Shown here: positions 1 to 64,000 of the stretch, piece by piece
Position numbering within the stretch: position 1 is the stretch's first letter
How the letters are laid out: each line of letters opens with the position of its first letter
DNA from: Syntrophaceae bacterium
GTDB taxonomy: Bacteria; Desulfobacterota; Syntrophia; Syntrophales; Smithellaceae
Direction: 5' to 3'
Assembly: GCA_009773315.1 (NCBI GenBank)
Contig: WRPE01000005.1
Span: 23,842-87,841, forward strand
DNA length: 64,000 bases
Notes under the pieces: model-generated
What the model saw: the letters and a program-made list of their open reading frames with translations, nothing else
What the model was told of the DNA's origin: nothing
Databases searched by the model: none
Made by a program: the position numbers and the translations under genes

Positions 1-708
1 GATCCTTTTGCCGCGAGACGGTGCATGAATAAACCGACCATCGCCGATGTAGATGCCCACATGCGACACTTTCCCGCGACCTTTTATCAAAAAAAAGACC
101 AGATCGCCTTTTTGTAAATCGTTTTGGTCAATCGCATCGCCTGCGTCATACTGTGTCCTTGAATGCCGCGGCAGATCCAGACCATTTAACTGATAAACCG
201 TCATGGTGAGACCGCTGCAATCAAATCCCGTCTCGGCGGACGATCCGCCCCACAGATAAGGTACCCCGATAAAGTCCCGGGCGCTTTTCACCAGCGACTC
301 TCTTAAATAATCCGTACCATATTGCTTTCGCTTTGCCGCCGCGGAATCTTCCGGCAGCACGATATAGAATTCTTCGATCACGCCAGCACTTTGCAGTGAT
401 TGTGCGCGCAGACGCGCCTGATCTTTGGATGAGAAGTTGCCGAAACGAACTTTAAACAAACCATCGGCTGCTTTGAAATAGGTAGCGTCCAGGCCTTGGC
501 TTTTGAGCTTTTCCGTCAGACGCACCGCGTTTTCCGCCTGCGAGAATGCTCCCGCCTGAATCGTGGTTCCCATGATCGCCAGCGGTCTCTTTTGCGGCCG
601 TGGTGACACAGCGCTAACTTTCTCTCCACGGCTCGCGCAGCCCTCCATCAACATTACAAGAATTAGAAACAACACAATATTCAGGCTGATTTTTTTTATT
701 TTTTCCAC
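1..708 (-). CDS. SPOR-domain NlpC/P60 cell-wall peptidase, probable lipoprotein (3' end runs off the window)
   Basis: Manual translation from GTG at 708: hydrophobic N-terminus ending EGC; SPOR-like IQAGAFSQAENA...FKVRFGNF; NlpC/P60 motifs GVPYLWGG, FDCSGL, GDLVFF, HVGIYIGDGRFIHA. Not in the ORF track because there is no stop in the window. Confidence 0.9.
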   Translation of the reverse strand, partial: MEKIKKISLNIVLFLILVMLMEGCASRGEKVSAVSPRPQKRPLAIMGTTIQAGAFSQAENAVRLTEKLKSQGLDATYFKAADGLFKVRFGNFSSKDQARLRAQSLQSAGVIEEFYIVLPEDSAAAKRKQYGTDYLRESLVKSARDFIGVPYLWGGSSAETGFDCSGLTMTVYQLNGLDLPRHSRTQYDAGDAIDQNDLQKGDLVFFLIKGRGKVSHVGIYIGDGRFIHAPSRGKRI

Positions 709-735
709 ACTGTTTTTATCCTGCATAAAGCCATA

Positions 736-2085
736 TCATAATTTCCAGCGGGTTTGCACAAAGGCCGCCGCTTCTTCACTATTATGTATTCTGTTTTCCA
801 GTTGCTCTTCTTCCAGAGTCCGCAAGACTTCCCCGATAAGCTTCCCGGGTGTAAATCCCATCGCCATTAAGTCATGGCCGCTCAAAAGACGCGGCGGATG
901 CAGCGCTTCGTGTTCCAGATTCTGCAGCTGATGGCGGCAAAAATCGTAATGGTCCAGCATCCCGTGACTGGCCAGGCAATCCAGGCGATGTAATTGTAGA
1001 TGCAGATGAAAATCCGGCATCCGCAAAAATCGCTTTAACCGGGCGGGCCGCATTTTCTGCACGTTCATAAAGGCCATGTGGTGATGGATCAGACTCAGCA
1101 CTGTATCCTTTTGAGCGCGTGAGAATCTCAACCGCTGGAGAATGCCTTCGGCTATAGCCTCCCCCAATTTCACATGTCCATAAAAATGGACGCCGTCATC
1201 ATCCTCCTTACGCGACAAGGGCTTGCCGACATCGTGTAAAAGCGCTCCCCAGGCCAGCGCCGGATCAATATCCGGACTGGTTTCATCCGACAATATCTCC
1301 AGCATAATCATCGTATGCTGCCAGACATCGCCTTCGGGATGAAAACGAGGCGGCTGCGACACACCGCGCATCCTGTCCACTTCCGGTAGTATCTGCTGCA
1401 AGATTCCTGTATCGGCCATTAATTCAAAACCAGGGCGGGCACCGCCACGGGTTAGTATTTTGTGAAGCTCTTCGGCAATTCGTTCGGCGCTGATTCCCTT
1501 AATGCTTGCGGCATGGTGTTGAATAGCGTCCCGGGTTTGTGGATCCATGGAAAAATTGAGATTGGCGGCAAAACGGATCGCTCGCAGCATCCTTAAATAG
1601 TCTTCATTGAAACGAACGGCAGGATCACCGATGGTTCGAATGACTTTTCTTTCAATATCCGCCCGTCCGTCAACATAATCGATGATTTGTTTTGTTTCAG
1701 GATCCATCAGCAACCCGTTGATTGTAAAATCACGCCGGAAAACATCTTCCTTTGCCGATGAAAAATGAACGCAAGTAGGCCTCCTGCCGTCTTCATAAGC
1801 ATCGTCCCTGCGAAAAGTCGCTACGTCATAGGAATGACCATCCGCGATCACCACAATCACGCCGAATTTCACGCCTACAGCAACCGTGCGTTTAAATAAC
1901 GCCACGACTTGATCCGGCAGAGCGGATGTGACGATGTCATAGTCGCCCGGCAAAACGCCGCGCAGACTATCCCGCACGCAGCCGCCCACGAAATAAGCAT
2001 CATAACCCGCATGCTTCAAGCGGCTGATGATTGCCTCCGCCTTGCCGCGCTTTTCATCTTTATTTTCCGCCGTCCGAGTTAACAT
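736..2085 (-). CDS. cca: CCA tRNA nucleotidyltransferase with HD domain
   Basis: VGGCVRD, DYD, RRDFTIN and EDYLRMLRAIRF motifs; C-terminal HD region (HPEGDVWQH, LLHDVGK). Confidence 0.9.
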   Translation of the reverse strand: MLTRTAENKDEKRGKAEAIISRLKHAGYDAYFVGGCVRDSLRGVLPGDYDIVTSALPDQVVALFKRTVAVGVKFGVIVVIADGHSYDVATFRRDDAYEDGRRPTCVHFSSAKEDVFRRDFTINGLLMDPETKQIIDYVDGRADIERKVIRTIGDPAVRFNEDYLRMLRAIRFAANLNFSMDPQTRDAIQHHAASIKGISAERIAEELHKILTRGGARPGFELMADTGILQQILPEVDRMRGVSQPPRFHPEGDVWQHTMIMLEILSDETSPDIDPALAWGALLHDVGKPLSRKEDDDGVHFYGHVKLGEAIAEGILQRLRFSRAQKDTVLSLIHHHMAFMNVQKMRPARLKRFLRMPDFHLHLQLHRLDCLASHGMLDHYDFCRHQLQNLEHEALHPPRLLSGHDLMAMGFTPGKLIGEVLRTLEEEQLENRIHNSEEAAAFVQTRWKL

Positions 2086-2100
2086 GGCTCCCTTAACAGG

Positions 2101-3372
2101 TTACCGCTTTCCCAATTTGATCGCACAGAATTCACCGCACATCGTGCAGCCTTCATCCTGGGCGCTCTTACTTTTTTCCAGAAGAGCAACCGTTTTTTCC
2201 GGGTCAATGGATAAATTCACCTGCCCTTGCCAATCAAAATTTTTCCGGCATTGAGACATTTTCCGGTCCCGCTCTCTGGCTCCCTGAATACCTTTGGCAA
2301 TATCCGCAATGTGCGCGGCAATCCGTGCGGCAATGACGCCGTCGCGCACGTCGGCCAATGTCGGCAGGCGCAGATGCTCGGCGGGTGTCACGTAACAAAG
2401 AAAATCGGCCCCGGCTGCTCCGGCAATCGCGCCGCCAATGGCAGAGGTTATATGATCATAGCCAGGCGCAATGTCCGTCGGCAGCGGTCCCAAAACATAA
2501 AACGGAGCGCCCTGGCATATTTTCTTCTGGAGCTTGATATTGGCTTCCACTTCGGTAATCGGCACATGGCCGGGCCCTTCAATCATGACCTGGACCCCCG
2601 CATCGCGAGCGCGGCAGGCCAGCTGCCCCAAAATGATCAGCTCCTGTAACTGCCCCCGGTCGGTTGCGTCGTCAATGGCGCCGGGACGCAAACCGTCACC
2701 CAGAGACAAAACCATGTCATAGCGGTGAGCAATTTCCAGCAGGCGGTCATACTCTTCATAAAGCGGATTTTCCCGATCATTGCAGTGCATCCAGTTGGCT
2801 GTCATGGAACCACCCCGGCTGACAATACCCAAAACTCTTCCTTGATTCTCCACTGTGGCCACACTCAGACGATTGACACCACAGTGCACCGTGATGAAAT
2901 CGACACCATCCCGACCGTTTTCTTCGATTACGGCAAACATATCCTCCGATGTCATTTCCGCAATCGCTTTTTTCTCGCCCAGAATTTTAACCGCCGCCTG
3001 ATAAATCGGCACCGTCCCGATAGCGACGGTGGCTTTTTCCATGACCGCCTTGCGAATTTGAGCCAGATCACCGCCGGTGGAAAGATCCATTACCGCATCG
3101 GCGCCCGCGTCTGTGGCGATTTTTAATTTTTCCAATTCCAAAGCCAAATCATTATTGTCTCTGGATGTGCCGATATTGGCGTTGACTTTCGTACGCAATC
3201 CAAGGCCTATGGCGAGCGGCTTGATTTTCTGATGGTTCACATTACGGCAAATTACGATAGTACCATCGACCATGCCCTGCTTGATAAATTCCGCCTCAAC
3301 ACCTTCCTGTACCGCGCAGATTTTCATCTCTTCCGAAATGATCCCTTTGCGGGCTTTTTCTAACTGTGTCAT
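2101..3372 (-). CDS. thiC: phosphomethylpyrimidine synthase ThiC
   Basis: TKVNANIGTS, SRGGS, GDGLRPG, EGPGH and C-terminal CTMCGEFC. Context with thiD and a TPP riboswitch favours ThiC over its Bza paralogues. Start set at the ATG after GGAGG. Confidence 0.9.
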   Translation of the reverse strand: MTQLEKARKGIISEEMKICAVQEGVEAEFIKQGMVDGTIVICRNVNHQKIKPLAIGLGLRTKVNANIGTSRDNNDLALELEKLKIATDAGADAVMDLSTGGDLAQIRKAVMEKATVAIGTVPIYQAAVKILGEKKAIAEMTSEDMFAVIEENGRDGVDFITVHCGVNRLSVATVENQGRVLGIVSRGGSMTANWMHCNDRENPLYEEYDRLLEIAHRYDMVLSLGDGLRPGAIDDATDRGQLQELIILGQLACRARDAGVQVMIEGPGHVPITEVEANIKLQKKICQGAPFYVLGPLPTDIAPGYDHITSAIGGAIAGAAGADFLCYVTPAEHLRLPTLADVRDGVIAARIAAHIADIAKGIQGARERDRKMSQCRKNFDWQGQVNLSIDPEKTVALLEKSKSAQDEGCTMCGEFCAIKLGKR

Positions 3373-3396
3373 TATTGCCTCCAAACTTTTTTAATA

Positions 3397-4194
3397 TCAT
3401 TTACCCAAAATGTTCACCGGCCCATGACCTTTTCCCAGGAACAGTGAATTTTTAATTGCTTCAGTTACCATCCTTTTCGCCTGCTCGACAGCCGGATACA
3501 TCCTTTTACCTTGCGCAAGATTTGCTGCCAGCACCGAGGCAAATGTGCAGCCGGTGCCATGTGTGTTTTTTGTTTTGATCCAATCTTCTGAAAACTCGTA
3601 ATACTGATTCCCGTCATAGAGGATATCAATGCTGCCGGAGTTCCTTCTGCCGGGCAAATGCCCCCCTTTGATAACAATATTTTCCACACCCAGATCGACA
3701 ATGACGGCAGCAGCTTTCTTCATCCCCGCAGCCGAACGGATTTTCATCTGAGCCAGAGATTCCGCTTCCGGAATATTCGGTGTGAGAACCCGGGTCAGCG
3801 GCAGAAGCCTTTTGACCAGCGCCTGTCGGGCCTGCTCCTGCATCATCGTCCAGCCTCCCTTGGCAATCATCACCGGATCGACAACGACATTTTTTATTCT
3901 GTATTGTTCAATCTTCCTGACCACTGTATTGACCGCACCCGCCGTCAGCATCATGCCGGTTTTTAAAGCATCCGCGCCAATATCGCTCAAGACGGCATCC
4001 AGTTGCGCTGCAATGAATCTTTGCGGCACAGGAAAAATATCCTGAACCCCGCGGGTATTCTGAGCCGTGAGCGCTGTAATCACCGTCAGGCCATAGCAGC
4101 CGCAGGCGTGAACGGCTTTCAGGTCCGCCTGAACGCCTGCTCCGCCACCGGAGTCGGAACCACCAATACATAATATTTTGAACAGCCTATTCAC
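3397..4194 (-). CDS. thiD: hydroxymethylpyrimidine/phosphomethylpyrimidine kinase
   Basis: GSDSGGGAGVQADLK, VVDPVM, TPNIPEAE, NTHGTGCT, GKGHGPVN. Confidence 0.95.
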   Translation of the reverse strand: MNRLFKILCIGGSDSGGGAGVQADLKAVHACGCYGLTVITALTAQNTRGVQDIFPVPQRFIAAQLDAVLSDIGADALKTGMMLTAGAVNTVVRKIEQYRIKNVVVDPVMIAKGGWTMMQEQARQALVKRLLPLTRVLTPNIPEAESLAQMKIRSAAGMKKAAAVIVDLGVENIVIKGGHLPGRRNSGSIDILYDGNQYYEFSEDWIKTKNTHGTGCTFASVLAANLAQGKRMYPAVEQAKRMVTEAIKNSLFLGKGHGPVNILGK

Positions 4195-4866
4195 TCAGTT
4201 CGCCTCCGGAAAAACATCTTTTTGCCAGTACCGGATCACCAGCAGATTTCCCGACTGGATACGGATGACGGCTGGATTACCGGAAATAATATTACTGACA
4301 CCCCGCGATTCAGACATCATCAACGCCTCGTCGCTGAGGGTATAGAGAAATCCCCGAAGGGTAACGCCCTCGACTCTGGGACAAAGCGCGATAAGAGAAA
4401 CCAGACAACCGATGGCGTCTGCAAATAGGACTTCGCCGTCCGGCACAAAAGCTTCGCAGTATTCATCCATCAGGCCGGTTTTAATTCCCGCTTCCTTGCC
4501 TTTAATCAGCAAAAATAGATTGGCCAGCGCGTGATCCATCCTTCCACCTTGCGCGCCCCAGATCTCAATGGTTTCCGGTTGCTGCGATAGCGCATAATCC
4601 AGGGCCAGAGCCGTATCGGTAAAATCCTTCCTGGCCGGAAGCTTAATGATCTTTACTCCCGAACGTTCGTAATGCGCCAGTTGCGACGGCTCAATGGAGT
4701 CCATGTCACCCACCAGCATATCCGGCGTCAACGAGGCTGCTGCCAGGTGGCGCGTGCCGCCGTCACAGCCGATCAACACGCGGTTGCCCGTTTGAGCCAT
4801 TCTTTTCTGGAAAAAATCCGGATTCCCCAGGCGACCGCCACTGACAATGATAATGTTTTGATGCAT
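4195..4866 (-). CDS. thiN: thiamine diphosphokinase
   Basis: CDGG, VGDMDS, KDFTDTALAL, GGRMDHALAN, GVSN motifs. Confidence 0.9.
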   Translation of the reverse strand: MHQNIIIVSGGRLGNPDFFQKRMAQTGNRVLIGCDGGTRHLAAASLTPDMLVGDMDSIEPSQLAHYERSGVKIIKLPARKDFTDTALALDYALSQQPETIEIWGAQGGRMDHALANLFLLIKGKEAGIKTGLMDEYCEAFVPDGEVLFADAIGCLVSLIALCPRVEGVTLRGFLYTLSDEALMMSESRGVSNIISGNPAVIRIQSGNLLVIRYWQKDVFPEAN

Positions 4867-4880
4867 AATGAACCCCAAAC

Positions 4881-4948
4881 CACGGGCATTCTGCCCTCCG
4901 CTTTGCGGGATAAGTGAAACGAATCAATTCCGACCTGTGACCATTAGG
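4881..4948 (+). repeat. ~65-bp imperfect dispersed repeat, copy 1 (copy 2 at 13833-13898)
   Basis: cacgggc...ctttgcgggataagtgaaaNNaatcaattcc...tgt...aggt is shared by both sites. Confidence 0.75.
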
Positions 4949-4989
4949 TTACGCGTTTCACTTTCGGAATTGAGGTTTCACTAACAAAT

Positions 4990-5025
4990 AAGCCATACCC
5001 TTACACCTGAAAAGGATATGGCTTA
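4990..5025 (-). terminator. putative terminator/expression-platform hairpin downstream of the TPP aptamer
   Basis: Inverted repeat taagccata...tatggctta followed on the minus strand by a T-rich tract. Confidence 0.55.
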
Positions 5026-5043
5026 GATTGGTTTAGAATGATC

Positions 5044-5127
5044 GCCACTCCCTACGCCGGCATTACCCGGGTCAGGTTCAAAGGGTATAATCTCAGCCGT
5101 CCGTTCCACGGATTAAACGGCACCCCG
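5044..5127 (-). ncRNA. TPP riboswitch
   Basis: Minus strand reads GGGGTGCC...GGCTGAGATTATACCCTTTGAACCTGACCCGGGTAATGCCGGCGTAGGGAG, the canonical THI-element core, upstream of thiN-thiD-thiC. Confidence 0.95.
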
Positions 5128-5260
5128 CGAACAAAAATTAATACATTAACTTTCAAAAAGCAATCTCAATTTCACAACCGTTCGGATCTCCGGCAATACT
5201 GCATATGCCGTTACCCGGCTGCTGAATAACTTCAAATTTTCCTGCTTCATTGCAGAAGAT

Positions 5261-6601
5261 TTATTTCATCTCGGCCAATTTTCGTTGCAACTGGCGAAGT
5301 GTAATGCCAAGAATCCGGGCGGTCTCGCGGCGGTTGCCGCCGGTGGAATTTAAAACAAACATCATGTGGGCCGTGTCATTTTCTTTGAGTGTGCAAAGAC
5401 TGCGGCTCGATAAGGAAGGCGGAACCTCGGGCGCTCCATTCCCGCCTAAATGCGCAGGCAGGATGACCGGTCCGTAGGCCAGTAAAACGGCATTCTCGAC
5501 CATCTGTGACAATTCACGGATGTTTCCGGGGTAATCTTTATGCGTAAGCAGTTGCATGGCTTCGGGGCTGATGCCATCAATGCTTTTTTTATGACGCAGA
5601 CAAGCCTTCTGCAAAAAGTGGGCGGCCAGAAGCGCGATATCCCCTCTTCTCTCTCTGAGCGGCGGCAGGCAGACATAAGCGGACTTGAGCCGGTACATCA
5701 GATCGATACGAAATTTTCCTTCCTGACAGGCCGCTTCCAGATTGGTATTGGTCGCTGAAATAAGCCGGATGTCCACACGCACGGGACTTTTCGCGCCGAG
5801 TGGCGTGAAGGTCTTGTCTTCCAGAACGCGCAGGAGCTTGGATTGTAATCCAATCGGCAGTTCGCCGATTTCATCCAGAAAAAGTGTACCCCTGTCCGCC
5901 TGTTCAAAAAAACCCGCGTGGGCGCTCTCGGCACCGGTGAATGCCCCTCTGGCGTGCCCGAAAAACTGGCTCTCAAACATCGTCGCAGGTATGGCGGATA
6001 CATTGACGGCCACAAAAGGGCCGGCAGGCCCCGGTCCCGCCCGGTGAATTCCCCGCGCCATCAATTCCTTTCCTGTTCCCGACTCGCCGGTGATCAGAAT
6101 CGGATTGCCGCTGCGCGCCATCACCTGAGCGTAGGATATCAGGGCCTTCACCTGTTTATCCTGCGTAATCGTGTCGGCAAACGCCGTCGGAATGTCAACC
6201 GCCTCACGACTGGCGTTGATGGAAAGACCGGCCAGCAGCCCTTTTCTTTCATAGGCTCTTTCGATGGATAAAAAAAGCAATTCATTGTCCACGGGTTTGA
6301 CCAGATAATCATAAGCACCTTGGCGCATGGCCCGCACGGTGGTCTGAATATCATCAACGGCGGTCAGAATGATAAATTCCGTCCCCGAACAAAAAGGCTT
6401 GGTGGATTCGAGCACCTGCATCCCGTCAATATCAGGCATCAGCAGGTCCAGAAGAACAATGTCAAAGTTTTCCTGTCGAATCCTCTTAATCGCTTCCCTG
6501 CCGTTATCGCAGGCCTCGGCGTTCTTAATGCCGCGCCACTTGAGAATTCTCTTTACCGAAGAAAGAGACACCTCTTCATCATCGACAATCAATATTTTCA
6601 T
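5261..6601 (-). CDS. sigma-54-dependent response regulator (NtrC family)
   Basis: N-terminal REC, GESGTGKE, GAFTGA, LFLDEIG, C-terminal Fis-type HTH. Confidence 0.95.
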   Translation of the reverse strand: MKILIVDDEEVSLSSVKRILKWRGIKNAEACDNGREAIKRIRQENFDIVLLDLLMPDIDGMQVLESTKPFCSGTEFIILTAVDDIQTTVRAMRQGAYDYLVKPVDNELLFLSIERAYERKGLLAGLSINASREAVDIPTAFADTITQDKQVKALISYAQVMARSGNPILITGESGTGKELMARGIHRAGPGPAGPFVAVNVSAIPATMFESQFFGHARGAFTGAESAHAGFFEQADRGTLFLDEIGELPIGLQSKLLRVLEDKTFTPLGAKSPVRVDIRLISATNTNLEAACQEGKFRIDLMYRLKSAYVCLPPLRERRGDIALLAAHFLQKACLRHKKSIDGISPEAMQLLTHKDYPGNIRELSQMVENAVLLAYGPVILPAHLGGNGAPEVPPSLSSRSLCTLKENDTAHMMFVLNSTGGNRRETARILGITLRQLQRKLAEMK

Positions 6602-8820
6602 AGCTGTTGTCTCCCCAAGTCATGGATGATCTTTTGAAGCTGATCGATGTTAAACGGTTTATGCAGCGTGTGGTCAGGCACTATCTTGATCTGAGCAGGC
6701 GGCTTGAGCGCTTTGCGGTCGGTCGCGTACAGAATGACCGGAAGGAGCGGAAATTTCGCGCGGATTTTTTCCAGCAGATACCAGCCGTCAAACCCCTTGA
6801 GGCGTATTTCCGATACGACGATATCCACCTCCGGATTCTCCGCCAGGAAGTTGAGAACGTCCTCTGGTTTGTCCTCGGCTTCCGAACGCCAGATCACGGC
6901 ATCCACGAAATTGGCCTTGAGTTCTTTGAGATATTTAACATTGTGGTCCACGCATAAAATAGCCGGATAAAAGCTGATGTCGGTCTCGCCGTCCACAGGG
7001 AGATAAATGGAAAAACGGCTGCCCTTGCCCGGACGCGATAAAACGCTGATCAGCCCATGGTGTTCCTTGATCAGACCATAGGAAATGGAAAGCCCCAGCC
7101 CCGTCCCTTCACGCTCCCGTCTGGTTGTAAAAAAGGGGTCGAAAATCTGCTCCATAATTTTGCGTTCAATCCCCTTCCCGTTGTCTTCAATATCTACCAC
7201 AACGGCTTTTAAACGTTCGATATGACGGCAGCGGATCCGAATCAAGCCTTTTTGCCCCGCTGGAATCGCCTGATGGGCGTTAATGAGCAGATTGGCAATC
7301 ACCTGCTCGATTTTCTGAAAATGCCCGGAGATGGGAGGAATATTTTCGGAAATTTCCTGATCGATTTTGGATACGGTTCTTCTGACCTGCGCGCCCACAA
7401 TCATCAGGGCGCCCGCGATCACCTCCGGCACGGCGACCAGTTTCTTCTGAGCGGTCTCATCGGAACGTGAAAACTCCTTCAAGCTGGTAATGACCCGGCT
7501 GATCCGGTTGGCTCCGATTTTAAACGCCTGGATAATCTCCTGCATGTTATGGCAGACTTCTTCATAGGACAAGCCGCGTTTTTCCCAATCGGGATGATGG
7601 GCGCTCGAGCGGGAGAGAATGGTCTCCACCGTGTTCCAGATTTCTTCCAGAATCGGAACATTATAGGCAATAAAGCTGACGGGGTTATTGATTTCGTGCG
7701 CAACACCGGCTACCACCTCGCCCAGTGCGGTCAGCTTGTGCGTTTGAATCATCTGCTGGAGCCGCAGCTCTCCTTCCTGACGGATTCTCTTGTCTTCCGT
7801 CACATCCTGCCATGCGCCGACAATGTAACTGGTGGAACCGGCCGGATGCTGAACAATCCGCCAGTAATCGGAAAACCAGCGGTAGGAATCATCCATTACC
7901 CGGAAACGGTAACTATAACGGTGAAACCCCTTGGCGCGTTCGTTTTGCAAATCGGCAAGGATGCGTTCCTGATCGTCCGGATGAATATGCTCTCTCCAGA
8001 AGCTCTCGTCATCGACAAAACACGGCGCGGGATAGCCGGTAATCTCCTCAATCGTGTTACTGACAAAAGTCAGCGCGCAATTCCCATCGGCCTTGCGGGT
8101 ATAGGACACAATCGGCAGGGATTCCAGAAGCAGGGAAAGATGATCGGTGGTCTGTTTGAGGGCTTTTTGCGTGCGGTGACGCTCCATCAGTTCATTGAGC
8201 AGCGCCTCGTTGACCTGGGCCAGTTCCGCCGTTCTGGTCTGAACGCGTTCTTCCAGCTCTTCTTGCGCCTTCAGTAACGCTTCCTTCGCTTTCTTCCGTC
8301 GGGTAATATCTTCCAGCGTTTCGATCGCGCCGATCAGTTCACCAGCCGCGTTGCGAACAATGGCTGCCGTAAATCGCAGCCATTTGCCCTGATTGCCCAA
8401 CTCCGGAAAAAAATCTATGGCTTCATAGGCTTCATCCAGCAGTTTGGACTTGGTATACTTGCCGGCATACCATCTGGAAAGATTGTCCTGTTCACGGCTC
8501 ACCAGAAGATCCGCCATGCAGGGGCGCTTCTTGCTGTAAAATGCCCGCCATTGCTGGGACGTACCGATGACGTCTTCGGCCTTGATTTTGGTGAGTTCCT
8601 CGAGGGCTTTATTCCAGTATAGGATGTGGTGATCTTTGCCGATCACAAACGCGGGAATAGGTGAACCGCCAATGACGCTCTTCAGACGCTGCTCGTTTTC
8701 TTTCAGCTCCTCTTCCGCGCGTTTTCTTTTGATTTCCGATTGCCGGAGCTCTTTGAGTTGACGTCGTAATGTCTGAATTTCCTGGATAGGATAGTCGTCA
8801 CTGTCTGGTCTGCCCGTCAT
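6598..8820 (-). CDS. PAS-PAS hybrid sensor histidine kinase with C-terminal receiver-like domain
   Basis: Two PAS regions, AHEINNP H-box, NLLINA, DNGKGI, FDPFFTT, GTGLGL; C-terminal REC-like domain ending KPF. Confidence 0.9.
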   Translation of the reverse strand: MTGRPDSDDYPIQEIQTLRRQLKELRQSEIKRKRAEEELKENEQRLKSVIGGSPIPAFVIGKDHHILYWNKALEELTKIKAEDVIGTSQQWRAFYSKKRPCMADLLVSREQDNLSRWYAGKYTKSKLLDEAYEAIDFFPELGNQGKWLRFTAAIVRNAAGELIGAIETLEDITRRKKAKEALLKAQEELEERVQTRTAELAQVNEALLNELMERHRTQKALKQTTDHLSLLLESLPIVSYTRKADGNCALTFVSNTIEEITGYPAPCFVDDESFWREHIHPDDQERILADLQNERAKGFHRYSYRFRVMDDSYRWFSDYWRIVQHPAGSTSYIVGAWQDVTEDKRIRQEGELRLQQMIQTHKLTALGEVVAGVAHEINNPVSFIAYNVPILEEIWNTVETILSRSSAHHPDWEKRGLSYEEVCHNMQEIIQAFKIGANRISRVITSLKEFSRSDETAQKKLVAVPEVIAGALMIVGAQVRRTVSKIDQEISENIPPISGHFQKIEQVIANLLINAHQAIPAGQKGLIRIRCRHIERLKAVVVDIEDNGKGIERKIMEQIFDPFFTTRREREGTGLGLSISYGLIKEHHGLISVLSRPGKGSRFSIYLPVDGETDISFYPAILCVDHNVKYLKELKANFVDAVIWRSEAEDKPEDVLNFLAENPEVDIVVSEIRLKGFDGWYLLEKIRAKFPLLPVILYATDRKALKPPAQIKIVPDHTLHKPFNIDQLQKIIHDLGRQQL

Positions 8821-8832
8821 GATTCCGCCCCT

Positions 8833-10515
8833 TTACCTGAAGTTGAGAGCTAATTCGATAGTCTCATCAACATAGATGGGAGGGAAATGTTCTCCGCGGT
8901 ATTTCAGCAGGACATCCGCCATGCAGCCCAGGAACGCGGCTGCCACAGCAGGATCAAATTGATTTCCGGCGCCACTTTCTAGAATGCGGAGAACCTTGGG
9001 CAAAGGCATGGGGTCGTAACTCATCGTTTCCGTCTCCGTATATTTCGGGTAATCACGGGCCGATGTCAGGGCATCAAAAACATCCGCTACTGCAAGAATT
9101 CGGGCGCACAGGGGAATATCCTCCCCCTGGAGTTTATCGGGATAGCCACTACCGTCGAAACGTTCGTGGTGGTGAGACGCAATAAATGGTACTTGTGACA
9201 ATGCTTTGGAGAAATGGAAGTTATCGAGGATTTCTTTTGTTCTTCCAGCGTGCATCTCCATTTCCATCCGTTCCGCCGTCGTAAACTGGCCGCTTTTGAG
9301 GAGCACGGCGTCTTTAGTGCCGATCTTGCCGATATCATGAAGAAGGCCTGCATATTTGATCAATTCCCTCTCTTCTGGTCCGATGCCCATACTGCGGGCA
9401 ATCATCAGAGAATATTCCATTACCCGTTCCGAATGTCCGGCGGTCAGATGGTGTCTGGCGTCAACAGTCGCGGAAAGTGTGCGCATTGAACTTTCGAAAG
9501 AAAGCTTGAGCTCATCGATCAACTGAGCGTTTTCGATGGCAATCGCCATCTGGGAGGCCAACGACTTCAACAGGTTCTCATCCTCATCGTTAAATACCCC
9601 ACCGCCCTGTTTATTTATTACCTGAATGACGGCGATTCTCCCCCCTGAACGATTGTTAATCGGCATGCACAAAACGGTCTTTGTGCGGAAATTCTGTTGT
9701 AGATCAAACTCACGTTTGAAATAGGGCAGTTCCCAGGCATCTGCGGTGTTGACAATTTCTCCCGTTTTGGCCACAAACCCGCTGATTCCTTCCCCGATAG
9801 GCAGTGAGAAATACTCAATTTCTTCCGCAACGGTGGTCCAGATTTCATTTCGATCCCAGTCGATTAAATACAGGCTTGTTCGTTCGGCATTCATGATTTT
9901 GGTGACGCGGCTGATAATCAGGGGAAAGAGGTTTGCAAACTCCACTTCTGCCGTCAGGTCAAGGGCAATCTCCAGAAGATTAGATATTTTTTTATTTGAC
10001 GAGATTTGCTTCGCTAGAAGTTGACTGTTATCAAAGGCCAGGCGCCGTTCTTTCAGGATACGATACAGCTTGCTATTGAGCTCTGTCGCTGTAAAAGGTT
10101 CTTTGATAAAATCATTGGCGCCGGCGGTAACAATTGATTCGTATGTAAAGTCATCATCATAACCTGTAACGACTACGAAAGGAATATCAGATTGAATCTT
10201 GCGAACATCGGAAATTAAATGGAGACCCTCCATTGTTTCGATATCGGCAATCACTATATCGAAGTGCCGCTTTTCGATAATATCCATGGCCGCATCCTTG
10301 CAATTCACCGCCATGCATTGAAATCCGCAGGAGATCACAAGCTCCGTCATCATCAAACTGGCTTGGGGATCATTATCCACAACAAGAACTGCTTCGTGAT
10401 TCGTCATGCTGTCCATTGCTATCACCAATTGTTGTTTGAATAGAATATTAAAAAGATTATAATGGATTGTATGGACCGTGTCAATGCCGGAGACAATAGG
10501 CATATGCCTGCGCAT
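8833..10515 (-). CDS. REC-GAF-HD-GYP cyclic di-GMP phosphodiesterase
   Basis: REC-like N-terminus, GAF (GEGISGFVAKTG, NKQGGGVF), GHSERV, LHDIGKIG, HHERFDGSGYP. True start may be about 10416. Confidence 0.9.
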   Translation of the reverse strand: MRRHMPIVSGIDTVHTIHYNLFNILFKQQLVIAMDSMTNHEAVLVVDNDPQASLMMTELVISCGFQCMAVNCKDAAMDIIEKRHFDIVIADIETMEGLHLISDVRKIQSDIPFVVVTGYDDDFTYESIVTAGANDFIKEPFTATELNSKLYRILKERRLAFDNSQLLAKQISSNKKISNLLEIALDLTAEVEFANLFPLIISRVTKIMNAERTSLYLIDWDRNEIWTTVAEEIEYFSLPIGEGISGFVAKTGEIVNTADAWELPYFKREFDLQQNFRTKTVLCMPINNRSGGRIAVIQVINKQGGGVFNDEDENLLKSLASQMAIAIENAQLIDELKLSFESSMRTLSATVDARHHLTAGHSERVMEYSLMIARSMGIGPEERELIKYAGLLHDIGKIGTKDAVLLKSGQFTTAERMEMEMHAGRTKEILDNFHFSKALSQVPFIASHHHERFDGSGYPDKLQGEDIPLCARILAVADVFDALTSARDYPKYTETETMSYDPMPLPKVLRILESGAGNQFDPAVAAAFLGCMADVLLKYRGEHFPPIYVDETIELALNFR

Positions 10516-10562
10516 CTATTTCATCAAGGCGTGCGGCAAAAATGGTTTTTCCCTGACCGGTA

Positions 10563-11216
10563 CTAATATTTAATCATGTCAATCTTTGTCAGCACCGACT
10601 GATTCGAGACACGCGGGGCATTCACCATATTCCATGCAACATACTGCTCAGCGTAGGTACTTTCAGCAGACATCCCATCCACGGGCACGATGACCTGCAT
10701 CCCCCGGAATGCCGCCCCGCTGGCCGTATACAGAACTGCCCCGTGCGCTGCCGTCCCTGTTACAATGACAGTTTTTATACCCTTTTCCTTAAGGATTTTC
10801 TCCAGATCCGTCCCAAGGAATTTATCGGGCCCCGATGTCACCACAGGCTCCTTCCCGAGAGGCGCCAACTCCTTGGCAATATCGGCAACAGTTGCCCCGG
10901 GGGAAAGGCTGTACACCACGAAGATCCCTTTCGAGCGCGCCTCCGTAAGAAGCTTTTGAACCTTCGGAATAGAAGCAATACAGCGGGGGCGTCTTTCTGT
11001 ATTACAGGTCTGCTTGTTAAAATCGAGCAGCAGGAGCGCTGTCACCTTCGGATCTACCGTCACAGATTTTAATTCCGGCGCAGAAGGAACCTTCACTGTG
11101 CTCCATTCTTCAATGATATTCTGTGCTGATACGGGGTAGCAAAGTAGAACCATTGCACAAAGGCAACAAATTAAAAGCGCAGCTTGCCGACATGCCGTTT
11201 TTTGTATCGTCTTCAT
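10563..11216 (-). CDS. isochorismatase/cysteine hydrolase family protein with signal peptide
   Basis: TALLLLDF, GIKTVIVTG, VIVPVDG fold motifs; N-terminal signal-like segment. Start set after GGAAAGGAG. Confidence 0.8.
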   Translation of the reverse strand: MKTIQKTACRQAALLICCLCAMVLLCYPVSAQNIIEEWSTVKVPSAPELKSVTVDPKVTALLLLDFNKQTCNTERRPRCIASIPKVQKLLTEARSKGIFVVYSLSPGATVADIAKELAPLGKEPVVTSGPDKFLGTDLEKILKEKGIKTVIVTGTAAHGAVLYTASGAAFRGMQVIVPVDGMSAESTYAEQYVAWNMVNAPRVSNQSVLTKIDMIKY

Positions 11217-11394
11217 TTTACTCTCCTTTCCAATTAGCATTACTACAAAAATCATATCTGATGCCGTCAACAACCATCGTGCAAGATAAATGAAGCTGAA
11301 AACTTTGGAAGAACCGGTGTGATAAAAACACACCTCTCTATTAACTGTCAATCTTTTATACTGAGTTCGGCTTTACACGAGCCATCGCATCATC

Positions 11395-11497
11395 AATCAA
11401 CCACCTCGCGAGCTCGCTTTCGAGTATGAAATGAACGTCATTATATCGTGAGCAAGCTCACGGAGAATTAACGCTCGTCCCGCAAAAGCGGGATTAA
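11395..11497 (+). repeat. ~103-bp palindromic dispersed repeat, copy 1 (inverted copy at 46105-46206)
   Basis: aatcaaccacctcgcgagctcgct..gagtatgaaatgaacgtcattatatcg..agcaag..cggagaatt.acgctcgtcccgcaa.agcgg.attaa matches the reverse complement of 46105-46206. Confidence 0.9.
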
Positions 11498-11737
11498 AAG
11501 GCTTGAAATATCTGGCGATATTTTATTCAACGATTACATCTTGACACGCCTGCCCCGTTACCTTATAAAACCCATCGTCCGGTAAACGGAAACAAAGCTC
11601 GTTTTCCTGCGATTCTTTCTGGCGTTGCGCATTCAGGATGATACCACGCGGCAAGGAGAAAGGCGGCAATATTTCGCCCATGCAGGCTTATGACACGGGA
11701 TATCAAATCAGGACTGCCGGGCGAAAGGAGTAATCTG

Positions 11738-13825
11738 ATGTTGGAAAAATTCTTCAACCCCCGCAGTATTGTCGTCTTCGGCGCTTCCGCCACCAAAATG
11801 AATCTGGGACAAATCGTTCTACTTAACAACAAACAAGTCGGTTATGAGGGAAATCTCTACGGCGTCGGCTCTCAGGAAGGAGACGTGAGCGGCGTTCATA
11901 TCTATACAAGCGTTGCCGATCTGCCCGAAACGCCGGATGTGGCCATTTTTCTGACACCCGCCAAAACCGTGCCCGGTCTGATGGAGGAATGCGGTAAAAA
12001 AGGCATCACCCATATTGTGATCGAATCGGGTGGTTTCAGCGAATATTCGCACGGCGACCACACACTGGAAGAAGACGTGCTGGTCGTTGCTGATCAATAC
12101 GGCATGAAAGTCATCGGCCCGAATTGCGTGGGCACCGTCAATTTTGATTTAAAAATGATGATGCCGTTTGCCTTCTTCAAGGATATTCCCATCGGCGGCA
12201 GGCTGGGACTCATTTCTCAAAGTGGCGGCGTGGGTGGTTCCTATCTGCGCGCGATGTCAGGCTACGGAATCAAACCCGGAAAATTCGTGGCCATAGGCAA
12301 TAAACTCCAGCTCGATGAAGTGGACTTTCTGGATTACTTCATGCAGGACGGCAAAACCGATATCATTGCTCTGTATCTGGAAGGTTTTAAAAAAGGCAGG
12401 GTATTTTTCGACCTGGCCCGCAAATCGCAAAAGCCGATTGTCATCCAAAAGTCGAACCGCTCGCCGATCAGTGCGAAAATCGCGCAGTCCCATACGACGG
12501 CGCTGTCCAGCGACGATACCGTTGTCGATGGCGCGCTCAAGCAGGCCGCGGCCATTCGTGTGGATGACGAACTGGAGTTCATCAACGCCATCAAGATCGT
12601 TCGCCTGCCGCTCATGAAAGGGCGGCGTATTGCAGTCCTTTCGCGCTCGGGAGGCCATGCGGTGTTGTCCGCCGACGCCTGCGCGAAATTCGGCTTTGAG
12701 ATGGTTCCCTTTCCCCCGTCTTATATCGAACAGCTCAAAACGATTTACCACACGCGTGTCATCGCACATCAGAACCCCCTGGATCTGGGTGAAATCTTCG
12801 ATTACACAATATTTACCAAGATTCTGGAAGAAGCGCTGAAACTGGACACCTACGACGGCGTACTCTTCAATCATCTGTATTCATCGGATTTTGAGGGAGC
12901 GATGTCGCGAACATTTCTGGCGGGCGTGGAAAAGCTGGTTGCCAAATATGCCAAACCGGTTTCTCTCACCATGATCTCTGACCGGGAAGAAATTCTAAAA
13001 GTGCAGCAGAGTCAACCCTTTCCCATTTTCACTTCCCCGCTGGAGGCTGCCGCCGCGTTGAATGTCTCTCTGACCTATTATGAACAAAAAGCGGCGCGGG
13101 ACAACCGGGGCAAAACGCCAAACCATAAAATGGATCTGCGCACCGTGGCAGCCATCCGGGAGCGTTGCGCACGTGAAGAAAGAATCCCTTTAACGGATGA
13201 GGCTCTCACCATCTGCGCCGCAGCCGGTTTGACACCAATCCCCCATCTGGTCATCCGCAATGAACAAGAGTTAAAAAAAATGCCCCTGCATTACCCCTTG
13301 GCCGTGAAACTGATTTCGCGCGACGCGTCGCATAAATCCGACGTGGGCGGCGTGCTCTTGAATATCGGTTCGAAAAAGGAATTGTTATCCGCTATCTCCG
13401 GCATTCAAAAGGCGGTGCGTCAGGCAAAATCGCGTCCCGCCATCGACGGTTTCCTGCTTCAGGAAATGTCGCCCGAAGGCGTCGAATGCTTTGTCGGCGG
13501 ACGGCAAGACCCGGCCTTTGGCCCGGTTATCATGGTCGGACTGGGGGGCGTATTTATTGAAATATTCAAAGACACGGCGCTGAGGCTCGCGCCTGTTACA
13601 AAAAATGAAGCTGAAGGCATGCTCAAAGAGTTGAGGGCGTATCCGCTGCTCACCGGCGCCAGAGGCAGAAAACCGGCGGACGTTAAATCCCTTGTGGATG
13701 TCGTTTGCCGGGTGTCCGCTCTGCTTGCCGCCTGCCCGGCAATCAGCGAGATTGACCTTAATCCGGTTATTGTTCATCCCAAAGGACAAGGTGTGTCGCT
13801 GGTCGATGCGCGCGTCTTTTTCTGA
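11738..13825 (+). CDS. ADP-forming acetate/acyl-CoA ligase, fused alpha/beta (AcdAB type)
   Basis: FFNPRSIVVFGAS, GPNCVG, SQSGG, phospho-His SHT, NPLDL, HKSDVGGV, DPAFGPV, EIDLNPV, VDARV. Confidence 0.9.
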   Translation: MLEKFFNPRSIVVFGASATKMNLGQIVLLNNKQVGYEGNLYGVGSQEGDVSGVHIYTSVADLPETPDVAIFLTPAKTVPGLMEECGKKGITHIVIESGGFSEYSHGDHTLEEDVLVVADQYGMKVIGPNCVGTVNFDLKMMMPFAFFKDIPIGGRLGLISQSGGVGGSYLRAMSGYGIKPGKFVAIGNKLQLDEVDFLDYFMQDGKTDIIALYLEGFKKGRVFFDLARKSQKPIVIQKSNRSPISAKIAQSHTTALSSDDTVVDGALKQAAAIRVDDELEFINAIKIVRLPLMKGRRIAVLSRSGGHAVLSADACAKFGFEMVPFPPSYIEQLKTIYHTRVIAHQNPLDLGEIFDYTIFTKILEEALKLDTYDGVLFNHLYSSDFEGAMSRTFLAGVEKLVAKYAKPVSLTMISDREEILKVQQSQPFPIFTSPLEAAAALNVSLTYYEQKAARDNRGKTPNHKMDLRTVAAIRERCAREERIPLTDEALTICAAAGLTPIPHLVIRNEQELKKMPLHYPLAVKLISRDASHKSDVGGVLLNIGSKKELLSAISGIQKAVRQAKSRPAIDGFLLQEMSPEGVECFVGGRQDPAFGPVIMVGLGGVFIEIFKDTALRLAPVTKNEAEGMLKELRAYPLLTGARGRKPADVKSLVDVVCRVSALLAACPAISEIDLNPVIVHPKGQGVSLVDARVFF

Positions 13826-13832
13826 AAAGAAT

Positions 13833-13898
13833 CACGGGCGTGAATCCCCCTTTGCGGGATAAGTGAAATTAATCAATTCCCGCTTGTAGCTTTCAGGT
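13833..13898 (+). repeat. ~65-bp imperfect dispersed repeat, copy 2, at the left edge of the BREX island
   Basis: Matches 4881-4948 (core ctttgcgggataagtgaaa..aatcaattcc). Confidence 0.75.
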
Positions 13899-14266
13899 GT
13901 CCCGACCTATACTTGACTTAACAGACAGTGCCCAATTAAGTTTTGCCTTGACACTCATAACACCTACGAGTCCTTAACCGCGGTAGCTGTCGCTATTTGA
14001 TGGTTATTTATTGAAGTCGGTATTTTGGGGAAATGAGTTCGTGTAGTAGAGTACTTTTGGTAATGCTCAATTACAGTCCGCAAAAGCTGATATCATTATG
14101 ATCATTTTTCTTGACGATTCGCAAGAAGTGTCTATGAAAGCCCGTCACCCAGCCCTTAATAAACCTGATGCTATGGAATATCCTCGTTCCAAGCGGTCAA
14201 TGATGATTTATTTCCCTGGGTTTACGGTTCTATGTACGTTCTGGCTCTATTCCCAAACTAAGAATG

Positions 14267-14968
14267 TCATGCCAATTCAAGAAGTCCTTTCCGAAAATCA
14301 TACAGCACTCCGTCTGCTTGAAGACAACCCGTCATAAGCCATTGCACCCATTCGTCTAGAATTTTCAAGGCGTCACTTCCCAAGCAGAACGGTGTGCATT
14401 CATATGCTTTTTGATCCGTACCAATGGGTTGAATGTGGTCCAAACGCAAAATGGAGGAATTAGTTTTCTCCGGTAATTTATCCCACATGTACTGGGGATA
14501 TTCGCACTCTTGGACTCGTTTTACAAAATCCGGATTCCAGCCGCCCGTTTTTCCGGAGAACTCTGCGCCATAATAGGGCGCAACTAAAATGTATGGAAGA
14601 AACTGCCATGCCGCACCACCAGCCCGCTGGCGCTTCGGGACTTCAGGAGGTTCAGAACCAACAACCAGAACGGGATGTTTTTTCATGCGATACACAGCAC
14701 GAACTTCGCCGGCATAAGAGGGTAATGCGGCAATAGGAAGTTTGGGGTATTCATGCAGCTTCTTTATCTGTAGGGGCTCAATTTTGTAGTTGGCCTTGGA
14801 ATGATCCATCGGAGAGGATCGCCCCTCAGGCACCAGGATCATGGGTTGTTGATCCATATGAGGAATGAAGGCCCATAAGAGTCTTCCCCTGCGCAGATCG
14901 CAGGTATTGTCATTAATCCACCAATCGTCAATGAAATATTGAATCGAATGTTCAGAATATTCCTTCAT
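14267..14968 (-). CDS. putative PemK/MazF-like toxin with insertions
   Basis: RRGRLLWAFIP ... KKHPVLVVG ... ILVAPY ... SILRLDHIQPI follows the MazF motif order. Overlaps the 3' end of the Panacea gene. Confidence 0.55.
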   Translation of the reverse strand: MKEYSEHSIQYFIDDWWINDNTCDLRRGRLLWAFIPHMDQQPMILVPEGRSSPMDHSKANYKIEPLQIKKLHEYPKLPIAALPSYAGEVRAVYRMKKHPVLVVGSEPPEVPKRQRAGGAAWQFLPYILVAPYYGAEFSGKTGGWNPDFVKRVQECEYPQYMWDKLPEKTNSSILRLDHIQPIGTDQKAYECTPFCLGSDALKILDEWVQWLMTGCLQADGVLYDFRKGLLELA

Positions 14969-15755
14969 CGGATCTCGCCCGGGATTTCCATATTTCATCC
15001 GAAAAAATGATTTCGCCGGTACTCGGCAGGATAGGTGCGCCCGCCAGTTCATCAAGCCAGGCAACTCCATCAAAAAAGATGTCATCGTATCTCGGAGCGG
15101 GTTCCGGTCTTACCATTTTTTGATTCCGCTCCTTTTCCGCCAAACGGCTTTTAATTCTTTCTTTTAATATCGCCAATTGTTCTTTCCTTTGCTTCATTTC
15201 CTTTTTCGAAAGTGCAGCTGTCTGCGGTGCCTCTACACTCTTCTCTTTTTTTGAATCCATCGTACCTTGGTCTTGCGGGCGCGTGAAGGAAAGTCGCTCA
15301 AGGGGTGCTGCGTGCAGCATCGGCCAGGTGGTATAGACATGGTGCAAGAGGCCCGTTGTATCATCGCCAAATTCATGGACTGCATCCCTTATGGCGTGAC
15401 GCACCTCAAAGGGCAACAAAGATTGTAATGATTCATACAATTCGTCATCCTGTAATCTCCACCGCACAAAGTCCGACTTGTATTTATAGGACGTTATTGT
15501 TCGTTCCGTTGCGTTGACATCCTGAACAACTGTTTTTATTCGTGAATAAACATCTGGTGACCAAGGACCATAGTGATAGAATTGCCATTCTGCGCCGGTT
15601 AAAGTCTCACCCTCATGAGCTTCCGCGAAAGCTAAGTCCGCCAGATAGACGTATTTCACTATATGGATGGGACCAAGCTCCTGGTTCCCAAAATCATCTT
15701 GGCCAGCTGCGGCAAGGATATACTTCACTATGAGATCAATTTTTGCTGTATCCAT
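14952..15755 (-). CDS. Panacea (DUF4065/SocA-like) domain antitoxin
   Basis: IVKYVYLADLAF...LTGAEWQFYHYGPWSPDVY...LLHHVYTTWP pattern typical of DUF4065. Confidence 0.75.
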   Translation of the reverse strand: MDTAKIDLIVKYILAAAGQDDFGNQELGPIHIVKYVYLADLAFAEAHEGETLTGAEWQFYHYGPWSPDVYSRIKTVVQDVNATERTITSYKYKSDFVRWRLQDDELYESLQSLLPFEVRHAIRDAVHEFGDDTTGLLHHVYTTWPMLHAAPLERLSFTRPQDQGTMDSKKEKSVEAPQTAALSKKEMKQRKEQLAILKERIKSRLAEKERNQKMVRPEPAPRYDDIFFDGVAWLDELAGAPILPSTGEIIFSDEIWKSRARSDEGIF

Positions 15756-15810
15756 TACGCCACTCAGTATATAGGTTTTGCTCTCGTGTCAATATTTCCT
15801 TCTTAATCGG

Positions 15811-17790
15811 TCAACCATTTTTCACATAGGTTATCATCGTCGCCTTGCAGCGGCGCTTGGTCTGATCGACGAAGCCAAGCGTGAATTTTCCTTCCGGTTT
15901 TTGGAAGATATCCAATCCGCGGCCAAGGATGATTTTCCATCCCGTGTCGGCTTCAATCGAGCGGTCGTGTAAGCCTGTTTCAAAACGATAGGTAAGGCTG
16001 ATGCGATCTTGGGCAAGGCTTTCTTTGAGTTCCTCCAGCTTTGCCGAGGCATCTTCTTCCTGTCTTTTGGCATCTGATCCCGTCACGAGTTCAATCGCTA
16101 ATCCTGTCTCTGAAGAACTTAAGCCCTCACAGAAATTAAGAAAATTGTGAATTTGATAGTCATAACGGATAAAGGGGTCAACCAATCTGATAATTCTTGC
16201 CCCTTTCAAGTAGGGGTTGAACAGCCGGACGTATGAAACCCCGCGCTGTCCTTCGTTAATGTTTAATGTGGTCTCAATAGGTTTTCTGTCTGTTGACAAG
16301 CTGTCAGCCGGTTCAGCTACTTTTTCCGGCTCAGGTTTTTCTTCGGGATGAGACATCTGAAAATCATCCGGCTGTTCGCTCTTTATCGTGACCCATTGAT
16401 ATTCTTGATCCAACCTGGCCAATTCATCCCGAATTTGTTGCCGCATCCGAACAGCTGGATTGACGCAATACTCGACAAATTCTTCATCTGTAACCTGCAA
16501 ATCGGGGAACAATAGTTTAAGAAAGCCCTCGGCAATCCGAGCGACAGCCTTGTGATCGCGCATATCATCACAGGAGGGAAGACGCATGCTATGGGAGACA
16601 TAGTCGGCATATTGCAGATCGCTTCGCAACTCATGGAGGACTTCGCTGAAAAAGTCTCCTTTGAATCCCAGGCTTTTTGAAGGCGTATTCTTCGTGATGC
16701 GCGGCATAAACCACCCCTCAAGCAGACCATGCAAGCGATCCACAAAAGCCGATTCCTGAAGGGATGAAGGCAGTTCCTTGAAAATGCCATTTGTTTCATA
16801 GAGGGGCCGTCTATCGGGGCCAATGGTAATATTGCCCAGAATGGCGAAGCCGCATTCGGCTGTACCCATATCGCCGGTGGCCCTGCGATAACGGCCGCTT
16901 TCCAAATACATCTTAAGCGCCGCCATTGCCTCTCCGGCCGCATCCGTGTGGATCTTCTGAACCTCATCAATAACGACCACGTCATATCTGGGTATCAGTC
17001 CGAGCTGTTTGCTCTGACTGTTAAAGAACAAGGTAGGTGCGGACAGTTTACCTCCCGGGATAACAGCGGCATACCGACTAATATTGTCAAAAACAAAGGA
17101 TTTTCCTGTGCCTTTAGGGGCGAGCTCGGCAAGGTTGATCCGCGGCTGAACCAAGGGAATGATACGGCTAAGCAAAAGCATCTTCTGGGGGAGGGTGTGC
17201 GTATCTGGATTAAATTGACAGCTCGATATCAACAAATCGATCCACTCCGGGAGAGTGAAATGTTTTCGACAGTCCCGGAAATATTTCAGATCCACCCCGG
17301 GACTCTGAAACGGTTTAAAATCTACCATCCAGATCTGTCCCTTTTTGACTTCTTCCCCGTCGGGCGGGACATAGCGCAGGGTGCCAAGTCCCCACATGCC
17401 TGTCTTGAGTAGCATCTGATTTTCATCAATGATGCCCTTTTGAACCATAGCGCTATTTGTATCCAGCACAGGAATACTCAATTCATGGGTATTCCTGGCG
17501 AGGTTGACGTTGACCCGAAAGTCGTCAATAATCTTCACTTCTTCCTGTTCCTTCAAGCGATTGAGGAGGATGTTTTTATCTGCCTTCTGCGGCAGATAAG
17601 AGGATACAATCTTGATAATTTCCTCACGTCCGCCTTCTGTCAATACATCTTCTGCGAGGAATTGGCTGATGATCCATTCACCCACATACACAGGGATAGC
17701 TCGTGCCCCGAAACCGGCTTTTGACATCAGTCCCTTATTGATGACCACCTCTCCGTAGTAGTCTCTCGCTTTTGTTTCAAATGATTTCAT
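15811..17790 (-). CDS. brxL: BREX BrxL-family AAA+ ATPase with MIT_C/PLD-like C-terminal domain (no Lon protease domain)
   Basis: IPVYVGEW, NLAELAPKGTGKS, VVIDEVQ, LKMYLESG, SAFVDRLHG, MRDHKAV; C-terminus LVDPFIR...LHDRSI..DTGWKIILGRGLDIFQ. Confidence 0.85.
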   Translation of the reverse strand: MKSFETKARDYYGEVVINKGLMSKAGFGARAIPVYVGEWIISQFLAEDVLTEGGREEIIKIVSSYLPQKADKNILLNRLKEQEEVKIIDDFRVNVNLARNTHELSIPVLDTNSAMVQKGIIDENQMLLKTGMWGLGTLRYVPPDGEEVKKGQIWMVDFKPFQSPGVDLKYFRDCRKHFTLPEWIDLLISSCQFNPDTHTLPQKMLLLSRIIPLVQPRINLAELAPKGTGKSFVFDNISRYAAVIPGGKLSAPTLFFNSQSKQLGLIPRYDVVVIDEVQKIHTDAAGEAMAALKMYLESGRYRRATGDMGTAECGFAILGNITIGPDRRPLYETNGIFKELPSSLQESAFVDRLHGLLEGWFMPRITKNTPSKSLGFKGDFFSEVLHELRSDLQYADYVSHSMRLPSCDDMRDHKAVARIAEGFLKLLFPDLQVTDEEFVEYCVNPAVRMRQQIRDELARLDQEYQWVTIKSEQPDDFQMSHPEEKPEPEKVAEPADSLSTDRKPIETTLNINEGQRGVSYVRLFNPYLKGARIIRLVDPFIRYDYQIHNFLNFCEGLSSSETGLAIELVTGSDAKRQEEDASAKLEELKESLAQDRISLTYRFETGLHDRSIEADTGWKIILGRGLDIFQKPEGKFTLGFVDQTKRRCKATMITYVKNG

Positions 17791-17806
17791 TGCCTTGCCT
17801 TTCTTA

Positions 17807-20197
17807 TTATAGATCCGTCAAACTGAACCCGCCCGTTAGAGCTGATCGGAATTCCGCTGCTGTTTCTATTTTCATAACCCTCTCTTCTCCGGCTATTTCA
17901 TAGGCGCATTGCACTATCAGCGATTCCTGACTAATGGCGGATTTGTTGAAATAGCAATCCAATTGAATGGTCGTGGTTTTCTCTTTTATCAAGACGGGAA
18001 TTACCTGCCCTTTAATCTCCGCGATAGGTTTCACGACCGTCATGCGCAGGATTCGGATATCTTCCGGATTAGGGTTCAACATCTCTATCCTTAAAGGAGT
18101 GATCCGCTGAATGTGAAAAACCGCTTTACCCGATGCAGTATCCACTCTTAAGTCCAAGAAACGTGCTTTCGGCGCATTCCAGGCAGCCTTCACAGCTTTA
18201 AAGAAAGCCGCCGGGACGATCACCTCCTCCGGTGTGGCGCCCCCGTGCGTATATCCCTTCCCCCTCTTACCGGCGCGAACGGTATGGTGGCCTCGTGGAA
18301 TAAAGAAGACATTGTCGCCGATCGTAAAGGGTGGGATAAAACGGTATCCTAAATCCCAAAGATTCGCCGGCACTGCATCGGCAATGCCTTTTTCGATCAC
18401 GGCAAAGCGGCGGCGTTCATCAGGAAATAGTTTATTCAGCGTCTTTGACTCGAATGCCTGAGCTTCACTATCCAAGATGAAACAGGCGCCATGGTCTGTC
18501 AAGACATAGAGACCGAAGGATTCTCTTTGGCCAGGGCAACGGTCCAGGAGCGCGGCGACCGTGTCACTCACCCGCATGAACAATCGATGGAGTTCTCCCT
18601 CATGGGTCTCACCTTTCGCTTCCGGATCGCCATGAAGTATCTCATCGCCGGCAAGTAAATTGAGGTAAAGAACCGTCGGCTCGGTGGGCGCTGAGAAATC
18701 AGCAAGCTTTTTTAGATCCGACAAGTAGATGACTTTCTTGCCATCCCAGTCATTCGCTGCTCGTTCATGGAGGAGCGCGTCATAAGACTTTGGCGGAGAG
18801 TTCCAGGCCCCACTGAACAGAGCCGGTTTCACAAACTCCGTATCCGTTGGCAGGGGCGCAAAGCGATACGCCAGGGCATGGCGATTTAAACCCGTTTTCC
18901 GCAAGGCATCTTCAAATATCGGCCAGAATGTTACCGGAAGCCCATCTGCCAAGATGATCAACGAAAGCGATTCACTGCGGATAGAATCGCGAAAAGAATG
19001 GAGGGTATGAATCGAGCTTATTTCAGCGTTCTGATGAACAGCCGCATAGTCTCGGATATACCAATCCGTAAATAATCGCACGGCCTCCTCCACATCTTCA
19101 TCATAGTGGCTATTTTTCGTCTGCCAATACCGATACGGCAAGTAGGAATCCACTGCCCAGGCTGCCCACGCCGATGGACTATTCAGCGAATCCTTATCCG
19201 GTAGAGCCGGTTTGGGTGGCACCACCAGGTAATCAAGGGTTGTCAACTCGGTAGTTTCTAACCCAGTACATTGTCGGAATTTTTCCTTCACGGTGGCAAT
19301 ATCTTGCGCTACCGGGGCAAACCGGCCGGCTTTCAAAAGGCTTTTTACCAGCTTGAATTCCAAAATCAGTAGTCCAGAGGCAACCTTAACTACTTTTTGA
19401 AAGGCATTGCTGGAATCAACTTCCTGAACGATGTCCTTAAAGAATAATGCTATTTGTATCGCCGCTTCTTCAATGGCTAAAAGCTCCAGGGGAAGATCCT
19501 TCAATAACGCCAGAGGGATGCTCCGTAAAATGTTTGCCTGCTGCAATGATATGACATATTCAAGAAGTTTAGGAGGGTATGCTCCGAGCAGTACATAAAG
19601 GCTCATGTCCCGCCATAGATTTTCCGCCCGACTGATAAGCACGGGTAACAATACCTTTTCCCAATCCTGATCGGCATGCGAAAGCCAGATTTCCCCTTGC
19701 TCAAGCAAACAACGGGAAAGAAGAGGATAACGATCAAATACACTTTTCGCTTCCTCGCGGTAAAGAGCGGGCACTATTTCGGCAATACGGCTTCGATCGA
19801 ATTGATTCCCGCGAAATGAAGGCCCTAAGAGATGGACCAGGAGCGCTTCTGCAAAAGGGCAGAGCTTTTCATTCTTTACATCCAAATCGAGAAGCTTTTG
19901 CGATACAACGTCCTCATCCGTTAACCATTCCGGCAAGGTAACATTCCACGTCTCAGAAAGGATGAGCCGCGCCGTTTTCTCAACACAATCAAAGGGCAAT
20001 TGGATCTGCTCGCAAAAATGCTGCAGCCAGGCAAAGAGATAACGCTTCCGTACCCAGATTTTCAGAGATTTATTCTTGGATACTTGAGCGATAAGGGCGT
20101 GACAGGCTTTCACGTAACCCGCCTCCCCCTCTGCCAGAAAAACGCCCTCAGGCAAGACATGGCTATAGTCGCCAATGTAGCTGATTTCAAATTTCAT
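17807..20197 (-). CDS. pglZ: PglZ alkaline-phosphatase-fold BREX protein
   Basis: LIILADGL, LPTDT, DEILH, LTDHG, YTHGGATPEEVIVP. Confidence 0.85.
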   Translation of the reverse strand: MKFEISYIGDYSHVLPEGVFLAEGEAGYVKACHALIAQVSKNKSLKIWVRKRYLFAWLQHFCEQIQLPFDCVEKTARLILSETWNVTLPEWLTDEDVVSQKLLDLDVKNEKLCPFAEALLVHLLGPSFRGNQFDRSRIAEIVPALYREEAKSVFDRYPLLSRCLLEQGEIWLSHADQDWEKVLLPVLISRAENLWRDMSLYVLLGAYPPKLLEYVISLQQANILRSIPLALLKDLPLELLAIEEAAIQIALFFKDIVQEVDSSNAFQKVVKVASGLLILEFKLVKSLLKAGRFAPVAQDIATVKEKFRQCTGLETTELTTLDYLVVPPKPALPDKDSLNSPSAWAAWAVDSYLPYRYWQTKNSHYDEDVEEAVRLFTDWYIRDYAAVHQNAEISSIHTLHSFRDSIRSESLSLIILADGLPVTFWPIFEDALRKTGLNRHALAYRFAPLPTDTEFVKPALFSGAWNSPPKSYDALLHERAANDWDGKKVIYLSDLKKLADFSAPTEPTVLYLNLLAGDEILHGDPEAKGETHEGELHRLFMRVSDTVAALLDRCPGQRESFGLYVLTDHGACFILDSEAQAFESKTLNKLFPDERRRFAVIEKGIADAVPANLWDLGYRFIPPFTIGDNVFFIPRGHHTVRAGKRGKGYTHGGATPEEVIVPAAFFKAVKAAWNAPKARFLDLRVDTASGKAVFHIQRITPLRIEMLNPNPEDIRILRMTVVKPIAEIKGQVIPVLIKEKTTTIQLDCYFNKSAISQESLIVQCAYEIAGEERVMKIETAAEFRSALTGGFSLTDL

Positions 20198-23100
20198 GAA
20201 TCACTCTTCCCTACCAGATTTTCATGAATGGCCTTTACCAGCTTTTCCCTGGCTTCTATTGATAGTAGGCCCTGTGCAACGCCCTGTTGCAAAAGTGACT
20301 TCAGGACGGCAACTAAACCCTCGCGACTATCGGGAAACTTAAATGAAGCTTTTTTGTTTCCAAAAAGATCCCTATCCACGGCAACTTCATATTTTTTTGC
20401 TTTGTTGACCACCTCAATGGCAACCACATCGCTTAAGTTGCCATGCTCGTCCCGAGCGCGCATTTTGACAATGACACTTGCCTTTTCTTTTACAAAATCG
20501 GAAAGATCCATTTCTTCCTTGACGCGTAAGGCAGTTTCTGAATTTTTAGGATCATCCCCTGTGATGGTGTAGATCATTTCTGCGGCGCCCTTAGGTACGA
20601 AAATAACCGGCTTTTCGCCTTCGCCGATTTCATAAGTTTTTTTGGCTATTTTAGGAATGGGAACATCGGGTTTGGCCTCGTCTATTAAGACCTTGGCCTG
20701 CTTAATTTTTGCCACATAATCCGCTGTTTGGACAGTCGTCCAGTCTACCACTGGTGTAAATCCATACGCCTCGGGCAGTTTTTTGTAGAGTCGCGTCTTC
20801 ATGTCATCAGATTTGGCCAGTTGTGAAAGCAACCCGTAAGCTTCACCTTCATCATATTTCGATGGGTCACGCTGGTTTGGGTTCAACCCTTTGTACCACT
20901 TATCAAGAGCGGCCTCGCATTCCACAACATCACCCGTTGCATCAAAGACTTTACAAACTGCCTGGGCAATGGAATTTTGAAGACTCTGAAGCCCGGCATC
21001 AAAAAGTTTGACGTCGGAAGCGAACGCCTCACCAATGGCCTGAACATTCTTTTCCAAAAGATTATCTCCGGCTGGCTCATTGCTATACAGGGATGGCAGT
21101 CCATGCAAAATAAGATCAAAGCGTTCAATGTGCCCAGCATCATCAAGCAATGCTTTCAACTGCTTCAATCTCGGCTGTTCTTTCTTTTCATAGAGATCCA
21201 CAATCCTGGCTGCCTTGGGAAGTTCTCGCCACCATGTCTTTACCAGTTCTACCGTTTTTTCAACGGAGCGGACTTCACCGTGCTTCAGAGCCGGCGCATG
21301 AACCGCCTTGGCAACGACATCCACCAATTTGCGCTGAGCTTCTGAAATCTGGAAAACCTCCACAACGACCTTTGTGGCCGGGTCCGCCACAATTTGAATG
21401 ACGTCTTCATAAGTCCTGATATTCTTTTCCACAGTTTTTGTCGTGTCGGTATATATTCGCAAGCTCTCACCAAAAGCGCGGAGCACATGCGCAAGAGCAA
21501 GAGTCTGAGCTGTCCCGCCGGCACCATAAGGCGGTTTCCCGACATCGCAAAGGAAATTGCCCAATGCCAGCATTTTGCCTGCCGGCAGGCTTTTAAGTTC
21601 CGTGCACAATGCCTTCAGCACAGGGTAGTTATCTGAAATCTTACCGGGGTCACTTTCACAATCAAAATACGTTACTGTTCCTTCCTTTCCAATCATTCTT
21701 AGTGCGCCCGCGCCCTTTAGAAGAACTTTCTCTAAGTAGCGCTTTTCTCCGTGATTATCAGGGTTCCCATTGTCAATCATCACCCGATCCGATTCGAGCA
21801 ATACCTTGACTGCCTGCTTCAATGCATTGTTCTTGCCTGTTCGCCATTTATCATCATGGCAGGTATTCAAGTCGGGGTGACTTATGCGACAGCGTTTCTT
21901 ATATAGATTTTCGCAGAGCTGGTCTGCCGGGCGGTGTGGCTGAGGAGGCTGGTCCACTAGAACCTGCTCATCCTTCCCATACCAGCATGCCTTTTCGCCG
22001 CTTGAGATGTCCCGGAGTATCCGTTGCAACTGGACACGGTAACCGTCCTCGCCGTTTTCAAAAATATCGCGCAATCTTGACTCCGTCTGTGCACTAATCT
22101 TGACAGCCTCATTCGGAGGCAAGTAATAACGGCAGGCTTTAACACGCAGCAGTGTATCGATGAAGGGTTGCGGAGCGTGAGGAATCGCGACGGCTATGTT
22201 CTCATTGGGAACGTCCTTGACAGCGTTTCTGGCAATTTGAATATCCGTCTCGTTCTCACAAAGGGCATAAATAACCGTTCCTTCGCTTCTATTCTTATCC
22301 TTGGCCAAGTCCTGCTCACATTCCTGCTGGATATCTTTCCAAAGCTTTTTTCCAATGTCCTTCGGACGAACAAAACGCCTCTGAAACCTTTTGTCTTCAC
22401 TGAATGCCAGGTTAAACTGCTTGGCATAGAGGAATTCAAGTTCCTGGGGATCACCAGCCTCCGCAAGCAAGGCTTCGATCTCGTCTTTGGGATGGAGAGA
22501 CTCATCAGTCAAAAAGCGGTCAATGAGGTCGTAGGGGTCTTCTCCTGTGCCTGCGGCAAGCTCGTATGTTTTGGATTGCTGCCGGAAAAATATCGCCCCA
22601 GTCTTCACGAGGACCTTCAGATGACTCTCCATCTTTTTCTTTTCAACTGCGGAAAGACAGTAGATGCCAAACTGTAGATTCTCCAGGTTGGTAGGAATTT
22701 GACAGAGCTCATAGATGAGGATGGTTCGTAGAATTACGAGGCGCTCATCCATCAGATCACCGAACATATCACCCTCGTCGACCTTCCTAAGCGCTTCAAT
22801 GCTGGCGTAGTAACCATTTACGAGCTGGCGCTGCCGTTCACGCAATTCTGTATTTTTCAGGGATAGCTCCTTCTGAAAGAAGCCAAATAATTGATCCACA
22901 ACATAGAGATTAAGTTTGCCGCCGCTAATAGTGATATCCGACTTGGCAATGAAATCGGCAAACGACCCTTCCGCACCGCCGACATCCCCGGAAAAGAAGG
23001 TGAACGTGCTGCGAGCGTCTGATCCTATCTCGGAAGAGAGTTTCAAAAGACAGGCCAGAGCCATGGGATGCATACCGTAGATATCTTCCAGAACCTTTTC

Positions 23101-24249
23101 TCGGATTTTCTTCATGTCCTCAAGCCAGGGGAAAAGTTTCAGAGAAGTGCAAACCGGCAGGAATGAGTCAAACAGGGTTGTTTTCGGTTGTATCTCCTGC
23201 TTCCATATCGCGGAGTCCTTTTCCACTTCCACAATAGCGCCGATGATCTCCTCAACCCCTTCGTTTAATAGATCCACCTGGGTTATACGCGCGCTCATCA
23301 CAGCCGCATCGTCCTTGCTGTAACGATCCGCATAGGCCTTAAAATCCTTATGAATGCAGCCGACGAACATGATATTGGGCTCATTCTTACAAAGGGTTTC
23401 CATGAAGCCCTGGAGAATGTCTTTCGAATATGTCGCCTTTTCGAGCGTGAAGCCAAATTCGTCATAGAGAATGGCAACCCCTTTAAATCGTTCCTTGAAC
23501 TCTTTATTTTTAATCAAATTCCTGATGATGGGGATGATATTGCCGGACTGGGCTTGAAAGACCAATCCCCCCATGATCTCCTGGAAAGCTGTGTGAAAGA
23601 GGTTTAACGTATCCGTATCGAATTCCTTTAGGCGCGACCTCAATTGCTTCACCGATATGCCGGGGGCCGTTTTTGCCAAGGCTTTCTCAAAATCCTCGTA
23701 AAAATTCCGAACTCCTTTGCCGCCTTTTTTCTCCCATTCATCGAGAATGCGCAGGACTTCATCGAATTCCGTCTGCAACTGCGCGTCAAGCCCCATCGCA
23801 CGGCAGGCATCGAATATCGCCTTTAAGACAACTTCTTCAAAGCGTTTTCCTGAATGATAATCACAAATGACTACCAGATACTGGCCGTCCTTTCGGACAT
23901 TTCTGAGCATCTTGGCCTTATTGGGATCGAGTTTTTCATAATTGCTGTAAAATCCTTTCACCCCCGGATCACCGCTGGAACGGCTGAGGGCATTGGCCAG
24001 CATAAGGGAGAGATGGGACTTCCCTGTTCCATAAGAGCCGCTGAGCAGGTAAAATTTTCGGTCGTTCGGCTGGTACAACCCTTGGCAGATGCGCTCGAAA
24101 GCAGCCCGATGCGACTTAGTTGGACGATACATGGCCATACGATCGTCATTTTCCTTCGCCTCTTCGTAGGCGCTTTTTAGGTTCACAAAGTTGGCGTACC
24201 CAGTCTTTAGCTTTACGACATCCGCAATTTTCCCCATTTGATTCCTCAT
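20194..24249 (-). CDS. brxC: BrxC/PglY-like large P-loop ATPase (DUF6079-like) with C-terminal Fn3/chitobiase-like domain
   Basis: LLSGSYGTGKSHL Walker A, ILYDEFG Walker B, YGMHP...ARSTFTF; C-terminal IYTITGDDP...VKMRARDEHGNLSDV. ATGA-coupled to pglZ. Confidence 0.8.
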   Translation of the reverse strand: MRNQMGKIADVVKLKTGYANFVNLKSAYEEAKENDDRMAMYRPTKSHRAAFERICQGLYQPNDRKFYLLSGSYGTGKSHLSLMLANALSRSSGDPGVKGFYSNYEKLDPNKAKMLRNVRKDGQYLVVICDYHSGKRFEEVVLKAIFDACRAMGLDAQLQTEFDEVLRILDEWEKKGGKGVRNFYEDFEKALAKTAPGISVKQLRSRLKEFDTDTLNLFHTAFQEIMGGLVFQAQSGNIIPIIRNLIKNKEFKERFKGVAILYDEFGFTLEKATYSKDILQGFMETLCKNEPNIMFVGCIHKDFKAYADRYSKDDAAVMSARITQVDLLNEGVEEIIGAIVEVEKDSAIWKQEIQPKTTLFDSFLPVCTSLKLFPWLEDMKKIREKVLEDIYGMHPMALACLLKLSSEIGSDARSTFTFFSGDVGGAEGSFADFIAKSDITISGGKLNLYVVDQLFGFFQKELSLKNTELRERQRQLVNGYYASIEALRKVDEGDMFGDLMDERLVILRTILIYELCQIPTNLENLQFGIYCLSAVEKKKMESHLKVLVKTGAIFFRQQSKTYELAAGTGEDPYDLIDRFLTDESLHPKDEIEALLAEAGDPQELEFLYAKQFNLAFSEDKRFQRRFVRPKDIGKKLWKDIQQECEQDLAKDKNRSEGTVIYALCENETDIQIARNAVKDVPNENIAVAIPHAPQPFIDTLLRVKACRYYLPPNEAVKISAQTESRLRDIFENGEDGYRVQLQRILRDISSGEKACWYGKDEQVLVDQPPQPHRPADQLCENLYKKRCRISHPDLNTCHDDKWRTGKNNALKQAVKVLLESDRVMIDNGNPDNHGEKRYLEKVLLKGAGALRMIGKEGTVTYFDCESDPGKISDNYPVLKALCTELKSLPAGKMLALGNFLCDVGKPPYGAGGTAQTLALAHVLRAFGESLRIYTDTTKTVEKNIRTYEDVIQIVADPATKVVVEVFQISEAQRKLVDVVAKAVHAPALKHGEVRSVEKTVELVKTWWRELPKAARIVDLYEKKEQPRLKQLKALLDDAGHIERFDLILHGLPSLYSNEPAGDNLLEKNVQAIGEAFASDVKLFDAGLQSLQNSIAQAVCKVFDATGDVVECEAALDKWYKGLNPNQRDPSKYDEGEAYGLLSQLAKSDDMKTRLYKKLPEAYGFTPVVDWTTVQTADYVAKIKQAKVLIDEAKPDVPIPKIAKKTYEIGEGEKPVIFVPKGAAEMIYTITGDDPKNSETALRVKEEMDLSDFVKEKASVIVKMRARDEHGNLSDVVAIEVVNKAKKYEVAVDRDLFGNKKASFKFPDSREGLVAVLKSLLQQGVAQGLLSIEAREKLVKAIHENLVGKSDS

Positions 24250-24383
24250 AATGTGGCGTTATTAATGACCGTCTTATCCGCGGCGCAATTGGCATTAAAT
24301 AACACGATATAATATCGAGTACTTAAAAAATTGCATTACGCCGAACTTACGCCGTAATTGCGCCAATCCCATGCAAAAAACTA

Positions 24384-25187
24384 TTACGGCGATGTCTTGT
24401 CTATTCTTGATACAATCTCCCGCACAACATAATCGAACGCTGCATCAAGGTCATAACTTGCGCCGTCCGGCAGCAGCGATTCGATATCGCTCGCAAAGCC
24501 CGGATGCTTCATTTTCTCCCGGAGGTTCTTTTCATAGGTCTTGCCATCGACGGTATTGCCTTCAAAATCCATGTAGCGCCGGAAGATTTCCACAACACGT
24601 TCAGCGCTTGCTTTCCCTTCCGTAAGACCCAACCACAAATCTATGAGGTCGCGCCCTTTTCTTCGCTGGTACAAGGCGCGCGTTTTCGTCCCGAGCAACT
24701 CCTCAATCGTGTATGTCGTGATCTCGCAGTTTCCCTGAAACCAGCGGGAATCGACTGAGAAAGGAATCTTCCGGAATCCCTCCACGGAAAAATGCTCCCG
24801 CGTATTGATTTCCACTTTCAAGCGCATGGAAACCACCGGAGATCCCTCAGATTCCATTCTATAAATCAAAGTCACGGTCCCTTCCGCCTGATTGCGACGG
24901 GGTTTCCCCAGGAATTCGCCCAGTATGCCTTGAATCTTGTCAATGACCGGTCCGATACCGCCAGGTTCGATCTGAACAAGGTCGATATCCTCCGAGTAAC
25001 GGCGCGGCGGATTGAAGTGCAGCTTGTTCAAGGCCGTCCCTCCCCGAAAGGCCAACTTTCCGGCCAGGAATGGCTCCTGAAAGATGGCCACCAGCGCCCT
25101 GCTCATGATCAAGTCCTGTTCCACCTGGGCATGTGAGATCCAGGGCGCCAAACTGCGCCAGCCAACAATGTGCGCCGACGGAATCAT
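24384..25187 (-). CDS. abiEii: AbiEii-family nucleotidyltransferase toxin (type IV TA)
   Basis: QVEQDLIMSRAL, FRGGTALNK, RYSEDIDL, KVEINTREH, TKTRALYQRRKGRDL. Start overlaps the abiEi stop (ATGA). Confidence 0.9.
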   Translation of the reverse strand: MIPSAHIVGWRSLAPWISHAQVEQDLIMSRALVAIFQEPFLAGKLAFRGGTALNKLHFNPPRRYSEDIDLVQIEPGGIGPVIDKIQGILGEFLGKPRRNQAEGTVTLIYRMESEGSPVVSMRLKVEINTREHFSVEGFRKIPFSVDSRWFQGNCEITTYTIEELLGTKTRALYQRRKGRDLIDLWLGLTEGKASAERVVEIFRRYMDFEGNTVDGKTYEKNLREKMKHPGFASDIESLLPDGASYDLDAAFDYVVREIVSRIDKTSP

Positions 25188-25999
25188 ATATCCGCCTCCA
25201 CTTCCGTATTGATCAGCAGTTGCCAGCGCGGATCTTTTTCTGCGCCCCGAATCGGCAACGAAGGTTCCAGCTTGGCCGGCAGTGGGTTGCGTTCTCTGAT
25301 CCATTCCCTCAGACCCTCTACCAATTCAGAATGACCGGCTCTTTCCAGCAACCATCCCAGCCGCTGTCCATACGCTAGATTGCCGTCGACTTTGACGGCA
25401 TTTACCAGCTTTAACCGATCCATACTTTCCCCAAGTTCCTGCAGGACGGTCAATACACGGTCCAGGCCGCCGATCGCTCTGGCGTAGCGGATCAGATCGA
25501 TTGCAGTTCCTTCTGGAGTTGAAACAGGAATAAAACCGGTTTGAACCTTGGTGGAGACAACAGGGGTCGCCTTAAAGTTGGTCTTGGAAAAAAAGCGGAC
25601 GGACAGGCTCCTGACTTGAAGCCTGCGCAGGGGACCGGTCGTGACAACTTGAAATTGCTGCGGCTGTTGATGGGCGGCACCGTGTAAAGCTGCGGCGCTT
25701 AGCAAACCGACGTAATAGGGCCGTCCCATATGGGTCATCAAATCAGAAATGAACCAGTCGGCGGGCAAAACGCGGGTAGAACTGAATTCAAGAGGGATTA
25801 TAATGTAGAAACCGCTGAGAACTCGAAGTATTCTTTCTTTCTTCTGCAATCTGGAAACTGCCATCTTGAAGGCAATGTCACTCATTTGCAGGTTCTTGAC
25901 AGCCTCCTCGCGGGAGAAGAAATAGAGCCCCTGGGCCTGACGGGCATCGACCCACTCGGCCAACTTGGCAGGAACCGGAGCATCCATCTTTTCGGCCAA
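25184..25999 (-). CDS. abiEi: AbiEi-family antitoxin/transcriptional regulator
   Basis: N-terminal wHTH (GFYIIIPLEF), YYVGLLSAAALHGAAHQQPQ, STPEGTAIDL, QRLGWLLE. Confidence 0.9.
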   Translation of the reverse strand: MAEKMDAPVPAKLAEWVDARQAQGLYFFSREEAVKNLQMSDIAFKMAVSRLQKKERILRVLSGFYIIIPLEFSSTRVLPADWFISDLMTHMGRPYYVGLLSAAALHGAAHQQPQQFQVVTTGPLRRLQVRSLSVRFFSKTNFKATPVVSTKVQTGFIPVSTPEGTAIDLIRYARAIGGLDRVLTVLQELGESMDRLKLVNAVKVDGNLAYGQRLGWLLERAGHSELVEGLREWIRERNPLPAKLEPSLPIRGAEKDPRWQLLINTEVEADI

Positions 26000-26013
26000 G
26001 GCAAACCTCCATT

Positions 26014-26070
26014 AAAGTTAATTTTCGCAGATAGTAGCGGAAGTCGCTACTTTTTGCAAACGATAACTTT
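26014..26070. promoter_or_regulatory. 26-bp-arm imperfect inverted repeat upstream of abiEi (probable autoregulatory operator)
   Basis: aaagttaattttcgcagatagtagcg-gaagt-cgctactttttgcaaacgataacttt; 20 of 26 arm positions complementary. Confidence 0.7.
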
Positions 26071-26117
26071 GCCATTGAGGCGATTCGGGGATCATTGTTT
26101 GCAGCGGGTATTTACTC

Positions 26118-26621
26118 TTATGTCAGCTTCTTGAACAGTATCCTTAATGCTTTCCCTTCTCGAATGTATTCCGTAAATGTTTTCTCCCAATGCCTGGGAT
26201 AGAGGTTTTTCTTATGATAACCAGTGGTCCGGATAGTCTTTTCAATGCTGACTGCCCTTGCTTCAAGATTCATGAAAGCAAGCAGCTTAATGGCGGCCTG
26301 ATCGCAGGTGCAGAAGATAAGCTCCTCATCATTCTGAATCAGACAGGCAATGGCTTCCAACTCCCCGGGATCAATACCCAGCCGGGCTTCTTTGGCTTCG
26401 TCTCGTACCGTTTGCAAATGCTCCACAGCAACATTTTCAATAATGGTGACGCGATCGCTGATAGCGATTTTGGTCCTCGCGCCGTCTCTTTTAAAGTATG
26501 ATGCCTCAGAAAGGACGGTCTTGGTTACATGGATTTCATAACCCTTGATGATCCTATCGAACAAGTCGAGGGTATGAAGGTCGATGATGACATCGGCGTC
26601 AAGCAGCAGCAATTTTTTCAT
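26118..26621 (-). CDS. PIN-domain protein
   Basis: LLLDADVIIDL, VLSEA, IDPGELEAIA, FCTCDQAA acidic tetrad. Confidence 0.8.
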   Translation of the reverse strand: MKKLLLLDADVIIDLHTLDLFDRIIKGYEIHVTKTVLSEASYFKRDGARTKIAISDRVTIIENVAVEHLQTVRDEAKEARLGIDPGELEAIACLIQNDEELIFCTCDQAAIKLLAFMNLEARAVSIEKTIRTTGYHKKNLYPRHWEKTFTEYIREGKALRILFKKLT

Positions 26622-27750
26622 AGTTTTTTACCGCATACCCGGCAGCAGACAGATAATCATCGATTGCGGACCGATCGATCTCCATATACTCGGCAAACAA
26701 CCCTCGTGAAATTTTCCCCTCCATCAGGCAACGGCAAGCAAGAGAAACGTACCGTTGCGGGAACTTCTCCGGCTGATGCTCTTCATACAGCCCCCGGCGC
26801 AGGCCTCGATCCATGTTCCGAAATTCGGCATCACCGAGAATTTTTTCGACCTGGCCTTTCTTAAGTTTTTTGAGATTGACAAGCCTCCACAGAACGGCTT
26901 CCGAAGAAACGCCGAACTCTTTCGCCAGTTCGATGATGTCAACCAACTTCAGTTCCTGATTCACCGCGATTTCCTTTAGAGCAGCAAGCAGATGTTCCTT
27001 CGGCAGGAGCAAACTCGCCGCAAAGCTATCGGCAAATTGCTCCGGCTTCGTTTTACGTGTCCCGTCTCCGATTTCCTCATGCGAGAATATTTTCCACGTG
27101 ACGATGTGGAAGAGCTCATGGGCGAGATCGAAATTCCGCCGCCATGGCGCATCATGGAGATTGATGAGGATGCCCACGCCAAGGGCGCTGTCCACGATGC
27201 TGGCGCCGGACAAACCTTCTCCCAGGTCCAGATGAATAACTTTGAAACGAAGCGTGTTCTCCAGGATGTTCAGAAGATTGCAGGCTGGGCGTGATCCCAG
27301 GTCAAAGCGCTTATGAATGTCGGCGCCAAGCTTGTCGGCCGCCGAAAATCCGTTTTCAATGAAGTCATCACTGTCCAGACTGGTGAGGATTTCTTTCCAG
27401 CGCCGCTTCAAGCCGAGGAGATTTTCCAGGCGGCTGTAATTTTCGAGAAAGTTGAGAAATTGACGCTGCTCCTTTTGAACATCGCTGCCTGCAGTTCGCC
27501 GCCAGAGGGGAACTGGGTCCGATGGGATATTGGCTTCGAAGAAATAATCCAGGGGCCTGCTGTAAAGACGGGCCATCAAGATGAGCTCGCCGGCGCTGAC
27601 GTTCCGAGTTCCCTTTTCGACGGCGGAGAGGATCTGGTAATGCTTGAAACCGAGTTTCCGCGTTGCTTCCACCAGAGAAAAACCAGCATTTTCGCGCGCC
27701 TGAGCAAGCCTTTCGTGAAGATTTTTACCCTCGGTATTTGAAGAGTTCAT
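26599..27750 (-). CDS. XRE-HTH fused ImmA/IrrE-family metallopeptidase
   Basis: N-terminal HTH (ARENAGFS...VEKGTRNV), RRNFDLAHELFH zincin motif, EQFADSFAASLLLP, FGVSSEAVLWRL. Confidence 0.9.
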   Translation of the reverse strand: MNSSNTEGKNLHERLAQARENAGFSLVEATRKLGFKHYQILSAVEKGTRNVSAGELILMARLYSRPLDYFFEANIPSDPVPLWRRTAGSDVQKEQRQFLNFLENYSRLENLLGLKRRWKEILTSLDSDDFIENGFSAADKLGADIHKRFDLGSRPACNLLNILENTLRFKVIHLDLGEGLSGASIVDSALGVGILINLHDAPWRRNFDLAHELFHIVTWKIFSHEEIGDGTRKTKPEQFADSFAASLLLPKEHLLAALKEIAVNQELKLVDIIELAKEFGVSSEAVLWRLVNLKKLKKGQVEKILGDAEFRNMDRGLRRGLYEEHQPEKFPQRYVSLACRCLMEGKISRGLFAEYMEIDRSAIDDYLSAAGYAVKNYEKIAAA

Positions 27751-27762
27751 AACCGCCTCCCG

Positions 27763-27831
27763 ATAAGATTATCTTATGTTTAGTTTTAAATTATTTTCAT
27801 ATTGCATAAGATATTCTCATGGAGATGTCAA
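27763..27831 (-). promoter_or_regulatory. promoter with two palindromic operators upstream of XRE-ImmA
   Basis: ATAAGA-TTA-TCTTAT (27763-27777) and cATAAGA-TAT-TCTCATg (27805-27821); minus-strand TTGACA at 27826-27831. Confidence 0.6.
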
Positions 27832-28085
27832 TATCAAATATCACTCTGGGCTTTTGTCGCGGTTGTTTGTCAATTGGATTTCACTCTCGTCCTGATACGA
27901 ATTGTTTCCATGATCATGCCCTACATAGAAAATAACGACTGTCTCCCCATAAATCTTTTCGGTCTTTAGATGAACGATTGGATGAAAAAGAGGCATCACA
28001 AATCCTTTGTGTTGTAACTCATGCAGAGGAGTAATCTTATGCATAAGGCTGCTATGAAGTAATGAAGCTAATTACCCTTCTCATT

Positions 28086-30224
28086 TCATGGTGTTTTGGC
28101 TGGCCCACCTAAGATTTGTAGAATCACGAACAAGATACCGAAAGCCCCAACACCCCAGAGTGATTTTCTCCAAGGCTTTACAACAAGCCCTACAATACCG
28201 AATGAAACCATAAAGCTTAAACATCCCTGTAAACCATAGCTGTTGGGATGGCGCAATAGCCAATCCCATCGCCAGGCACTATTAATCACGACTAAAAAGA
28301 TCAGACTCGTAAGTAATGCAATAATGATACTGGAAAATTGCCGAATGCGAAGTGCTTTTAGCTCTGCTGTTCGGGCTTTTTCCTGTGCATTATCCTTGGC
28401 GATAGTGAGTTCTTCTGCTTCCTTCTTTTTTGCATTCAATAATTCATATGCTTTGGCGATTTCTATAGAAGTCTCCTGTTTCTGTTGTTCCAGATCTTTT
28501 TCAACCCGCCCTTTATCAGTTGTTAACAAATCTATTTGTTTTGCCAAAGCTGCGCGTTCTTCAATTAGTGTTTGATTCTCTGCCGAGATGGCTGAATCCA
28601 CCAGTTCTTGAAACTGTTCATCATTATCAACCGCACGTAATCGGTCGATAAGTAAATCATTGGAAAGCAATTTAGCAGCCGTTTCTTCTGGGAAATCCTT
28701 GTAGCATGCAAGAAGATTAAGCATTTTTGAGCAAGCTTTAACAGCACCGCTTCCAATAGTTCTGAATTCCGGTATTGCGAATGTTTCAGCGAATGACTTG
28801 TCAAAATCCTGACTTGCAGGGATAAATGGACGGAGTATTTGCCACAAGACATTAGGTAAAACAACTGATCCATATGATTTGGATCTTCGGCTTTCATTGC
28901 TATCGAAACGATATAACGTATAGTCACATGTTAGAAGCAGGGCACCAGCATTAATGGTCGATTTGGTGCTTTTTCTTATTGACCGGACGCAATCAAGGAC
29001 GGCCACATCATGGATTATAGATCCATCAGGTTTTTTCTTATAAATGCTTTCCAAAAACTTGATATAATTCTCCTGAAGTGTGCCTCGCTCAATTAGCCTA
29101 TCCTCTAAAGGTTTATATTCATCGATCCCTTTTCCTTTCAGTAGGAGATCAATATGCTGGTACGGCCGCAAGAAAGAATCGACATCAATACCAGTTTCAA
29201 CATTTTTCTGATGGTACTTTAGTGCAATACCTGAGATGTAGGGAGATTTCATGGCTGCTCTGCTTAGTGATTGTGGCCAGTGGTTTTTTTTCAATTCACC
29301 AGCATAATAGTTAATCGTATCAATCGCTTCCTCTAGAGTTCTTTCGTGGTATTTCAAGTAAAATGGAAGCTTATTGTCAGAAATTACTTTAAGTAAATTA
29401 TGGGAAACTTCCACTTGCGAGTTGACATGAATATCAAGGATACCAAAAAGGAAGTTGGTGTCACAGAATATTACGAGTGGACTCAAATTCTCACGATAAT
29501 TATTGGCAACATCTGGTGAAACCATCAAAGAGAAGTAGTTGAAAGCACCATCCGCACACTCCGCAATATATTGTGTCCGATCCGGTTTATTACCTGCTGC
29601 AGATAGAAACTCCACAATTGCCGCCTTCGCAGTAGGCCAGTGCTTGCTATCAAAATGCGACTTCACGGCATCTTTAAGCATAAGCGATAGGCTTTTAGAG
29701 TATTCCTCCGGGAGTTCTACTGAAGAATCGAGAAAAGCTACGGCCTGAATCCCATGGCGCAGAAATGCTTTTGCCAGGTACGCCTGTAAGGCATCCCACG
29801 CCGCATCACTAGGAAAATCAACATACTTTTTGGAGATCTCCATCATCCATTCACCACGAATCCGTTTTTGTAAACATGACGCCTGTTCAATTTGGGCTTG
29901 AACGTTCATTCGCGATTCATCTGTGAGAACATAATTGGTTCCCAAAGGCTTGTGTATTCGACCATCTTGAATCAACCGATCCAGCGCCTCCTGGATTTGA
30001 TGATTCGGAGCATCAATCCCAAACATCGTTGAGAGGACACCTGCTATATCATTTGCACTGCACAGGCTATCTCCTTCAAATGCAAGGATAGTATGGACAA
30101 TTAATTCTCTGAGGCTCTCTTCAGGTGAACGAATATTTGAAATGGCCGCAAAACTACACATCTGTTGGAAATTCGTACTTGCTACCGAGATGCGAATAGT
30201 TTCTACATTAGGTTGCGTCATCAA
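28086..30224 (-). CDS. hypothetical protein: wHTH-like N-terminus, PIN-like domain, coiled coil, three C-terminal TM helices
   Basis: VIFCDTNFLF...RTLEEA...HDVAVL...LLTCDYTL; heptad-rich stretch; three hydrophobic segments at the C-terminus; visibly AT-rich DNA. Confidence 0.7.
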   Translation of the reverse strand: MMTQPNVETIRISVASTNFQQMCSFAAISNIRSPEESLRELIVHTILAFEGDSLCSANDIAGVLSTMFGIDAPNHQIQEALDRLIQDGRIHKPLGTNYVLTDESRMNVQAQIEQASCLQKRIRGEWMMEISKKYVDFPSDAAWDALQAYLAKAFLRHGIQAVAFLDSSVELPEEYSKSLSLMLKDAVKSHFDSKHWPTAKAAIVEFLSAAGNKPDRTQYIAECADGAFNYFSLMVSPDVANNYRENLSPLVIFCDTNFLFGILDIHVNSQVEVSHNLLKVISDNKLPFYLKYHERTLEEAIDTINYYAGELKKNHWPQSLSRAAMKSPYISGIALKYHQKNVETGIDVDSFLRPYQHIDLLLKGKGIDEYKPLEDRLIERGTLQENYIKFLESIYKKKPDGSIIHDVAVLDCVRSIRKSTKSTINAGALLLTCDYTLYRFDSNESRRSKSYGSVVLPNVLWQILRPFIPASQDFDKSFAETFAIPEFRTIGSGAVKACSKMLNLLACYKDFPEETAAKLLSNDLLIDRLRAVDNDEQFQELVDSAISAENQTLIEERAALAKQIDLLTTDKGRVEKDLEQQKQETSIEIAKAYELLNAKKKEAEELTIAKDNAQEKARTAELKALRIRQFSSIIIALLTSLIFLVVINSAWRWDWLLRHPNSYGLQGCLSFMVSFGIVGLVVKPWRKSLWGVGAFGILFVILQILGGPAKTP

Positions 30225-30248
30225 GCGATCCCTCCTTATTCGAAATGT

Positions 30249-33200
30249 TTACAATAATAATGTGGCTATGCGGTCGTATTCCTCCAGGCATTTGCGTTTG
30301 GACATGAATTCGCCGAAGGCTTGTTCTTCTTTGCGTTTCAGGACGGGGAAGGTGTCGAGAATGTAGGCAAATTCGTCACGAGACAGACCATAGAGATGGG
30401 CGACGCAGGCGTCAATTTCGGCCCGTAACTGGGCACGGTCTCCCGTGTCCCTCCGGTCGGGAGTGCGCTCATGGACACCGCAGGCGGTTGACCATTCCGG
30501 GGTCAGATTGGCGGCTTCCTCGTAAAGGCGACGACGGGTTTCCTGTTCGTGCTGGGGGCCATAGGTAAATTTTGCTTTTCCATCTGATGGGTACCAGAAG
30601 GCTGCATCCTTCCATCTATCTATTTGAATTTCCTTCCACAATTCTGAAAAGCGCTCATCTATACAGGTGAGGCGAGCAGTGCGTGCGGTAATTTCTGGAT
30701 GGACGGGGCTGTTTTGCAGTTGTGGAAGCGGTAAATCCATATAAGTCGTGCTCAAATGACTGGTCGTTTTGATCCGCGTGAGAAAATCGAATACGAAAGA
30801 GTTAACGACACCGCCCCAAAAGCAGATCTGTGACAAAGGATAGACGTTTTGAATGATTATATTGTGGCCAGACAACCTCGGACAGTAATGTTCAAACGTC
30901 CTAATAGTATATGAATGAGGGGATGGTTTTGGCAATATAGCGGCAATAAAAGTACGTTCATTCGTATCGGCAGCAACCTCTCTGAAGGCCAATCTGTATC
31001 GCTCAGGTGCCAGATCAATCTGGCCGTCTTTCGTTATTTTGAGAATGTCAATCTTTGACTTCTTTTCAAGCTCCGCAACTCGATTAACGGAATCTTTTGA
31101 ATAAAAAAGCCGATAGGCTGTTGGTTTTAAATAATGACTGGGCGCAGCAAAGTCACAATCAAAATGCCAGATCATTTTCCCTTCAAACAGTTGTGGTCCA
31201 CCTGTTTCACATGGCGAAAGACTTTCGGTGTGAGAAGTCAAGTCAATTTCCCGTGCCACTGTTAAATTCAAATCTGGACCGATAAGGGGGAACGTTTTGT
31301 AGATATTGAGTGAAATTTTTAAGTCCTGCTGGCTTTTGAATTCCATGACGCTCAGGGTTTCGGGCGAGAATTTGCGGACGTGATCTAACTGCATCTCCAG
31401 CGCCCCGGCGTCGATGACGGGCAGGCGTTCCGGGTCGTGTTCCATGAAGGCGCAGCGGAAGGCCTCTGTTTTACCTCCCTTTTCCGTGCAGAAAAGGATG
31501 AACTTGAAGCGCCCGTCCACGGCAGTGAAAACCGTCGGCCAGCGGTTCTCAAAACCATAGAGGCAACAGATGCGGCTCTCGTTGAAAAAAAGCTCTCGCA
31601 ACGGCTGACATCCCTGGTCTGTATAGAGTCCACTGGGCGTTACGATCCCCAGGCAGCCGCCCGGCCTGAGAAGAACGAAGAACCGCTCCAGAAAGAGCTT
31701 ATAGGTGTTGATGTCCCCTTTGCCCAGGGCGCGGTAGGCGGCCGGCTGCCGAACATATTCGCTTTGCTGTTCAAAGTCCAGGCAACAGGTCTCCCACTTC
31801 CTGCGGATGGGCGGGTGTTCCGCCATGAGGTGTTCGGCTACCCGGTTGGCCTCCTGTTTCGTGTAACTGCGGAAGGCACTATCATAGGCGGAGAAGAACT
31901 CCTGAGAATTCGGTTTAAGGATATCCCAGGGCGGATTGCCGACGTCGGCGTCGAAACCACCGTTTTCCTCGTTGAAGACCTCTGGAAACTCCAGCGGCCA
32001 ATGGAAAAAGTGATGCCTACCCGCAAGGACTTTCGCCTTATCATCCAGTTCCATTTCGGCGATCGATGCCGGGGCTTCACCCTGTGCCAAACGCAGGAAG
32101 AGTCCATGATAATCATCTGGGTTTACTGCGCTGTCCATGAGATAGGCTGTGAAGAGATCCGCCAAGGGCAACAACGGGTTGATTCTTTCGCGCCGGGTCT
32201 CTTCATGGATCTCCTTCTGGCGATCCGTATCGTCCTCTGCAATCTGTGTGATGGACATCATGTCTCGGGCGGCTTTTTGAAAGGCCTCCGTCAGTGTTTC
32301 AGGAAAAGGTAAGTCCTGCAGTTTCTTATCTTTCTGAAGCTTCTTTTTGGCATCCTTGCTACGTTCCGGGATTCTCTGCAATTGGGCAAGGTGTCGGATA
32401 CCGATAAGGCTGTTGCCGCATCGCAGATGATGATCGAGAAAAGTCAATTTGTGTTCCCGGGCGAAGCAATTGAGCCACAGAGAAAGCTTGGCCAGGTGGA
32501 CGGCAAGGGGATTCAAATCCACACCGTAGAGGCAATGTCGGGTTATGAGCCGCCGCCAGTGATTCGGGGCACAGGTCGTCGGCGAGGACATTCCCTCAAC
32601 ATCAGGGATTTCAGCAAGAAGGCTGACAATCAGATCGGTAATTTGGTCTGCGGCGTTGACAAGAAAATGGCCGCTTCCCATACCGGGATCGCAGAGTCTG
32701 AAGATAAGGACGACTTCCTTGACGAAGCGTTCCACCAGGGCAATTGCCGACTGGGCTGCCCCACGCCGGACAGCCACATCATGCCCTTCTTGGGTTTCCC
32801 GGATAAAGAGATCGAAGCGCTCCCGGTAGTCCTGGGCGAAACGATCCTGCAGTGGCTGAATGACCGTTTTTCCGTTGAGAAATCGGACCAGACTCTCCGG
32901 CGTGTAGTAAGATCCAGTCTGCTTGCGCTCCAAAGCGGACTCACCAAAATAAACATCGCCTTTTTTAATGAGACTGTCGCTCGTTTGGCGGGCAGTTTCC
33001 GAAGCCAGCAGGTTTTCTATGCCTTTCTTTGTCCGGCGACGAATACGATCCGCATCGGCTAAAGTGACATTAAATTCGAGAATATTCTCGTACATTTCAC
33101 CTAAGTGACGCACCTCCAGATTGCGGTAGGGGATGGGGTATTCCTTATCCGGATCTGAATCATAAGGATCTACATAGGCCATCAGATAGAGGGCGCGAGC

Positions 33201-34274
33201 AAGAAAGTCATTTCTCAGTTGCTGTTTCCCCAGAAATTTCTCTTGCTCATCATCAAACAGACCGCCATTATATCCCATGATTCCATACTCCGGATCGCCG
33301 TCGTTGACTGCATGGATCAGCCCTTTGAGGTGTTTCCAGAGATCATATCCTTCATGGTCTGTCCGGATTCCCCACCGGAAACGATGGGCCTCACGGCAGA
33401 GGGCCTGAATGGAATGCTTGGCATAAATCTCCTGCTTTTCCACCTGGGACGGCAGAAGGCTGCGGGACTCGGCGTAGAAGAGGAAAAGGCAACGATAGAG
33501 CAACTTGACGGCGCTTGCGAATATTTCCCCTCTCTCCTCCTCAGTGTATTCTTCACCTTTGCGGGGAGTATCCGCGATGAAACCATTACAAATATACTGG
33601 AGGGCTTCGTCAATCTGCTGGAGAAGCGGGGATTTCACTTTATCCTCGAGGAGCTTCTCAGATGCCGCCATGTCCTTGTCCAGAGGGCAAGTATAAACGC
33701 CGAGGTTGCGGGCGTCTTCCTTCCGTCCATCTTCTTTGTCCCCCGCTTCCGGCGTGAAGGAGTCCATATGGAAGAATGTCTCAAACAGGGCGTACTCTCC
33801 TTCATCATTCTGCGCCAAAGCCTCGGCAAGATTGAGTTCCACATATTCCTCAAATGGCTTGCCGGTGCGGTTTGTATAGAGGCGCCACCTTTCCCCATTC
33901 GTCAGGAGCCCCCAAGTCAGCTTGCGATGCCGCAGTTGCATGATCAATCTCGCCGGCCAGAAACGCCCGACCGAAGTATCATCCATATCCGCCCCCGGTT
34001 CTATGAGATAGAGAACTGCGACGCAGTTGGAATAATTGTAGTCCTCATACAGGGGATAAACGCCGGGATTATCTGTACTGACCGGAGGGACAAAGGAAAG
34101 ATAACTGAGAGCCTGTTTGATATAGGTATTCCAGAGAGACTTTAGATTGGTCCTGTCGCAATTCTTCCAGGTATGAGCAAGGGTCGCCATGCGGCCCTGA
34201 CCGGCGTCGTCCAGTTTTGCTTCGGAACGGATTTTATCGATAAAAAGTGTGCTGAATAATCCGTGGTTTCTCAT
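30249..34274 (-). CDS. pglX: Eco57I-like/PglX-type N6-adenine DNA methyltransferase
   Basis: GYNGGLF, LGEMYE, RKQTGSYYTP, CDPGMGSGHFL, LYGVDLN, FHWPLEFPEVF, GNPPW, WGLLTNGERWRLY. Start moved to the ATG at 34274 after GAGGAG. Confidence 0.85.
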   Translation of the reverse strand: MRNHGLFSTLFIDKIRSEAKLDDAGQGRMATLAHTWKNCDRTNLKSLWNTYIKQALSYLSFVPPVSTDNPGVYPLYEDYNYSNCVAVLYLIEPGADMDDTSVGRFWPARLIMQLRHRKLTWGLLTNGERWRLYTNRTGKPFEEYVELNLAEALAQNDEGEYALFETFFHMDSFTPEAGDKEDGRKEDARNLGVYTCPLDKDMAASEKLLEDKVKSPLLQQIDEALQYICNGFIADTPRKGEEYTEEERGEIFASAVKLLYRCLFLFYAESRSLLPSQVEKQEIYAKHSIQALCREAHRFRWGIRTDHEGYDLWKHLKGLIHAVNDGDPEYGIMGYNGGLFDDEQEKFLGKQQLRNDFLARALYLMAYVDPYDSDPDKEYPIPYRNLEVRHLGEMYENILEFNVTLADADRIRRRTKKGIENLLASETARQTSDSLIKKGDVYFGESALERKQTGSYYTPESLVRFLNGKTVIQPLQDRFAQDYRERFDLFIRETQEGHDVAVRRGAAQSAIALVERFVKEVVLIFRLCDPGMGSGHFLVNAADQITDLIVSLLAEIPDVEGMSSPTTCAPNHWRRLITRHCLYGVDLNPLAVHLAKLSLWLNCFAREHKLTFLDHHLRCGNSLIGIRHLAQLQRIPERSKDAKKKLQKDKKLQDLPFPETLTEAFQKAARDMMSITQIAEDDTDRQKEIHEETRRERINPLLPLADLFTAYLMDSAVNPDDYHGLFLRLAQGEAPASIAEMELDDKAKVLAGRHHFFHWPLEFPEVFNEENGGFDADVGNPPWDILKPNSQEFFSAYDSAFRSYTKQEANRVAEHLMAEHPPIRRKWETCCLDFEQQSEYVRQPAAYRALGKGDINTYKLFLERFFVLLRPGGCLGIVTPSGLYTDQGCQPLRELFFNESRICCLYGFENRWPTVFTAVDGRFKFILFCTEKGGKTEAFRCAFMEHDPERLPVIDAGALEMQLDHVRKFSPETLSVMEFKSQQDLKISLNIYKTFPLIGPDLNLTVAREIDLTSHTESLSPCETGGPQLFEGKMIWHFDCDFAAPSHYLKPTAYRLFYSKDSVNRVAELEKKSKIDILKITKDGQIDLAPERYRLAFREVAADTNERTFIAAILPKPSPHSYTIRTFEHYCPRLSGHNIIIQNVYPLSQICFWGGVVNSFVFDFLTRIKTTSHLSTTYMDLPLPQLQNSPVHPEITARTARLTCIDERFSELWKEIQIDRWKDAAFWYPSDGKAKFTYGPQHEQETRRRLYEEAANLTPEWSTACGVHERTPDRRDTGDRAQLRAEIDACVAHLYGLSRDEFAYILDTFPVLKRKEEQAFGEFMSKRKCLEEYDRIATLLL

Positions 34275-34281
34275 AATCTCC

Positions 34282-34752
34282 TCAAGTGAGTGCGAGGGTG
34301 TCCCGCTGGTCAATGACAAACTGGTATTGCTTGAATCGGTCAAACTTCTGCGCTGCAAGGGATCGGTCAAACTGCATGGCGAAAAGCAGGGCGGGCTTTT
34401 TGTCCCACGTCTCGATTTGCTGGGCAAACTGCTCCAGGACACCAGCTTGACCCGTCCAGGTTGCCTTCAAAAATTCCATGCCGGATATGATGAGTATTTT
34501 TTTATTATCGCCGCGCTCTGCAAGAAAACGAAAAAGGTCGTTGATAGAAAAGGTTCCAACATTTTCAGAAAGCGTCTCATCTTCCGCAAAAACATCTAAA
34601 ACATGCAGATGGGCGGCGACGGCTTGCCGCGCGAGTTCGGCGGCCCAGGATTCTTGTGATAGATAATCGTGAGTGAAAACGATGCAGGCTCTGCCACGAG
34701 GGCGCTTGGGAAGAGATTTTGTCAGTTCAACAATGTCCACGACTTTATCCAA
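34282..34752 (-). CDS. BrxF/BrxB-like small inactive P-loop protein
   Basis: 156 aa with alpha/beta P-loop-like topology (RACIVFT...LHVLDVF...ILIISGMEFL) but no GKT/S; position between DUF4007 and the methyltransferase. Confidence 0.55.
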   Translation of the reverse strand: MDKVVDIVELTKSLPKRPRGRACIVFTHDYLSQESWAAELARQAVAAHLHVLDVFAEDETLSENVGTFSINDLFRFLAERGDNKKILIISGMEFLKATWTGQAGVLEQFAQQIETWDKKPALLFAMQFDRSLAAQKFDRFKQYQFVIDQRDTLALT

Positions 34753-35607
34753 TTAGCCGACCTCCTTTTGCCTGGATTCAGGGCTGGCGCCTTCGTAATA
34801 CCACTTTAGAAAGGTAAAAGCGGATAAGCCGTCCAAGAGACGAACCTGGTCAAGATGGTGTGTACTTTCATATCGCACCCATCCGTTTTGATGCAGCGGC
34901 TCTACAGCTTGGCGAAAGGTGGATTCATCAAAGCCGAATAAAAGGGAAGGCGACCCCTCTGCCTCTGCGATTTCCCGAACCTGCAGAAGGCTCTCCCCGC
35001 GCGTGGCGGCATAATCATATATCATGGCACTGAGGATGAGAGGCTCTACGCGCAGATGGCGCGTCCGGTATAACCGTCCATCGCTATGCTGGTGAAGGAT
35101 TTCCAGCTTCTTAAGGTTTCTATTCAGGTAGGCATCTATGACGAAACGAACCTCCTGCTGTAGGTGCTTGCCGATGGTTCTATCGGTATATTGACCGGAA
35201 AGGGTAGTTCTTAAATTAGCCAACCAGCCGCTTTCGGTTATAGCCTGCTCTGCGGGAAGGATCGAGTTAAAGATTTCGTACCAGACGAGATTCTTGGAGC
35301 TACCTGCGCCCCGGTAATGGCACCATTGGAGGGTGCCGATCCTTTCCAGAAAGATATCGTGTGCGGCAATCAGTTCACCTGTCTGTGTCAGGGTTTGCAT
35401 CCCTGGCTTAATCAGTCCCAGCGCACAACCGATACTCACGACACTTTCTATCTGGCGGTTAGACAATCCTGTGCTTTCTTGGATTGCCTCACGATAGATC
35501 CGCTTCATTGATGGGTTGGACAACAAAAAGTGCAAAACGCGGGACAACTGATCGAACGCGAAGAGATAACCATTGCTGAGCTGGAGTTTGCGGATTGGTT
35601 GAACCAT
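34753..35607 (-). CDS. DUF4007-family (SspB/BrxA-like winged helix) protein
   Basis: TGLSNRQIES...LGLI...LTQTGELI..HDIFLERIGTLQWCHY...VWYEIFN and GSPSLLFG...LDQV pattern. Confidence 0.75.
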   Translation of the reverse strand: MVQPIRKLQLSNGYLFAFDQLSRVLHFLLSNPSMKRIYREAIQESTGLSNRQIESVVSIGCALGLIKPGMQTLTQTGELIAAHDIFLERIGTLQWCHYRGAGSSKNLVWYEIFNSILPAEQAITESGWLANLRTTLSGQYTDRTIGKHLQQEVRFVIDAYLNRNLKKLEILHQHSDGRLYRTRHLRVEPLILSAMIYDYAATRGESLLQVREIAEAEGSPSLLFGFDESTFRQAVEPLHQNGWVRYESTHHLDQVRLLDGLSAFTFLKWYYEGASPESRQKEVG

Positions 35608-35870
35608 TGAATGCCTTTTGTCGTAGAGAATGGTTTCTGCCGATAACGAAATTATTGCTTGTTTTTTCCTTGGCTGTCCATGTCCTCCCATAAATCTCAT
35701 TTATTATGCGTTGTTAGATTGCATATTTATCACAATACGTCAATCATAGACTTAACAAATTATTAGTTTGATAAATTGAAAGAAAATAGTGCCTCACAAC
35801 TCTGCACCTTTCAAACCGAAGTCAATGAATGTAGCCGATGAGCGAAAGTGTTGAGTTGTATTTGTACCCT

Positions 35871-35927
35871 TCAATGGTTATCGAAATCGGTCGGCCAGCG
35901 GACACGGATAATATCAGGATTCGACAT
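35871..35927 (-). pseudogene. probable 5' remnant of a DUF86/HepT HEPN toxin
   Basis: An ATG overlapping the MNT gene end gives MSNPDIIRVR (typical DUF86 opening), then diverges and stops after 18 codons. Confidence 0.45.
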
Positions 35928-36228
35928 ACTGAACCTCCGCTGCTACCATGACCTCATCCCGAAAGTAACGGCTTAGCTCCGCCGGTGTCCGCAAGTCCGC
36001 TTTGCGTCCCAGGATGTCGGAAAGCACCAGTTCCATCTCGGCCAGTCGGATGTAGCCGACCCGTTGACCGGGTTGAAACTCTACTAGCACATCCACATCG
36101 CTTTCCGGCCGGAAGTCCTGCCGGAGAACCGATCCGAAAAAGGATAGTCGCCCGATATGATATTTGATGCAGAATTGTTCGATCTGGTTTTTCTGAAATT
36201 GTATATTGGCGATCGTACCCATATTCAT
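35914..36228 (-). CDS. minimal nucleotidyltransferase (MNT/MntA antitoxin)
   Basis: FGSVLRQDFRPESDVDVLVEF, LGRKADL, LSRYFRDEV. Confidence 0.9.
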   Translation of the reverse strand: MNMGTIANIQFQKNQIEQFCIKYHIGRLSFFGSVLRQDFRPESDVDVLVEFQPGQRVGYIRLAEMELVLSDILGRKADLRTPAELSRYFRDEVMVAAEVQYVES

Positions 36229-36719
36229 CAACCCCATTCAACATCCTGTTCCGTCGCTCAACGCGTGTAAGCAAGGTTGGTCGGATTTATTAACTCTCCG
36301 ATTCCAGTCAAAATCCGCATCACCTGTCGTTCATTACCACAGAATAACCTATAACCAGTTGTAATCTTGCATAATCGATCATATTTATCAAGCAAACAGT
36401 TCAGCAGAAAGAAAGTCATATTTCTTTACACCTTATGTAAAGAAAAATTCGTCCTAGGGCAAACCGGGTTATGCGCTTTGATCTTGGAATCGAAGTTTCA
36501 CTAACCACTCTTTTTAATTGATTCTCACCCTGAAATGAACTAATAATTTCCCCTGACTAATTATCATGCAAAGGCGGCCTATGGACGATTGATGATTAAT
36601 TTTTTATCAGCTTATTTTGCAGTCAACAAACCCCTGTCACCGAAGAAAAATGCCGTCTTAAGGCTTGACGGGGGCTTTTCCCTTTTGTCGCTAAAAGTCA
36701 ATAAAAGGAGCTGACCGAC

Positions 36720-39668
36720 ATGAATATTTTAAAAAAAATCCTGATTGTCATCATCGCTTTAGCGGTCTTTATCAGCATTGCCGGCTTCCTTGTTCTTCCC
36801 GCCGTTCTTAAACCTGTCCTGACCAAGAAGATTTCCGAGGCCTTACACCGGGAAACATCTATTGCTCAAATAAAAATTAATCCCTTTGCTCTTTCGGCAA
36901 CGATTAAGGGATTTAAACTGGCTGACCCCGGAAAGAGTTCGCCGTTTGTCACATTTGATGAGCTCTACGTCAACGTCAATGTCATGACGTCCATCTTCAG
37001 GCGGGCTTTACTCCTGGAAGAAATACGTCTTCATAAACCTTACGTTGGCGTTACACGAAAGAAAGACGGGTCCTATAATTTTTCCGATCTGATTCCGAAA
37101 ACGGAAACCAAAAAAGAAGAGCCGGCCAAACCTTTTCTTTTTTCAGTCAACAATATTCAGATTGTAGGCGGAAATATTGATTTCCGCGACATGCCCAATA
37201 ATACCGATCATGCAATACGGGAGCTTAATATCTCGGTTCCTTTTGTTTCCAATATCGATTATTACATGAAAAATTATGTCGAACCTAAATTTTCGGCCAT
37301 TGTGAATGGCCATACCTTTGCTGTAGCCGGAAAAACTCAGCCCTTCCTGACGTCGCGGGAAACCCTTTTTGATATTGAGATAAAGGATATTGATGTCCCC
37401 TTTTATTTGCAATATGTGCCGGTGAAGATGAACTTTAAACTCACTGAGGCGCGGCTGGACACCAAGATTCAACTGAACTTCATCATGCACAAGGACAAAT
37501 CGCCCGAATTGAAACTGACCGGTCAGGCCGCCTTAAGAAAAGTGACTCTGGACGATTTGCAGGGAAACAAGATCCTGCGACTTCCCGCTCTCACGGTGAA
37601 TCTCGCCTCCGTCGAACCGTTTGTTCCCAAAGTTCATCTGACCCAAATTGCGCTCGATGCCCCTCAACTGGTGATCCGGCGAGATAAAAAGGGCAATATC
37701 AATCTGCTTAATCTTGTCGGGCCTGACAAAAAAGATGCACAAACCAAACCGCCGGACACGCCGGGCAAGCCCGATGATGGGGCTAAAAAGAAAAAAGAAC
37801 TGATCCTTCTCGTCGACAGTTTCTTGATCGACAAAGCCGATATAACGTTTATTGACGCACAACCAACAAAGCCGGTGAAAATCGAGATCAACCCCTTGCA
37901 CCTGAGCGTGTCCAAGATTTCCCTGAAGAAAGGTGACTTAGCCGATGTTGACCTGGCTTTGTTTATTGATAAAAAAAGCAACATAACGGCGAAAGGCCCG
38001 GTCGGCATCGATCCGCTTGCCGCCAATCTGGCGCTGGAAGTAAAGAACCTGGCCATCCGCCCGTTCCAGCCTTATTTTACCGAATCCGTTCAACTGGATG
38101 TCACACACGGCTCCATTTCGACTGCCGGGAATATTGCGCTGAATCTGGATGCGAAAAACAAACCCAGCGTCAAATATACAGGCAACCTTTCCGTTTCCAA
38201 TCTGGCAACCATTGACAAGGCACACTCGCTTGATTTTCTGAAATGGAAGCAACTGAATTTTCAGTCTCTCGCAGCAGGCTACAATCCACTCTTTGTGAAC
38301 ATCAAGGAAATCTCGCTTAAAGATTTCTTTACTAAAATCGTCATCAATCAGGGCGGCAGCACCAATATTCAGGATATCACCGGCGCGCCAAAGACAGAAA
38401 CAGACAAGCCAAAAACACCTGAGGGGGCGCAGCCTCCTCCAGAAGCCAAGATCGCCAAACCGGTCGAGAAGCCGCCGGATATCAAGATTGGCAAAGTGAA
38501 CTTTCTGGGCGGCACGGTTGATTTTGCAGATTACAATATCAAACCGAACTACAGGGTAAATATGCTCAACCTCAAGGGCAGCGTCACAGGATTGTCCTCG
38601 CAGGAAATCTCCCGAGCCAGGGTGGATTTGACAGGAAATGTCGGTTACGGGTCTTCCCTCGCAATCGCCGGCACGGTGAACCCGCTGAAAAAAGACCTTT
38701 TCGCCGATATTAAAATAAGCATTAAAGACCTTGAAATGAGTCCCGTCACACCCTATACCAGCAAATTCCTGGGCTATCCCATCATCAAGGGCAAGCTCAA
38801 TTTCGAAGTATCCTACCTGATCGATCAGAGAAAACTCACCGCTGAAAACAAAGTTTTCTTTGACCAGTTGACCTTCGGCGATAAAGTGGACAGCCCCGAC
38901 GCCATTAAAGCCCCTGTGACGCTGGCGGTCTCCCTTTTAACCGACCGCAAAGGACAGATCAATCTGGATATTCCGCTCTCCGGAAGCCTTGATGACCCGA
39001 AATTTAAAATCTGGCCGATTGTCTGGCAGATCCTGGTTAACCTGATTACCAAAGCCGTCACGGCCCCCTTCTCGCTTTTGTCCTCTCTAACCGGAGGGGG
39101 AGAGGAAATGAGTTTTGTCGAATTTGATTACGGCAGCGCCAGACTGCCAGAGGCGGGACTTAAAAAAATCGACGCCCTGGCCAAAGCGCTTAACGACCGG
39201 CCCAATATCAAGCTGGAGATTGAAGCCTATGTTGATCCCGCGCAGGATAAAGAAGCTCTGAAAAAAGCCGAGTTCGACCGTCAGATCAAAACGCAAAAGC
39301 TCAAAGAAATGATCGATCGCGGCCAGGCACCTGTGCCGCTTGCGGAACTTACGATTGCTCAGGCTGAATATGAAAAATATCTGACCCTGGCCTATAAAGC
39401 GGCTAAGTTTTCGAAACCACGCTCAGCGCTGGGTATCGCCAAAGCCTTACCGCCGCCGGAAATGGAAAAACTGATCAATGACAACATTGCCATCACGGAG
39501 GGTGATTTGACGGAGCTTTCGGCCAAACGCGCCCAGACCGTTCGCGAGCAGCTGCTGGAGAAGGGTAAAGTCGAGCCGGCGCGGATATTTTTAGTCAAAG
39601 CTCCATCGCTTGCCCCAGAGAAAAAAGAAAAGGTGAAGGACAGTCGGGTAGGTTTTAAATTGAAATAA
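36720..39668 (+). CDS. DUF748/AsmA-like envelope protein
   Basis: N-terminal TM, INPF, DGSYNFSDL repeats, LLTDRKGQINLDIPLSGSLDDPKF, OmpA-like C-terminus. Confidence 0.85.
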   Translation: MNILKKILIVIIALAVFISIAGFLVLPAVLKPVLTKKISEALHRETSIAQIKINPFALSATIKGFKLADPGKSSPFVTFDELYVNVNVMTSIFRRALLLEEIRLHKPYVGVTRKKDGSYNFSDLIPKTETKKEEPAKPFLFSVNNIQIVGGNIDFRDMPNNTDHAIRELNISVPFVSNIDYYMKNYVEPKFSAIVNGHTFAVAGKTQPFLTSRETLFDIEIKDIDVPFYLQYVPVKMNFKLTEARLDTKIQLNFIMHKDKSPELKLTGQAALRKVTLDDLQGNKILRLPALTVNLASVEPFVPKVHLTQIALDAPQLVIRRDKKGNINLLNLVGPDKKDAQTKPPDTPGKPDDGAKKKKELILLVDSFLIDKADITFIDAQPTKPVKIEINPLHLSVSKISLKKGDLADVDLALFIDKKSNITAKGPVGIDPLAANLALEVKNLAIRPFQPYFTESVQLDVTHGSISTAGNIALNLDAKNKPSVKYTGNLSVSNLATIDKAHSLDFLKWKQLNFQSLAAGYNPLFVNIKEISLKDFFTKIVINQGGSTNIQDITGAPKTETDKPKTPEGAQPPPEAKIAKPVEKPPDIKIGKVNFLGGTVDFADYNIKPNYRVNMLNLKGSVTGLSSQEISRARVDLTGNVGYGSSLAIAGTVNPLKKDLFADIKISIKDLEMSPVTPYTSKFLGYPIIKGKLNFEVSYLIDQRKLTAENKVFFDQLTFGDKVDSPDAIKAPVTLAVSLLTDRKGQINLDIPLSGSLDDPKFKIWPIVWQILVNLITKAVTAPFSLLSSLTGGGEEMSFVEFDYGSARLPEAGLKKIDALAKALNDRPNIKLEIEAYVDPAQDKEALKKAEFDRQIKTQKLKEMIDRGQAPVPLAELTIAQAEYEKYLTLAYKAAKFSKPRSALGIAKALPPPEMEKLINDNIAITEGDLTELSAKRAQTVREQLLEKGKVEPARIFLVKAPSLAPEKKEKVKDSRVGFKLK

Positions 39669-39674
39669 GAAATG

Positions 39675-39784
39675 CTAGTGTCTCGTCAATCAAGAAATGT
39701 CATTTCGACCGCAGGGAGAAATCTAAGATTTCTCAGTCGTTATGACTCCTTCGAAATGACAGCGTATCGTTGACAGGACACTAG
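39675..39784. mobile_element. MITE-like 110-bp element with CTAG ends, terminal inverted repeats and nested hairpins
   Basis: ctagtgtctcgtcaa ... ttgacaggacactag ends; internal gtcatttcga...tcgaaatgac and gagaaatct-a-agatttctc. Confidence 0.65.
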
Positions 39785-39808
39785 GGGCACGCCGCGGCGT
39801 GCCCCTAC
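39782..39808. repeat. GTAG-type REP-like palindrome
   Basis: taggggcacgccgcggcgtgcccctac, a perfect palindrome. Confidence 0.7.
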
Positions 39809-39835
39809 CAATCCAATAACCAGAATATGGTGGCC

Positions 39836-40972
39836 ATGAAAAATATTCGATCAGCATTCAACCTATTTTGCCTGAGCATCCTGCTTGTCTCCTGTTCAAC
39901 GTTTATACCGCTCCATCAAGGACAATGTCTTCCCGATTTCCCCTATCAAGACGGATGGTATGGTGGGGATGGCGCCTATTCCATCGCTCTGGATAAACGG
40001 CGCACCCTTTGGATCTTCGGCGACACGTTTGTCTCAGAAGACAAGGGCAGAAAAGATCGGATCGGCATGGATGTCGTCCTGGGAACCACGCTGGCCGTCT
40101 CCACCTGCTCCACTAATCAGAAATTTTCCATTCAGTACTTTCTGAAAAAGAAAAACGGCCAATTTGTATCTTCATTTGGCCAGGACGAATGGCTCTGGCC
40201 GCAGGACCCGTTTATCGCCAGGGACACCCTGTATATTCCCCTGCTTGTTGTTCAGGGCTTGCCGGACGCTCCGCCGCCCTTCAATTTCAAAGTCGCCGGG
40301 CATAAAATCGCCCGGATAAAAGATTTCAAGGCGGATGATCCCCATCAATGGCCGGTTGACTATCTGGATTGGACTCACACGCTGGCCTCCGGCGTTGAGG
40401 CGCTGGCCACAACATCCGTCATTCATCACAATTACGTTTATTTTTATCCCCTCTACCGTTATGCGAAAGATAATGTCAGTATCTCCGGCAACATTCTGGC
40501 GCGGATTTCCACTGATCATTTAGACAACCCGGCAAACTATTGGGAGTATTGGACTCGCGATGGTGCATGGCAAAAGAATTTTAAACCAAACGAGGTGAAA
40601 ATTATTTTTCCCGTCGGCGTTTCCGAATTGAGCGTTCGTTATCACATGCAGGATCAGCAATGGATGGTTGTTTATTTGTCTCCGGAAAAAAAGGGGCATC
40701 AGCTTTTGTATTCAACCGCCGCAAACCCCGAAGGTCCATGGAGTCCTCCTTCGGCTCTTATTGAAGCCGTTGCCGAAGTAGATCCCCGAAGTCCTCTTTA
40801 CGATCAACATACATTTTGCTACGCCGGCAAGGAACATCGCCAATTCGCAAAACCCGGAAGCCTCGTCGTCACCTATGTCTGCAACTCCTCGGAGGATATC
40901 AGCAATCCAAATAGCTTCCTTCGCAAAAATCTTTTCCTTTATCGACCGGTGGTTAAGAACATCAAGCGCTGA
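39836..40972 (+). CDS. DUF4185/DUF5005-like beta-propeller lipoprotein
   Basis: Lipobox LLVSC; GWYGGDGAYSI, LWIFGDTFV, PEGPWS, YAGKEH, LYRP. Confidence 0.7.
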   Translation: MKNIRSAFNLFCLSILLVSCSTFIPLHQGQCLPDFPYQDGWYGGDGAYSIALDKRRTLWIFGDTFVSEDKGRKDRIGMDVVLGTTLAVSTCSTNQKFSIQYFLKKKNGQFVSSFGQDEWLWPQDPFIARDTLYIPLLVVQGLPDAPPPFNFKVAGHKIARIKDFKADDPHQWPVDYLDWTHTLASGVEALATTSVIHHNYVYFYPLYRYAKDNVSISGNILARISTDHLDNPANYWEYWTRDGAWQKNFKPNEVKIIFPVGVSELSVRYHMQDQQWMVVYLSPEKKGHQLLYSTAANPEGPWSPPSALIEAVAEVDPRSPLYDQHTFCYAGKEHRQFAKPGSLVVTYVCNSSEDISNPNSFLRKNLFLYRPVVKNIKR

Positions 40973-40977
40973 TAACG

Positions 40978-42123
40978 CTAGACAACGGTGAGCAGCATAT
41001 AGGCAATCGAAAAGCGACCACTCTCCGGGATGTAGCAGAGAATCTTGTCGCCCTCCTGCAATTTATCGGAATGGAAAAGCTCTTCCATCATGACGTAGAT
41101 GGAAGCCGCGCCGGTGTTGCCTTTATAGGTGAGATTGGTAAACCATTTTTCGTAGGGAACATGGAAGCCGATGCCGACCATCGCGTCATGAATTTTGTCG
41201 CGGAAATACTCGGAGGAATAGTGAGGCAAAAACCAGTCTATCTCTTCGGCTTTGATTTCTCTTCTTTCGATGGCACGCGCCAGGGCCATATCAATGCTGA
41301 CTTTCACAATTTCTTCATTGAGGATTCCGGTATCCTGCTTCAACGCCAGGAAATTTTTGGCCAAAACTTCTTCCATCGAATCCAGCTGACGCCAACCGGT
41401 AACTGTTTTTGTGTCATCGTCTTTGACCCCGCCGGCAAACATGCAGACTTCCATTTGTCCCGCATAGGAGACGTGTTCAATCCAGTCCACGCGTAATGAC
41501 TTCTTACCGTTGTTTTTCCGGGGTGACATAAAGACGGCTCCGGCGGCATCGGAGAGCATCCAGCGCAGAAAATCCGATTCAAAGTTTAAAATGGGATGCC
41601 TTTTAAAATCAGGATCGCCTTTTAAATGTTCAAAGAAATTGGATTTAATGAGCGATGAAGCCAGATCTGAACCGGTCGCCACGGCATTATCGCTCAACTG
41701 CAGGGCTACATTTGCATAAGCGGCTTTAAAGGACGTCATGCCGGAGAGGCAAATCCCCAAAGTGGTGATGACTTCACAGGGCGGCGTTTTCAACTCTCCA
41801 TGCACCATCAGACCGTGACCGGGCAAGATCAGATCCGGCGTGGATGTGCCGCAACAAAGACATTGAATGTCATTGATTGAAAAATTATCATACGGTTTCA
41901 AACACCGCACGGCCTCAGCCGTTAATTGCGCGTTGGTGTAATTTATTTTGCCGGTTTTGCGGTCAATGGCATAGTAGCGGGTATTAATCCCGTTACTTTT
42001 AAGGACACGATTCTTGATCCGGGAAGGAATATTGTGGATATTGCCCAGCACTTCTTCCAGCTGTTCATTGGCGACCGGTTCATTGGGCAAGAAAGCGGCG
42101 ATATCGTTGATGTAAACTTCCAT
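40978..42123 (-). CDS. DarB/StlD-type beta-ketoacyl synthase III
   Basis: VYINDIAAFLPNEPV, GICLSG, FLRWMLSDAAGA, WFLPHYSSEYF, GNTGAAS, PESGRFS. Confidence 0.85.
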   Translation of the reverse strand: MEVYINDIAAFLPNEPVANEQLEEVLGNIHNIPSRIKNRVLKSNGINTRYYAIDRKTGKINYTNAQLTAEAVRCLKPYDNFSINDIQCLCCGTSTPDLILPGHGLMVHGELKTPPCEVITTLGICLSGMTSFKAAYANVALQLSDNAVATGSDLASSLIKSNFFEHLKGDPDFKRHPILNFESDFLRWMLSDAAGAVFMSPRKNNGKKSLRVDWIEHVSYAGQMEVCMFAGGVKDDDTKTVTGWRQLDSMEEVLAKNFLALKQDTGILNEEIVKVSIDMALARAIERREIKAEEIDWFLPHYSSEYFRDKIHDAMVGIGFHVPYEKWFTNLTYKGNTGAASIYVMMEELFHSDKLQEGDKILCYIPESGRFSIAYMLLTVV

Positions 42124-42136
42124 AATTCTCCTTCAA

Positions 42137-43459
42137 TTATTGTGGCCTGTGCGGTTTTTCATGCAGTCTTTTGACTAAATCGGCATACGCCTTGTAAAAT
42201 AAAGCCTCCGGCATTTTTGTTTTCGTCACGGCATTGGTGAATGTATAATAATCCAAATCGAAAATGACAATCTCTTTTTTTATCTCATCATAGAGCGTCG
42301 TCCCCGGGATCGGCGTGAGAATGGATAGGACGGGAATTTCAATTTTATGGGTTACAATGAAATTCTCCAATTTTTCAAAATCATTCTCCGAATACTGGGG
42401 CGCCACGATAAAATCACCAACGATGACAATGCCCAGATCGTGCAGAATCTCAATGGCCTGACGGATAACGTGACCCTGGTATTTCTTGTTGTAGGCTTGC
42501 AGGCGCTCATCTTGAACATCCTCAAAGCCCACCACCACGGCATAGAGGCCCGCCTCTTTCCATTTTGCAAGCAGATCGGGATGTTTGACGATGGTGTCGG
42601 CGCGGACGTCGGCAAAGAATTTTTTACGGATACCGGCTTTCAGAATTTTCCCGCAAAGTTCGGATGCCTGCGCCGCATTGCCAAATGTGTTGGCATCCAC
42701 CATCCGGATGAAAGGAATATCGCCGAGCGTCTGGATATCGCGAAGGACGGCATCGGGCCCATGCGTCAGATATTTTCCGCCGGTGATCCCCGGAATGGTG
42801 CAGAAAGAGCAGTTATGCGTGCAGCCGTATGCCGTGATGACAAAGCCCATCGCCAGCCCCAACTGTTCCAGATAATACTGGCTGCGGTATTTGGCAACCA
42901 GATCATAACGGGGCGCGACATCTTCCATTAAATCGGTCTTACTGAATTGCCGCGGTTTATATGACAAGTGTTTTCCCGGCGACGTACGGGCGACTCCGGC
43001 AATGCCGCAGCCGTTCTCACCTGCGGCCAGACGGTCGATCAATTCCGAAAAACTCTTTTTGCCCAAACCCACAACGATGTAATCAAACTCGGCGCTGTTG
43101 AAATCATGCGGATTATACGTCGCATGGTTGCCGCCGACAACAATGAACGCCTTGCATTGCTTACGGATCTTCGCCGCATAACGGATAACGGTGTTGGCCT
43201 CACACGTCAGCGAGGTAAACCCGACAACATCCGGCTGGAATTGATCGAAGGTTTTCCAGAAAGCGTCCTCATTTTCACACTTCCCATCAAATATCTGAAC
43301 ATCATGCTCGGATAGAGGTCCAGCCAGAACTTCCAGATTAAATGGCTCGCCTTTGAATATCTGTTTGAGAGACGTAATGCCGTATTCTTCTTCCGGGATG
43401 CTGCGGCCGCAGTTAGGAGGATTCATTAGCATGATTTTCATTTTTTGCTTCTTCGGCAT
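42137..43459 (-). CDS. cobalamin-binding radical SAM protein
   Basis: B12-binding region (VVGGNHAT), CTHNCSFC, LTPIPGT. Start trimmed because the longer ORF runs into tRNA-Phe. Confidence 0.9.
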   Translation of the reverse strand: MPKKQKMKIMLMNPPNCGRSIPEEEYGITSLKQIFKGEPFNLEVLAGPLSEHDVQIFDGKCENEDAFWKTFDQFQPDVVGFTSLTCEANTVIRYAAKIRKQCKAFIVVGGNHATYNPHDFNSAEFDYIVVGLGKKSFSELIDRLAAGENGCGIAGVARTSPGKHLSYKPRQFSKTDLMEDVAPRYDLVAKYRSQYYLEQLGLAMGFVITAYGCTHNCSFCTIPGITGGKYLTHGPDAVLRDIQTLGDIPFIRMVDANTFGNAAQASELCGKILKAGIRKKFFADVRADTIVKHPDLLAKWKEAGLYAVVVGFEDVQDERLQAYNKKYQGHVIRQAIEILHDLGIVIVGDFIVAPQYSENDFEKLENFIVTHKIEIPVLSILTPIPGTTLYDEIKKEIVIFDLDYYTFTNAVTKTKMPEALFYKAYADLVKRLHEKPHRPQ

Positions 43460-43510
43460 AACTGAAAATTTTAAAATAATTCCTTTTTTGTGGACAAATG
43501 TGGACAAAAC

Positions 43511-43540
43511 AAAAATGGGCTCCATCTCTGGAGCCCTTAT
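43511..43540 (-). terminator. intrinsic terminator after tRNA-Phe
   Basis: gggctcca-N4-tggagccc hairpin followed by a T run on the minus strand. Confidence 0.7.
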
Positions 43541-43543
43541 TCC

Positions 43544-43619
43544 TGGTGGGCCAGGGCAGAATTGAACTGCCGACACTCGGATTTTCAGTCCGATGCTCTA
43601 CCGACTGAGCTACCGGCCC
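43544..43619 (-). tRNA. tRNA-Phe(GAA)
   Basis: GGGCCGGTAGCTCAGTCGGTAGAGCATCGGACTGAAAATCCGAGTGTCGGCAGTTCAATTCTGCCCTGGCCCACCA; 76 nt with encoded CCA. Confidence 0.97.
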
Positions 43620-43677
43620 GCCTTGTTGATTAAACCTGTGAAAGGCAGGAAACGTCTATAAAATAAGGTTTCTTTTG

Positions 43678-44316
43678 TCAAGGTATTTTTTGGCCGTCCG
43701 CCCCCGTTGCCTCTTCAGGGGACGGCGTTTCCGGCTTTTTCACTTCCGGACGTGAAAAGTTCCCGGATGTGTCGCCAAACTGAATGGGGCTTTCCGCCAC
43801 AGGTTTGGAATCGGGAATGGTAATTCCGGGAGCACTCCCCTGCGGATCGCGAATAATAACCACTGTGCCGGCGATTTTGTCATGCCATCCCTGCTTCTTT
43901 TTGTCAAAAGCAGCCCAGATATAACCAAGAGGCACTGTAAATAATAAGCTGGAAAACAGATAGCCCACCGATCTTAAAAAAGCGATGCCGAAAGAAATCG
44001 GACTACCGTCGGCGGATACAACCTGCAGGCCTAGTAACTTTTTGCCAGGCGTCCGGCCATTCAGGCCATGAAAATATGTAAAATAAGCGATAAAGGGCAA
44101 AACGTATAATGCCGAGATGACAATTCCAATTGAACCAAAACGGTCAAGGTTAGTCAGTTTGTCAATCCAGATCTGACTGTCACTGGACATCACTCCGGAA
44201 AAATAAGCAAGACCGGCCACAATTGCCAGAACAATAAAAACAGCACCGATGATGACTCCGTCAATGGAATAGGCCACCAAGCGCCGCCAGAAACCCGCGA
44301 ATTGGTATGTCGTCAT
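43678..44316 (-). CDS. RDD family membrane protein
   Basis: AGFWRRLVAYSID, GRTPGKKLLGLQVV, QGWHDKIAGTVV. Confidence 0.9.
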   Translation of the reverse strand: MTTYQFAGFWRRLVAYSIDGVIIGAVFIVLAIVAGLAYFSGVMSSDSQIWIDKLTNLDRFGSIGIVISALYVLPFIAYFTYFHGLNGRTPGKKLLGLQVVSADGSPISFGIAFLRSVGYLFSSLLFTVPLGYIWAAFDKKKQGWHDKIAGTVVIIRDPQGSAPGITIPDSKPVAESPIQFGDTSGNFSRPEVKKPETPSPEEATGADGQKIP

Positions 44317-45086
44317 TTTTCTTCCTCTCCTGCTCCTTGGCTGAATATGCCTTTTTCATACTGGATAATGGACAAAATCGCCGCTGCCGCTGTTTCCACC
44401 TTTAAGATTCGCTTGCCGAGACTCACCGAAATAAAATCTGACTCCTTGGCCTTGGCGACTTCATCCCGGGACAACCCGCCTTCGGGGCCCACGACGATAA
44501 AATAACGCACAACCATTTCAAACCTTTGATTATTTAACACATCCCTGATGTTTTGTTGATCTTCTTCTTCCCAAAAAATCAATTTCCGGGCGTCGGCTGT
44601 TGCCCTCAGGAGCATATCGGCAAAAGATAAAACCGGCTCTATGGCGGCCACATGAGGACTGCGCGAGCAGCGAGCCGCTTCCTGGACAATTTTTTGCCAG
44701 CGGGTGACTTTTGCTCCCGCTTTCTCTCCTTCGATCCGGCTGACCGAGCGGGCGGCTGTAAAAGGGATAATGACATCCGCACCCAATTCAGCGGCCGTTT
44801 TGACGATCAGATCCATTTTCCCCGCTTTCGGAATCGCCTGGGCCAGCGTAATGCTGATTTTTTTATCCGCCTGCGGAATTTGCGCTCCCAGACAAACATT
44901 CACGCCGGAAGCGCTGAAATCTTCAATTCGCGCTTCAAACTCATGTCCAAAGCCGTCGAAGATAATGATCTTGTCGCCGGATTTGAGGCGCAGAACCGTT
45001 TTTAAATACCGGAGATTATCCGTGCCCGGCAGGCAGGTTGTCGCATTTTGCAGCGTTTCGGAACTGTATATTCGGGGCAGAGTCAA
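44313..45086 (-). CDS. rsmE: 16S rRNA m3U1498 methyltransferase
   Basis: VLRLKSGD, KTAAELG, VGPEGG, LGKRILKVETA. Confidence 0.92.
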   Translation of the reverse strand: MTLPRIYSSETLQNATTCLPGTDNLRYLKTVLRLKSGDKIIIFDGFGHEFEARIEDFSASGVNVCLGAQIPQADKKISITLAQAIPKAGKMDLIVKTAAELGADVIIPFTAARSVSRIEGEKAGAKVTRWQKIVQEAARCSRSPHVAAIEPVLSFADMLLRATADARKLIFWEEEDQQNIRDVLNNQRFEMVVRYFIVVGPEGGLSRDEVAKAKESDFISVSLGKRILKVETAAAAILSIIQYEKGIFSQGAGEEEK

Positions 45087-45128
45087 AGCCAAACACTTCC
45101 CTTGAAAGATTTTACTGCCTGCAAACAA

Positions 45129-46076
45129 TCAGGATGTCACCTCTGCTCGATTCCTTTTCAGCACGAAACAGACCCATTCTTTTTCAGTGAGTTTATTGTG
45201 CACCACCAGCGGCGCGACGATGAAATACTCCTCGATTGCGGGGATATCAGGCTCGATGATCCCGGAAATAATCAGATAGCCGCCAGGCATTAACAGCTGA
45301 ACCAGATGCGCATGCAGTTTCAACAGCATTTTAGCTGTCAGATTGGCAATGATCAGATTGCGCGGTTGGCTGATTTGCGCCGCGTCTTCATTCAATATTC
45401 GCAAACGGTCGGACACCGCGTTGATGACAGCGTTTTCGGCCGCAATTTCCGTCGCCTTGGAATCGTTGTCCACGCAAACCACATCCCCAGCGCCCATCTT
45501 AGCGGCGGTAATGCCCAGGATGCCCGTGCCGCAGCCGACATCGAGCACTTTCCATTCCGTAATGGAACGATCCTTCAAAATAACATCTTCAATGGCTTCC
45601 ATACACATGCGTGTGGAAGCATGCTGGCCGGTGCCGAAAGCCATGCCCGGATCAATTTCCACCACAATATCGCGACTGTCAGGCGTATATCTTTCCCAGG
45701 TTGGTTTGACAACGATATTCTTACAGACGCGAATCGGTTTGAAATATTTTTTCCACTGTTCGCCCCAGTCCGGATCGGCAATGATCTCGGTCGAAAGGGA
45801 AGGCGCGCTGACATCAGGGAAAATCTCTTCAAGACTTTTCAAATATTTGCGCACATTGTAAATCCGCTTTTCGCTGCGGATATCAGCGGGAAAAAAGGCT
45901 TGAATCACTTCAACGCCCTCCGGCTCTGGAAAATCAGTCGCACCGGGCGGCAATAGCGATTCGGAGAACACACCCTGCGCGCCGGTTTCCTCCAAAAAAT
46001 TGCTTAGAGCATCGACCAGATCCGCAGGCGCTGTTATTTCAATTTTCAGCCATTTTTCCGGTTCTTTGGGAGTCAT
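45129..46076 (-). CDS. prmA: ribosomal protein L11 methyltransferase
   Basis: WKKYFKP, IDPGMAFGTGQHASTRMC, LDVGCGTGIL. Confidence 0.95.
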   Translation of the reverse strand: MTPKEPEKWLKIEITAPADLVDALSNFLEETGAQGVFSESLLPPGATDFPEPEGVEVIQAFFPADIRSEKRIYNVRKYLKSLEEIFPDVSAPSLSTEIIADPDWGEQWKKYFKPIRVCKNIVVKPTWERYTPDSRDIVVEIDPGMAFGTGQHASTRMCMEAIEDVILKDRSITEWKVLDVGCGTGILGITAAKMGAGDVVCVDNDSKATEIAAENAVINAVSDRLRILNEDAAQISQPRNLIIANLTAKMLLKLHAHLVQLLMPGGYLIISGIIEPDIPAIEEYFIVAPLVVHNKLTEKEWVCFVLKRNRAEVTS

Positions 46077-46104
46077 GTTCAACCTTAATTGCCCTTGGAA
46101 ATTA

Positions 46105-46206
46105 TTAATTCCGCTGTTGCGGGACGAGCGTCAATTCTCCGCAACTTGCTGCGATATAATGACGTTCATTTCATACCTCGACAGCGAGCTCGCGAGGTGG
46201 TTGATT
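46105..46206 (-). repeat. ~103-bp palindromic dispersed repeat, copy 2
   Basis: Reverse complement matches 11395-11497 with few mismatches or indels. Confidence 0.9.
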
Positions 46207-46491
46207 AATTGGTCATTCCTATAACCTGTTTTTGTTAATATATCAAGCCGCGTCCCAGAAAAGGCACGGATTGATATCTTGACAAATTTTTTTTGAAAGC
46301 TTATGCTGCAACTGGTAATACCATCAGCCACCTGAGCAAAAGATGGATCTATTAAGAGCTTTGCACAACCACATAAAACTAACAATTTTGTCATTCCCGC
46401 GTAGTTTGTCAAAGGAGAAAAATATCTCCACAACATGATCAATCAGGAAGGATAGCCGGTTTACGGCGCCGTCCTCACAGGAGAGGTCTCT

Positions 46492-46605
46492 ATGCTAAAC
46501 CCTTTAAAATCCGAACATGCCATCAAAGAACCCTCAGGATTATCCGACCGCATCCAATGGTTGAGGGATTATTATTTCCGTGGAACCGAACGGGCCTGGA
46601 ATTGA
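46492..46605 (+). pseudogene. 37-codon gene remnant, possibly the N-terminus of a glycyl-radical (PFL-family) enzyme
   Basis: Strong RBS (AGGAGAGG), then MLNPLKSEHAIKEPSGLSDRIQWLRDYYFRGTERAWN*. Family assignment is from recollection only. Confidence 0.35.
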
Positions 46606-46772
46606 GGCGTCTTTAACAGCTATGACCGTTATCGGGGCGTCAAGTTGGGCACGCTGGATATTGACTGGGTCTACAATTCCATCTCGCCCAATCACGGACA
46701 GATTTACCCGCCGGTGCCTCTGGAAGCAGTCGCCAATTTCTAAAAAGTGTGTTTATGGCGCTGTCTTAGGTT

Positions 46773-47426
46773 TTAAAAATAGAACTGAACACCCGCCTGA
46801 ACAGCATGGGTTTGAATGGGATCCCCATGGAGGGGTACCCCGCCTGTTTCAAAATCCGGGCCGCTCATTCCCATGAAACGGTATCCCAGAAGCAGTCGCC
46901 ATGCGTCAGAAAGGGCGTAGGAAACGCCGGTCATGAGTTTGTATGTAAAGAGCTTATTGCTGCCATTGGTCGGAGGGAAACCGGCCAGAGTGATATCATG
47001 GGCCTCGAAAAGGACGACGCCCAGTCCTGCTCCCACATACGGCCTGAGTTTGACACCGGTGGGGATGTCATAAAATAAATTCATCGTCGCTCCCCACAGG
47101 TCATAGTAACCCGACATATCGCCGCCACCTCCGGCGAAACGGATGTCTTTCACATCATTCCGGCCGTACATGACCTCTCCTTCAACCCGGAAATCACTGT
47201 ATCGATACCCCAGGCCTCCGCCGATTCCAACGCCCCATTTTGTCTTGGTCTCAGCAGGTGAAAGGCCCGGCGAGGTGGTTTCTACAGAAAAAGGGTAAAC
47301 GGCGGACGGGGTAAACGAGAGGTAAAACCCGGTTGGCGGGGCATCCCCCTTTCCCTGACCAGCCCACAACACCCCTGTCGTCAACAAGACAAGAAGCCCC
47401 GACATGACAATCACATAGATTCTCAA
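46773..47426 (-). CDS. outer-membrane beta-barrel protein (OmpA/Opa-like)
   Basis: Signal peptide, FRVEGE, NLFYD, RPYVGAGLG, terminal YF. Confidence 0.85.
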   Translation of the reverse strand: MRIYVIVMSGLLVLLTTGVLWAGQGKGDAPPTGFYLSFTPSAVYPFSVETTSPGLSPAETKTKWGVGIGGGLGYRYSDFRVEGEVMYGRNDVKDIRFAGGGGDMSGYYDLWGATMNLFYDIPTGVKLRPYVGAGLGVVLFEAHDITLAGFPPTNGSNKLFTYKLMTGVSYALSDAWRLLLGYRFMGMSGPDFETGGVPLHGDPIQTHAVQAGVQFYF

Positions 47427-47522
47427 AACTTTCTTCTCGCTTTCTTTATATAAAAAACGTTCGCCTTCGCTTCACCCGGTGGAGACAATGCGATGCATTA
47501 CTTGTCTTCAGAGATTGTGATC

Positions 47523-48107
47523 CTAACCTGTCTTGAATATTCCTTCCATGGCAATTTCAACAATGCTTTTTCTCGATGAAGGAAATTCCCGTTCCTGGAG
47601 ATATCCGGGCAAATCTTCTTTTTTGCCTTTTTTGCCCACTGCGATCATGGCCTCAACCTGATATTCATCCGATATGCGCAAGACTTCTTTTGCCTTGTCA
47701 TAATCAAAACCCTGCATACCATGAACCACTAAGCCTTTCAACGATCCCTGCAAGGCAAGACTGACCCAGGCAGCGCCTGTATCATATGTATGAGTGCGGG
47801 CGGGTTTACCGGAATCAAAAGTGGTTTTGGAAATCACAACGATCAGCGCGGCAGCGTTTTTTGCCCAGACTTGATTTCCTTCGTTCATCAGGTTAAAAAA
47901 TGTATCCCAGTGCGGAGTATTTCTGCGTGCATAGATAAAACGCCAGGGCTGATTATTGTTGGCTGATGGCGCCCAGCGCGCCGCTTCAAAGAGCGACAGG
48001 AGCGTTGCCTCATCGATTTCCTCGCCGGACATCGCCCGGGGAGACCAACGGCTGAGAAAGAGTTCATCAACATCATTTTCCCGTTTTCTAAAATCATGAA
48101 TGTTCAT
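47523..48107 (-). CDS. nitroreductase family protein
   Basis: RWSPRAM, AARWAPSANNNQPWRF, YDTGAAW, HGMQGFD. Confidence 0.92.
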   Translation of the reverse strand: MNIHDFRKRENDVDELFLSRWSPRAMSGEEIDEATLLSLFEAARWAPSANNNQPWRFIYARRNTPHWDTFFNLMNEGNQVWAKNAAALIVVISKTTFDSGKPARTHTYDTGAAWVSLALQGSLKGLVVHGMQGFDYDKAKEVLRISDEYQVEAMIAVGKKGKKEDLPGYLQEREFPSSRKSIVEIAMEGIFKTG

Positions 48108-48152
48108 AAATCACCTCTTTTTTTCATGGGTTTCTGTTATCTAAATATTTTT

Positions 48153-48242
48153 TTATAGCTGCTTGATTTTAAATGGATTTCATCCAGCCGGTTCCAGCAG
48201 CGCGGCAATACCTTTGAGCATTCTGACGACTTTTTCTTTCAT
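48153..48242 (-). pseudogene. DNA polymerase X N-terminal remnant
   Basis: MKEKVVRMLKGIAALLEPAG*NPFKIK resembles the PolX opening (IA.LLE..GENPFK.RAY), with an internal stop. Confidence 0.5.
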
Positions 48243-48332
48243 GATCATGGACTTTTAAAAATAATTGAGGCGGTGCTTGACATTCTGGTTTGAAAACTAT
48301 ATAAAGCTCAACTTACTTAAACGGCCAACGAC

Positions 48333-48408
48333 GTCCCCATCGTCTAGTGGCCTAGGACACGGGCCTTTCACGCCTGTAACCGGGGTTCGACTCCCCGTGG
48401 GGACGCCA
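48333..48408 (+). tRNA. tRNA-Glu(TTC)
   Basis: GTCCCCATCGTCTAGTGGCCTAGGACACGGGCCTTTCACGCCTGTAACCGGGGTTCGACTCCCCGTGGGGACGCCA. Confidence 0.97.
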
Positions 48409-48415
48409 AGATAAT

Positions 48416-48455
48416 AAAAAAGGCAAACTGAATTTTTCAGTTTGCCTTTTTTATT
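48416..48455. terminator. bidirectional intrinsic terminator
   Basis: aaaaaaggcaaactgaa...ttcagtttgcctttttt between tRNA-Glu and a convergent ORF. Confidence 0.85.
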
Positions 48456-48461
48456 GGGAGA

Positions 48462-48866
48462 TTATTCCGCCGGGGCTTCTTCTTTCTTTTTGCGAGGCTT
48501 CTTCGGAGCATCCCCTGCGGCTGCTTCAGCGGATTTCTTTTTGGGATCTTTTTCACCACCCGCTGCTTTCTTCTTCGGCTTGGATTCTTTTTCCGGCGCG
48601 ACCTTGGCTTCCTTCGGCGCGGATTTTTCCGCCAGTTTCTTTTCTTTGGCCTGCTTCAATTCTTCGATCTTTACCGTTTTCTTATCAAAAGCGGCGATAC
48701 GAATATTCGTTTCCCTGATTTGCGATTTCAGATTTTTCACAAGAGGATCACTCTTTGTTTTTTCGCTCGCGACCCCTTGTCCGGCTAGTTTCGAGAGCCG
48801 CAGTTCCAGTTTCTTTTCTAATACTCGGCGTTGCTCGAGTCGCACGTCCTTATTTTTTGATGCCAT
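48462..48866 (-). CDS. Lys/Ala/Glu-rich hypothetical protein
   Basis: Good RBS (GGGGAGG), helical N-terminus, low-complexity basic tail. Confidence 0.75.
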   Translation of the reverse strand: MASKNKDVRLEQRRVLEKKLELRLSKLAGQGVASEKTKSDPLVKNLKSQIRETNIRIAAFDKKTVKIEELKQAKEKKLAEKSAPKEAKVAPEKESKPKKKAAGGEKDPKKKSAEAAAGDAPKKPRKKKEEAPAE

Positions 48867-48964
48867 TTTATCCTCCCTGAAATTTTAAAAATAAAATTGA
48901 ATTGCACGGGAAAATAGCAATATTTTCATTGGAAAGCCATAAATATTTTCAGAAATCGTACTTG

Positions 48965-49050
48965 GAGAATCTAAAACTTCCCTGATTTTGGCAGACAGGG
49001 CTTTCAACAGAAACGGGTTGGGCATAAATTCCCGGTAACCCTGCTCCAAG
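48965..49050 (-). pseudogene. C-terminal fragment of a receiver domain
   Basis: ILEQGYREFMPNPFLLKALSAKIREVLD resembles the FIQKPF...LS.KIREVLD end of hybrid-kinase REC domains. Confidence 0.45.
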
Positions 49051-49137
49051 ATGATGGAGCCCTTTATGTTAATACCTTTGTAAACAAAGAAACGACCGCC
49101 AATCATTGCCGCGATTGCCGTCCTTGCGCCTGGTAAT

Positions 49138-50301
49138 TCATCTTAGCCGCAACAAACCAATTGTCTCAATATGCTCAGTTTGTGCAAACATATCAAAAGA
49201 TTGAAGGATTTGCAGATCGTAGCCATGCTCGTTCAAAAACTTTACATCCCGCGCCTGCGTGGCCGGATTACAGGAAACATAAATAATATCCTTTGATTCC
49301 AAGCTGGAAATTGCGGTAAGCGTCTCCGGGCTCAAACCGGTGCGCGGCGGATCAAGAATGATTAAATCGACTGCATCCTTTTTACCGATCTGGTCTTTCA
49401 GCACCTCTTCAATATCACCGCAGATAAACTCCGCGTTCAGTATCGCGTGTCTTTTGGCATTTATCCGCGCAAACTTGACAGATTTTTCATTGATTTCGAC
49501 GCCAACCATACGCTGGGCATAAGGCGCCAGAAAAATCGAGAAAAGACCGGAACCACAGCAGGCGTCAATAATGGTCCCTCTTTTTTTTTCGCCGGCGAGA
49601 CTGCAAACCTCTGCCACCATCCGGTCTGTCAAATACAAATTAGCTTGAAAAAAACCCGTACGGGGGACAAGAAATTCCCGGCCCTTTACCACACGCACGA
49701 TGGCCTCATCGGTATAGCCCGCCGGTCCAGACCAAAATATCAAATCATCGTTATCGAATGAAATATCGCCTTTTCTCCTTGTATGTTGAATCTGTTCATT
49801 GATGGTTTCATCCATAATATCGCAGCGTTCAATATCCACGATTCTGCCGCCGGAAACATCCATAAAACCAAACTGGAAACCTCCGGCCGTTTTTGCGGCA
49901 TGAAGCTGAGCCTTACCCCGATAGCCATAAATCCGAGGGGAATGAATGACCGCACTGCCCTGCGGCTGTAACATCCCACCGATTCTTGAAAAGGCTTCCG
50001 CAACCTGCTTTTGTTTGATTTTCAGCTGATATTCATAATCGATATGCTGATAGGAACAGCCGCCACACCGGCCATAATAACGGCAAAGCGGCTCCGTCCT
50101 TTGCGGTGACGGCTCGATGATTTTCAGCAACCGTCCCCGGGCAAATTTTTTCTTGCGCTCAACGATTTCAACCTCCACGATATCCTCAGGCGCAGCGAAA
50201 GGCACAAAAATAACAAACCCGTCCAGGCGCCCGACACCGTGACCGCCAAAAGCAACGGATTCAATTTCCAGAGTGAAACGATCTTTAATCTGCATAATCA
50301 T
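49138..50301 (-). CDS. rlmD: TRAM-domain 23S rRNA m5U methyltransferase (RlmD-like)
   Basis: TRAM N-terminus, CRYYGRCGGC, FFQAN, DPPRTG, YVSCNP, DMFAQTEHIE. Confidence 0.85.
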   Translation of the reverse strand: MIMQIKDRFTLEIESVAFGGHGVGRLDGFVIFVPFAAPEDIVEVEIVERKKKFARGRLLKIIEPSPQRTEPLCRYYGRCGGCSYQHIDYEYQLKIKQKQVAEAFSRIGGMLQPQGSAVIHSPRIYGYRGKAQLHAAKTAGGFQFGFMDVSGGRIVDIERCDIMDETINEQIQHTRRKGDISFDNDDLIFWSGPAGYTDEAIVRVVKGREFLVPRTGFFQANLYLTDRMVAEVCSLAGEKKRGTIIDACCGSGLFSIFLAPYAQRMVGVEINEKSVKFARINAKRHAILNAEFICGDIEEVLKDQIGKKDAVDLIILDPPRTGLSPETLTAISSLESKDIIYVSCNPATQARDVKFLNEHGYDLQILQSFDMFAQTEHIETIGLLRLR

Positions 50302-50540
50302 CCTGTCTCATCCCATATCGTATACCATTTCGATTTCAAAGGATAACGCGGCGGCAAGGAGAAGGCTCCGCAAGCGTATTATTAATACGCTGAGGAAGCC
50401 GACGACGCGGCCAACAAAGTTAGCCAAAGAAAGCGAATTGGTATTATATTCAAACGCCGGAGTCAAGAAAGGTCGTATTTTTCTTTACAACGCGATCTAT
50501 TGTTGTTAATTAAATCCCACTAAAAAATCATAAGGAATTC

Positions 50541-51383
50541 ATGATGTGCGCTCAAAGAAACTCCATTTTGTGCCCCAACTGCCGCAAACTGATCAGTCTG
50601 GACGAACCGGCCTGCCCCTATTGCGGGCTCGTCCGTCCCGGCTTGCATGAAACCGCGGGGAAGCTTCGCAATATCCTTTTCGCCTTTGAACCGGTTAAAA
50701 CAATCATCACTGTCAATATCGCTTTTTTTGTCCTGTCTTTGCTTCTGGATCTGGGCGGAATTTTTGCAGGAGGCAGTCCTTTTAGTTTCCTGTCCCCGTC
50801 CAATCAAAGCCTTTTGAGTTTAGGGGCAAGCGGCGCCATCCCTTTCTTTCTATATCATAATTACTGGAGCCTCTTTGCTGCTTCGTTTCTGCACGGCGGG
50901 ATTTTACATATCGTTTTTAATATGATGGCGCTTTATCAGCTCGGACCGTTTGTTCTGCGCGAATTCGGCCTCCATCGCTTCATGAACATCTACATTCTAA
51001 CCGGCGTTGTCGGTTTTGCCGTTTCCGTGCTGGTCGGCGTCCGCTTTACGATCGGCGCGTCAGCCTCCATTTGCGGGCTGATCGGCGCAATTATTTATTT
51101 TGGGAAAAGCCGCGGCGGATCTTACGGAGAAGCCATCTTCAAACAAGCGCTGGGCTGGGTGGTCGGCCTGATCATCTTCGGATTCATCTTCAGCGGCATC
51201 AATAACTGGGCACATGGCGGCGGGCTTCTGTCGGGGCTGCTTATGGCATATCTGATGGGTTACAACGACCGGAAGCCGGAAAGCGCCTGGAGTAAAATTC
51301 TGGCTTACGCCTGCGCCTTCATCACCGCCGGCGTTTTAATCTGGGCGATTGGCTCTTCGATCTACACTAAATTCATGGCGTAA
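50541..51383 (+). CDS. rhomboid family intramembrane serine protease with N-terminal zinc ribbon
   Basis: CPNC...CPYC, FLHGGILHIVFNM, GASAS, NWAHGGG. Confidence 0.92.
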   Translation: MMCAQRNSILCPNCRKLISLDEPACPYCGLVRPGLHETAGKLRNILFAFEPVKTIITVNIAFFVLSLLLDLGGIFAGGSPFSFLSPSNQSLLSLGASGAIPFFLYHNYWSLFAASFLHGGILHIVFNMMALYQLGPFVLREFGLHRFMNIYILTGVVGFAVSVLVGVRFTIGASASICGLIGAIIYFGKSRGGSYGEAIFKQALGWVVGLIIFGFIFSGINNWAHGGGLLSGLLMAYLMGYNDRKPESAWSKILAYACAFITAGVLIWAIGSSIYTKFMA

Positions 51384-51407
51384 ATATTGACAGATCAAAA
51401 ACCCTGA

Positions 51408-52601
51408 TTATGATAATTTTCGCACCAGCAATCCTTTAAGGTAGCGGCCTTCGGGATGTCCCAGACCCAACGGATGATCCGGCCCGGCTGTAAGTGTTGC
51501 CAGTAACTGCAAGTCGGCTTGCGCATCGCGCGCCGCCCCCTGCACAATTTTGTAAAATAAATCTTCTTCGATAAAATTGGAGCAGGAAAATGTCGCCAGC
51601 ATCCCGCCTCGGACCAGATGCTTCATCGCCTGCATGTTGATTTCCTTATAGCCGCGGGAAGCTTTAGTCACATCGCGTTTGGTTTTCGCAAATGCAGGTG
51701 GATCAAGGATGATCAGATCAAACCTTTCCTGCATATCTCTTAAATATTGAAACACATCCGCCTCGACCACCGGATGATCCCCTGTTGGAAAGCCATTGAG
51801 GCGCAGATGTTCCGAAGCGGCGGCACAGGCGGATTTGGAAATATCCAGAGAAACAACTTTTTTTGCCCCTCCCGCCGCCGAGTAAACTGAAAACGCGCCG
51901 GTATAGCAAAAACAGTTTAAAACGGTTGCGTCCTGAGACAGCGCGCCCAGCTTTTCTCTATTGCCGCGCTGATCCAAAAAGAAACCCGTTTTCTGCCCGC
52001 CGATAAAGTCCACGTCAAACAAATAACCATTTTCCAGCACCCGCACGGCGCCTCTCTGATCTTCGCCGTAAATAAACCCTTTGCGCTCTTCGATCCCTTC
52101 CAGCCCGCGCGAACGCCCGGCGCTCTGCTCGTAAATTCTCGCCGGCTTCAAATGGGAAATCAAGGCATCCATAATATTTTGTTTTTGCTTTTCCATGCCG
52201 GCAGTGGTGATGGAGACGGCCAGTGTATCCTTATAAACATCCACAATCAGGCCGGGACATCCGTCGCCTTCGGCATTGATGAGGCGATAGGCGTTGGTCT
52301 TTGCGTTGATGAGCCTCTGACGCAGCCGGAACGCAGCATGCACGCGCTCATCCCAGAAAGTCGCGTCAACAGCCTTGTCGCAATCCCGGCTTAAAACACG
52401 AAAGGATATGTCCGTCCGGCTATTGAAAAATCCCAACGCCAACATCTGGCCTCTGGAATCTTTTGCCAACACGACATCGCCATCAGACGGTTGACCCTGA
52501 ATCCCGGCAATCGCGCCGGAAAACACCCACGGATGCCCGCGCAGTAGCGCCGCTTCCCTGCCGCTTTTCAACATTATTTCAGGATAATTTATTTTTGCCA
52601 T
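51408..52601 (-). CDS. rlmI: 23S rRNA m5C1962 methyltransferase (RlmI family)
   Basis: GHPWVFSGAI, EGDGCPGLIVD, GQKTGFFLDQR, LDPPAF, TFSCS, YLK. Confidence 0.88.
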   Translation of the reverse strand: MAKINYPEIMLKSGREAALLRGHPWVFSGAIAGIQGQPSDGDVVLAKDSRGQMLALGFFNSRTDISFRVLSRDCDKAVDATFWDERVHAAFRLRQRLINAKTNAYRLINAEGDGCPGLIVDVYKDTLAVSITTAGMEKQKQNIMDALISHLKPARIYEQSAGRSRGLEGIEERKGFIYGEDQRGAVRVLENGYLFDVDFIGGQKTGFFLDQRGNREKLGALSQDATVLNCFCYTGAFSVYSAAGGAKKVVSLDISKSACAAASEHLRLNGFPTGDHPVVEADVFQYLRDMQERFDLIILDPPAFAKTKRDVTKASRGYKEINMQAMKHLVRGGMLATFSCSNFIEEDLFYKIVQGAARDAQADLQLLATLTAGPDHPLGLGHPEGRYLKGLLVRKLS

Positions 52602-52668
52602 GACGGCCTATCTAGCTTTTCGTGCTTGAATTTGCAAGCCGGAATGTACTATATGTATGTTCAACCTT

Positions 52669-52717
52669 GTAGGGGCGAATAACCTAAAAAAGTTACACGG
52701 TAATTATTCGCCCCTAC
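52669..52717. repeat. GTAG-type REP-like palindrome
   Basis: gtaggggcgaataa...ttattcgcccctac. Confidence 0.7.
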
Positions 52718-52737
52718 TCATCATATGGAGAAAACAC

Positions 52738-53814
52738 ATGCATGCAGTCATCATGGCCGGCGGAAGAGGAACAAGATTCTGGCCCAGGAGTCGGGAGAAA
52801 AAACCAAAACACCTGCTGGATATTGTCAGCGACCGGACTATTATTCAAGAGACGGTTGACCGGATCAGAGAGTTGATCAAACCCAAAAATATCCTGATCG
52901 TCACGGGTAAAAAACATGCGCGTGAACTGATGAAACAAATGCCGGAAATCCCCGTGAAAAATATCATCATTGAACCCGTCGGCCGCAATACAGCTGCCTG
53001 CATCGGCCTGGCAGCGCTGCATATTCAAAAGAAAATGAAAGATGATATCATGGTCGTGCTGCCTTCCGATCACGCCATCGGCAACCCTGATAAATATCGA
53101 TCTGTGATCGCCACGGCGGCCCGGGCGGCCGAAAGTGAAGACGCGCTGGTCACCATCGGCATTCAACCCACCGGACCACACACCGGCTTCGGCTATCTCG
53201 AAGGGGGCAAAGCGGTCGGAAGCGTTGGAGGCGATGAAGTGCTGCACGTAAAGTCAATCCGGGAAAAGCCGGATCTTGCCCTAGCCCGCAAATTCGTCAA
53301 AAGCGGTAGATTTTACTGGAACAGCGGCATGTTTGTCTGGAAAGCGTCAACCATTCTGCGGGCAATCGAACAGTATTTACCGGATCTGCATTCAGGCTTG
53401 ATGACGATCAAAGGTTCACTGGGTACAGATTCCGAAGCTAAAACCGTATCCAGGGTTTATCTGCGGCAGAAATCCATCTCCATCGATTATGGCGTGATGG
53501 AAAAGGCTAAAAACGTCTTCGTCATTCCGGCCGAGTTCGGCTGGAGCGATGTGGGCAGTTGGGATGCGCTTTGGGATATCTCGAATAAAGACAATAAGAA
53601 GAACGCGCGAACCGGAAGCGGCATGGTCTTATTTGAAGACACGGAAGGCTCCCTGGTTTACAGTCCGGGCAAACTGGTGGCGTTGGTGGGCATGAAAGAC
53701 GTCATCGTGGTCGAAACGAAGGACGCACTTTTGGTCTGCAAGAGAGGACAATCTCAGAATGTCAAGAAAATCGTGGACGTGCTGGAAGCCCTCGGGCAAA
53801 CTCAGCTTCTCTGA
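52738..53814 (+). CDS. manC: mannose-1-phosphate guanylyltransferase
   Basis: IMAGGRGTRFWPRSR, EPVGRNTA, PSDH, EKP, WNSGMF, SIDYGVME, WSDVGSW. Confidence 0.92.
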   Translation: MHAVIMAGGRGTRFWPRSREKKPKHLLDIVSDRTIIQETVDRIRELIKPKNILIVTGKKHARELMKQMPEIPVKNIIIEPVGRNTAACIGLAALHIQKKMKDDIMVVLPSDHAIGNPDKYRSVIATAARAAESEDALVTIGIQPTGPHTGFGYLEGGKAVGSVGGDEVLHVKSIREKPDLALARKFVKSGRFYWNSGMFVWKASTILRAIEQYLPDLHSGLMTIKGSLGTDSEAKTVSRVYLRQKSISIDYGVMEKAKNVFVIPAEFGWSDVGSWDALWDISNKDNKKNARTGSGMVLFEDTEGSLVYSPGKLVALVGMKDVIVVETKDALLVCKRGQSQNVKKIVDVLEALGQTQLL

Positions 53815-54125
53815 TCTTCACCCGGAAAGACTTTCAGATAAACCGGCTTGCCCTTCACAGCAAAAGTTCCTTCCTGTAACGCTTTAATGATGACGTCAAG
53901 GCTCGTTCGTTCATCATCAAAAGCGATAATCAGAAGGTTCGGCTGTCTGGTTTGATGTTTTCTGACACCATCGATTTTTTTCAGGATAGAACCTATCCTC
54001 TCGCTTGCCCCTCAAGAAAAGCACTCAGGCACGGCCAATTGCACGACGCTTTCCGCCGCTTGGACGCCACTGGCCAAAAACACCAGAGAAATAAACACCA
54101 GGAAGGTACTCGATATTTTTTTCAT
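53802..54125 (-). CDS. predicted secreted selenoprotein with HMA/MerP-like fold (C-F-S-U motif)
   Basis: RBS GGAGAG; MKKISSTFLVFISLVFLASGVQA-AESVVQLAVPECFS[TGA]GASERIGSILKKIDGV...IAFDDERTSLDVIIKALQEGTF; SECIS-like hairpin 12 nt after the TGA. Absent from the ORF track. Confidence 0.8.
53983..53999 (-). promoter_or_regulatory. bacterial SECIS-like hairpin
   Basis: AGGATAG-GTT-CTATCCT; the loop starts with G, 19 nt after the in-frame UGA at 54012-54014. Confidence 0.7.
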
Positions 54126-54266
54126 AATCTCTCCACTTGGAACCGTTGTCTCGTCGCTATTCGCTTTTTAATTACGCCAAGTCGCCATAAGTTGCAACGG
54201 TAATTTACAATTGACAGGGTATCTTTTATCTGGAATAAAAACCTCAACAAAAAGAGAAAGAAAAAA

Positions 54267-54860
54267 ATGACTATTGCCTTATCGTTCCCCTTTATTTTGG
54301 CTTCTGCCTCGCCGCGCCGCAAAGAACTTTTACGTTCCGTGGGATTAAAGTTGAAAATTATTCCGGCTCATGTTGACGAAACACATCTTGACGGCGAAAG
54401 CCCGCAAACTCACGTTCGAAGGCTTTCGATTGACAAAGCGACGGTCATCGCCGATCAACATCCGAAAGCCCTGGTGCTGGGCGCGGATACGATCGTTGTG
54501 ATCGACAGCCTGATTTTGGGCAAACCCAAAAACAAAAGCCAGGCGCGGGCAATGCTGGAGCGATTAAGCAACCGTCAGCATATCGTCTTCACCGGCTTTA
54601 CAATTGTTTCAGCCGGTTCCGGGATATCAAAAACCAAAGTTGTCCGATCAGCCGTGCGATTTAAAAAAATAAGTCCAGAGGAAATGGACTGGTATGTCAA
54701 CTGCGATGAGCCCTACGACAAGGCCGGTGGTTACGCCGTTCAAGGTAAGGGCGCGTGTTTCATCAAGGCGATCCGCGGCTCCTATACCAATGTCATCGGT
54801 TTGCCGCTTTGTGAAGTTTTGGAAGAATTAAAACGAATTGATGCGGTTCATTTCAGGTAA
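54267..54860 (+). CDS. maf: Maf family nucleoside triphosphate pyrophosphatase
   Basis: ILASASPRRKELL, GADTIV, LGKP, DKAGGYAVQG, NVIGLP. Confidence 0.95.
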   Translation: MTIALSFPFILASASPRRKELLRSVGLKLKIIPAHVDETHLDGESPQTHVRRLSIDKATVIADQHPKALVLGADTIVVIDSLILGKPKNKSQARAMLERLSNRQHIVFTGFTIVSAGSGISKTKVVRSAVRFKKISPEEMDWYVNCDEPYDKAGGYAVQGKGACFIKAIRGSYTNVIGLPLCEVLEELKRIDAVHFR

Positions 54861-54866
54861 GTCATC

Positions 54867-55559
54867 ATGGAAACAGACATCAGATCCAATATCAGTTTAA
54901 TCCGGCAAAGAATTGAAGCCGCCTCAGCGCGCTCGGGACGCGATCCTCGAAGCGTCAGGCTGATGGCGGTGAGCAAAACCGTTGCCCTGGAGCGGATCCG
55001 AGAGGCTCTGGAAGCGGGCATCACATTACTGGGTGAAAATTACGTTCAGGAAGCCCGGGAAAAGATTCCCGCCATCGGTCACGCTGCCGAATGGCATATG
55101 ATCGGCCACTTACAAACCAACAAGGTTAAATACGTCGTCAACTTGTTTGACTGGATTCATTCCGTTGACCGCTTGGAACTGGCCCGTGAGCTGGACAAAA
55201 GAGCTGGGCAAAACAACCGTAGACTAAACGTTCTGATTGAAGTTAATGTCAGCGGAGAGGAATCCAAAAACGGCATGGAGCCCGACGCTGCGTTAGAACT
55301 TGTCAGGCAAGTTTCCCTTTTACCCAATATAAGCGTGCGCGGATTGATGACCATGCCGCCCTATTCCGATAACCCGGAAAATTCCCGCCCTTATTTTCAA
55401 GCGCTGCGCAAGCTGCGCGACGAAATCAGCGCCGCTGCTATTCCCAACATTCGCATGGACGAACTTTCCATGGGCATGACTGACGATTTTGAAGTCGCCA
55501 TTGAAGAAGGCACAACTATCATCCGCGTCGGCCGCGCCATCTTTGGAACAAGGTTATGA
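54867..55559 (+). CDS. yggS: PLP homeostasis protein
   Basis: MAVSKT, GENYVQE, WHMIGHLQTNK, GLMTMPP, LSMGMTDDF, IRVGRAIFG. Confidence 0.95.
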   Translation: METDIRSNISLIRQRIEAASARSGRDPRSVRLMAVSKTVALERIREALEAGITLLGENYVQEAREKIPAIGHAAEWHMIGHLQTNKVKYVVNLFDWIHSVDRLELARELDKRAGQNNRRLNVLIEVNVSGEESKNGMEPDAALELVRQVSLLPNISVRGLMTMPPYSDNPENSRPYFQALRKLRDEISAAAIPNIRMDELSMGMTDDFEVAIEEGTTIIRVGRAIFGTRL

Positions 55560-55576
55560 AAACCATGTAGATGATT

Positions 55577-56524
55577 TTAATATACCACATTTTCCTGCTG
55601 CTTTACCCACGTCTTCACGTCTTTTAATAAAGCTTTTCTGAATTCATCCGGCTCCAAAATCACGATATGCGGAATCCAGGACTTGAGGATGTCGCGGATA
55701 GACTCGTAGTTGCCTACTCGGAAGATGACGACAAGTGATCCATCAGGCTTGACTTCCCTGATCTCCTGAGTCGGGTACATCTTCCGCCGTCGAAAATAAT
55801 CACTGACGGCTCTGCCCACGAGAACGACAACTTCCAGATTACTCTCCTCTTCAAACCAGATATTAGCGCTTGACCGTAGTGCAGCATCAAGATTTTCCGG
55901 GAAAGCTTTGAAGCCCGCCTTTAATGATCTCAAATCACCGATCTTGTCCATGGCATAGCGCTTGTGTTTCCCGGAATCCGGCTCATTGCCGATGAGATAC
56001 CAGAAGCCGCTGAAGTAAACAACGCGGTAAGGCTCAAGATTGACGGAATGTGCGCCTTGCTTTGCAGCATACTGGAAGCTGACCTGTCTTTTCTCCCTGA
56101 TGGCCTTCACAATCCGGTTCAGCAGGGCACTGTCCAAGTGGACAGCATCATTAATCTTTACGAAAACCGGCATATTGGTGACACAGTCATACAGACTGTT
56201 CAGGACAGAATCGGCAGCATTCTGGAAAGGTTGCCCCAACTGCCCGACAATGTTCTTCAAGGCTACCACCAGGGCCAGCTCCGTGTCGTCAAAGACCTCA
56301 AGGTTCTTTACCAGGTCTTTACTCAACAGATAGTTGCCTTTCTGAATTTCATAGATAGGAAAACCGGATTCTTTAAGCAGCAAGAGATCACGCTGGATAG
56401 TCCGTGGGGTAGTCTGGAAGTATTCACTTAGCCAAGTGCTGGAGACCTTCTCCTTTTCCATGAAGATCCGAAGAATTTGTCCCAGACGGATCAGTTTTGT
56501 CTGCGCGTTGCGGTCACGGGTCAT
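55577..56524 (-). CDS. HTH-WYL-WCX transcriptional regulator
   Basis: RTIQRDL HTH, LEPYRVVYFSGFWYLIG, WIPHIVILEP. Confidence 0.92.
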   Translation of the reverse strand: MTRDRNAQTKLIRLGQILRIFMEKEKVSSTWLSEYFQTTPRTIQRDLLLLKESGFPIYEIQKGNYLLSKDLVKNLEVFDDTELALVVALKNIVGQLGQPFQNAADSVLNSLYDCVTNMPVFVKINDAVHLDSALLNRIVKAIREKRQVSFQYAAKQGAHSVNLEPYRVVYFSGFWYLIGNEPDSGKHKRYAMDKIGDLRSLKAGFKAFPENLDAALRSSANIWFEEESNLEVVVLVGRAVSDYFRRRKMYPTQEIREVKPDGSLVVIFRVGNYESIRDILKSWIPHIVILEPDEFRKALLKDVKTWVKQQENVVY

Positions 56525-56544
56525 GGTTTTTCTCCCTTCCCTTA

Positions 56545-56680
56545 AAGAAATAATATTATTCTGACAATAATAATGCGACGTACGGTTGTCGTTGTGACAT
56601 TGAACTATCAGAGATTATCGATTATGGTCAACTTAAAAAAGAAGAATTATTGACAAATCGTTAGTGAAATTTTATAGATA
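56545..56680. promoter_or_regulatory. divergent promoter region with candidate WYL operator
   Basis: aataatattatt palindrome (56549-56560), CGAC-N8-GTCG (56576-56591), TTGACA-N17-TATAGA on + (56650-56678). Confidence 0.45.
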
Positions 56681-56766
56681 AAAGCCACTTGCCAAACACC
56701 AGACGAAACATTGAGTTTAAGTTTGCCAGAAAGCAGTTAATCGGCAGAAACAAATTGGAGTCGCGC

Positions 56767-57030
56767 ATGAGTAAACTCATATTTATTTGGAATATCGATC
56801 ATAATAAAAAAGTGAAAATCAAGGAAATCAGAGAATATAATATTGTCAGAGAAAGCAGCGATGAAAAATCTGAATATTGCGTTGACGCTTTTGGATTTTT
56901 CCATGGTGCCGTCCGTGTATTCAAAGGAAGCAAGATGGATTGCATTGACTTCGTAGATTCTCTTACGGAAAGAACCGGAAACAAGCAGGAAGAGATGAAT
57001 GAAAACTGTTTAGAAAAAAGGGGTGAATAA
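56767..57030 (+). CDS. small hypothetical protein
   Basis: ATG after GGAG; first gene of the operon, stop 1 nt before the next start. Confidence 0.55.
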   Translation: MSKLIFIWNIDHNKKVKIKEIREYNIVRESSDEKSEYCVDAFGFFHGAVRVFKGSKMDCIDFVDSLTERTGNKQEEMNENCLEKRGE

Positions 57031-57031
57031 T

Positions 57032-57697
57032 ATGGCAAACGCAACAGATAATCTTGAACAAGCAGAGAAAATAGTTAATGGGATTGTATATGGACACATT
57101 GAAAAAGACCGTGCGTTAAATATATGTCGTTGGCTCATGTCTTTTAACTCACAAGAAAAAGGCTTCAGCGTCAAATGCTACCAAACAAATGTCCCAGACA
57201 TCAGGTTTTGTGTTGACAGAGGAAGCGACTGTGAAGGAAAAAAAATTCGAACCGTTTTTGTAACAATAAGATCAAATCTTCAAATATTATTTCATACAAA
57301 AAACACTGATTTCACATACCTTAAACAAGATCAAAATGATATTTATTATATAATTCCTGAAGCTGGCAAAAAACTTGATATGGCAAGAATAAAATTTCAT
57401 ATTCTTGAAGCATATTGCCAAAAGATTGACCAGCTTAAATTAAATTCCTCTATGTGCATTGGAACCAAAATCACCGAGACTATTGAAACAAATGACACTG
57501 CTATTAACTATTATACTTTTCAGAAAGAAGATTTTGAAAAAGCATACCGAACGATCGCCAAAAAAAACCAGAGTGTTTTCATAGATGCCGTTCTAGATCA
57601 GCTCGAACTTGGCGCGAAAACATTGGGGCATAAGCTGAAAAATAACTGGAGACTTGAAACTGAAAGAAACATCGCAATCTGGTCGAAGATGAAATGA
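57032..57697 (+). CDS. hypothetical protein A: alpha/beta N-domain (weakly DUF5655/YjbR-like) plus shared C-terminal domain
   Basis: C-terminal ~60 aa align without gaps to that of 58009-58572 (14 of 58 identical, W-x3-T-x2-N-x3-WS). Confidence 0.75.
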   Translation: MANATDNLEQAEKIVNGIVYGHIEKDRALNICRWLMSFNSQEKGFSVKCYQTNVPDIRFCVDRGSDCEGKKIRTVFVTIRSNLQILFHTKNTDFTYLKQDQNDIYYIIPEAGKKLDMARIKFHILEAYCQKIDQLKLNSSMCIGTKITETIETNDTAINYYTFQKEDFEKAYRTIAKKNQSVFIDAVLDQLELGAKTLGHKLKNNWRLETERNIAIWSKMK

Positions 57698-57749
57698 TTC
57701 TCATCATCATTTTCCGGTGAGATGCAGTAATAAATCGAAAGAAATTGAT

Positions 57750-57914
57750 ATGAATTATAAATTTGATGAATATTATAAAACGTGGGATAAACATGGTGTT
57801 AAATTAACCTCCCGGATTGAAATAACAAAAGATCATTTGGATCAAGTGACCGAGAAACCTGATGTTTGTGACGTTCTCCCTTTTATTGCTGAGTGCCCTG
57901 GAAAATGGCAGTAA
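57750..57914 (+). CDS. short hypothetical ORF or gene fragment
   Basis: 54 codons inside the operon; no recognised motif. Confidence 0.3.
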   Translation: MNYKFDEYYKTWDKHGVKLTSRIEITKDHLDQVTEKPDVCDVLPFIAECPGKWQ

Positions 57915-58008
57915 GTAAGGAGTGATAGCCGTAGTGACAGAAAAACATGAATAAACTAAGAAGAGAGGGCATTTTTAGATAAATTAATTTCTAAAGGGGG
58001 GCCATAAT

Positions 58009-58572
58009 ATGGCCATTGTAAGCGAACAAAACAGGAAAATACTAAAAAACATGAAAAAAGAAGATGTAAAAAATGCTATGGACCTTTTTGATCAAAAATT
58101 CAGAAAGGATTTCGAAAAGACAAGGTGGAAAAAATATAGCCTATTACATAATGGGCAGTCATATCCACCCAAAGACCTTCTTAGATGTGTCATTGCTGGA
58201 ATGACGAACTCCTTATATGACCGCGATTCTGTAATAGGTGGTGGTCCTAGTATTAATAAATACTTTATTAACCTTGGCTTTACTGTTGAGAATAATGAAA
58301 AGCCGTCTGTTAATGTAAGTAAACCGAACCTCTATGCACGGCAGGAACCAACAAGCACCCCTCCTGCAGGCGAAATCCCAACCAGGGAAGAAATCAAAAA
58401 AATCCTTGGAGAAATAGCGCCTGAAGGAAGAGAAGTTGATGAAGATTCATTAAAGAGTAGAATAGAAGTTACTTTTAAACTTAAAAATCGAATGCTCATG
58501 CCCGACTGGTGGGAAATCACGAAAAAAAATCTCTTAGATTGGTCGAATAAGGACAGAAAGGACAAAGAATGA
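58009..58572 (+). CDS. hypothetical protein B: ScoMcrA-head-like N-domain plus shared C-terminal domain
   Basis: KEDVKNAMDLFD...YSLLHNGQSYPPK...GGGPSINKYFINLGFTV; Pro/Ser/Thr linker; DWWEITKKNLLDWS tail. Confidence 0.8.
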   Translation: MAIVSEQNRKILKNMKKEDVKNAMDLFDQKFRKDFEKTRWKKYSLLHNGQSYPPKDLLRCVIAGMTNSLYDRDSVIGGGPSINKYFINLGFTVENNEKPSVNVSKPNLYARQEPTSTPPAGEIPTREEIKKILGEIAPEGREVDEDSLKSRIEVTFKLKNRMLMPDWWEITKKNLLDWSNKDRKDKE

Positions 58573-59165
58573 CATACAGTAAGTATGCTGAAATGGCATT
58601 ACGCTATGGGATAAAGCCGAATATTCCTATTACAGCAGAAGTATTAGACAAACTGAAAGAACAGTCAGAAATATTTGATTTAATATGGGGATCACAAGCT
58701 GCAATAAGCAACAATTCTTCACCGGCCATATTAAGTATAAGCACTATGGCTGAAATTCGAAGATTAAATGACCTGCTGCTCACACATCCGGCATTCAATA
58801 AAGAAAAATACAAAAATAGCAGGAATGAAATAGAGAAACGTGCAGATAAACATTACTCTGTTGATGTGCGACATTCTCTCAAGCGTTTTACAGAACGACA
58901 AGAAAAAATCAGAATTAAGCTGGGCCTTAGCAATACAGGCAACACTAAAATGACAAAAGAGCATAAGGAATCTGAGTCTCCAGACAGTGAAATTCCTTCT
59001 AGGAATGAGGTTGAAGCGGCAATGCGCAATATCGGCAAACAAGTTCACGAAGATATTCTAAAAGAAACTTTGAATGCCGTCTTTACGAATCAGGGACGAA
59101 AACTCCGCAAGGATTGGTGGGAAGTAACCAAGAAAAATCTTGAAGAATGGTCTAAGAAAGGATGA
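58569..59165 (+). CDS. hypothetical protein C: helical N-domain plus shared C-terminal domain
   Basis: ATGA-coupled to B; tail EIPSRNEV...DWWEVTKKNLEEWS. Confidence 0.8.
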   Translation: MTYSKYAEMALRYGIKPNIPITAEVLDKLKEQSEIFDLIWGSQAAISNNSSPAILSISTMAEIRRLNDLLLTHPAFNKEKYKNSRNEIEKRADKHYSVDVRHSLKRFTERQEKIRIKLGLSNTGNTKMTKEHKESESPDSEIPSRNEVEAAMRNIGKQVHEDILKETLNAVFTNQGRKLRKDWWEVTKKNLEEWSKKG

Positions 59166-59168
59166 TTC

Positions 59169-60338
59169 ATGTCGCAAATAGATTATAACCCGTTGAAAAG
59201 GACCGTGAGAATGTGGGGAACTATGGAACATATCTATGACTATTATGAAGACAAAGATTATTTCTTCTCCCAGGAAATACTGACGCGCTATTTCCTGTCC
59301 CTTAAAACAAAGCCATTTGTTATCCTGACAGGGATCTCCGGCACGGGAAAGACGAAGATTGCCCAAGTCTTCGCGGAATACATGTGCCAAGGGCTTTCTT
59401 CTGAGGAAAAAGCAAAGCGCATCGCCTTTGTACCAGTGCGGCCTGACTGGATGGATAACAAGGGACTTCTGGGATATTATAATCTTCTTGATGAAAAATA
59501 TCATGCCACACCAGTCTTGCAAATTCTACTGGAGGCATCAGAACATCAGGACAAGCCATATTTCATTATTCTCGATGAAATGAATCTGGCCAAGGTGGAA
59601 CAGTATTTCTCCGATTTCCTGAGCATCATGGAGAGCCGGACAACTGGAAATCTTTCCGGTGAACCGCTCTGTCTGCATTCGGCTACAAAGGCCGAAACGC
59701 CTGACGGGTGGGTCATTCCACAACGGATCATAATCCCGTCAAATGTCTATTTTACCGGGACCGTCAACGTGGATGAATCCACCTACATGTTCAGCCCGAA
59801 GGTTCTGGACCGGGCGAATGTTATCGAGTTCAACGAAGTGGATCTGGCAAGCTATGAAAAGGGGATTACTTCGGCTGATGGATGCATCCTGAAGGAACAG
59901 GATGTCAGAGAAAAACTGCTGCCGATGGCGGGGGAAACGCCTTTCTGCAACAAGGCCGATTATACCAGAGCCCAGGAAATGGATAGCGATACCGGTGTGT
60001 ATCTTTCAAAAATCCTGGAAATTCTCCATCCCCATCACCTCCATTTCGGCTTTCGCGTCGTCAATGAAATTTCCCGGTTTATCCTGCATGCCAGTGACAT
60101 GCTCCAGGATTTTAAACTCGAAGAAACGCTGGATATCCAGATCCTTCAGAAGATCCTACCCAAGTTTCACGGCACCCAGGCGAAACTGGAAGAACCGCTG
60201 GGAAAACTGCTGGCCTTTTGCAGCGGTGTAGAGTCTGAAGAAATTCCGGAAGATGCCCCGTTTCCCAGATCAGCGCAGAAACTGGCCAGGATGATCCAGA
60301 ACCTGAAAATTCAAGGCTATGCGAGCTTTATCGAGTAA
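59169..60338 (+). CDS. mcrB: McrB-family AAA+ GTPase lacking an N-terminal DNA-binding domain
   Basis: KPFVILTGISGTGKT, PVRPDW, LDEMNLAKVEQYFSDFLS, GTVNVDESTYMFSPKVLDRAN, QKILPKFHG, GYASF; only ~50 aa precede Walker A. Confidence 0.9.
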   Translation: MSQIDYNPLKRTVRMWGTMEHIYDYYEDKDYFFSQEILTRYFLSLKTKPFVILTGISGTGKTKIAQVFAEYMCQGLSSEEKAKRIAFVPVRPDWMDNKGLLGYYNLLDEKYHATPVLQILLEASEHQDKPYFIILDEMNLAKVEQYFSDFLSIMESRTTGNLSGEPLCLHSATKAETPDGWVIPQRIIIPSNVYFTGTVNVDESTYMFSPKVLDRANVIEFNEVDLASYEKGITSADGCILKEQDVREKLLPMAGETPFCNKADYTRAQEMDSDTGVYLSKILEILHPHHLHFGFRVVNEISRFILHASDMLQDFKLEETLDIQILQKILPKFHGTQAKLEEPLGKLLAFCSGVESEEIPEDAPFPRSAQKLARMIQNLKIQGYASFIE

Positions 60339-60339
60339 T

Positions 60340-62004
60340 ATGGCGATTCTCCTTTATTCATCAGAACTCCGCATGGCCATAGCCGATGATCCCCAGTTTC
60401 TGTCCGACGAATCGGCATTATCGTCAATGGATCATGACGGCACGCCCATCATCCTTCAGGACTGGGAAACCTATTTTGTCAAGTTTTATGGTGAAACCGA
60501 GCCCCCGTTCTTTCCGGAACCAGGGAGATATTACAATCAACGAAAATTTCCAGGTCGGCTGTTTGAGGTAAGTTTTCGCAACGCCGTGGGAATGACGCGC
60601 ATCGGCCCCATCCCTATCCTTGTTGTCAGCAGAAAAATCACGGATACGGTTTACGCGGCGATGCTGGATTATATCGCCGGGAAGTACGCCAATCTGGTGT
60701 TCAGCTTTGAAAACCCGCTCGGTCAGCAATACTGTAAGGATAGGCCGGGGCAGGATATCGCCTATGTGGAATATCTTTTCCTCAAAAAATATCTCCTGGA
60801 CGGATCGCCAAACATAGACAGTATTGCCGCACTAATCCTGGCCAATCCCCACCGCAGGCTCTATCGGGAATATCGCCGTAACAGCATTGATGCGATCACA
60901 AGTATTCCGCCAGCGATGCTAGTCAACATGTTCAGTTCACCCGACCGCTTCGCTGTCCTGAAACCCGATCATCCTTTGGTGTCAACAGCCTGCGGACGGG
61001 CCATCTTCAACAGAACCGGTCGGAGGTTGTTTCCCGCCGAGGCCATGGAGGAACGGAAGCATTATACAGTGGATACGAATGAAAACCGGTTCATGAAGCA
61101 TTTTCTGCAATCGGTTCAGCGCCGTCTGCAAGGTCTGGCGAAAGCCCTGAAGGGAAAAAGCGGTGGCTATCTCAATCCCGATATTGAAGCATCTCTGGAA
61201 AAAATGGACAGGGGACTTATGTTTTTTTTATCCGATCCCTTCTGGTCCGATGTGGGAACCATGCGCTTCATTCCGGCCGGGTCGCAGGTCTTGCAGCGTC
61301 GCGACGGCTACCGCCAGTTGTTCCGTCTTTATTCTTTGCTTCAGCTTGCCACCCATTGCCATTTCAATAACGATGATTTTCAAAATCTTCTGGAAACCAA
61401 AGATACTCCGACGCTTTTTGAATACTGGTCCTTTTTCGTTGTTAAGGATGTTCTGGATAAAATAAACAAAATCCGGTCCTGCAGGACGGTTGTATCCACC
61501 GATCCTCTTGAACAAAAAATAATTCAGGGCATCTGCATCGAATATGAAGGCGGAATTTTCCTGTGGTTCAATAGAATCTCTCCAGGGTCTCCCGGGTTCA
61601 TGCCTTTCGAAAATCCGCGTAATACCGTTCCCAATGAAAGCTACTCCCATAACCTGCGACCAGATATCGTCATTTCGAGAGGCAACAACATACTCATATT
61701 CGATGCCAAATTCAAAGGCCAGCGGGACAGTTTTTACGGTGATGAGAGGGGTGACGGAACCATCGGTAAATGGAGGGAAGAGGACATCGACAAGATGCAT
61801 ACCTACCGGGAGGCAATCCGGAATGTCTCCGGCGCCTATATCCTCTATCCGGGGGAGGAAGCGGCCATTTATTCGGCGCACAATTCGACAGGAATATATG
61901 AAGGTGTTGGAGCCTTGCCATTAAAGCCGGAAGCGGGGGCGCGACCGGTTCAGCGGCACCTCGAAGGTATCGAAAAGATAGTCAAAGAGTTTATTGCTGT
62001 ATGA
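60340..62004 (+). CDS. mcrC: McrC-like DUF2357 plus PD-(D/E)XK nuclease
   Basis: VDTNENRFMK, LFEYW, LRPDI...IFDAKF, DIDKMHTYREAI, YILYPG. Confidence 0.88.
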   Translation: MAILLYSSELRMAIADDPQFLSDESALSSMDHDGTPIILQDWETYFVKFYGETEPPFFPEPGRYYNQRKFPGRLFEVSFRNAVGMTRIGPIPILVVSRKITDTVYAAMLDYIAGKYANLVFSFENPLGQQYCKDRPGQDIAYVEYLFLKKYLLDGSPNIDSIAALILANPHRRLYREYRRNSIDAITSIPPAMLVNMFSSPDRFAVLKPDHPLVSTACGRAIFNRTGRRLFPAEAMEERKHYTVDTNENRFMKHFLQSVQRRLQGLAKALKGKSGGYLNPDIEASLEKMDRGLMFFLSDPFWSDVGTMRFIPAGSQVLQRRDGYRQLFRLYSLLQLATHCHFNNDDFQNLLETKDTPTLFEYWSFFVVKDVLDKINKIRSCRTVVSTDPLEQKIIQGICIEYEGGIFLWFNRISPGSPGFMPFENPRNTVPNESYSHNLRPDIVISRGNNILIFDAKFKGQRDSFYGDERGDGTIGKWREEDIDKMHTYREAIRNVSGAYILYPGEEAAIYSAHNSTGIYEGVGALPLKPEAGARPVQRHLEGIEKIVKEFIAV

Positions 62005-62756
62005 TAGAAATAGCATACATGATCGAATTACTGAAAAAGCTCAATACGGATGTCACGTTCAGGCCAGATAACGGCGCGTTTCGCTCTAAACTGGTTGAAA
62101 CGGTCATTGATAATGCTGATGAAGAATACGTGGAGCTTTTTTCCGCAAATAGCTGCGATATACAGGTCATCATTTCGAATCGAACTATTGACGAAGGTGT
62201 AATACGGTTTGTGGTTGGCAGTGATCTTGGTGAACAATCATTGGAATGCGACGTTTCCGTACTTAGTGAAAGGGCAATCCATGATCTTACCGGGCAGCTG
62301 ACCCGATTAATTGCAGAACAGTCTCCACCTGAGACACATTGTCCACCAAAGGTCATTATCAGGAAAAATTATGAGGGTATGCTGAACATTCATCAGGCTG
62401 CGCAAAAACTCGGATGCTCGCAAATATTTCTGAAAAGCAGAATTCCCTGTACGTACTATACCTACAATGAGGTTAATGGTAAAAAAGAAATTAAGGAATA
62501 TTACTGGTCAAAAAATCTGATTGATCGACTATGCAACTCCAAGATGAATGGGATAAAAGAAGATGTGAAATATATTGCAGAGGAATGCTGTGAGGGTGAT
62601 TACAAGTGGGCAGAGGAAATTTTGGGCTTGCTTGCACACCCTATGTCCATGCGCAAAGTTGATGCCGCATTACCGAAAAACATAACAAAACAGCCAGTAA
62701 AGTTCATTGCCAAGGGAACTACAAGCACCGAGCCTTCACGAAAGAAGATCCGATGA
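62001..62756 (+). CDS. hypothetical protein with excisionase/MerR-like HTH
   Basis: ATGA-coupled to mcrC; MLNIHQAAQKLGCSQIFLKSRI segment. Confidence 0.6.
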   Translation: MIEIAYMIELLKKLNTDVTFRPDNGAFRSKLVETVIDNADEEYVELFSANSCDIQVIISNRTIDEGVIRFVVGSDLGEQSLECDVSVLSERAIHDLTGQLTRLIAEQSPPETHCPPKVIIRKNYEGMLNIHQAAQKLGCSQIFLKSRIPCTYYTYNEVNGKKEIKEYYWSKNLIDRLCNSKMNGIKEDVKYIAEECCEGDYKWAEEILGLLAHPMSMRKVDAALPKNITKQPVKFIAKGTTSTEPSRKKIR

Positions 62757-62806
62757 GTACTCCCCCTTTGAACATCTGTGAATTCATCAAGGAATCCTGA
62801 ACGCTT

Positions 62807-64000
62807 ATGCAGAAAATTGAAGACACAATTTATTACTCTGCTTCCGATGTCGTCAATTTTCTTGAATGCGAGCATCTGACGGCGTTGGGTCTAATCAACC
62901 TGGAAACCCCTCTTCCTCAAACTGAGGATGACGAGGAGGCCATTCTGTATCAGCAGAAGGGGGTTGCCCATGAAGGGGCGTATGTTGATCACCTTCGAAA
63001 CAGTGTGTCATGTCTCGTGGATATTTCCGGACACAGGAATGATCTGGATATGGCGGTGTTGGCGACTCAGGACGCTATGCGTTCCGGGGCAGATATCATC
63101 TATCAGGCCGCTTTGCGAAATGGTTTCTTTATAGGCCATGCGGATTTCTTAAGACGGGTAGCCATGCCATCCAGCCTGGGCAACTTCAGCTATGAGGTTA
63201 TCGACACCAAACTGGCCCGTTCTGCCAAGGCTTCATATCTCATTCAACTTTGTTTCTATTCCGAACTGGTTGCCCACATCCAGGGGCAGAATCCCCTCAT
63301 GATGCACATCGTCCTTGGTGATCGCCGGGAGGTAAGTTATCGCCATGCCAACTATTCCCGGTACTATGGATTTCTTAAACAGCGATTTGTCAACCGGGTC
63401 CATTCACCAGCAAATGAAACCTACCCGGACCGCTGTGAACACTGTGATTATTGCCGGTGGCGAAATCTGTGTGAGGATCGCCGTCTCAAGGACGATCATC
63501 TGAGTCTGGTTGCCAATATCACTCGCCTTCAGATAAGGAAGTTGAATGCTCATGGCGTAACGACACTGGAATCACTAGCCAAACTTCCAGTGCATGAATA
63601 TATCCCTAAAATGATTCCAGAAACGCTGGGAAAACTACGCCATCAGGCGGCGCTGCAACTTCGCAAACGGGAAACAGGAACAGACTGCTTCGATCTCCTG
63701 CCCCTGGATTTGGAAGAAAAAAGGGGATTCTTTAGACTGCCGAAATCTGATGCCGGGGATATTTTCTTCGATATGGAAGGAAACCCGCTTGCGGAAGATG
63801 GTTTGGAATACTTGTTCGGTGCTCTGATATTCAACGGGGGAAAACCTTCTTTCCAGAGCTATTGGGCACATAACCGGCATGAAGAACGACAGGCCTTTGA
63901 GCAGTTCTTGGATTTTGTCGCCGGTCATCTTCAAAAACATCCCCATGCCCACATCTACCACTATGCCCATTACGAAGAGACAGCCCTGAAACGGCTTATG
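62807..64000 (+). CDS. TM0106-family RecB-like nuclease (runs off the window)
   Basis: Manual translation: YSASDVVNFLECEH, GVAHE, IIYQAAL, GHADFL, YEVIDTKLA, QLCFYS, CEHCDYCRW..LC, FFDMEG, LEYLFG, HIYHYAHYE. Confidence 0.88.
   Translation, partial: MQKIEDTIYYSASDVVNFLECEHLTALGLINLETPLPQTEDDEEAILYQQKGVAHEGAYVDHLRNSVSCLVDISGHRNDLDMAVLATQDAMRSGADIIYQAALRNGFFIGHADFLRRVAMPSSLGNFSYEVIDTKLARSAKASYLIQLCFYSELVAHIQGQNPLMMHIVLGDRREVSYRHANYSRYYGFLKQRFVNRVHSPANETYPDRCEHCDYCRWRNLCEDRRLKDDHLSLVANITRLQIRKLNAHGVTTLESLAKLPVHEYIPKMIPETLGKLRHQAALQLRKRETGTDCFDLLPLDLEEKRGFFRLPKSDAGDIFFDMEGNPLAEDGLEYLFGALIFNGGKPSFQSYWAHNRHEERQAFEQFLDFVAGHLQKHPHAHIYHYAHYEETALKRLM

Follow-up and report, generated by a model that had tools for sequence, protein, structure and literature searches.

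We analysed a 64,000-nucleotide stretch of Syntrophaceae DNA, referred to here as the window, in which six minus-strand genes resemble components of BREX systems. In the direction of transcription, they first encode a DUF4007 protein, a 156-aa protein and an Eco57I/MmeI-like methyltransferase. The inserts that follow occupy 6 kb and separate these three genes from those for an SspC/BrxC-like ATPase, a divergent PglZ and a BrxL whose tail is of the HKD type (MIT_C). All genes listed in a preliminary description of this DNA were found, on the minus strand and in the order claimed. A Pfam scan of 17 proteins of the window detected no PAPS reductase, cysteine desulfurase, helicase or kinase domain in the cluster, again as described before, and the PAPS-reductase domain PF01507 had no match in the whole genome (86 contigs, 100% complete by markers) in a search that was positive in 14 of 14 control genomes.

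The unit lies in an island. Two flanking housekeeping genes are 22.9 kb apart here, compared to 0.5-2.9 kb in all four same-genus genomes examined, and the PglZ of the locus is present in two of 41 relatives, the window's own genome counted. The locus is thus mobile and sporadic, like defence islands. The Panacea/SocA-domain protein and the 272-aa ORF that flank the unit within the island are likely a toxin-antitoxin pair, which is also found after BrxL in a related locus (L007, 79-82% identity).

Table 1. Features of the locus and of the surrounding island (positions in the window)
Feature	Position	Strand	Best evidence or remark
DUF4007 protein (longest ORF, 315 aa)	34753-35700	minus	Pfam DUF4007 6.8e-15; BrxA/SspB-like DNA-binding slot
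Small protein, 156 aa	34282-34752	minus	P-loop-fold relative, Walker A and B lost; position of BrxB/BrxF
Putative DNA methyltransferase, N6-adenine type, 1341 aa	30249-34274 (corrected start)	minus	Pfam Eco57I 2.6e-21
Insert region, three cargo modules	24250-30248	minus	Between methylase and ATPase
Cargo 1, 712-aa protein	28086-30224	minus	Low-GC stretch
Cargo 2, RmrA-like HTH and M78 gene with 167-aa partner	26118-27750	minus	Pfam Peptidase_M78, HTH_3
Cargo 2, RmrA-like HTH and M78 peptidase regulator/antitoxin	26599-27750	minus	
Cargo 2, 167-aa ORF	26118-26621	minus	
Cargo 3, AbiE pair	24384-25999	minus	
Cargo 3, AbiEi antitoxin	25184-25999	minus	
Cargo 3, AbiEii nucleotidyltransferase toxin	24384-25304	minus	
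Putative AAA+ ATPase, SspC / type-4 BrxC kind, 1351 aa	20194-24249	minus	PADLOC SspC 5.9e-34
Putative PglZ, divergent, 796 aa, alkaline-phosphatase fold	17807-20197	minus	PADLOC PglZ 5.9e-7
BrxL: N-terminal DNA-binding region, AAA+ ATPase, HKD-type tail	15811-17790	minus	Pfam BrxL_N, BrxL_ATPase, MIT_C
Panacea/SocA-domain protein, flanking, inside island	14952-15755	minus	Pfam SocA_Panacea 1.2e-6
272-aa ORF, flanking, inside island	14267-15085	minus	
Minimal nucleotidyltransferase (MNT-like), flanking, inside island	35914-36237	minus	Pfam NTP_transf_2 1.8e-12; PADLOC PDC-S09 5.1e-24

The six proteins of the unit

PADLOC matched the DUF4007 protein, the only one encoded in the genome, to the C-terminus of BrxP (3.5e-10) and to SspB (2.3e-9). 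Its homologues measure 279-292 aa and their alignments begin at about residue 29-38 of the longest ORF; translation likely starts at an internal ATG at 35607, yielding a protein of 284 aa (34753-35607). The adjoining 156-aa protein, which is kept in every locus extending that far, has no family match in Pfam, PADLOC or NCBIfam. It aligns with homologues retaining GxxxxGK[ST] in the order-A clade and in Ktedonobacteria, and the NCBIfam BrxF model weakly matched three of 15 aligned small proteins, none of the three from the window's clade. A profile of the small protein showed no similarity to one type-1 BrxB (probability 0.14%). The earlier label "BrxF/B-like" draws on this alignment with P-loop homologues, and the likeness to BrxF is indirect.

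The methylase ORF spans 30249-34442; we reset its start to the ATG at 34274, because an alignment of 13 homologues has its first invariant column at M57 and GAGGAG lies upstream. It contains DPAMGSGHF (584-594 of the ORF) followed by GNPPW (835-839), both invariant in 13 sequences. AdoMet motif I preceding an NPPW/Y motif IV is the arrangement of gamma-class N6-adenine methyltransferases, an N6_Mtase domain was detected in a homologue from a related locus (L004), and the NPPW motif denotes adenine methylation. From these motifs, we infer that the enzyme would methylate adenine in self DNA. An MmeI-like N-terminal region, a variable target-recognition region (residues 1001-1240, conservation score 0.18-0.43) and a conserved C-terminal tail (0.61-0.83) make up the protein. 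The best PADLOC scores were to type IIG (1.7e-89) and DISARM DrmMI (2.9e-75) models, far exceeding that to PglX (1.4e-8), so the methylase could be a self-contained enzyme; in NCBIfam, BREX-1 PglX reached 48.3 bits against a cut-off of 500. The N-terminal region may be a nuclease-like domain. Its first 200 residues hold the invariant charged residues D78, R84, K109, D134, R187 and E198, and no acidic-x-Lys nuclease signature is invariant there among the 13 homologues. As a lead, the Atlas links this part to MmeI_N/MmeI_hel/HSDR_N.

The identifications of the BrxC-like ATPase and of PglZ rest on weak profile matches. For the ATPase, PADLOC ranked SspC (5.9e-34) above BrxC (1.3e-12), and hhalign aligned it with an SspC-like protein over 877 columns (97.1%) and with one type-4 BrxC over 362 (96.9%). 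Pfam yielded no match, nor was a solved relative found by sequence; all 29 sequences aligned retain Walker A (GSYGTGKSHL) and DEFG. The putative PglZ, also without a Pfam match at 1e-3, scored best with the NCBIfam model of BREX-4 PglZ (28.4 bits, 5.9e-7; cut-off 140), the other types being lower (type A, 20.4 vs 270; type B, 18.5 vs 400). Its profile matches a solved PglZ (9zn5, 2e-4), and hhalign reached 94.5% with one type-4 PglZ. D418, T453, D518, H522, D568-H569 and H651 are invariant, and the sister clade described below likewise has an invariant D, T, D, H, DH and H. Type-1 PglZ has been described as a metal-dependent nuclease (PMC12205998). One cluster thus combines a PglZ with a BrxC/PglY-type ATPase, the pair by which published work delimits the BREX superfamily, although both were recognised through weak matches and Pfam misses them.

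BrxL passes TIGR02688 (437 bits, cut-off 329) and fails the Lon-related model TIGR02653 (253 bits, cut-off 628). Residues 10-461, with the Walker A motif APKGTGKS, match a solved BrxL (8emc, 2e-54). In place of the Lon-like domain, there is an HKD-type (MIT_C/PLD-like) domain (Pfam MIT_C, 2.1e-43); residues 509-653 match MITD1 (6e-26), and the tail carries the motif H608-D-R-x4-D, with HxRx4D present in 55 of 56 long BrxL proteins.

Linkage, distribution and the junction slot

The six genes form one unit. ATPase, PglZ and BrxL adjoin in all related loci covering them, and the methylase accompanies them in 21 of 22 non-duplicate related loci whose sequence extends 5.3 kb or more beyond the ATPase on its upstream side; in the exception (L043), the ATPase is truncated and unrelated genes lie beside it. 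Dozens of unrelated genomes share the arrangement, which goes beyond chance. With A for the DUF4007 protein, s for the small protein, X for the methylase and C, Z and L for ATPase, PglZ and BrxL, the order in the window's clade is A-s-X-C-Z-L. In our tree (FastTree with one outgroup sequence; long-branch warnings were raised), the sister clade, mostly from Chloroflexota, carries these six genes as well, arranged as X-A-s-C-Z-L in 15 loci and as A-s-C-X-Z-L in 10. The latter places the methylase between ATPase and PglZ, which is the type-1 gene order. The nearest outgroup found, Ktedonobacteria, has a five-gene core that lacks the methylase and adjoins SspB/SspC-like/PAPS-reductase genes in three of three loci. 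By BLASTP, the core proteins were closest to the sister clade, followed by Ktedonobacteria and then type 4. The lineage comprises 395 PglZ representatives (50% clustering, E up to 1e-10), reaches across a dozen phyla or more and shows three gene orders; in the single annotated record examined, the family had no annotation.

The methylase-ATPase junction is a cargo slot whose contents differ between genomes. Varied defence genes, among them PARIS-like pairs, GmrSD and AbiE, fill it in 17 of 23 other loci, and the remaining six loci are compact operons with a methylase-ATPase gap of 29-263 bp; such insert-free operons are spread across many phyla. In the window, cargo 1 lies in a region of low GC (0.413 for 28001-30000), and its 712-aa product has no family match in Pfam, PADLOC or NCBIfam beyond a TrlF-like 15.9 bits, was found by tblastn in none of the related loci and has only "hypothetical" neighbours in the Atlas. 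The cargo 2 regulator matches RmrA (PADLOC, 1.4e-19) and has an inverted repeat upstream (27758-27825). The AbiE pair of cargo 3 (Pfam AbiEi_1 2.7e-34 and AbiEii 1.6e-36; PADLOC 3.4e-89 and 2.4e-106) occupies the identical slot in L007, with 82-83% identity. In a contig from another metagenome, BrxL, PglZ and ATPase are ~99% identical to those of the window and divergence begins 14 nt upstream of the ATPase start; in that run, the N-terminal part of the methylase is ~92% alike and the recognition region is not alignable. Exchange at the slot, if it takes place, would probably proceed by recombination between the conserved flanking genes.

Relation to described systems

Five of the six proteins fit no curated subtype model. 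PglZ, ATPase and methylase score below every NCBIfam subtype cut-off, BrxL is the sole protein to pass one in the window and in three sister loci, and none of 34 sister PglZ proteins passes. The preliminary description had named two outcomes that would count against it, namely that all six proteins cluster with an existing subtype and that the A-s-X trio is unlinked to C-Z-L in other genomes. Because five proteins lie outside the subtype models and the trio is linked to C-Z-L, also in the six insert-free operons, neither was found. A published subtype to which the locus might correspond, as had been suggested, was not found in the literature searched, including main-text passages of the 2026 BREX survey (PMC12839542). 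In its interpretation, the earlier account is partly supported.

In its components, the locus is most like type 4 BREX (brxP-brxC-pglZ-brxL), which is based on phosphorothioate. As had been claimed of the core, the ATPase, PglZ and DUF4007 proteins are nearest to type-4/Ssp proteins (PADLOC, NCBIfam, hhalign, BLASTP), and common to both systems are DUF4007, an ATPase resembling SspC, a TIGR02688-type BrxL and the order C-Z-L, with BREX-4 PglZ as the best, though weak, subtype match. Of the BrxL proteins scanned for comparison, the single canonical type-4 protein and that of Ktedonobacteria also pass TIGR02688. In contrast to type 4, BrxP with its PAPS-reductase domain is absent from cluster and genome, DUF4007 forms a protein of its own, the locus additionally encodes a 1341-aa enzyme of the adenine-methylase type and a small protein derived from a P-loop fold, and PglZ reaches 28 bits compared to 777 for a true type-4 PglZ (L067; cut-off 140). 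The HKD tail is likewise missing from the single canonical type-4 BrxL examined (L067, 486 aa), and the 2026 survey reports for type 4 neither a methylase nor C-terminal extensions of BrxL (PMC12839542). The "hybrid" scaffold proposed earlier stands in its type-4/Ssp affinity. The derivation from type 4 that the word implies needs qualification, given that the locus belongs to one clade of a large three-order lineage and shares BrxL-HKD with type 1; the module swap may have gone in either direction. SspABCD has its SspB and SspC in common with the locus, as counterparts of the DUF4007 protein and of the ATPase (the best PADLOC match, aligned over 877 columns by hhalign), yet the cluster lacks the SspA cysteine desulfurase and the SspD PAPS reductase and has PglZ, BrxL and a methylase. 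Type 3 BREX (BrxHII, PglXI, BrxF) differs in that no helicase domain is found in the cluster and that BrxL, absent in type 3, is present; DISARM differs in its helicase and DUF1998 genes, neither of which is in the cluster. A cluster of brxL, pglZ, sspB and "a methyltransferase" in Fischerella thermalis, mentioned in a gut study of type 4, matches the gene set by its description, but lies beside dndBCDE and was there read as a phosphorothioate context, not singled out as methylation-based (10.1101/2024.06.03.597175).

A very divergent type 1 BREX would require no new subtype, with six genes that match brxA-brxB-brxC-pglX-pglZ-brxL in their roles and an adenine methylase as modifier. Ten sister loci have the exact type-1 gene order, the methylases' best NCBIfam match is BREX-1 PglX, and BrxA and SspB are described as having a common fold (PMC9240713). 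Moreover, BrxL-HKD occurs in true type 1: 24 plasmid records matched, both of two loci inspected are canonical type 1, and the HKD domain is 47% identical to that of the locus; the type-1 locus of a Thioflavicoccus plasmid also has a cargo slot inside the operon. We nevertheless regard a type 1 assignment as unlikely. DUF4007 and an unrelated small protein take the places of BrxA (DUF1819) and BrxB (DUF1788), neither of which Pfam detected among the 17 proteins, the window's order is A-s-X-C-Z-L, and the type-1 scores are far below cut-off for PglX (48 vs 500 bits) as for PglZ of type A (20 vs 270) and B (18 vs 400). ATPase and PglZ had no BLASTP match to two type-1 BrxC and PglZ proteins, and BrxL passes TIGR02688, as do the type-4 and Ktedonobacteria BrxL scanned, and fails TIGR02653.

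The affinity of the methylase to type IIL/IIG enzymes (MmeI, Eco57I) and DrmMI, seen in its methylase domain, N-terminal and C-terminal recognition regions and best profile scores, suggests another reading, in which such an enzyme with two accessory genes merely adjoins a separate ATPase-PglZ-BrxL module. The MmeI-family-like N-terminal and helical regions, as a lead, and the unrelated cargo between the halves would agree with two systems. This is very unlikely, however, considering the linkage in 21 of 22 loci, the compact operons in many phyla and the methylase gene between ATPase and PglZ in ten sister loci; no invariant acidic-x-Lys signature was seen in the first 200 residues of the methylase, where a type IIL/IIG enzyme would carry an active PD-(D/E)xK nuclease, and the methylase is always encoded with five BREX-like partners. 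More improbable still is a type 4 BREX whose phosphorothioation is supplied from elsewhere in the genome, the methylase being an unrelated passenger. DUF4007, SspC-like ATPase and TIGR02688-type BrxL do constitute a type-4 set, and the methylase-free Ktedonobacteria cores sit beside SspB/SspC-like/PAPS-reductase genes, but no PAPS-reductase domain was found in the genome, complete by markers, which encodes a single DUF4007 protein, and the methylase belongs to the conserved cluster as much as the other members.

Proposed mode of action

We consider it probable that the six genes constitute a BREX-superfamily system that relies on methylation and lies outside all six subtypes described so far, and that three unrelated defence cassettes have been inserted into it. 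The family would then represent an unclassified methylation-based subtype outside the subtype models used. With more reserve, we lean towards a joint reading in which it is a seventh, widespread BREX subtype that has a DUF4007-SspC-PglZ-BrxL chassis in common with its sister, the phosphorothioate-based type 4, with the junction as a dedicated slot swapping defence cassettes and methylase specificity regions between near-identical cores.

The analysis establishes the gene content, the conserved linkage and motifs, the lack of a PAPS reductase and the variable cargo; methylation, the exclusion of phages and the subunit functions given below are inferred. The DUF4007 protein, predicted to bind DNA through a triple winged helix as SspB and BrxA do, would scan DNA together with the SspC-like ATPase, which is of the ORC/Cdc6 type. 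The MmeI/Eco57I-like enzyme would methylate adenine in a motif set by its variable recognition region, and this mark would label host DNA as self. Unmarked DNA could be attacked by PglZ, which has a metal-dependent phosphodiesterase/nuclease fold with intact metal ligands, and by BrxL, a putative DNA-loading ring ATPase carrying an HKD-type nuclease domain. The small protein, with a P-loop fold devoid of ATP-binding motifs, is probably an assembly subunit, and the AbiE pair, the RmrA-like module and the 712-aa protein may serve as independent back-up modules in the slot. That the operon is split by 6 kb of cargo counts against the unit working as a whole, as the genes downstream of the cargo may no longer be expressed. 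If the proposed relationship to type 4 is true, the self-marking module, based on sulphur or methyl, would be exchangeable, leaving the restriction core unchanged.

Gene content of the cluster

Positions 15811-35700 are filled by eleven consecutive ORFs, all called on the minus strand. The gene set named in the preliminary description was correct, well beyond chance, and so much of it as concerned missing functions also held, with Pfam detecting no PAPS reductase, desulfurase, helicase or kinase domain in the cluster. The PAPS reductase model PF01507 gave zero matches in the whole genome (100% complete by markers, 86 contigs), the same search being positive in 14 of 14 control genomes. We moved the methylase start from GTG 34442 to ATG 34274, because the latter falls on the first invariant column of 13 homologues, is preceded by GAGGAG and lies right after the stop of the small gene. 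As homologues of 279-292 aa align from 35607, the DUF4007 gene probably starts there, which matches the end coordinate proposed earlier for the cluster. Promoter and terminator scans returned sites no more numerous than in shuffled sequence.

Genes of the cluster in transcription order, with window positions and basis of assignment
Feature	Position	Strand	Assignment
DUF4007 protein	up to 35700, likely start 35607	-	Pfam 6.8e-15; PADLOC: BrxP C-terminal DUF4007 part, SspB
Small protein, 156 aa	between DUF4007 and methylase	-	without family
Large methyltransferase, Eco57I-type	start 34274, stop 30249	-	Pfam Eco57I
Cargo: 712-aa protein	28086-30224	-	without family
Cargo: HTH + M78-peptidase protein (RmrA-like) with 167-aa partner		-	Pfam/PADLOC
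Cargo: AbiEi, then AbiEii	downstream of RmrA-like pair	-	Pfam/PADLOC
ATPase, 1351 aa		-	no Pfam match; PADLOC SspC 5.9e-34 ahead of BrxC 1.3e-12
PglZ, 796 aa	17807-20197	-	weak profile matches alone
BrxL	last gene of cluster	-	C-terminal MIT_C (phospholipase-D/HKD fold) replaces Lon-like domain

Both methylase motifs, I (DPAMGSGHF) and IV (GNPPW), are invariant. The least conserved stretch, residues 1001-1240 (mean pairwise identity 0.18-0.43), fits a target-recognition region, and the high conservation of the last 100 residues (0.61-0.83) hints that the tail may contact a partner. As a lead from language-model features, the N-terminal 480 residues resemble the N-terminal and helical regions of the MmeI family; no acidic-x-Lys signature is invariant in this N-terminal region. 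Among solved structures, the methylase profile matched a type I M subunit alone (0.0063).

The small protein aligns with homologues from the methylase-first clade and Ktedonobacteria that bear both Walker motifs, A as GxxxxGK[ST] and B as hhhhD(E/N); the two motifs are lost in the window's clade and in the clade with type-1 gene order. The NCBIfam BrxF model weakly matched three of 15 aligned small proteins, none of these three from the window's clade, and solved structures gave marginal AAA matches (E 0.11-0.6). The BrxB-like part of the earlier label was not kept, as hhalign against a type-1 BrxB returned a probability of 0.14%. Solved structures yielded no match to the ATPase profile and nothing meaningful for that of DUF4007, SspB not being recovered.

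PglZ retains the invariant positions Asp, Thr, Asp, His, Asp-His and His common to the window's clade and its sister clade. The Pfam PglZ model had 0 matches genome-wide at E<=1e-3 and hmmscan assigned the window PglZ no Pfam family; the precomputed table of the protein collection nonetheless gives PF08665 for the whole PglZ family. In BrxL, residues 10-461 match the solved type-1 BrxL (2e-54) and residues 509-653 match human MITD1 (6e-26). The window protein carries H608-D-R-x4-D, and HxRx4D is present in 55 of 56 long BrxL proteins, with Arg and never Lys.

Conservation of the six genes and their order

A collection of 5.8 billion proteins contains 54 cluster representatives close to the window's PglZ (35-100% identity), after which scores fall to E 1e-9; nearly all are metagenomic, and the sole label among them is 'hypothetical'. 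A pattern scan with the PglZ profile, covering one genome per species and with phyla assigned by record title, recovered a relative of full length (32-94% identity) at about 47 distinct loci. These come from Syntrophales, other Desulfobacterota, Planctomycetota, Acidobacteria, Latescibacterota, Verrucomicrobiota, Gemmatimonadota, Ignavibacteria, Hydrogenedentota, Omnitrophota, Lentisphaerota, Kiritimatiellae, Sumerlaeota, Aminobacteriaceae and Arenicellales, and include two isolates of the window's clade, Desulfosarcina variabilis and Desulfoferrobacter suflitae. An identical 27797-base contig filed under two MAGs labelled Desulfopila and Cytophagaceae (L034/L035) was counted once.

When the window proteins were used as tblastn queries, ATPase, PglZ and BrxL were adjacent in every locus whose contig spans them, and the methylase lay upstream of the ATPase in 21 of 22 non-duplicate loci with at least 5.3 kb of upstream sequence. 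At the exception, L043, the ATPase is N-terminally truncated (about the first 214 residues are gone) and adjoined by a RecD2-like helicase on the opposite strand, with no methylase within 6 kb upstream; this locus looks decayed. Where the sequence extends that far, as in 10 loci, the methylase follows DUF4007 and the small gene. The search proposed earlier for the same set free of inserts was borne out, the methylase-ATPase gap being just 29-263 bp in six of 23 loci. Of 37 loci with a complete BrxL ORF, 36 encode the long HKD form. The remaining one, L031 of the window's clade, encodes a 494-aa BrxL with the HKD tail missing in a locus that looks damaged.

The lineage extends beyond the window's clade. 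Exhaustive profile searching of 1.84 billion representatives returned 700 PglZ relatives at E<=1e-3, 395 at 1e-10 and 164 at 1e-30, with a second tier of proteins of about 785 aa scoring 150-385 bits, of which 0 of 34 reached the NCBIfam BREX PglZ cut-offs. Second-tier loci derive mostly from Chloroflexota/Anaerolineae, and also from Bacillota, Thermotogota, Armatimonadota, Bacteroidota and one Abditibacteriota plasmid; isolates of this sister clade include Pelolinea submarina, Leptolinea tardivitalis, Levilinea saccharolytica, Clostridium homopropionicum and Pontibacillus salicampi. Two gene orders occur there: methylase-DUF4007-small-ATPase-PglZ-BrxL (15 loci) and DUF4007-small-ATPase-methylase-PglZ-BrxL, the type-1 order (10 loci). 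In three sister loci scanned, BrxL alone passes a curated model and the methylases score 81-87 bits against a BREX-1 PglX cut-off of 500; Pfam found Eco57I in both sister-clade methylases scanned. A FastTree phylogeny of 92 PglZ sequences placed the window's clade (40 rows, support 100) apart from the two other orders together (49 rows, support 99), the type-1-like order falling within the sister grouping. Given its long-branch warnings and a root of one type-4 sequence, the tree was used for groupings alone.

The island and its cargo slot

PglZ was present in two of 41 relatives, the window's own genome included. An acyl-CoA-synthetase-like gene (11690-13825) and an AsmA-like gene (36720-39668) lie 22.9 kb apart in the window, and the same two genes are 0.5-2.9 kb apart and BREX-free in four of four same-genus genomes examined. 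In the closest relatives (G017:C11 and G011:C140; synthetase-like gene 97% and 95% identical), the contig ends within about 250 bases past this gene, where the island starts in the window. The 19.9-kb region was unmatched in E. coli genomes. Directly downstream of BrxL, a gene with a Panacea/SocA domain overlaps a 272-aa ORF, the two occupying 14267-15755; the same pair holds the same position in one other genome (L007, 275-1763) at 79-82% identity, though PglZ is just 56% identical there. The pair is likely a PanA-type toxin-antitoxin travelling with the system. At the island edge upstream of DUF4007, a minimal nucleotidyltransferase gene (35914-36274; NTP_transf_2, PADLOC PDC-S09) is overlapped by a 106-aa ORF in another frame.

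Extra genes amounting to 0.56-4 kb separate the methylase stop from the ATPase start in 17 of 23 related loci; in the window they take up 6 kb. The content of this slot varies by locus and includes AbiE pairs, YhcG/DUF1016 nucleases, GmrSD, Schlafen-AlbA_2/HATPase_c_4 proteins, a KAP NTPase, a cytosine methylase with an HhH-GPD protein, a RiboL-PSP HEPN protein, a ParE pair, an IS200-like gene, DUF2513, Hypoth_Ymh and TumE, as well as AAA_21 + DUF4276 pairs, which we take to be the PARIS domain pair. In the methylase-first clade, cargo again follows the methylase. The borders of the window cargo showed no flanking direct or inverted repeats pointing to site-specific insertion or a transposon.

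Contigs assembled from other metagenome runs, which attest the existence of forms and not their frequency, support exchange exactly at the slot borders. A 10-kb contig of run X8 shows 73 differences from the window over 7.7 kb of BrxL-PglZ-ATPase (about 99% identity). It departs at 24263, which lies 14 nt ahead of the ATPase start, and continues with 2.2 kb of unlike sequence. Loose contig ends from runs X4 and X8 fall at 30256-30267, just beyond the methylase stop at 30249, and the X8 methylase is about 92% identical in its N-terminal two thirds with a recognition region that is not alignable. We infer that recombination between conserved flanking genes would swap both cargo and specificity region.

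The 712-aa cargo protein is encoded in a stretch of low GC (0.41), and its nearest Atlas clusters, drawn from several phyla, consist throughout of unnamed 'hypothetical' proteins. Soil run X7, which shows no contig cover of ATPase-PglZ-BrxL, has a 2.8-kb contig about 96% identical to the 712-aa gene; parts of the window lack contig cover in X4 and X7, which makes these runs uninformative on absence there. Just upstream of the HTH/M78 gene, a 21-nt inverted repeat (27758-27825; 81% complementary, arms 26 nt apart) looks like a candidate operator for autoregulation. The Thioflavicoccus mobilis plasmid pTHIMO01 (L172) bears a genuine type-1 BREX with BrxL-HKD in which brxC and pglZ are separated by about 7.8 kb. 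The annotation of this interval lists a short 'DNA methyltransferase', an ATP-binding protein, DUF2290, a hypothetical protein and a UPF0175/DUF3368 pair; cargo therefore apparently sits inside the methylase region of a type-1 operon, too.

Kinship with type 4, Ssp and type 1, and classification

BREX is among the commonest phage-defence systems, and its mechanism is still unsettled. As canonical type-4 reference we used L067. Its BrxP combines a PAPS reductase, a ferredoxin and a DUF4007 domain, its PglZ reaches 777 bits with the BREX-4 model and its BrxL has 486 aa. The window PglZ profile matched the L067 PglZ at 94.5% probability over 133 columns, covering the catalytic core only. The ATPase profile matched the L067 BrxC at 96.9% over its N-terminal 362 columns and an SspC-like protein at 97.1% over 877 columns. 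By BLASTP, ATPase and PglZ rank the sister clade above Ktedonobacteria and these above type 4/SspC, and BrxC and PglZ from two genuine type-1 systems gave no match to the window proteins. Among known systems, type 4/Ssp holds the nearest kin of the window's ATPase, PglZ and DUF4007, whereas the BrxL-HKD fusion is common to the window's system and type 1. The HKD tail was matched by 24 plasmid records; both records inspected are canonical type-1 operons that carry DUF1819 and DUF1788/BrxB, their tails being up to 47% identical to that of the window's BrxL.

All three Ktedonobacteria loci encode DUF4007, a small P-loop protein, ATPase, PglZ and a short BrxL, with the methylase absent, and adjoin genes for SspB, an SspC-like protein and PAPS reductase, in L054 also cysteine desulfurase. 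The core is therefore found with either kind of modifier, and the five-gene form may be a BREX-like restriction module reading Ssp phosphorothioation. In these loci (L053, Ktedonobacter racemifer; L054, Ktedonobacter sp.; L078, Dictyobacter vulcani) the ATPase has 1322 aa, PglZ 780 aa and BrxL 475 aa, the small protein keeps an intact Walker A and no PAPS reductase is fused; in L078 the core is broken up.

Sections of a 2026 survey on the diversity of BREX (PMC12839542) confine BrxL-HKD variants to type 1, where an HRD variant as in the window's BrxL is described, and state that type 4 has no methylase and that its BrxL lacks a C-terminal extension. The same sections describe no system combining DUF4007 with a methylase (PMC12839542). 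Since they report a PAPS reductase in 406 of 457 type-4 taxa, leaving 51 of 457 without, some loci of the window's family may be hidden among that type-4 set (PMC12839542). Our literature search found no description of a DUF4007-type BREX with methylase except for a passing mention in a gut type-4 study of a cluster in Fischerella where brxL, pglZ, sspB and a methyltransferase adjoin dndBCDE (10.1101/2024.06.03.597175). The mention of DUF4007 in a Campylobacter paper (PMC8713573) is irrelevant here.

Taken at the level of sequence analysis, the window cluster is most likely a methylation-based BREX of a subtype outside the six described types and the models tested, its function being read from motifs, conserved linkage and analogy. 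The earlier term 'hybrid' fairly describes its composition, with a type 4/Ssp-like ATPase, PglZ and DUF4007 and the BrxL-HKD shared with type 1, rather than an established history. Because the NCBIfam and PADLOC version 2 subtype models tested match weakly, annotation probably overlooks this large group. Plasmid pIAD-21, the single annotated record examined, labels each of the six genes 'hypothetical protein'. Surveys using the Pfam PglZ model at default thresholds would miss the lineage. Cultured carriers exist in both clades, so methylome and genetic tests are possible. The lineage would join a type-4/Ssp-like sensing and restriction core to marking by a methylase, so that mark-dependent and mark-independent partners become directly comparable, and its cargo slot is a place to seek new defence genes, such as that of the 712-aa protein.

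Follow-up and report, generated by a model that had tools for sequence, protein, structure and literature searches.

Comparative genomic and structural analysis indicates that a short gene on the minus strand of the window, by which we mean the whole 64,000-nucleotide stretch of Syntrophaceae bacterium contig WRPE01000005.1 analyzed here, is a real selenoprotein gene and not a pseudogene, and that its in-frame TGA is almost certainly read as selenocysteine. We consider it probable that the product as a whole is an exported MerP-like selenoprotein in which UGA38 is recoded and the resulting Cys-Sec pair may bind metal. Comparison with relatives and known structures shows that the gene is genuine and conserved, that its UGA is recoded with the help of a SECIS element, and which fold the product adopts. 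The initial annotation had already taken the locus for a hidden selenoprotein, and this reading is supported by the Sec machinery of the genome, the retention of the TGA in all homologues found in related genomes, the existence of homologues with Cys at the same column and a covarying hairpin downstream. The gene and its parts are the following.

53802..54125, minus strand: selenoprotein coding sequence, 107 residues including Sec38 (translation with TGA read as U)
54131..54134, minus strand: ribosome-binding site GGAG, 5 nt upstream of the ATG (read from the sequence)
54125-54123, minus strand: start codon ATG
54057..54125, minus strand: predicted Sec-type signal peptide, residues 1-23 (by eye and from conservation in 34 homologues)
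53805..54056, minus strand: mature HMA/MerP-like domain, residues 24-107, predicted beta-alpha-beta-beta-alpha-beta (AlphaFold2 and Foldseek)
54021..54023, minus strand: Cys35 codon TGC, first residue of CxxU (Cys in 33 of 34 homologues, Tyr in L051)
54012..54014, minus strand: in-frame TGA, codon 38, almost certainly read as selenocysteine (TGA in 34 of 34 homologues; Sec machinery)
53804-53802, minus strand: terminal TGA stop (read from the sequence)

Cys35 is followed by Phe, Ser and then TGA38, the only in-frame TGA of the gene, past which 69 sense codons lead to the terminal TGA; the count agrees with the 69 open codons of the initial annotation, and the ribosome-binding site that it described is likewise in place. 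The signal peptide that it ended at GVQA/AE is also present, as judged by eye and by its retention in the 34 homologues. This segment (MKKISSTFLVFISLVFLASGVQA, followed by AE, with predicted cleavage between VQA and AE) comprises a KK n-region and a hydrophobic core, an organization that recurs across the homologues with A-x-A ahead of AE or AQ; in the AlphaFold model the segment has low pLDDT (53-58) and lies away from the domain. The mature product would comprise about 84 residues and is predicted to be exported. A promoter and terminator scan found neither a promoter-like site nor a terminator on the minus strand.

A homologue is present in 34 of 41 related genomes, and in all 34 an in-frame TGA occupies the same column, in homologues with identity as low as 28% and in the context of 31 CxxU motifs, two CxU motifs and one YxxU motif (L051). 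The downstream frame remains open for at least 60 codons in every one of these homologues; orthologues with one in-frame TGA occur in 33 other genomes, and their stops are TAA or TAG, at or before the end of the window gene. This count leaves out a match in G015:C24 (E 0.006), a 517-residue frame without a stop that belongs to an unrelated HMA-containing protein. A broader locus search, with the 60 residues after the Sec codon in an alignment of 23 same-genus orthologues as the query, gave 46 loci, four of which (L097-L100, from Myxococcota, Xanthomonadaceae, an archaeon and Bacillaceae) were partial matches at E 9e-5 to 7e-4 and were excluded; among the 42 named Syntrophales loci, 38 have TGA at the column, one has it a codon earlier and three encode Cys there (L091 and L093, both TGT, and L095). 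Moreover, when 300 further genomes were drawn evenly from the phylum, 12 had a match at E<=1e-10, 11 of them with TGA, and genome G218 (locus L114) also encodes Cys at the Sec column. A family whose close homologues all had Cys or Trp, and no conserved TGA, would have spoken against the initial annotation, and these counts show the opposite.

The 25 inspected matches from a profile search of 1.84 billion representatives comprise 10 with Trp at the Sec column, 11 with Cys and four with one or no Cys at the motif, the Cys-bearing matches being either CxxC (seven: P0005, P0009, P0012, P0014, P0018, P0021 and P0030) or CxC (four: P0019, P0022, P0039 and P0041). We infer that Trp at this column is TGA translated by a gene caller under another genetic code. 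Furthermore, a search of 5.8 billion protein clusters yielded only an 84-residue form with Trp at the TGA and a 77-residue form that ends at the TGA, which bears out the statement of the initial annotation that gene callers miss the gene. Standard gene calling truncates or drops it, and the family appears to be missing from protein databases save for such Trp-containing or truncated forms. A 2026 inventory of 119 prokaryotic selenoprotein families likewise includes nothing like the window family (PMC13188914, Table 1).

Pairwise differences at codon positions 1, 2 and 3 are 0.265, 0.19 and 0.50 downstream of the TGA, versus 0.168, 0.10 and 0.507 upstream, a pattern showing that the sequence downstream of the TGA evolves as coding sequence under purifying selection. 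Superimposed on this coding signature is a hairpin with the following parts.

53983..53999, minus strand: bacterial SECIS hairpin (covariation across 32 aligned homologues)
53999-53993, minus strand: 5' arm AGGAUAG
53992-53990, minus strand: loop GUU
53989-53983, minus strand: 3' arm CUAUCCU

This is the 7-bp hairpin with a G-first loop that had been described 12 nt past the TGA, and it does begin at that distance from the UGA. The core common to the family consists of 6 bp (AGGAUA/UAUCCU) and a 5-nt loop whose second base is G. All six core pairs are formed in each of the 32 aligned homologues (192/192 cells), both-sided compensatory changes are seen in four of the six, and the loop G (column 29) is invariant (32/32). 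The covariation score was reached by none of 500 shuffles, and pairing drops from 96% to 36-48% when the partners are slid. Moreover, third-position entropy is zero at codons +5, +6, +8 and +9, which hold the stem codons AGG, AUA, NCU and AUC (23 orthologues), whereas most other codons show about 1-1.7 bits. The hairpin of the CxU forms lies 3 nt farther from the UGA (15 nt) with the codon register kept, and that of L053 is weaker, with only 4 contiguous pairs. The stability of the single hairpin is at the level of chance (76-nt fold z 0.43; 130 of 200 shuffles are equally or more stable) and, because it is not significant, we place no weight on it; the significance of the hairpin comes entirely from the comparison of homologues. 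The distance and loop criteria applied here are reportedly those of Zhang and Gladyshev from 2005.

The same genome encodes SelA (604 bits), SelB (363 bits) and SelD (371 bits), all above the curated cut-offs, with one in-frame TGA in selD itself, and a tRNA-Sec (71.7 bits, above cut-off) that ARAGORN identifies as tRNA-SeC with anticodon tca. The Sec machinery on which the initial annotation had made its reading depend is thus present in full as selA, selB, selD and tRNA-Sec. These elements suggest how the gene would be expressed: at UGA38 the ribosome would meet SelB which, with Sec-tRNA(Sec), would bind the hairpin 12 nt downstream and insert selenocysteine, after which translation would carry on for 69 codons to the true stop.

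Two readings that dispense with selenium can be weighed against these data. If the TGA had arisen by nonsense mutation of an HMA gene that once had CxxC, the product would be a peptide of 37 residues or would not be made at all, in line with the stop that standard table 11 places at codon 38 and with the database form truncated at the TGA (P0003). However, one and the same column holds the TGA in every homologue down to the most divergent, the frames downstream remain open in all of them under purifying selection, a covarying hairpin follows and the genome possesses the Sec machinery, so that the comparative data already contradict a pseudogene, which we consider extremely improbable. Reading of the TGA as Trp, Cys or Gly through a variant code or near-cognate suppression would account for the Trp at this column in P0002, P0004, P0006-P0008, P0013 and P0016, but the genome uses TGA as an ordinary stop, both in manC (53812-53814) and at the end of the window gene itself, and the open reading frames across the window are normal under table 11. 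Furthermore, the tRNA with anticodon tca has the structure of tRNA-Sec, simple reassignment would leave a conserved hairpin at SECIS distance without a purpose, and Trp would abolish the CxxC-equivalent motif maintained in the Cys homologues; such readthrough has, in our judgment, hardly any chance of being the explanation.

Structure prediction and profile searches converge on an HMA fold similar to that of MerP, as the initial annotation had proposed. The AlphaFold2 model has a mean pLDDT of 83.4, with 10-residue blocks over residues 31-100 averaging 90-96, and its predicted secondary structure elements (E25-31, H40-49, E54-60, E64-70, H76-85 and E91-97) place C35 and U38 in the loop of residues 32-39 that joins strand 1 and helix 1. 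The best Foldseek match is MerP 1osd (target-normalised TM-score 0.82; rmsd 2.0 over 72 columns; 26% identity), and nearly all of the top matches are HMA metal-binding domains with probability 1.00; a profile search of PDB retrieved CopA 1p6t (9.8e-12) and MerP 1osd (7.2e-10). No Pfam or NCBIfam model reaches its cut-off for the window protein. Its best NCBIfam match is MerP (TIGR02052; E 6e-8; 33.1 bits against a cut-off of 92.55), to which 17 relatives score 21.8-61.9 bits against the same cut-off. Pfam, including HMA (PF00403), gave no match to the window protein at E<=1; among the 34 homologues, only nine match PF00403 at E<=0.1, with 6.3e-10 as the lowest value.

In a gapless profile alignment the CxxU of the family sits two residues N-terminal of the GMTCxxC of MerP and CopA, and the Gly-Met-Thr of the HMA motif is replaced by Pro-Gly in the family and by Pro-Glu in the window protein. 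Because of this offset, the geometry of the metal site may differ from that of MerP. The claim that the TGA falls exactly at the second Cys of the HMA CxxC motif needs qualification: the TGA aligns with a Cys of the Cys-bearing members of its own family and lies in the same loop as the MerP motif, but with the two-residue offset it may not coincide exactly with the canonical second Cys.

Comparison with characterized and annotated systems places the family nearest to MerP (TIGR02052; PDB 1osd, 1afi), which, like the window protein, is small and exported, with a signal peptide (predicted in our case), has the same beta-alpha-beta-beta-alpha-beta HMA fold as the window protein's model and carries a pair of chalcogen ligands, putative in the window protein, where strand 1 leads into helix 1. 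In an HMMER alignment MerP also shares the pattern VPG...(I/V)TFDD.KTS with the window family. In contrast to MerP, the window family has Sec as the second ligand within VPGCxxU, lacks the Met-Thr of GMTCxxC and is represented here by a gene outside any mer operon, at a conserved chromosomal place between manC and maf. Another relative of interest is the UxxU metal-binding protein NF041115, also a small HMA-related selenoprotein with Sec in a metal-binding motif, which has two Sec residues (UxxU) in place of the single Sec (CxxU) of the window protein; it matches the latter at E 0.066 (13.4 bits, cut-off 95) and its relatives at E values down to 7e-8. The 2026 inventory enters NF041115 as a 'putative mercuric reductase' and includes, next to the UxxU metal-binding protein, a cation-transporting P-type ATPase with a UxxC HMA domain (PMC13188914, Table 1). 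This ATPase and the MerT/CopZ fusion NF045683 have Sec in an HMA-type loop and set a precedent for selenolate metal ligands in the fold; they are membrane transporters or fusions, with Sec first in the ATPase (UxxC), whereas the window protein is free-standing and predicted to be secreted, with Sec second. The NCBIfam model NF045683 was seen as a weak match; the window protein does not match it at E<=1, and its hits in the genome fall below the cut-off and belong to ordinary CopZ and CopA genes, a pair of which lies elsewhere, on contig C28. CopZ/Atx1 copper chaperones (PF00403) share the fold and have their ligand pair in the loop that holds the putative pair of the window protein; CopZ is cytoplasmic with CxxC, whereas the window protein is predicted to be exported with CxxU. 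The window protein thus adds a predicted secreted, MerP-like CxxU member to the few selenoproteins with Sec in a metal-binding fold, which, as bioinformatics, is a solid addition and not a surprising one. A 'MerP' selenoprotein from the GOS study (PMC2398784, Table 2 and Dataset S1), represented by two identical 33-residue reads with T-U-C, was considered as a candidate relative and rejected, as it bears no resemblance by eye.

The window gene is flanked by manC, maf, yggS-like, RNA methyltransferase and rhomboid genes, and in the main clade it is found amid housekeeping genes in at least eight families of the order. Its single chromosomal position is kept in at least nine Syntrophales families, which points to a housekeeping role rather than mobile resistance. 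The neighborhood includes no metal-handling partner gene. There is no mer operon at the window gene or in the genome: MerT has no match at E<=0.01 in this 100% complete genome, and the best match of MerA reaches 341 bits, below the cut-off of 454. The contexts seen in the divergent CxU clade (a flavoprotein disulfide reductase with a peroxiredoxin fragment, thioredoxin 2, and a ChaN-like protein) are single cases that decide nothing.

Among four wetland and peat metatranscriptome runs, small shares (0.04-0.10) of sampled words were recovered. The RNA contigs are 85-99% alike, mostly over 53951-54000, that is, the hairpin and the sequence after it, and then run on into unlike sequence, and therefore come from relatives; none in the four runs bridges the TGA with at least 31 letters on each side. 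Because an RNA library can hold DNA, we do not take these contigs as evidence of expression of the window gene.

With regard to function, the signal peptide would route the protein over the inner membrane via the Sec translocon, resulting in a Cys35-x-x-Sec38 pair displayed in the strand 1-helix 1 loop. Binding of a thiophilic metal in the periplasm through Cys and Sec is, in our estimate, the most likely function, with about an even chance of being correct. Hg(II), Cu(I), Cd(II) and Zn(II) are among the candidate ions for joint coordination by the thiolate and selenolate, and the protein could scavenge or buffer the metal or hand it on; in an anaerobic habitat where sulfide is plentiful and metals are scarce, the selenolate might hold the ion more tightly than a dithiol site.

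The main rival accepts recoding as described and casts Cys-x-x-Sec as a redox center, not a metal site. Its proposed chemistry is formation of a selenenylsulfide, with reduction or isomerisation of disulfides, peroxides or polysulfides in the periplasm. In its favor, a review concludes that most uncharacterised CxxU/UxxC selenoproteins are probably redox in function (PMC13188914, section 7). Moreover, the CxU and CxC variants in the family recall strained redox motifs, L051 (YxxU) is devoid of the Cys, and a lone Sec cannot make a two-ligand site. The CxxU/CxU/YxxU variation is equally compatible with a reactive selenol and with a metal site of two ligands. Context offers similar hints, given that L052, from the sister CxU clade, is located directly downstream of a dihydrolipoyl-dehydrogenase-like flavoprotein disulfide reductase and upstream of an AhpC/TSA peroxiredoxin fragment, and that L121 and L122 occur near thioredoxin (thioredoxin 2). 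However, these redox-type contexts are single loci of a divergent clade, whereas the main clade resides among housekeeping genes, the top structural and sequence matches are nearly all metal-binding HMA domains, and we know of no HMA-fold oxidoreductase. We regard a redox center as rather unlikely, and lean towards periplasmic metal binding by the Cys-Sec pair.

Bacteria of the Syntrophales type are key syntrophs of methanogenic hydrocarbon and fatty-acid degradation, and many carry hgcA; most members of the selenoprotein family itself come from Smithella-like syntrophs. A periplasmic protein of this kind, whether it binds metal or acts in redox chemistry, would depend on selenium and could influence how trace metals are acquired, or mercury handled, in anoxic settings. 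A more specific, and in our view improbable, extension of the metal-binding reading is that the protein is a core periplasmic Cys-Sec receptor, present throughout the order in hgcA-bearing syntrophs, that takes Hg(II), or a different trace metal of very high thiol affinity, out of sulfide-bound pools to feed the uptake route for mercury methylation; if this were true, metal uptake in wetlands and peat, and perhaps the formation of methylmercury there, would depend in a hidden way on the supply of selenium. HgcA is indeed encoded in the window's genome (462 bits). Co-occurrence of HgcA with the selenoprotein was rejected as a specific link, since the latter is also present in five of the nine HgcA-less genomes among those of other families of the order, compared with six of the seven that bear HgcA; the 16 genomes divide into six with both, five with the selenoprotein only, one with HgcA only and four with neither.

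The gene at window positions 54125-53802 (minus strand) almost certainly encodes a genuine selenoprotein and goes uncalled by gene callers. Reading its first in-frame TGA as selenocysteine (Sec, U) yields a MerP-like protein of 107 residues, presumably exported, in which the adjoining segments MKKISSTFLVFISLVFLASGVQA and AESVVQLAVPECFS precede the Sec of a Cys35-x-x-Sec38 motif. The elements described in the initial annotation, among them a ribosome-binding site, an in-frame TGA, 69 further open codons and a hairpin 12 nt on, were all found on the minus strand, where the 69 sense codons extend to a second TGA:

54134-54131, minus strand: ribosome-binding site GGAG, read from the sequence, 5 nt upstream of the ATG at 54125
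54014-54012, minus strand: first in-frame TGA, the codon after AESVVQLAVPECFS
53999-53983, minus strand: hairpin AGGAUAG-GUU-CUAUCCU, 12 nt after the first TGA
53804-53802, minus strand: terminal TGA, end of the frame

The 3′ end overlaps by 13 nt with the convergent manC gene (52657-53814; stop 53812-53814), with no terminator-like hairpin found between the two genes (overlap 53802-53814), and the 5′ side faces divergent maf and yggS-like genes. A gene for an HTH-WYL-WCX regulator (55577-56524, minus strand) adjoins the yggS-like gene; past it, from about 56600 to 58000, the ORF lists contain only short or unannotated ORFs.

Read-through proteins were searched in 41 genomes: the source genome, 24 others of its genus and 16 from as many other families of the order. 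A homologue was recovered in 34, with identity to the window's protein as low as 28%; none was found in related genomes G001, G013, G030, G035 and G037-G039 (completeness 88-100%). All 34 homologues carry an in-frame TGA, in a single alignment column, within the motifs CxxU (31 loci), CxU (L052 and L053) or YxxU (L051), and Cys occupies this column in members found by other searches, the two states that a Sec position had been expected to show. A scan of named-species genomes yielded 46 loci, of which four weak, partial ones from other phyla were dropped; the 42 kept, titled Smithella, Smithellaceae, Syntrophaceae, Syntrophales or 'delta proteobacterium', share species with the former set, from which they are not independent. 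TGA occupies the Sec column in 38 of these, Cys in three (L091, L093 and L095), and in L096 the TGA lies one codon earlier (CxU). Three assemblies have two family copies on different contigs, both Sec (L058/L080), one Sec and one Cys (L083/L093) or both Cys (L091/L095); these pairs may be true paralogues or reflect mixed bins. Of 300 further genomes drawn evenly from the phylum, 12 matched at E<=1e-10 (7/9 in the same order, 5/291 in other orders), 11 with TGA and one, G218, with Cys in a CRPC motif (five of the 12 motifs were read by eye, the rest as stop counts).

The substitution pattern shows the region downstream of the TGA to be coding: among 23 same-genus orthologues, pairs differ on average by 0.265/0.19/0.50 at codon positions 1/2/3 across the 60 codons that follow the TGA, and by 0.168/0.10/0.507 across the 12 codons preceding it.

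In the window sequence alone the hairpin is unremarkable (fold z-score 0.43; 130/200 shuffles fold at least equally well). We aligned 57 nt around the TGA from 32 homologues, leaving out L052 and L053, which are one codon out of register. In the RNAalifold prediction a stem of 6 bp, AGGAUA/UAUCCU, closes a 5-nt loop whose second base is an invariant G. The six core pairs are standard in 32/32 sequences, and four of them show both-sided changes (G-C to A-U, A-U to G-C, U-A to C-G, A-U to C-G or G-C). The covariation score was matched by 0/500 column shuffles, and sliding the partners by 1-3 columns lowers pairing from 96% to 36-48%. The core of the SECIS-like hairpin initially described as 7 bp stands; its seventh pair (G-C) is kept in only 23/32. 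The codons beneath the stem encode R-I-G-x-I-L, and in the 23 orthologues entropy is zero at the third positions of AGG, AUA, NCU and AUC, with most other codons at ~1-1.7 bits, which indicates an RNA-level constraint added to the protein-level one. In the CxU forms L052, L096 and L120 the hairpin lies 15 nt after the UGA, versus 12; that of L053 has only 4 bp.

The source genome (2.98 Mb, 86 contigs, 100% complete by marker genes) encodes the Sec machinery in full, as the selenoprotein reading had presupposed: selA (604 bits, cut-off 268), selB (363, cut-off 242), selD (371, cut-off 125) and tRNA-Sec (71.7, cut-off 47; called tRNA-SeC(tca) by ARAGORN). Comparison with the homologues strongly supports synthesis of the protein via SelB and a SECIS element that begins 12 nt past the UGA. 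The selD gene (contig C50:7440-8366, L010) has one in-frame TGA, so that selenophosphate synthetase is itself a selenoprotein here. The tRNA-Sec model also matches another site just above threshold (C16:64274-64365, L014; 48.6 bits, gathering score 47), which could be a tRNA with a long arm, such as Ser or Leu, or else an additional Sec-like tRNA.

That gene callers miss the gene is borne out by a word search of 5.8 billion clusters, which returned only two proteins, one of 84 residues with W at the TGA and one of 77 residues ending there. Among 1.84 billion representatives, a profile search found 1765 matches at E<=1e-3, of which 97 reach E<=1e-10. Among the matches listed, 25 of 150 were read for the motif: ten have W at the Sec column, seven are CxxC, four CxC, and four have a single or no Cys at the motif, so that the family displays classical Sec/Cys alternation. 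The W probably represents TGA read by a caller under another genetic code. Family members with W occur in public metagenome sets (proteins P0002, P0004, P0006-P0008, P0011, P0013, P0015-P0017 and P0025), and some pipelines apparently translated these contigs with TGA as Trp, which disguises selenoproteins as apparently ordinary proteins.

AlphaFold2, run from the 34-sequence alignment, predicts a beta-alpha-beta-beta-alpha-beta topology (mean pLDDT 83.4; 10-residue blocks over residues 31-100 average 90-96) with C35 and U38 in the loop preceding helix 1. The best Foldseek match in the PDB is oxidised MerP (1osd; target-normalised TM-score 0.82, rmsd 2.0, 26% identity), followed by CopZ, Atx1 and HMA domains of P-type ATPases and, lower down, a few non-HMA ferredoxin-like folds. 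The PDB sequences retrieved by a profile search likewise include CopA N-terminal domains (9.8e-12) and MerP (7.2e-10). The proposed HMA fold is thus retained at the level of prediction, but the TGA may not coincide exactly with the second HMA Cys: in the gapless profile alignment C-x-x-U lies two residues before the C-x-x-C of MerP. Pfam gave no match for the window's protein and an HMA match in 9/34 homologues. The best NCBIfam match is MerP (33 bits, cut-off 92.55), and 17 relatives fall below every NCBIfam cut-off, the HMA-type selenoprotein models NF041115 and NF045683 among them.

Periplasmic soft-metal binding through Cys35 and Sec38 would be the function with roughly even probability; a redox role is less likely, and the remaining probability falls to a function other than these two. 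The arrangement manC, selenoprotein gene, maf and yggS-like gene is found again across the genus and in eight further families of the order, which makes the gene an old chromosomal resident outside any mobile resistance operon. In the complete source genome MerT is unmatched and MerA falls below the cut-off, and an ordinary CopZ and CopA pair lies on another contig. A full-length HgcA match (C4:8801-9787, L124; 462 bits, cut-off 275) is present, and of the 41 related genomes searched, 24 have HgcA above the cut-off, making these syntrophs putative mercury methylators. A tie between the selenoprotein and HgcA proved not to be specific: among the 16 other-family genomes six have both, five only the selenoprotein, one only HgcA and four neither.

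The gene is either the founder or a member of a hitherto undescribed family of MerP-like CxxU proteins that has its centre in Syntrophales. Table 1 of a 2026 review (PMC13188914) lists 119 selenoprotein families and subfamilies, including MerT (C/SxxU), cation ATPase (UxxC) and UxxU metal-binding protein, and no secreted MerP-like CxxU protein. The 'MerP' selenoprotein of the GOS study (PMC2398784; Table 2, Dataset S1), a pair of identical reads 33 residues long that bear a T-U-C motif, shows no likeness to this family by eye. No counterpart appears in the passages searched in PMC12013277, PMC9312934, PMC1794560, PMC1976440 and 10.1101/2022.07.06.499078 (a preprint, taken without supplements), and a full-text literature search outside subscription journals returned no matching family.

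The surroundings of the CxU homologue L052 (genome G031) differ in content: a dihydrolipoyl-dehydrogenase-like flavoprotein gene lies directly upstream, and just downstream an AhpC/TSA fragment (L052:2048-2359), covering only model positions 52-123, could represent a peroxiredoxin selenoprotein truncated at a TGA of its own.

Follow-up and report, generated by a model that had tools for sequence, protein, structure and literature searches.

The window (the whole 64,000-nt stretch of DNA that was analysed) contains a locus that probably encodes a Type IV McrBC system in which targeting has been moved off the motor. The genes A, B and C upstream of mcrB would encode trans-acting specificity subunits, and the C-terminal tail that they have in common would be the module coupling them to the core enzyme (Table 1). 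The first-pass annotation, whose gene positions were all confirmed, had interpreted these genes as detached, interchangeable adaptors upstream of a headless McrB. This interpretation is supported by the linkage of the tail genes to mcrB and mcrC, the variability of the heads, the variable copy number, the existence of fusions and the turnover of the adaptor cassettes. If it is correct, a single enzyme probably serves several targets through a row of swappable small genes.

Table 1. Features of the adaptor-McrBC locus and of its flanks (positions in the window)
Feature	Position	Strand	Remarks
WYL regulator (HTH-WYL-WCX)	55577..56524	-	Pfam WYL 8.8e-15, WCX 9.3e-12, HTH_11 6e-8; PADLOC WYL 4.9e-30
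orf113, small ORF	56689..57030	+	first gene of putative operon; likely start is the ATG at 56768
Adaptor A	57032..57697	+	N-domain (about residues 1-150), polar linker, A-type tail (57500-57694)
orf65, remnant of a fourth adaptor gene	57717..57914	+	C-family N-domain with only some 45 N-terminal residues left
Adaptor B	58009..58572	+	ScoMcrA-head-like N-domain, linker, BC-type tail (58360-58569)
Adaptor C	58569..59165	+	helical-looking N-domain, linker, BC-type tail (58977-59162)
McrB, headless AAA+ NTPase, NxD branch	59169..60338	+	Walker A GISGTGKT, Walker B ILDEMN, signature VNVDES
McrC	60319..62004	+	DUF2357 finger/activator domain and PD-(D/E)xK nuclease
orf251	62001..62756	+	overlaps the mcrC stop by 4 nt
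TM0106-family RecB-like nuclease/RNase-H-like/SF1 helicase gene (start)	62807..64000	+	NCBIfam TIGR03491 6.5e-66

The three genes had been described as having unrelated N-termini, a polar linker and a common C-terminal domain of about 60 aa, and the tail profile and BLAST clustering confirmed the unrelated N-termini and the common tail. In BLASTP comparisons the tails of B and C matched each other with an E-value of 2e-15 (40% over 72 aa) and those of A and C with 9e-5, and there was no match between A and B. A tail-only profile (A3), built from 23 sequences, detected B (1.1e-27), A (1.8e-25) and C (6.1e-25) in the window's own genome and no fourth copy, and a search with a single tail gave the same three proteins. 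A profile search of a representative library of 1.84 billion proteins returned 149 matches at E≤1e-3, and the tail-only HMM found the tail in 144 of the 150 stored cluster representatives. The tail ends at most 15 aa from the C-terminus in 157 of 161 tail proteins. The shared motif first noticed in A, B and C (V..D...L...W...T..N...WS) holds family-wide, with P conserved in 98%, L in 95%, W in 100%, T in 94%, N in 89% and the last W in 92% of 158 tails. These sequences could define a new family, the McrB-coupled adaptor tail, which we propose to describe as a terminal domain of about 60 aa with the pattern P...L..W...T..N...W, encoded by a gene directly upstream of headless mcrB-mcrC. A, B and C agree with this description, as their tails are terminal and match with values of 1e-25 to 1e-27, and the array ends 3 nt before mcrB. 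The tail had no sequence match among solved structures, and its net charge (-0.7 ± 2.6) is non-basic, which makes it unlike a DNA-binding helix-turn-helix.

The N-termini of A, B and C fall into three separate BLAST clusters, and the 147 N-regions of the family were sorted into 66 such clusters, as expected for variable N-domains, with single clusters bearing both tail subtypes. Homologues of A begin with MANATDNL or near variants of it (MSNATDNL, MNATDNL), which suggests that A likely starts at the ATG at 57032, as first annotated, and not at the GTG at 57023 of the ORF listing. The N-domain of A belongs to a family with conserved Cys/Trp positions. The N-domain of B resembled clusters bearing PF26345, which include McrB-family and HNH proteins, in predicted structure (TM 0.65-0.72, which reaches the bar for naming) and in ESM Atlas features (0.89, which is below the 0.9 mark and serves as a lead only); it had no Pfam HMM match at E≤0.1, PF26345 (ScoMcrA_N) included. 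The N-domain of C forms a 19-member family alignment (A9) with no match in Pfam, PDB or Atlas. This family also comprises the origin of orf65, which matches C-family N-termini and is 59% identical over 39 aa (tblastn) to the third adaptor of the syntenic locus L022. Five of the 150 cluster representatives have an N-domain of the DUF4268 type, which occurs as an accessory domain in the Type IV enzymes GmrSD and is predicted to bind DNA. Resemblance to domains of Type IV enzymes was confined to B (ScoMcrA_N-like) and these DUF4268 members. Because 144 of the 150 N-domains had no Pfam family match, it is from their position that we infer that these domains may read modified bases or bind DNA.

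The linkage of the tail to headless McrB and McrC is near-obligate. In a 400-genome sample of the phylum, six other genomes had tail matches, and McrB and McrC lay beside the tail gene or genes in five of them. When non-redundant loci from all sources were compared, the tail-gene array was directly followed by a headless McrB in 24 of 33, as the check proposed in the first-pass annotation had predicted for N-terminally short mcrB with DUF2357 mcrC. Of the 22 loci whose sequence extends at least 1 kb past the array, 21 have McrB, and in eight of the nine loci without McrB after the array the contig ends 72-885 nt past the last tail gene. The gap between array and McrB was -29 to +34 nt in 21 of the 24 loci. 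The copy number of adaptors also varied as had been anticipated (one in 10 loci, two in 8, three in 5 and four in 1). These locus counts are not independent, since A-type tail patterns served to retrieve the metagenome loci, several of which stem from related samples. Diverged headless McrBs were preceded by diverged tails in two of three such loci according to hhalign (63% and 31% probability, compared with at most 1.2% for 40 control ORFs), and in L042 no tail was detectable in the upstream gene. A protein of 359 aa in the genome G074 (98% complete, locus L019) carries the tail internally, with a probable HNH domain after it (Pfam HNH E 0.0025, which does not reach the cut-off). A search of this genome for McrBs of the present clade (E≤1e-10) was negative, which indicates that the tail can exist without McrB. 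The system was found in several Thermodesulfobacteriota lineages (including Geopsychrobacter and Desulfofustis) and on many metagenome contigs, and tail genes were also present on a Spirochaetales MAG contig, which does not extend far enough to show mcrB.

Relatives in which the head is fused to the motor were found as well. Among the best 120 McrB homologues, 109 were headless (340-420 aa), and 10 were longer and tail-less. Six of these 10 begin with a homologue of an adaptor N-domain, which in two cases (P0190 and P0233, 38-42% identity) is that of A, in agreement with the claim that the readers have been detached from McrB. In P0181 (locus L017), the one tail-McrB fusion known, N-domain, tail and McrB form a single chain with a linker of about 14 residues between the tail and McrB. 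Hence, the tail is present with a detached head and usually absent with a fused one.

The McrB of the window is 389 aa long and has 54 residues before Walker A, which starts at residue 55. This agrees with its first description as a bare motor with about 50 aa in this place, and a fused N-terminal DNA-binding domain was not found. It contains Walker A and Walker B and exceeds the gathering score of Pfam AAA_5 (26.1 bits vs a cut-off of 22), as a member of the McrB family should. Its match to the PADLOC model PDC-M26A (3.1e-61) begins only at profile position 304 of 724, which shows that the usual N-terminal head is missing. A profile of 105 McrB homologues matched the E. coli McrB chains 6hz4, 6ut6 and 7vsr (1.4e-6 to 2.8e-6). 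In the profile alignment the signature loop GTVNVDEST stands opposite GLMNTA of 6hz4; it is the NxD variant followed by E described in section 7 of Bell et al. (PMC11090510), and not the canonical NxxD signature of the MNTADRS type. Assignment to the EcoKMcrB equivalog NCBIfam NF008457 also failed (29 bits vs a cut-off of 637). McrC, encoded next to mcrB with an overlap of 20 nt, has both the DUF2357 domain (1.2e-43, 149.6 bits vs a cut-off of 23.3) and the C-terminal PD-(D/E)xK nuclease (PDDEXK_7, 2.3e-14, 54.3 bits vs 22.1) expected of this protein, and its nuclease motif ...PDIV...FDAKFK, read by eye from the sequence, is intact. No PADLOC model matched McrC, A, B or C.

Divergence is much faster among the adaptors than in McrB and McrC. 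Between the window and L022, the WYL regulator, orf113, McrB and McrC are 85-93% identical, whereas B is 62% and C 39% identical, and A and its counterpart have only the tail in common, with different N-domains. Contigs of runs X5 and X6 have a different stretch of 635 letters in place of gene A. Both replacements fit the notion of interchangeable adaptors. In the genome G312 the system is wholly degraded, and short adaptor remnants were also seen in several other loci.

The prediction of a complex of the tail with McrB, for which our own alignments were supplied, gave a score of 0.35 (0.30, 0.36 and 0.35 in separate runs), while the best of three controls scored 0.00. The runs had at least 88% of their contacts in common, with a partner pLDDT of 83-84. 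Of 80 solved complexes, 58 reached the mark for this score, as did two of 110 mismatched pairs; scores that reached it and were at most 0.60 came from seven of the 80 solved complexes and from both mismatches. A score of 0.35 falls in the range in which wrong passes outnumber right ones unless there is a strong prior. The docking of the tail on McrB proposed in the first-pass annotation thus stands out against the controls, and the support that it gains from this prediction is weak. We infer that the tail may dock physically on McrB, most likely near the N-terminus of the protomer. In the mechanism that we propose, McrB, a member of the NxD branch, would act as an AAA+ NTPase stripped of its head, with McrC as the DUF2357 and PD-(D/E)xK nuclease. 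A, B, C and, before its decay, orf65 would be alternative trans-acting specificity subunits, each with a distinct target-binding N-domain, a polar linker and the conserved domain of about 60 aa coupling it to the McrBC core, most likely through this docking. Several readers could then aim one motor-nuclease simultaneously, which would give it multiple specificities, and the cassettes might be swapped fast under phage pressure.

There is a small but real chance that the adaptors belong to the system and that their tail binds McrC, or joins adaptors to each other, and not McrB; the first-pass annotation had left room for docking between adaptors. The linkage to McrC is as tight as that to McrB, and the only complex prediction, which paired the tail with McrB, supports that pair weakly. 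Moreover, the two tail subtypes occur in a fixed order, with the A-type upstream and the BC-type next to mcrB in 10 mixed arrays and the reverse in one, which could reflect two docking sites. However, in the single known fusion the tail is attached to McrB by the short linker, the last adaptor is translationally coupled to mcrB (the C start overlaps the B stop by 4 nt, and 3 nt separate the C stop from mcrB), and the controls of the McrB prediction scored 0.00. The 10 of 24 loci with a single adaptor rule out an obligate hetero-assembly. A slightly lower probability was given to A, B and C being regulators or sensors, for example McrBC inhibitors or receptors of phage proteins, instead of readers of nucleic acids. 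Most N-domains (144 of 150) lie outside any family, the ScoMcrA head domain has no known function, and quick turnover would suit sensors of phage proteins too. On the other hand, N-domains of the same types stand at the N-terminus of McrB in fused relatives, the position which in canonical McrB holds the DNA-binding domain, according to a recent bioRxiv report (10.64898/2026.08.31.748284). The predicted DNA binding of DUF4268, sub-threshold winged-helix hints and the fusion of an adaptor module to a probable HNH nuclease in L019 also argue for readers.

It is improbable that the tail is itself a small winged-helix-like DNA-binding module of proteins independent of McrBC, such as transcription factors of the island; a forkhead/winged-helix-like DNA-binding tail had been the alternative offered in the first-pass annotation. 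Its small size and confident modelling, as well as its occurrence without McrB in L019, would be compatible with such a role. This is countered by its slightly acidic mean charge, by the missing match among solved structures, by the tight spacing (1-10 nt) and near-obligate linkage to McrB, and by the WYL regulator already present at the locus; besides, 10 of 11 fused McrBs kept the head and dropped the tail. Very improbable indeed is that A, B and C are functionless, decaying leftovers of split mcrB heads. Decay did strike orf65, several short remnants elsewhere and the whole system of G312, but the frames of A, B and C are intact, their motif is strongly conserved across the 158 tails, translational coupling is retained, and the architecture recurs across several lineages of Thermodesulfobacteriota and many metagenome contigs.

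Trans-acting adaptors on a headless motor have, by our comparison, their closest precedent in the three-gene systems LlaI and BsuMI. According to the available part of the report cited above (10.64898/2026.08.31.748284), N-terminal target-binding domains vary among McrB homologues, and LlaI, LlaJI and BsuMI consist of a DNA binder (R1), a McrB-like AAA+ protein (R2) and a McrC-like nuclease (R3). In LlaI and BsuMI, R1 binds R2 monomers and hexamers on the outer side of the ring, and these systems target specific DNA sites together with protective methyltransferases. Shared with the window are the separate, here putative, DNA binder that acts in trans on a headless motor, and the order of binder, motor and nuclease, seen here as adaptor(s)-McrB-McrC in 24 loci. 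As far as that part of the report extends, LlaI and BsuMI differ in having one R1 with a two-domain ERCC4-like fold and no common small docking tail, while here one to four unrelated heads are carried on a common 60-aa tail, with a NxD-branch McrB and a DUF2357-type McrC. A, B and C showed no sequence relation to LlaI-type R1 in any search, R1 not being among the queries. The earlier statement that no system with such a layout has been described therefore holds for the tail-bearing multi-adaptor array, and not for the separation as such, since LlaI and BsuMI already encode R1 apart from R2. A protective methyltransferase of the LlaI/BsuMI type was not found when PF00145, PF01555 and PF02384 were searched in five genomes: no match exceeded the cut-off on the locus contigs of G000, G031, G098 and G118, and in G338 the nearest is about 95 kb away, which fits a Type IV and not a restriction-modification system.

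With canonical McrBC (EcoKMcrBC, T. gammatolerans) the window shares the AAA+ motor with Walker A, Walker B and signature loop, adjacent overlapping genes, and McrC with a DUF2357 finger and a PD-(D/E)xK nuclease. Canonical McrB carries a fused reader, with a single kind in each system and one copy on every protomer, while here the readers are detached and plural, and the signature is NxD instead of NxxD. In the best reading of the sequence data, the tail-adaptor system would be a Type IV McrBC whose McrB belongs to the uncharacterised NxD branch. In the available portion of its description (Bell et al. 2024, eLife, PMC11090510), no member of this branch is characterised, and the signature loop has NxD followed by E, as here, including in CoCoNuT systems, where McrB is fused to long coiled-coils and McrC is often inactivated and accompanied by HEPN or other nucleases. 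That portion of the text contains no mention of tail-bearing adaptor arrays. Membership in CoCoNuT was rejected, given that the 389-aa McrB has no coiled-coil extension, the McrC motif is intact and neither a HEPN match nor another extra nuclease was found; in the same comparison the locus showed no genes for a methyltransferase or a two-component system. The McrB core also resembles the PADLOC candidate system PDC-M26 through its PDC-M26A match, with the N-terminal part of the profile absent here; the name PDC-M26 was not met in the literature search. HsdS of Type I restriction-modification systems is likewise a separate, fast-evolving and exchangeable specificity subunit that aims a common motor-nuclease, and multiple alternative copies of it can occur at one locus. 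HsdS combines two target-recognition domains within a conserved frame in one subunit and works with a methylase, whereas the adaptors have one head and one tail each, no methylase, and no known sequence or architectural relation to HsdS.

The genes flanking the array differ in how they relate to it. There was no family match for orf113 or orf251 in Pfam, PADLOC and NCBIfam searches. The product of orf113 has an 89% identical homologue at the equivalent position in L022 and was not found in the other loci; orf251 had no homologue in any other locus searched, and its membership of the system is doubtful. The TM0106-family gene, whose full length of 1132 aa was read in L073, adjoins the system only in L022 and L027, and may be a neighbouring, separate defence gene. 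The divergent HTH-WYL-WCX gene probably encodes a regulator of the island, and its product is 93% identical to its counterpart in L022.

The window encodes a variant of the McrBC-type restriction system, in which a headless McrB of the NxD type and McrC are served by one to four exchangeable head–tail subunits. The genes from orf113 through the TM0106-type nuclease-helicase follow each other on the plus strand with tight spacing or overlaps. The Walker A motif of McrB starts at residue 55, so the protein is headless, as the first-pass annotation had proposed. It exceeds the Pfam cut-off for AAA_5 and is matched by the PADLOC profile PDC-M26A (3e-61) only from position 304 of the 724-position profile, and McrC is matched by the DUF2357 (1e-43) and PDDEXK_7 (2e-14) profiles. 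A phmmer comparison of McrC with the PDB returned only insignificant per-domain matches to unrelated proteases. In a profile of 105 homologues the signature loop of McrB, GTVNVDEST, lies opposite GLMNTA of E. coli McrB, and by its sequence it reads as the NxD(E) variant. The NxD(E) loop defines a large branch of McrB proteins, described in section 7 of Bell et al. (PMC11090510) as having no characterised member. In plasmid records only McrB relatives of less than 60% identity were found, and some features underlying the ten matches listed were annotated as EVE or DUF3578. The adaptors A, B and C, orf113, orf65 and orf251 had no match in Pfam, NCBIfam, PHROGs or PADLOC.

Coordinates of features in the window and at the compared loci
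Feature	Sequence	Position	Strand	Length or remark
TPP riboswitch	window	5032-5137	-	
tRNA-Phe	window	43544-43619	-	
tRNA-Glu	window	48333-48408	+	
HTH-WYL-WCX regulator	window	55577-56524	divergent from + strand genes	
orf113	window	56689-57030	+	113 aa
Start region of A	window	57016-57036		
Adaptor A	window	57023/57032-57697	+	224 or 221 aa
Head of A	window	57032-57480		alignment A8
orf65	window	57717-57914	+	65 aa
Start region of B	window	57993-58013		
Adaptor B	window	58009-58572	+	187 aa
Adaptor C	window	58569-59165	+	198 aa
McrB-like ATPase	window	59169-60338	+	389 aa
McrC	window	60319-62004	+	561 aa
orf251	window	62001-62756	+	251 aa
TM0106-type nuclease-helicase	window	62807-64000 and on	+	1132 aa as read in L073
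TM0106-family gene	L073	1149-4547		
TM0106-family gene	L022	9062-12181		
TM0106-family gene	L027	2-5211		split in two
McrC-like gene, partial	L053	2-1150		
Tail protein with probable HNH	L019 (G074:C89)	9452-10531	-	359 aa

Between B and C the homology of the tails is clear (E 2e-15), between A and C the match is weaker (9e-5), and A and B do not detect each other pairwise. A profile built from 23 tails (A3) recovered A, B and C at 1e-25 to 1e-27 each, and no further copy in the genome of the window; the common tail suggested earlier from the sequence alone is thus present on all three proteins. Two subtypes were distinguished, which are the more numerous A-type (...NWRxITExNIEIWSKK), to which A belongs, and the BC-type (...DWWEITKKNLxEWSKKG), to which B and C belong. 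When 1.84 billion representative proteins were searched exhaustively with a profile, 149 matched at E≤1e-3; the profile unintentionally took in the N-domain of C, and 6 of the 150 stored representatives are matched by that segment alone, with the tail confirmed in the remaining 144 by a tail-only HMM. Counting the proteins of the window and of the loci, the tail lies within 15 residues of the C-terminus in 157 of 161 tail proteins. Across 158 tails the positions P, L, W, T, N and W are 89–100% conserved, and the mean net charge is -0.7 ± 2.6. Sequence searches of the PDB with the tail, A-family and C-family profiles returned only chance or low-complexity matches, tblastn of phage records gave no tail match at E≤1, and a word-based search, which is weak evidence, found no longer protein carrying the tail of C.

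The linkage of the tail to headless McrBC was followed in other genomes. In a 400-genome sample of the phylum the tail occurs in six other genomes, whose loci were assigned by phmmer with the proteins of the window. Tail genes accompanied by McrB and McrC were present in G031 (L015, three tail genes), G098 (L016, one) and G338 (L018, one), as degraded copies of all three genes in G312 (L020), and in G118 (L017) as a 613-aa single chain in which head, tail and McrB are joined, with McrC after it; the exception was G074 (L019), where the tail occurs without McrB. Pattern scans based on alignments of the two tail subtypes added L022, L024, L025 and L027 from the genomes of 185,579 species, and a metagenome scan with A-type patterns added 28 loci; with nine duplicates left out (L021, L023, L026, L047, L055, L061, L067, L068 and L072), 33 loci remain. 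McrB directly follows the array in 24 of these: 21 have gaps between -29 and +34 nt, two degraded loci have gaps of 193 and 306 nt, and one is fused. Eight further contigs stop 72–885 nt past the last tail gene, and in five of them (L045, L046, L052, L054 and L057) the contig end is reached by an ORF of at least 40 aa that may be the head of the next adaptor. Where at least 1 kb is available past the array, McrB is present in 21 of 22 loci. The 24 loci carry one tail gene in ten cases, two in eight, three in five and four in one, numbers that are lower bounds where a contig begins inside the array. These data agree with the predicted association of tail homologues with headless mcrB and mcrC in variable copy number.

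Viewed from McrB, a match at E≤1e-40 was found in 13 of 401 genomes of the phylum sample. Three diverged headless McrBs had no strong tail match, and a small gene lies upstream of each; it carries a diverged tail in two cases (hhalign probability 63% and 31%) and scores 0.1% in the third, compared with at most 1.2% for 40 control ORF C-termini. At L053 the adaptor array is directly preceded by a partial second McrC-like gene, which recalls the statement in PMC11090510 that several McrBC systems often share one island.

The N-terminal regions of A, B and C fall into three separate clusters, and 147 N-regions of at least 50 aa form 66 clusters by single-linkage BLAST, several of which include both tail subtypes. 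The heads of A, B and C are thus unrelated to each other, as had been noted, and heads vary across the family. Only 6 of 150 proteins have a Pfam match in this region, five to DUF4268 and one to DUF7225; DUF4268 is described as accessory to the Type IV enzymes GmrSD, with predicted DNA binding. A relaxed Pfam scan of other heads gave only sub-threshold winged-helix hints and DUF7225. The head of B resembles the N-terminal head domain of ScoMcrA in language-model features (0.89, a lead only) and in predicted structure (TM 0.65–0.72); this domain is described as having no known function. The clusters nearest to the B head include McrB-family and HNH proteins. The head of C had no usable match in the ESM Atlas, and the A heads matched neither a known family nor a structure. 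Conserved among the A heads is a Cys/Trp pattern (ICxW, KCY, FCxDRG.DC), which, judged by its residues, could be a metal site.

The same heads are also found covalently attached to McrB. Among the 120 best McrB homologues, 109 are 340–420 aa long and 11 are longer, and the tail is present in only one of the long forms, P0181, which is the fused protein of L017. Six of the ten tail-less long McrBs carry a head homologous to those of tail proteins: the N-domains of P0190 and P0233 match the head of A (42% and 38% identity over 142–151 aa), that of P0175 matches the largest head cluster, that of P0173 (DUF4268) matches P0119, that of P0238 matches P0054, and that of P0242 matches P0061, P0124 and P0147. 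The N-domains of P0216, P0227, P0228 and P0260 had no match to tail-protein heads. The occurrence of shared domains in fused and tail-bearing proteins suggests that the same domains serve either covalently or in trans. The adaptor heads therefore appear to be detached McrB heads, used either fused at the canonical position of the DNA-binding domain or in trans with a tail, which supports the detached readers postulated in the first-pass annotation. The strongest argument is that the tail is normally absent when the head is covalent, suggesting that it replaces the covalent link.

The interaction of the tail with McrB was modeled in a single complex job, using a 105-row alignment of McrB and a 17-row alignment of the tail of C. 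The score was 0.35 (runs 0.30, 0.36 and 0.35) versus 0.00 for the best of three controls, with at least 88% contact agreement between runs and a partner pLDDT of at least 83. Among 80 solved complexes 58 reached this mark, and among 110 mismatched pairs 2 did; both mismatches but only 7 of the 80 did so at 0.60 or below. These counts are only a rough guide here because our own alignments were used. The result was graded as weak support. Given the strong prior from the linkage and the fused heads, we take the score as mildly supportive of docking of the tail on McrB. The McrB N-terminal peptide DYxPxKRTVKMWG was rejected as a dedicated socket, since several tail-less fusions also keep it.

The finding is real, and its original interpretation was largely borne out by the tests proposed with it; physical docking, reading of nucleic acid by the heads, and multi-specificity are what we infer from these data. 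In a joint reading, which we consider a serious possibility though slightly short of probable, the tail would be a universal plug, through which one McrB hexamer could take up to four different detachable readers, possibly mixed, making a combinatorial multi-specificity Type IV enzyme. The specificity cassettes would be swapped between strains by recombination, A-type and BC-type tails would perhaps fit two different sockets of the McrBC core, and the head–tail module would also have been captured by other nucleases, such as the probable HNH protein of L019. Mixed arrays (the window, L015, L022, L048, L049, L051, L052, L056, L058 and L066) place A-type tails upstream and BC-type tails next to mcrB, in ten arrays versus one reversed, in a sample biased by the A-type patterns with which metagenome loci were fetched. 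This fixed order may hint at two docking sites.

The adaptors differ more between related loci than their surroundings. Compared with the syntenic L022, identity is 93% for the WYL regulator, 89% for orf113, 87% for McrB and 85% for McrC, versus 62% for B and 39% for C; in the slot of A, L022 carries another head, and only the tail is common (40% over 60 aa). The protein of orf113, 87–113 aa depending on the choice of start, overlaps the start region of A, belongs to no family and was not found in loci other than L022. The remnant orf65 corresponds to the first ~45 residues of a C-family head, with 59% identity over 39 aa to the third adaptor of L022. Contigs from sequencing runs X5 (3253 nt) and X6 (1458 nt) match orf113 and the region from B to McrB, and join position 56984 to 57871 by 635 different letters, which indicates that A has been replaced there. 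The GC content in the window is 0.34–0.37 across the adaptor genes versus ~0.49 across mcrBC, and in all 19 loci compared the adaptor genes are more AT-rich than their own mcrB, with a mean difference of 6.6 points (0.364 versus 0.474 in the window), which could reflect amino-acid composition or horizontal exchange. Neither inverted repeats nor a recombinase pointing to programmed switching were found; shufflon-like inversion was rejected, as long inverted repeats were absent and the identity between the tails of B and C is no more than 77% over 47 nt. A 21-nt stretch around the ribosome-binding site and start is common to A and B (81% identity) and may be a cassette boundary.

The tail of the exceptional G074 protein occupies residues 141–205, between a head of no known family and a C-terminal part with CxxC...HH...CxxCH and a Pfam HNH match below the cut-off (E 0.0025, 18.4 bits versus 21.4). 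The array is followed by 9.4 kb without McrB, its neighbors are TOTE primase-like, ARPP-1, Cas1 and PEGA genes, and G074, which is 98% complete, has no McrB of the clade at E≤1e-10. None was seen likewise with L024, from a Spirochaetales assembly of completeness not given, whose 2.8-kb contig ends inside the array. The L019 protein looks like a head–tail module captured by another nuclease as a single-chain enzyme. Such a capture supports a targeting role of the module, and shows that a tail can occur independently of McrB.

Among Type IV restriction enzymes, McrBC is the textbook example of one driven by a motor. According to a recent preprint (10.64898/2026.08.31.748284), the DNA binder R1 of non-canonical systems such as LlaI and BsuMI has a gene of its own and contacts both the monomeric and the hexameric form of R2, the R1–R2 contact is broken in an R2A/R46A mutant, and the arrangement of McrBC targeting domains around the ring is still unresolved. 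Hence, trans-acting DNA binders on headless McrB are already known in kind. In the literature searched there was no common small coupling domain, no tail-bearing multi-head array and no such architecture in the NxD branch; the supplement of Bell et al. may list such operons, and these authors state that the remaining NxD systems will be treated in a later paper (PMC11090510). LlaI and BsuMI have methyltransferases, and many NxD systems are described there as methyltransferase-associated, in contrast to the present loci, where none of the PF00145, PF01555 and PF02384 families is found on the locus contig in G000, G031, G098 and G118, and the nearest member in G338 is ~95 kb away. Their absence, for the three families searched, fits modification-dependent restriction. 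If the proposed reading is correct, targeting would be outsourced, by way of a dedicated coupling domain of 60 residues, to small subunits that can be exchanged, which would explain how one nuclease follows many phage DNA modifications. This type of locus offers a first way into the function of the NxD branch, adds ~66 candidate domains for nucleic-acid recognition that can be tested, and is a natural plug-in scaffold for building modification-specific nucleases. It also provides a rule for annotation, namely a ~400-aa McrB preceded by a small gene whose product ends in ...W..xT..N...W(S)KK.

The defence island starts ~7 kb downstream of tRNA-Glu, past housekeeping genes. The protein of the TM0106 family combines a RecB-like nuclease with RNase-H-like and SF1 helicase parts. 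Its gene borders the McrBC system in the window and in L022 and, on the upstream side, in L027, and was missing from the other loci examined; it may act as an occasional partner or be a defence gene of its own.
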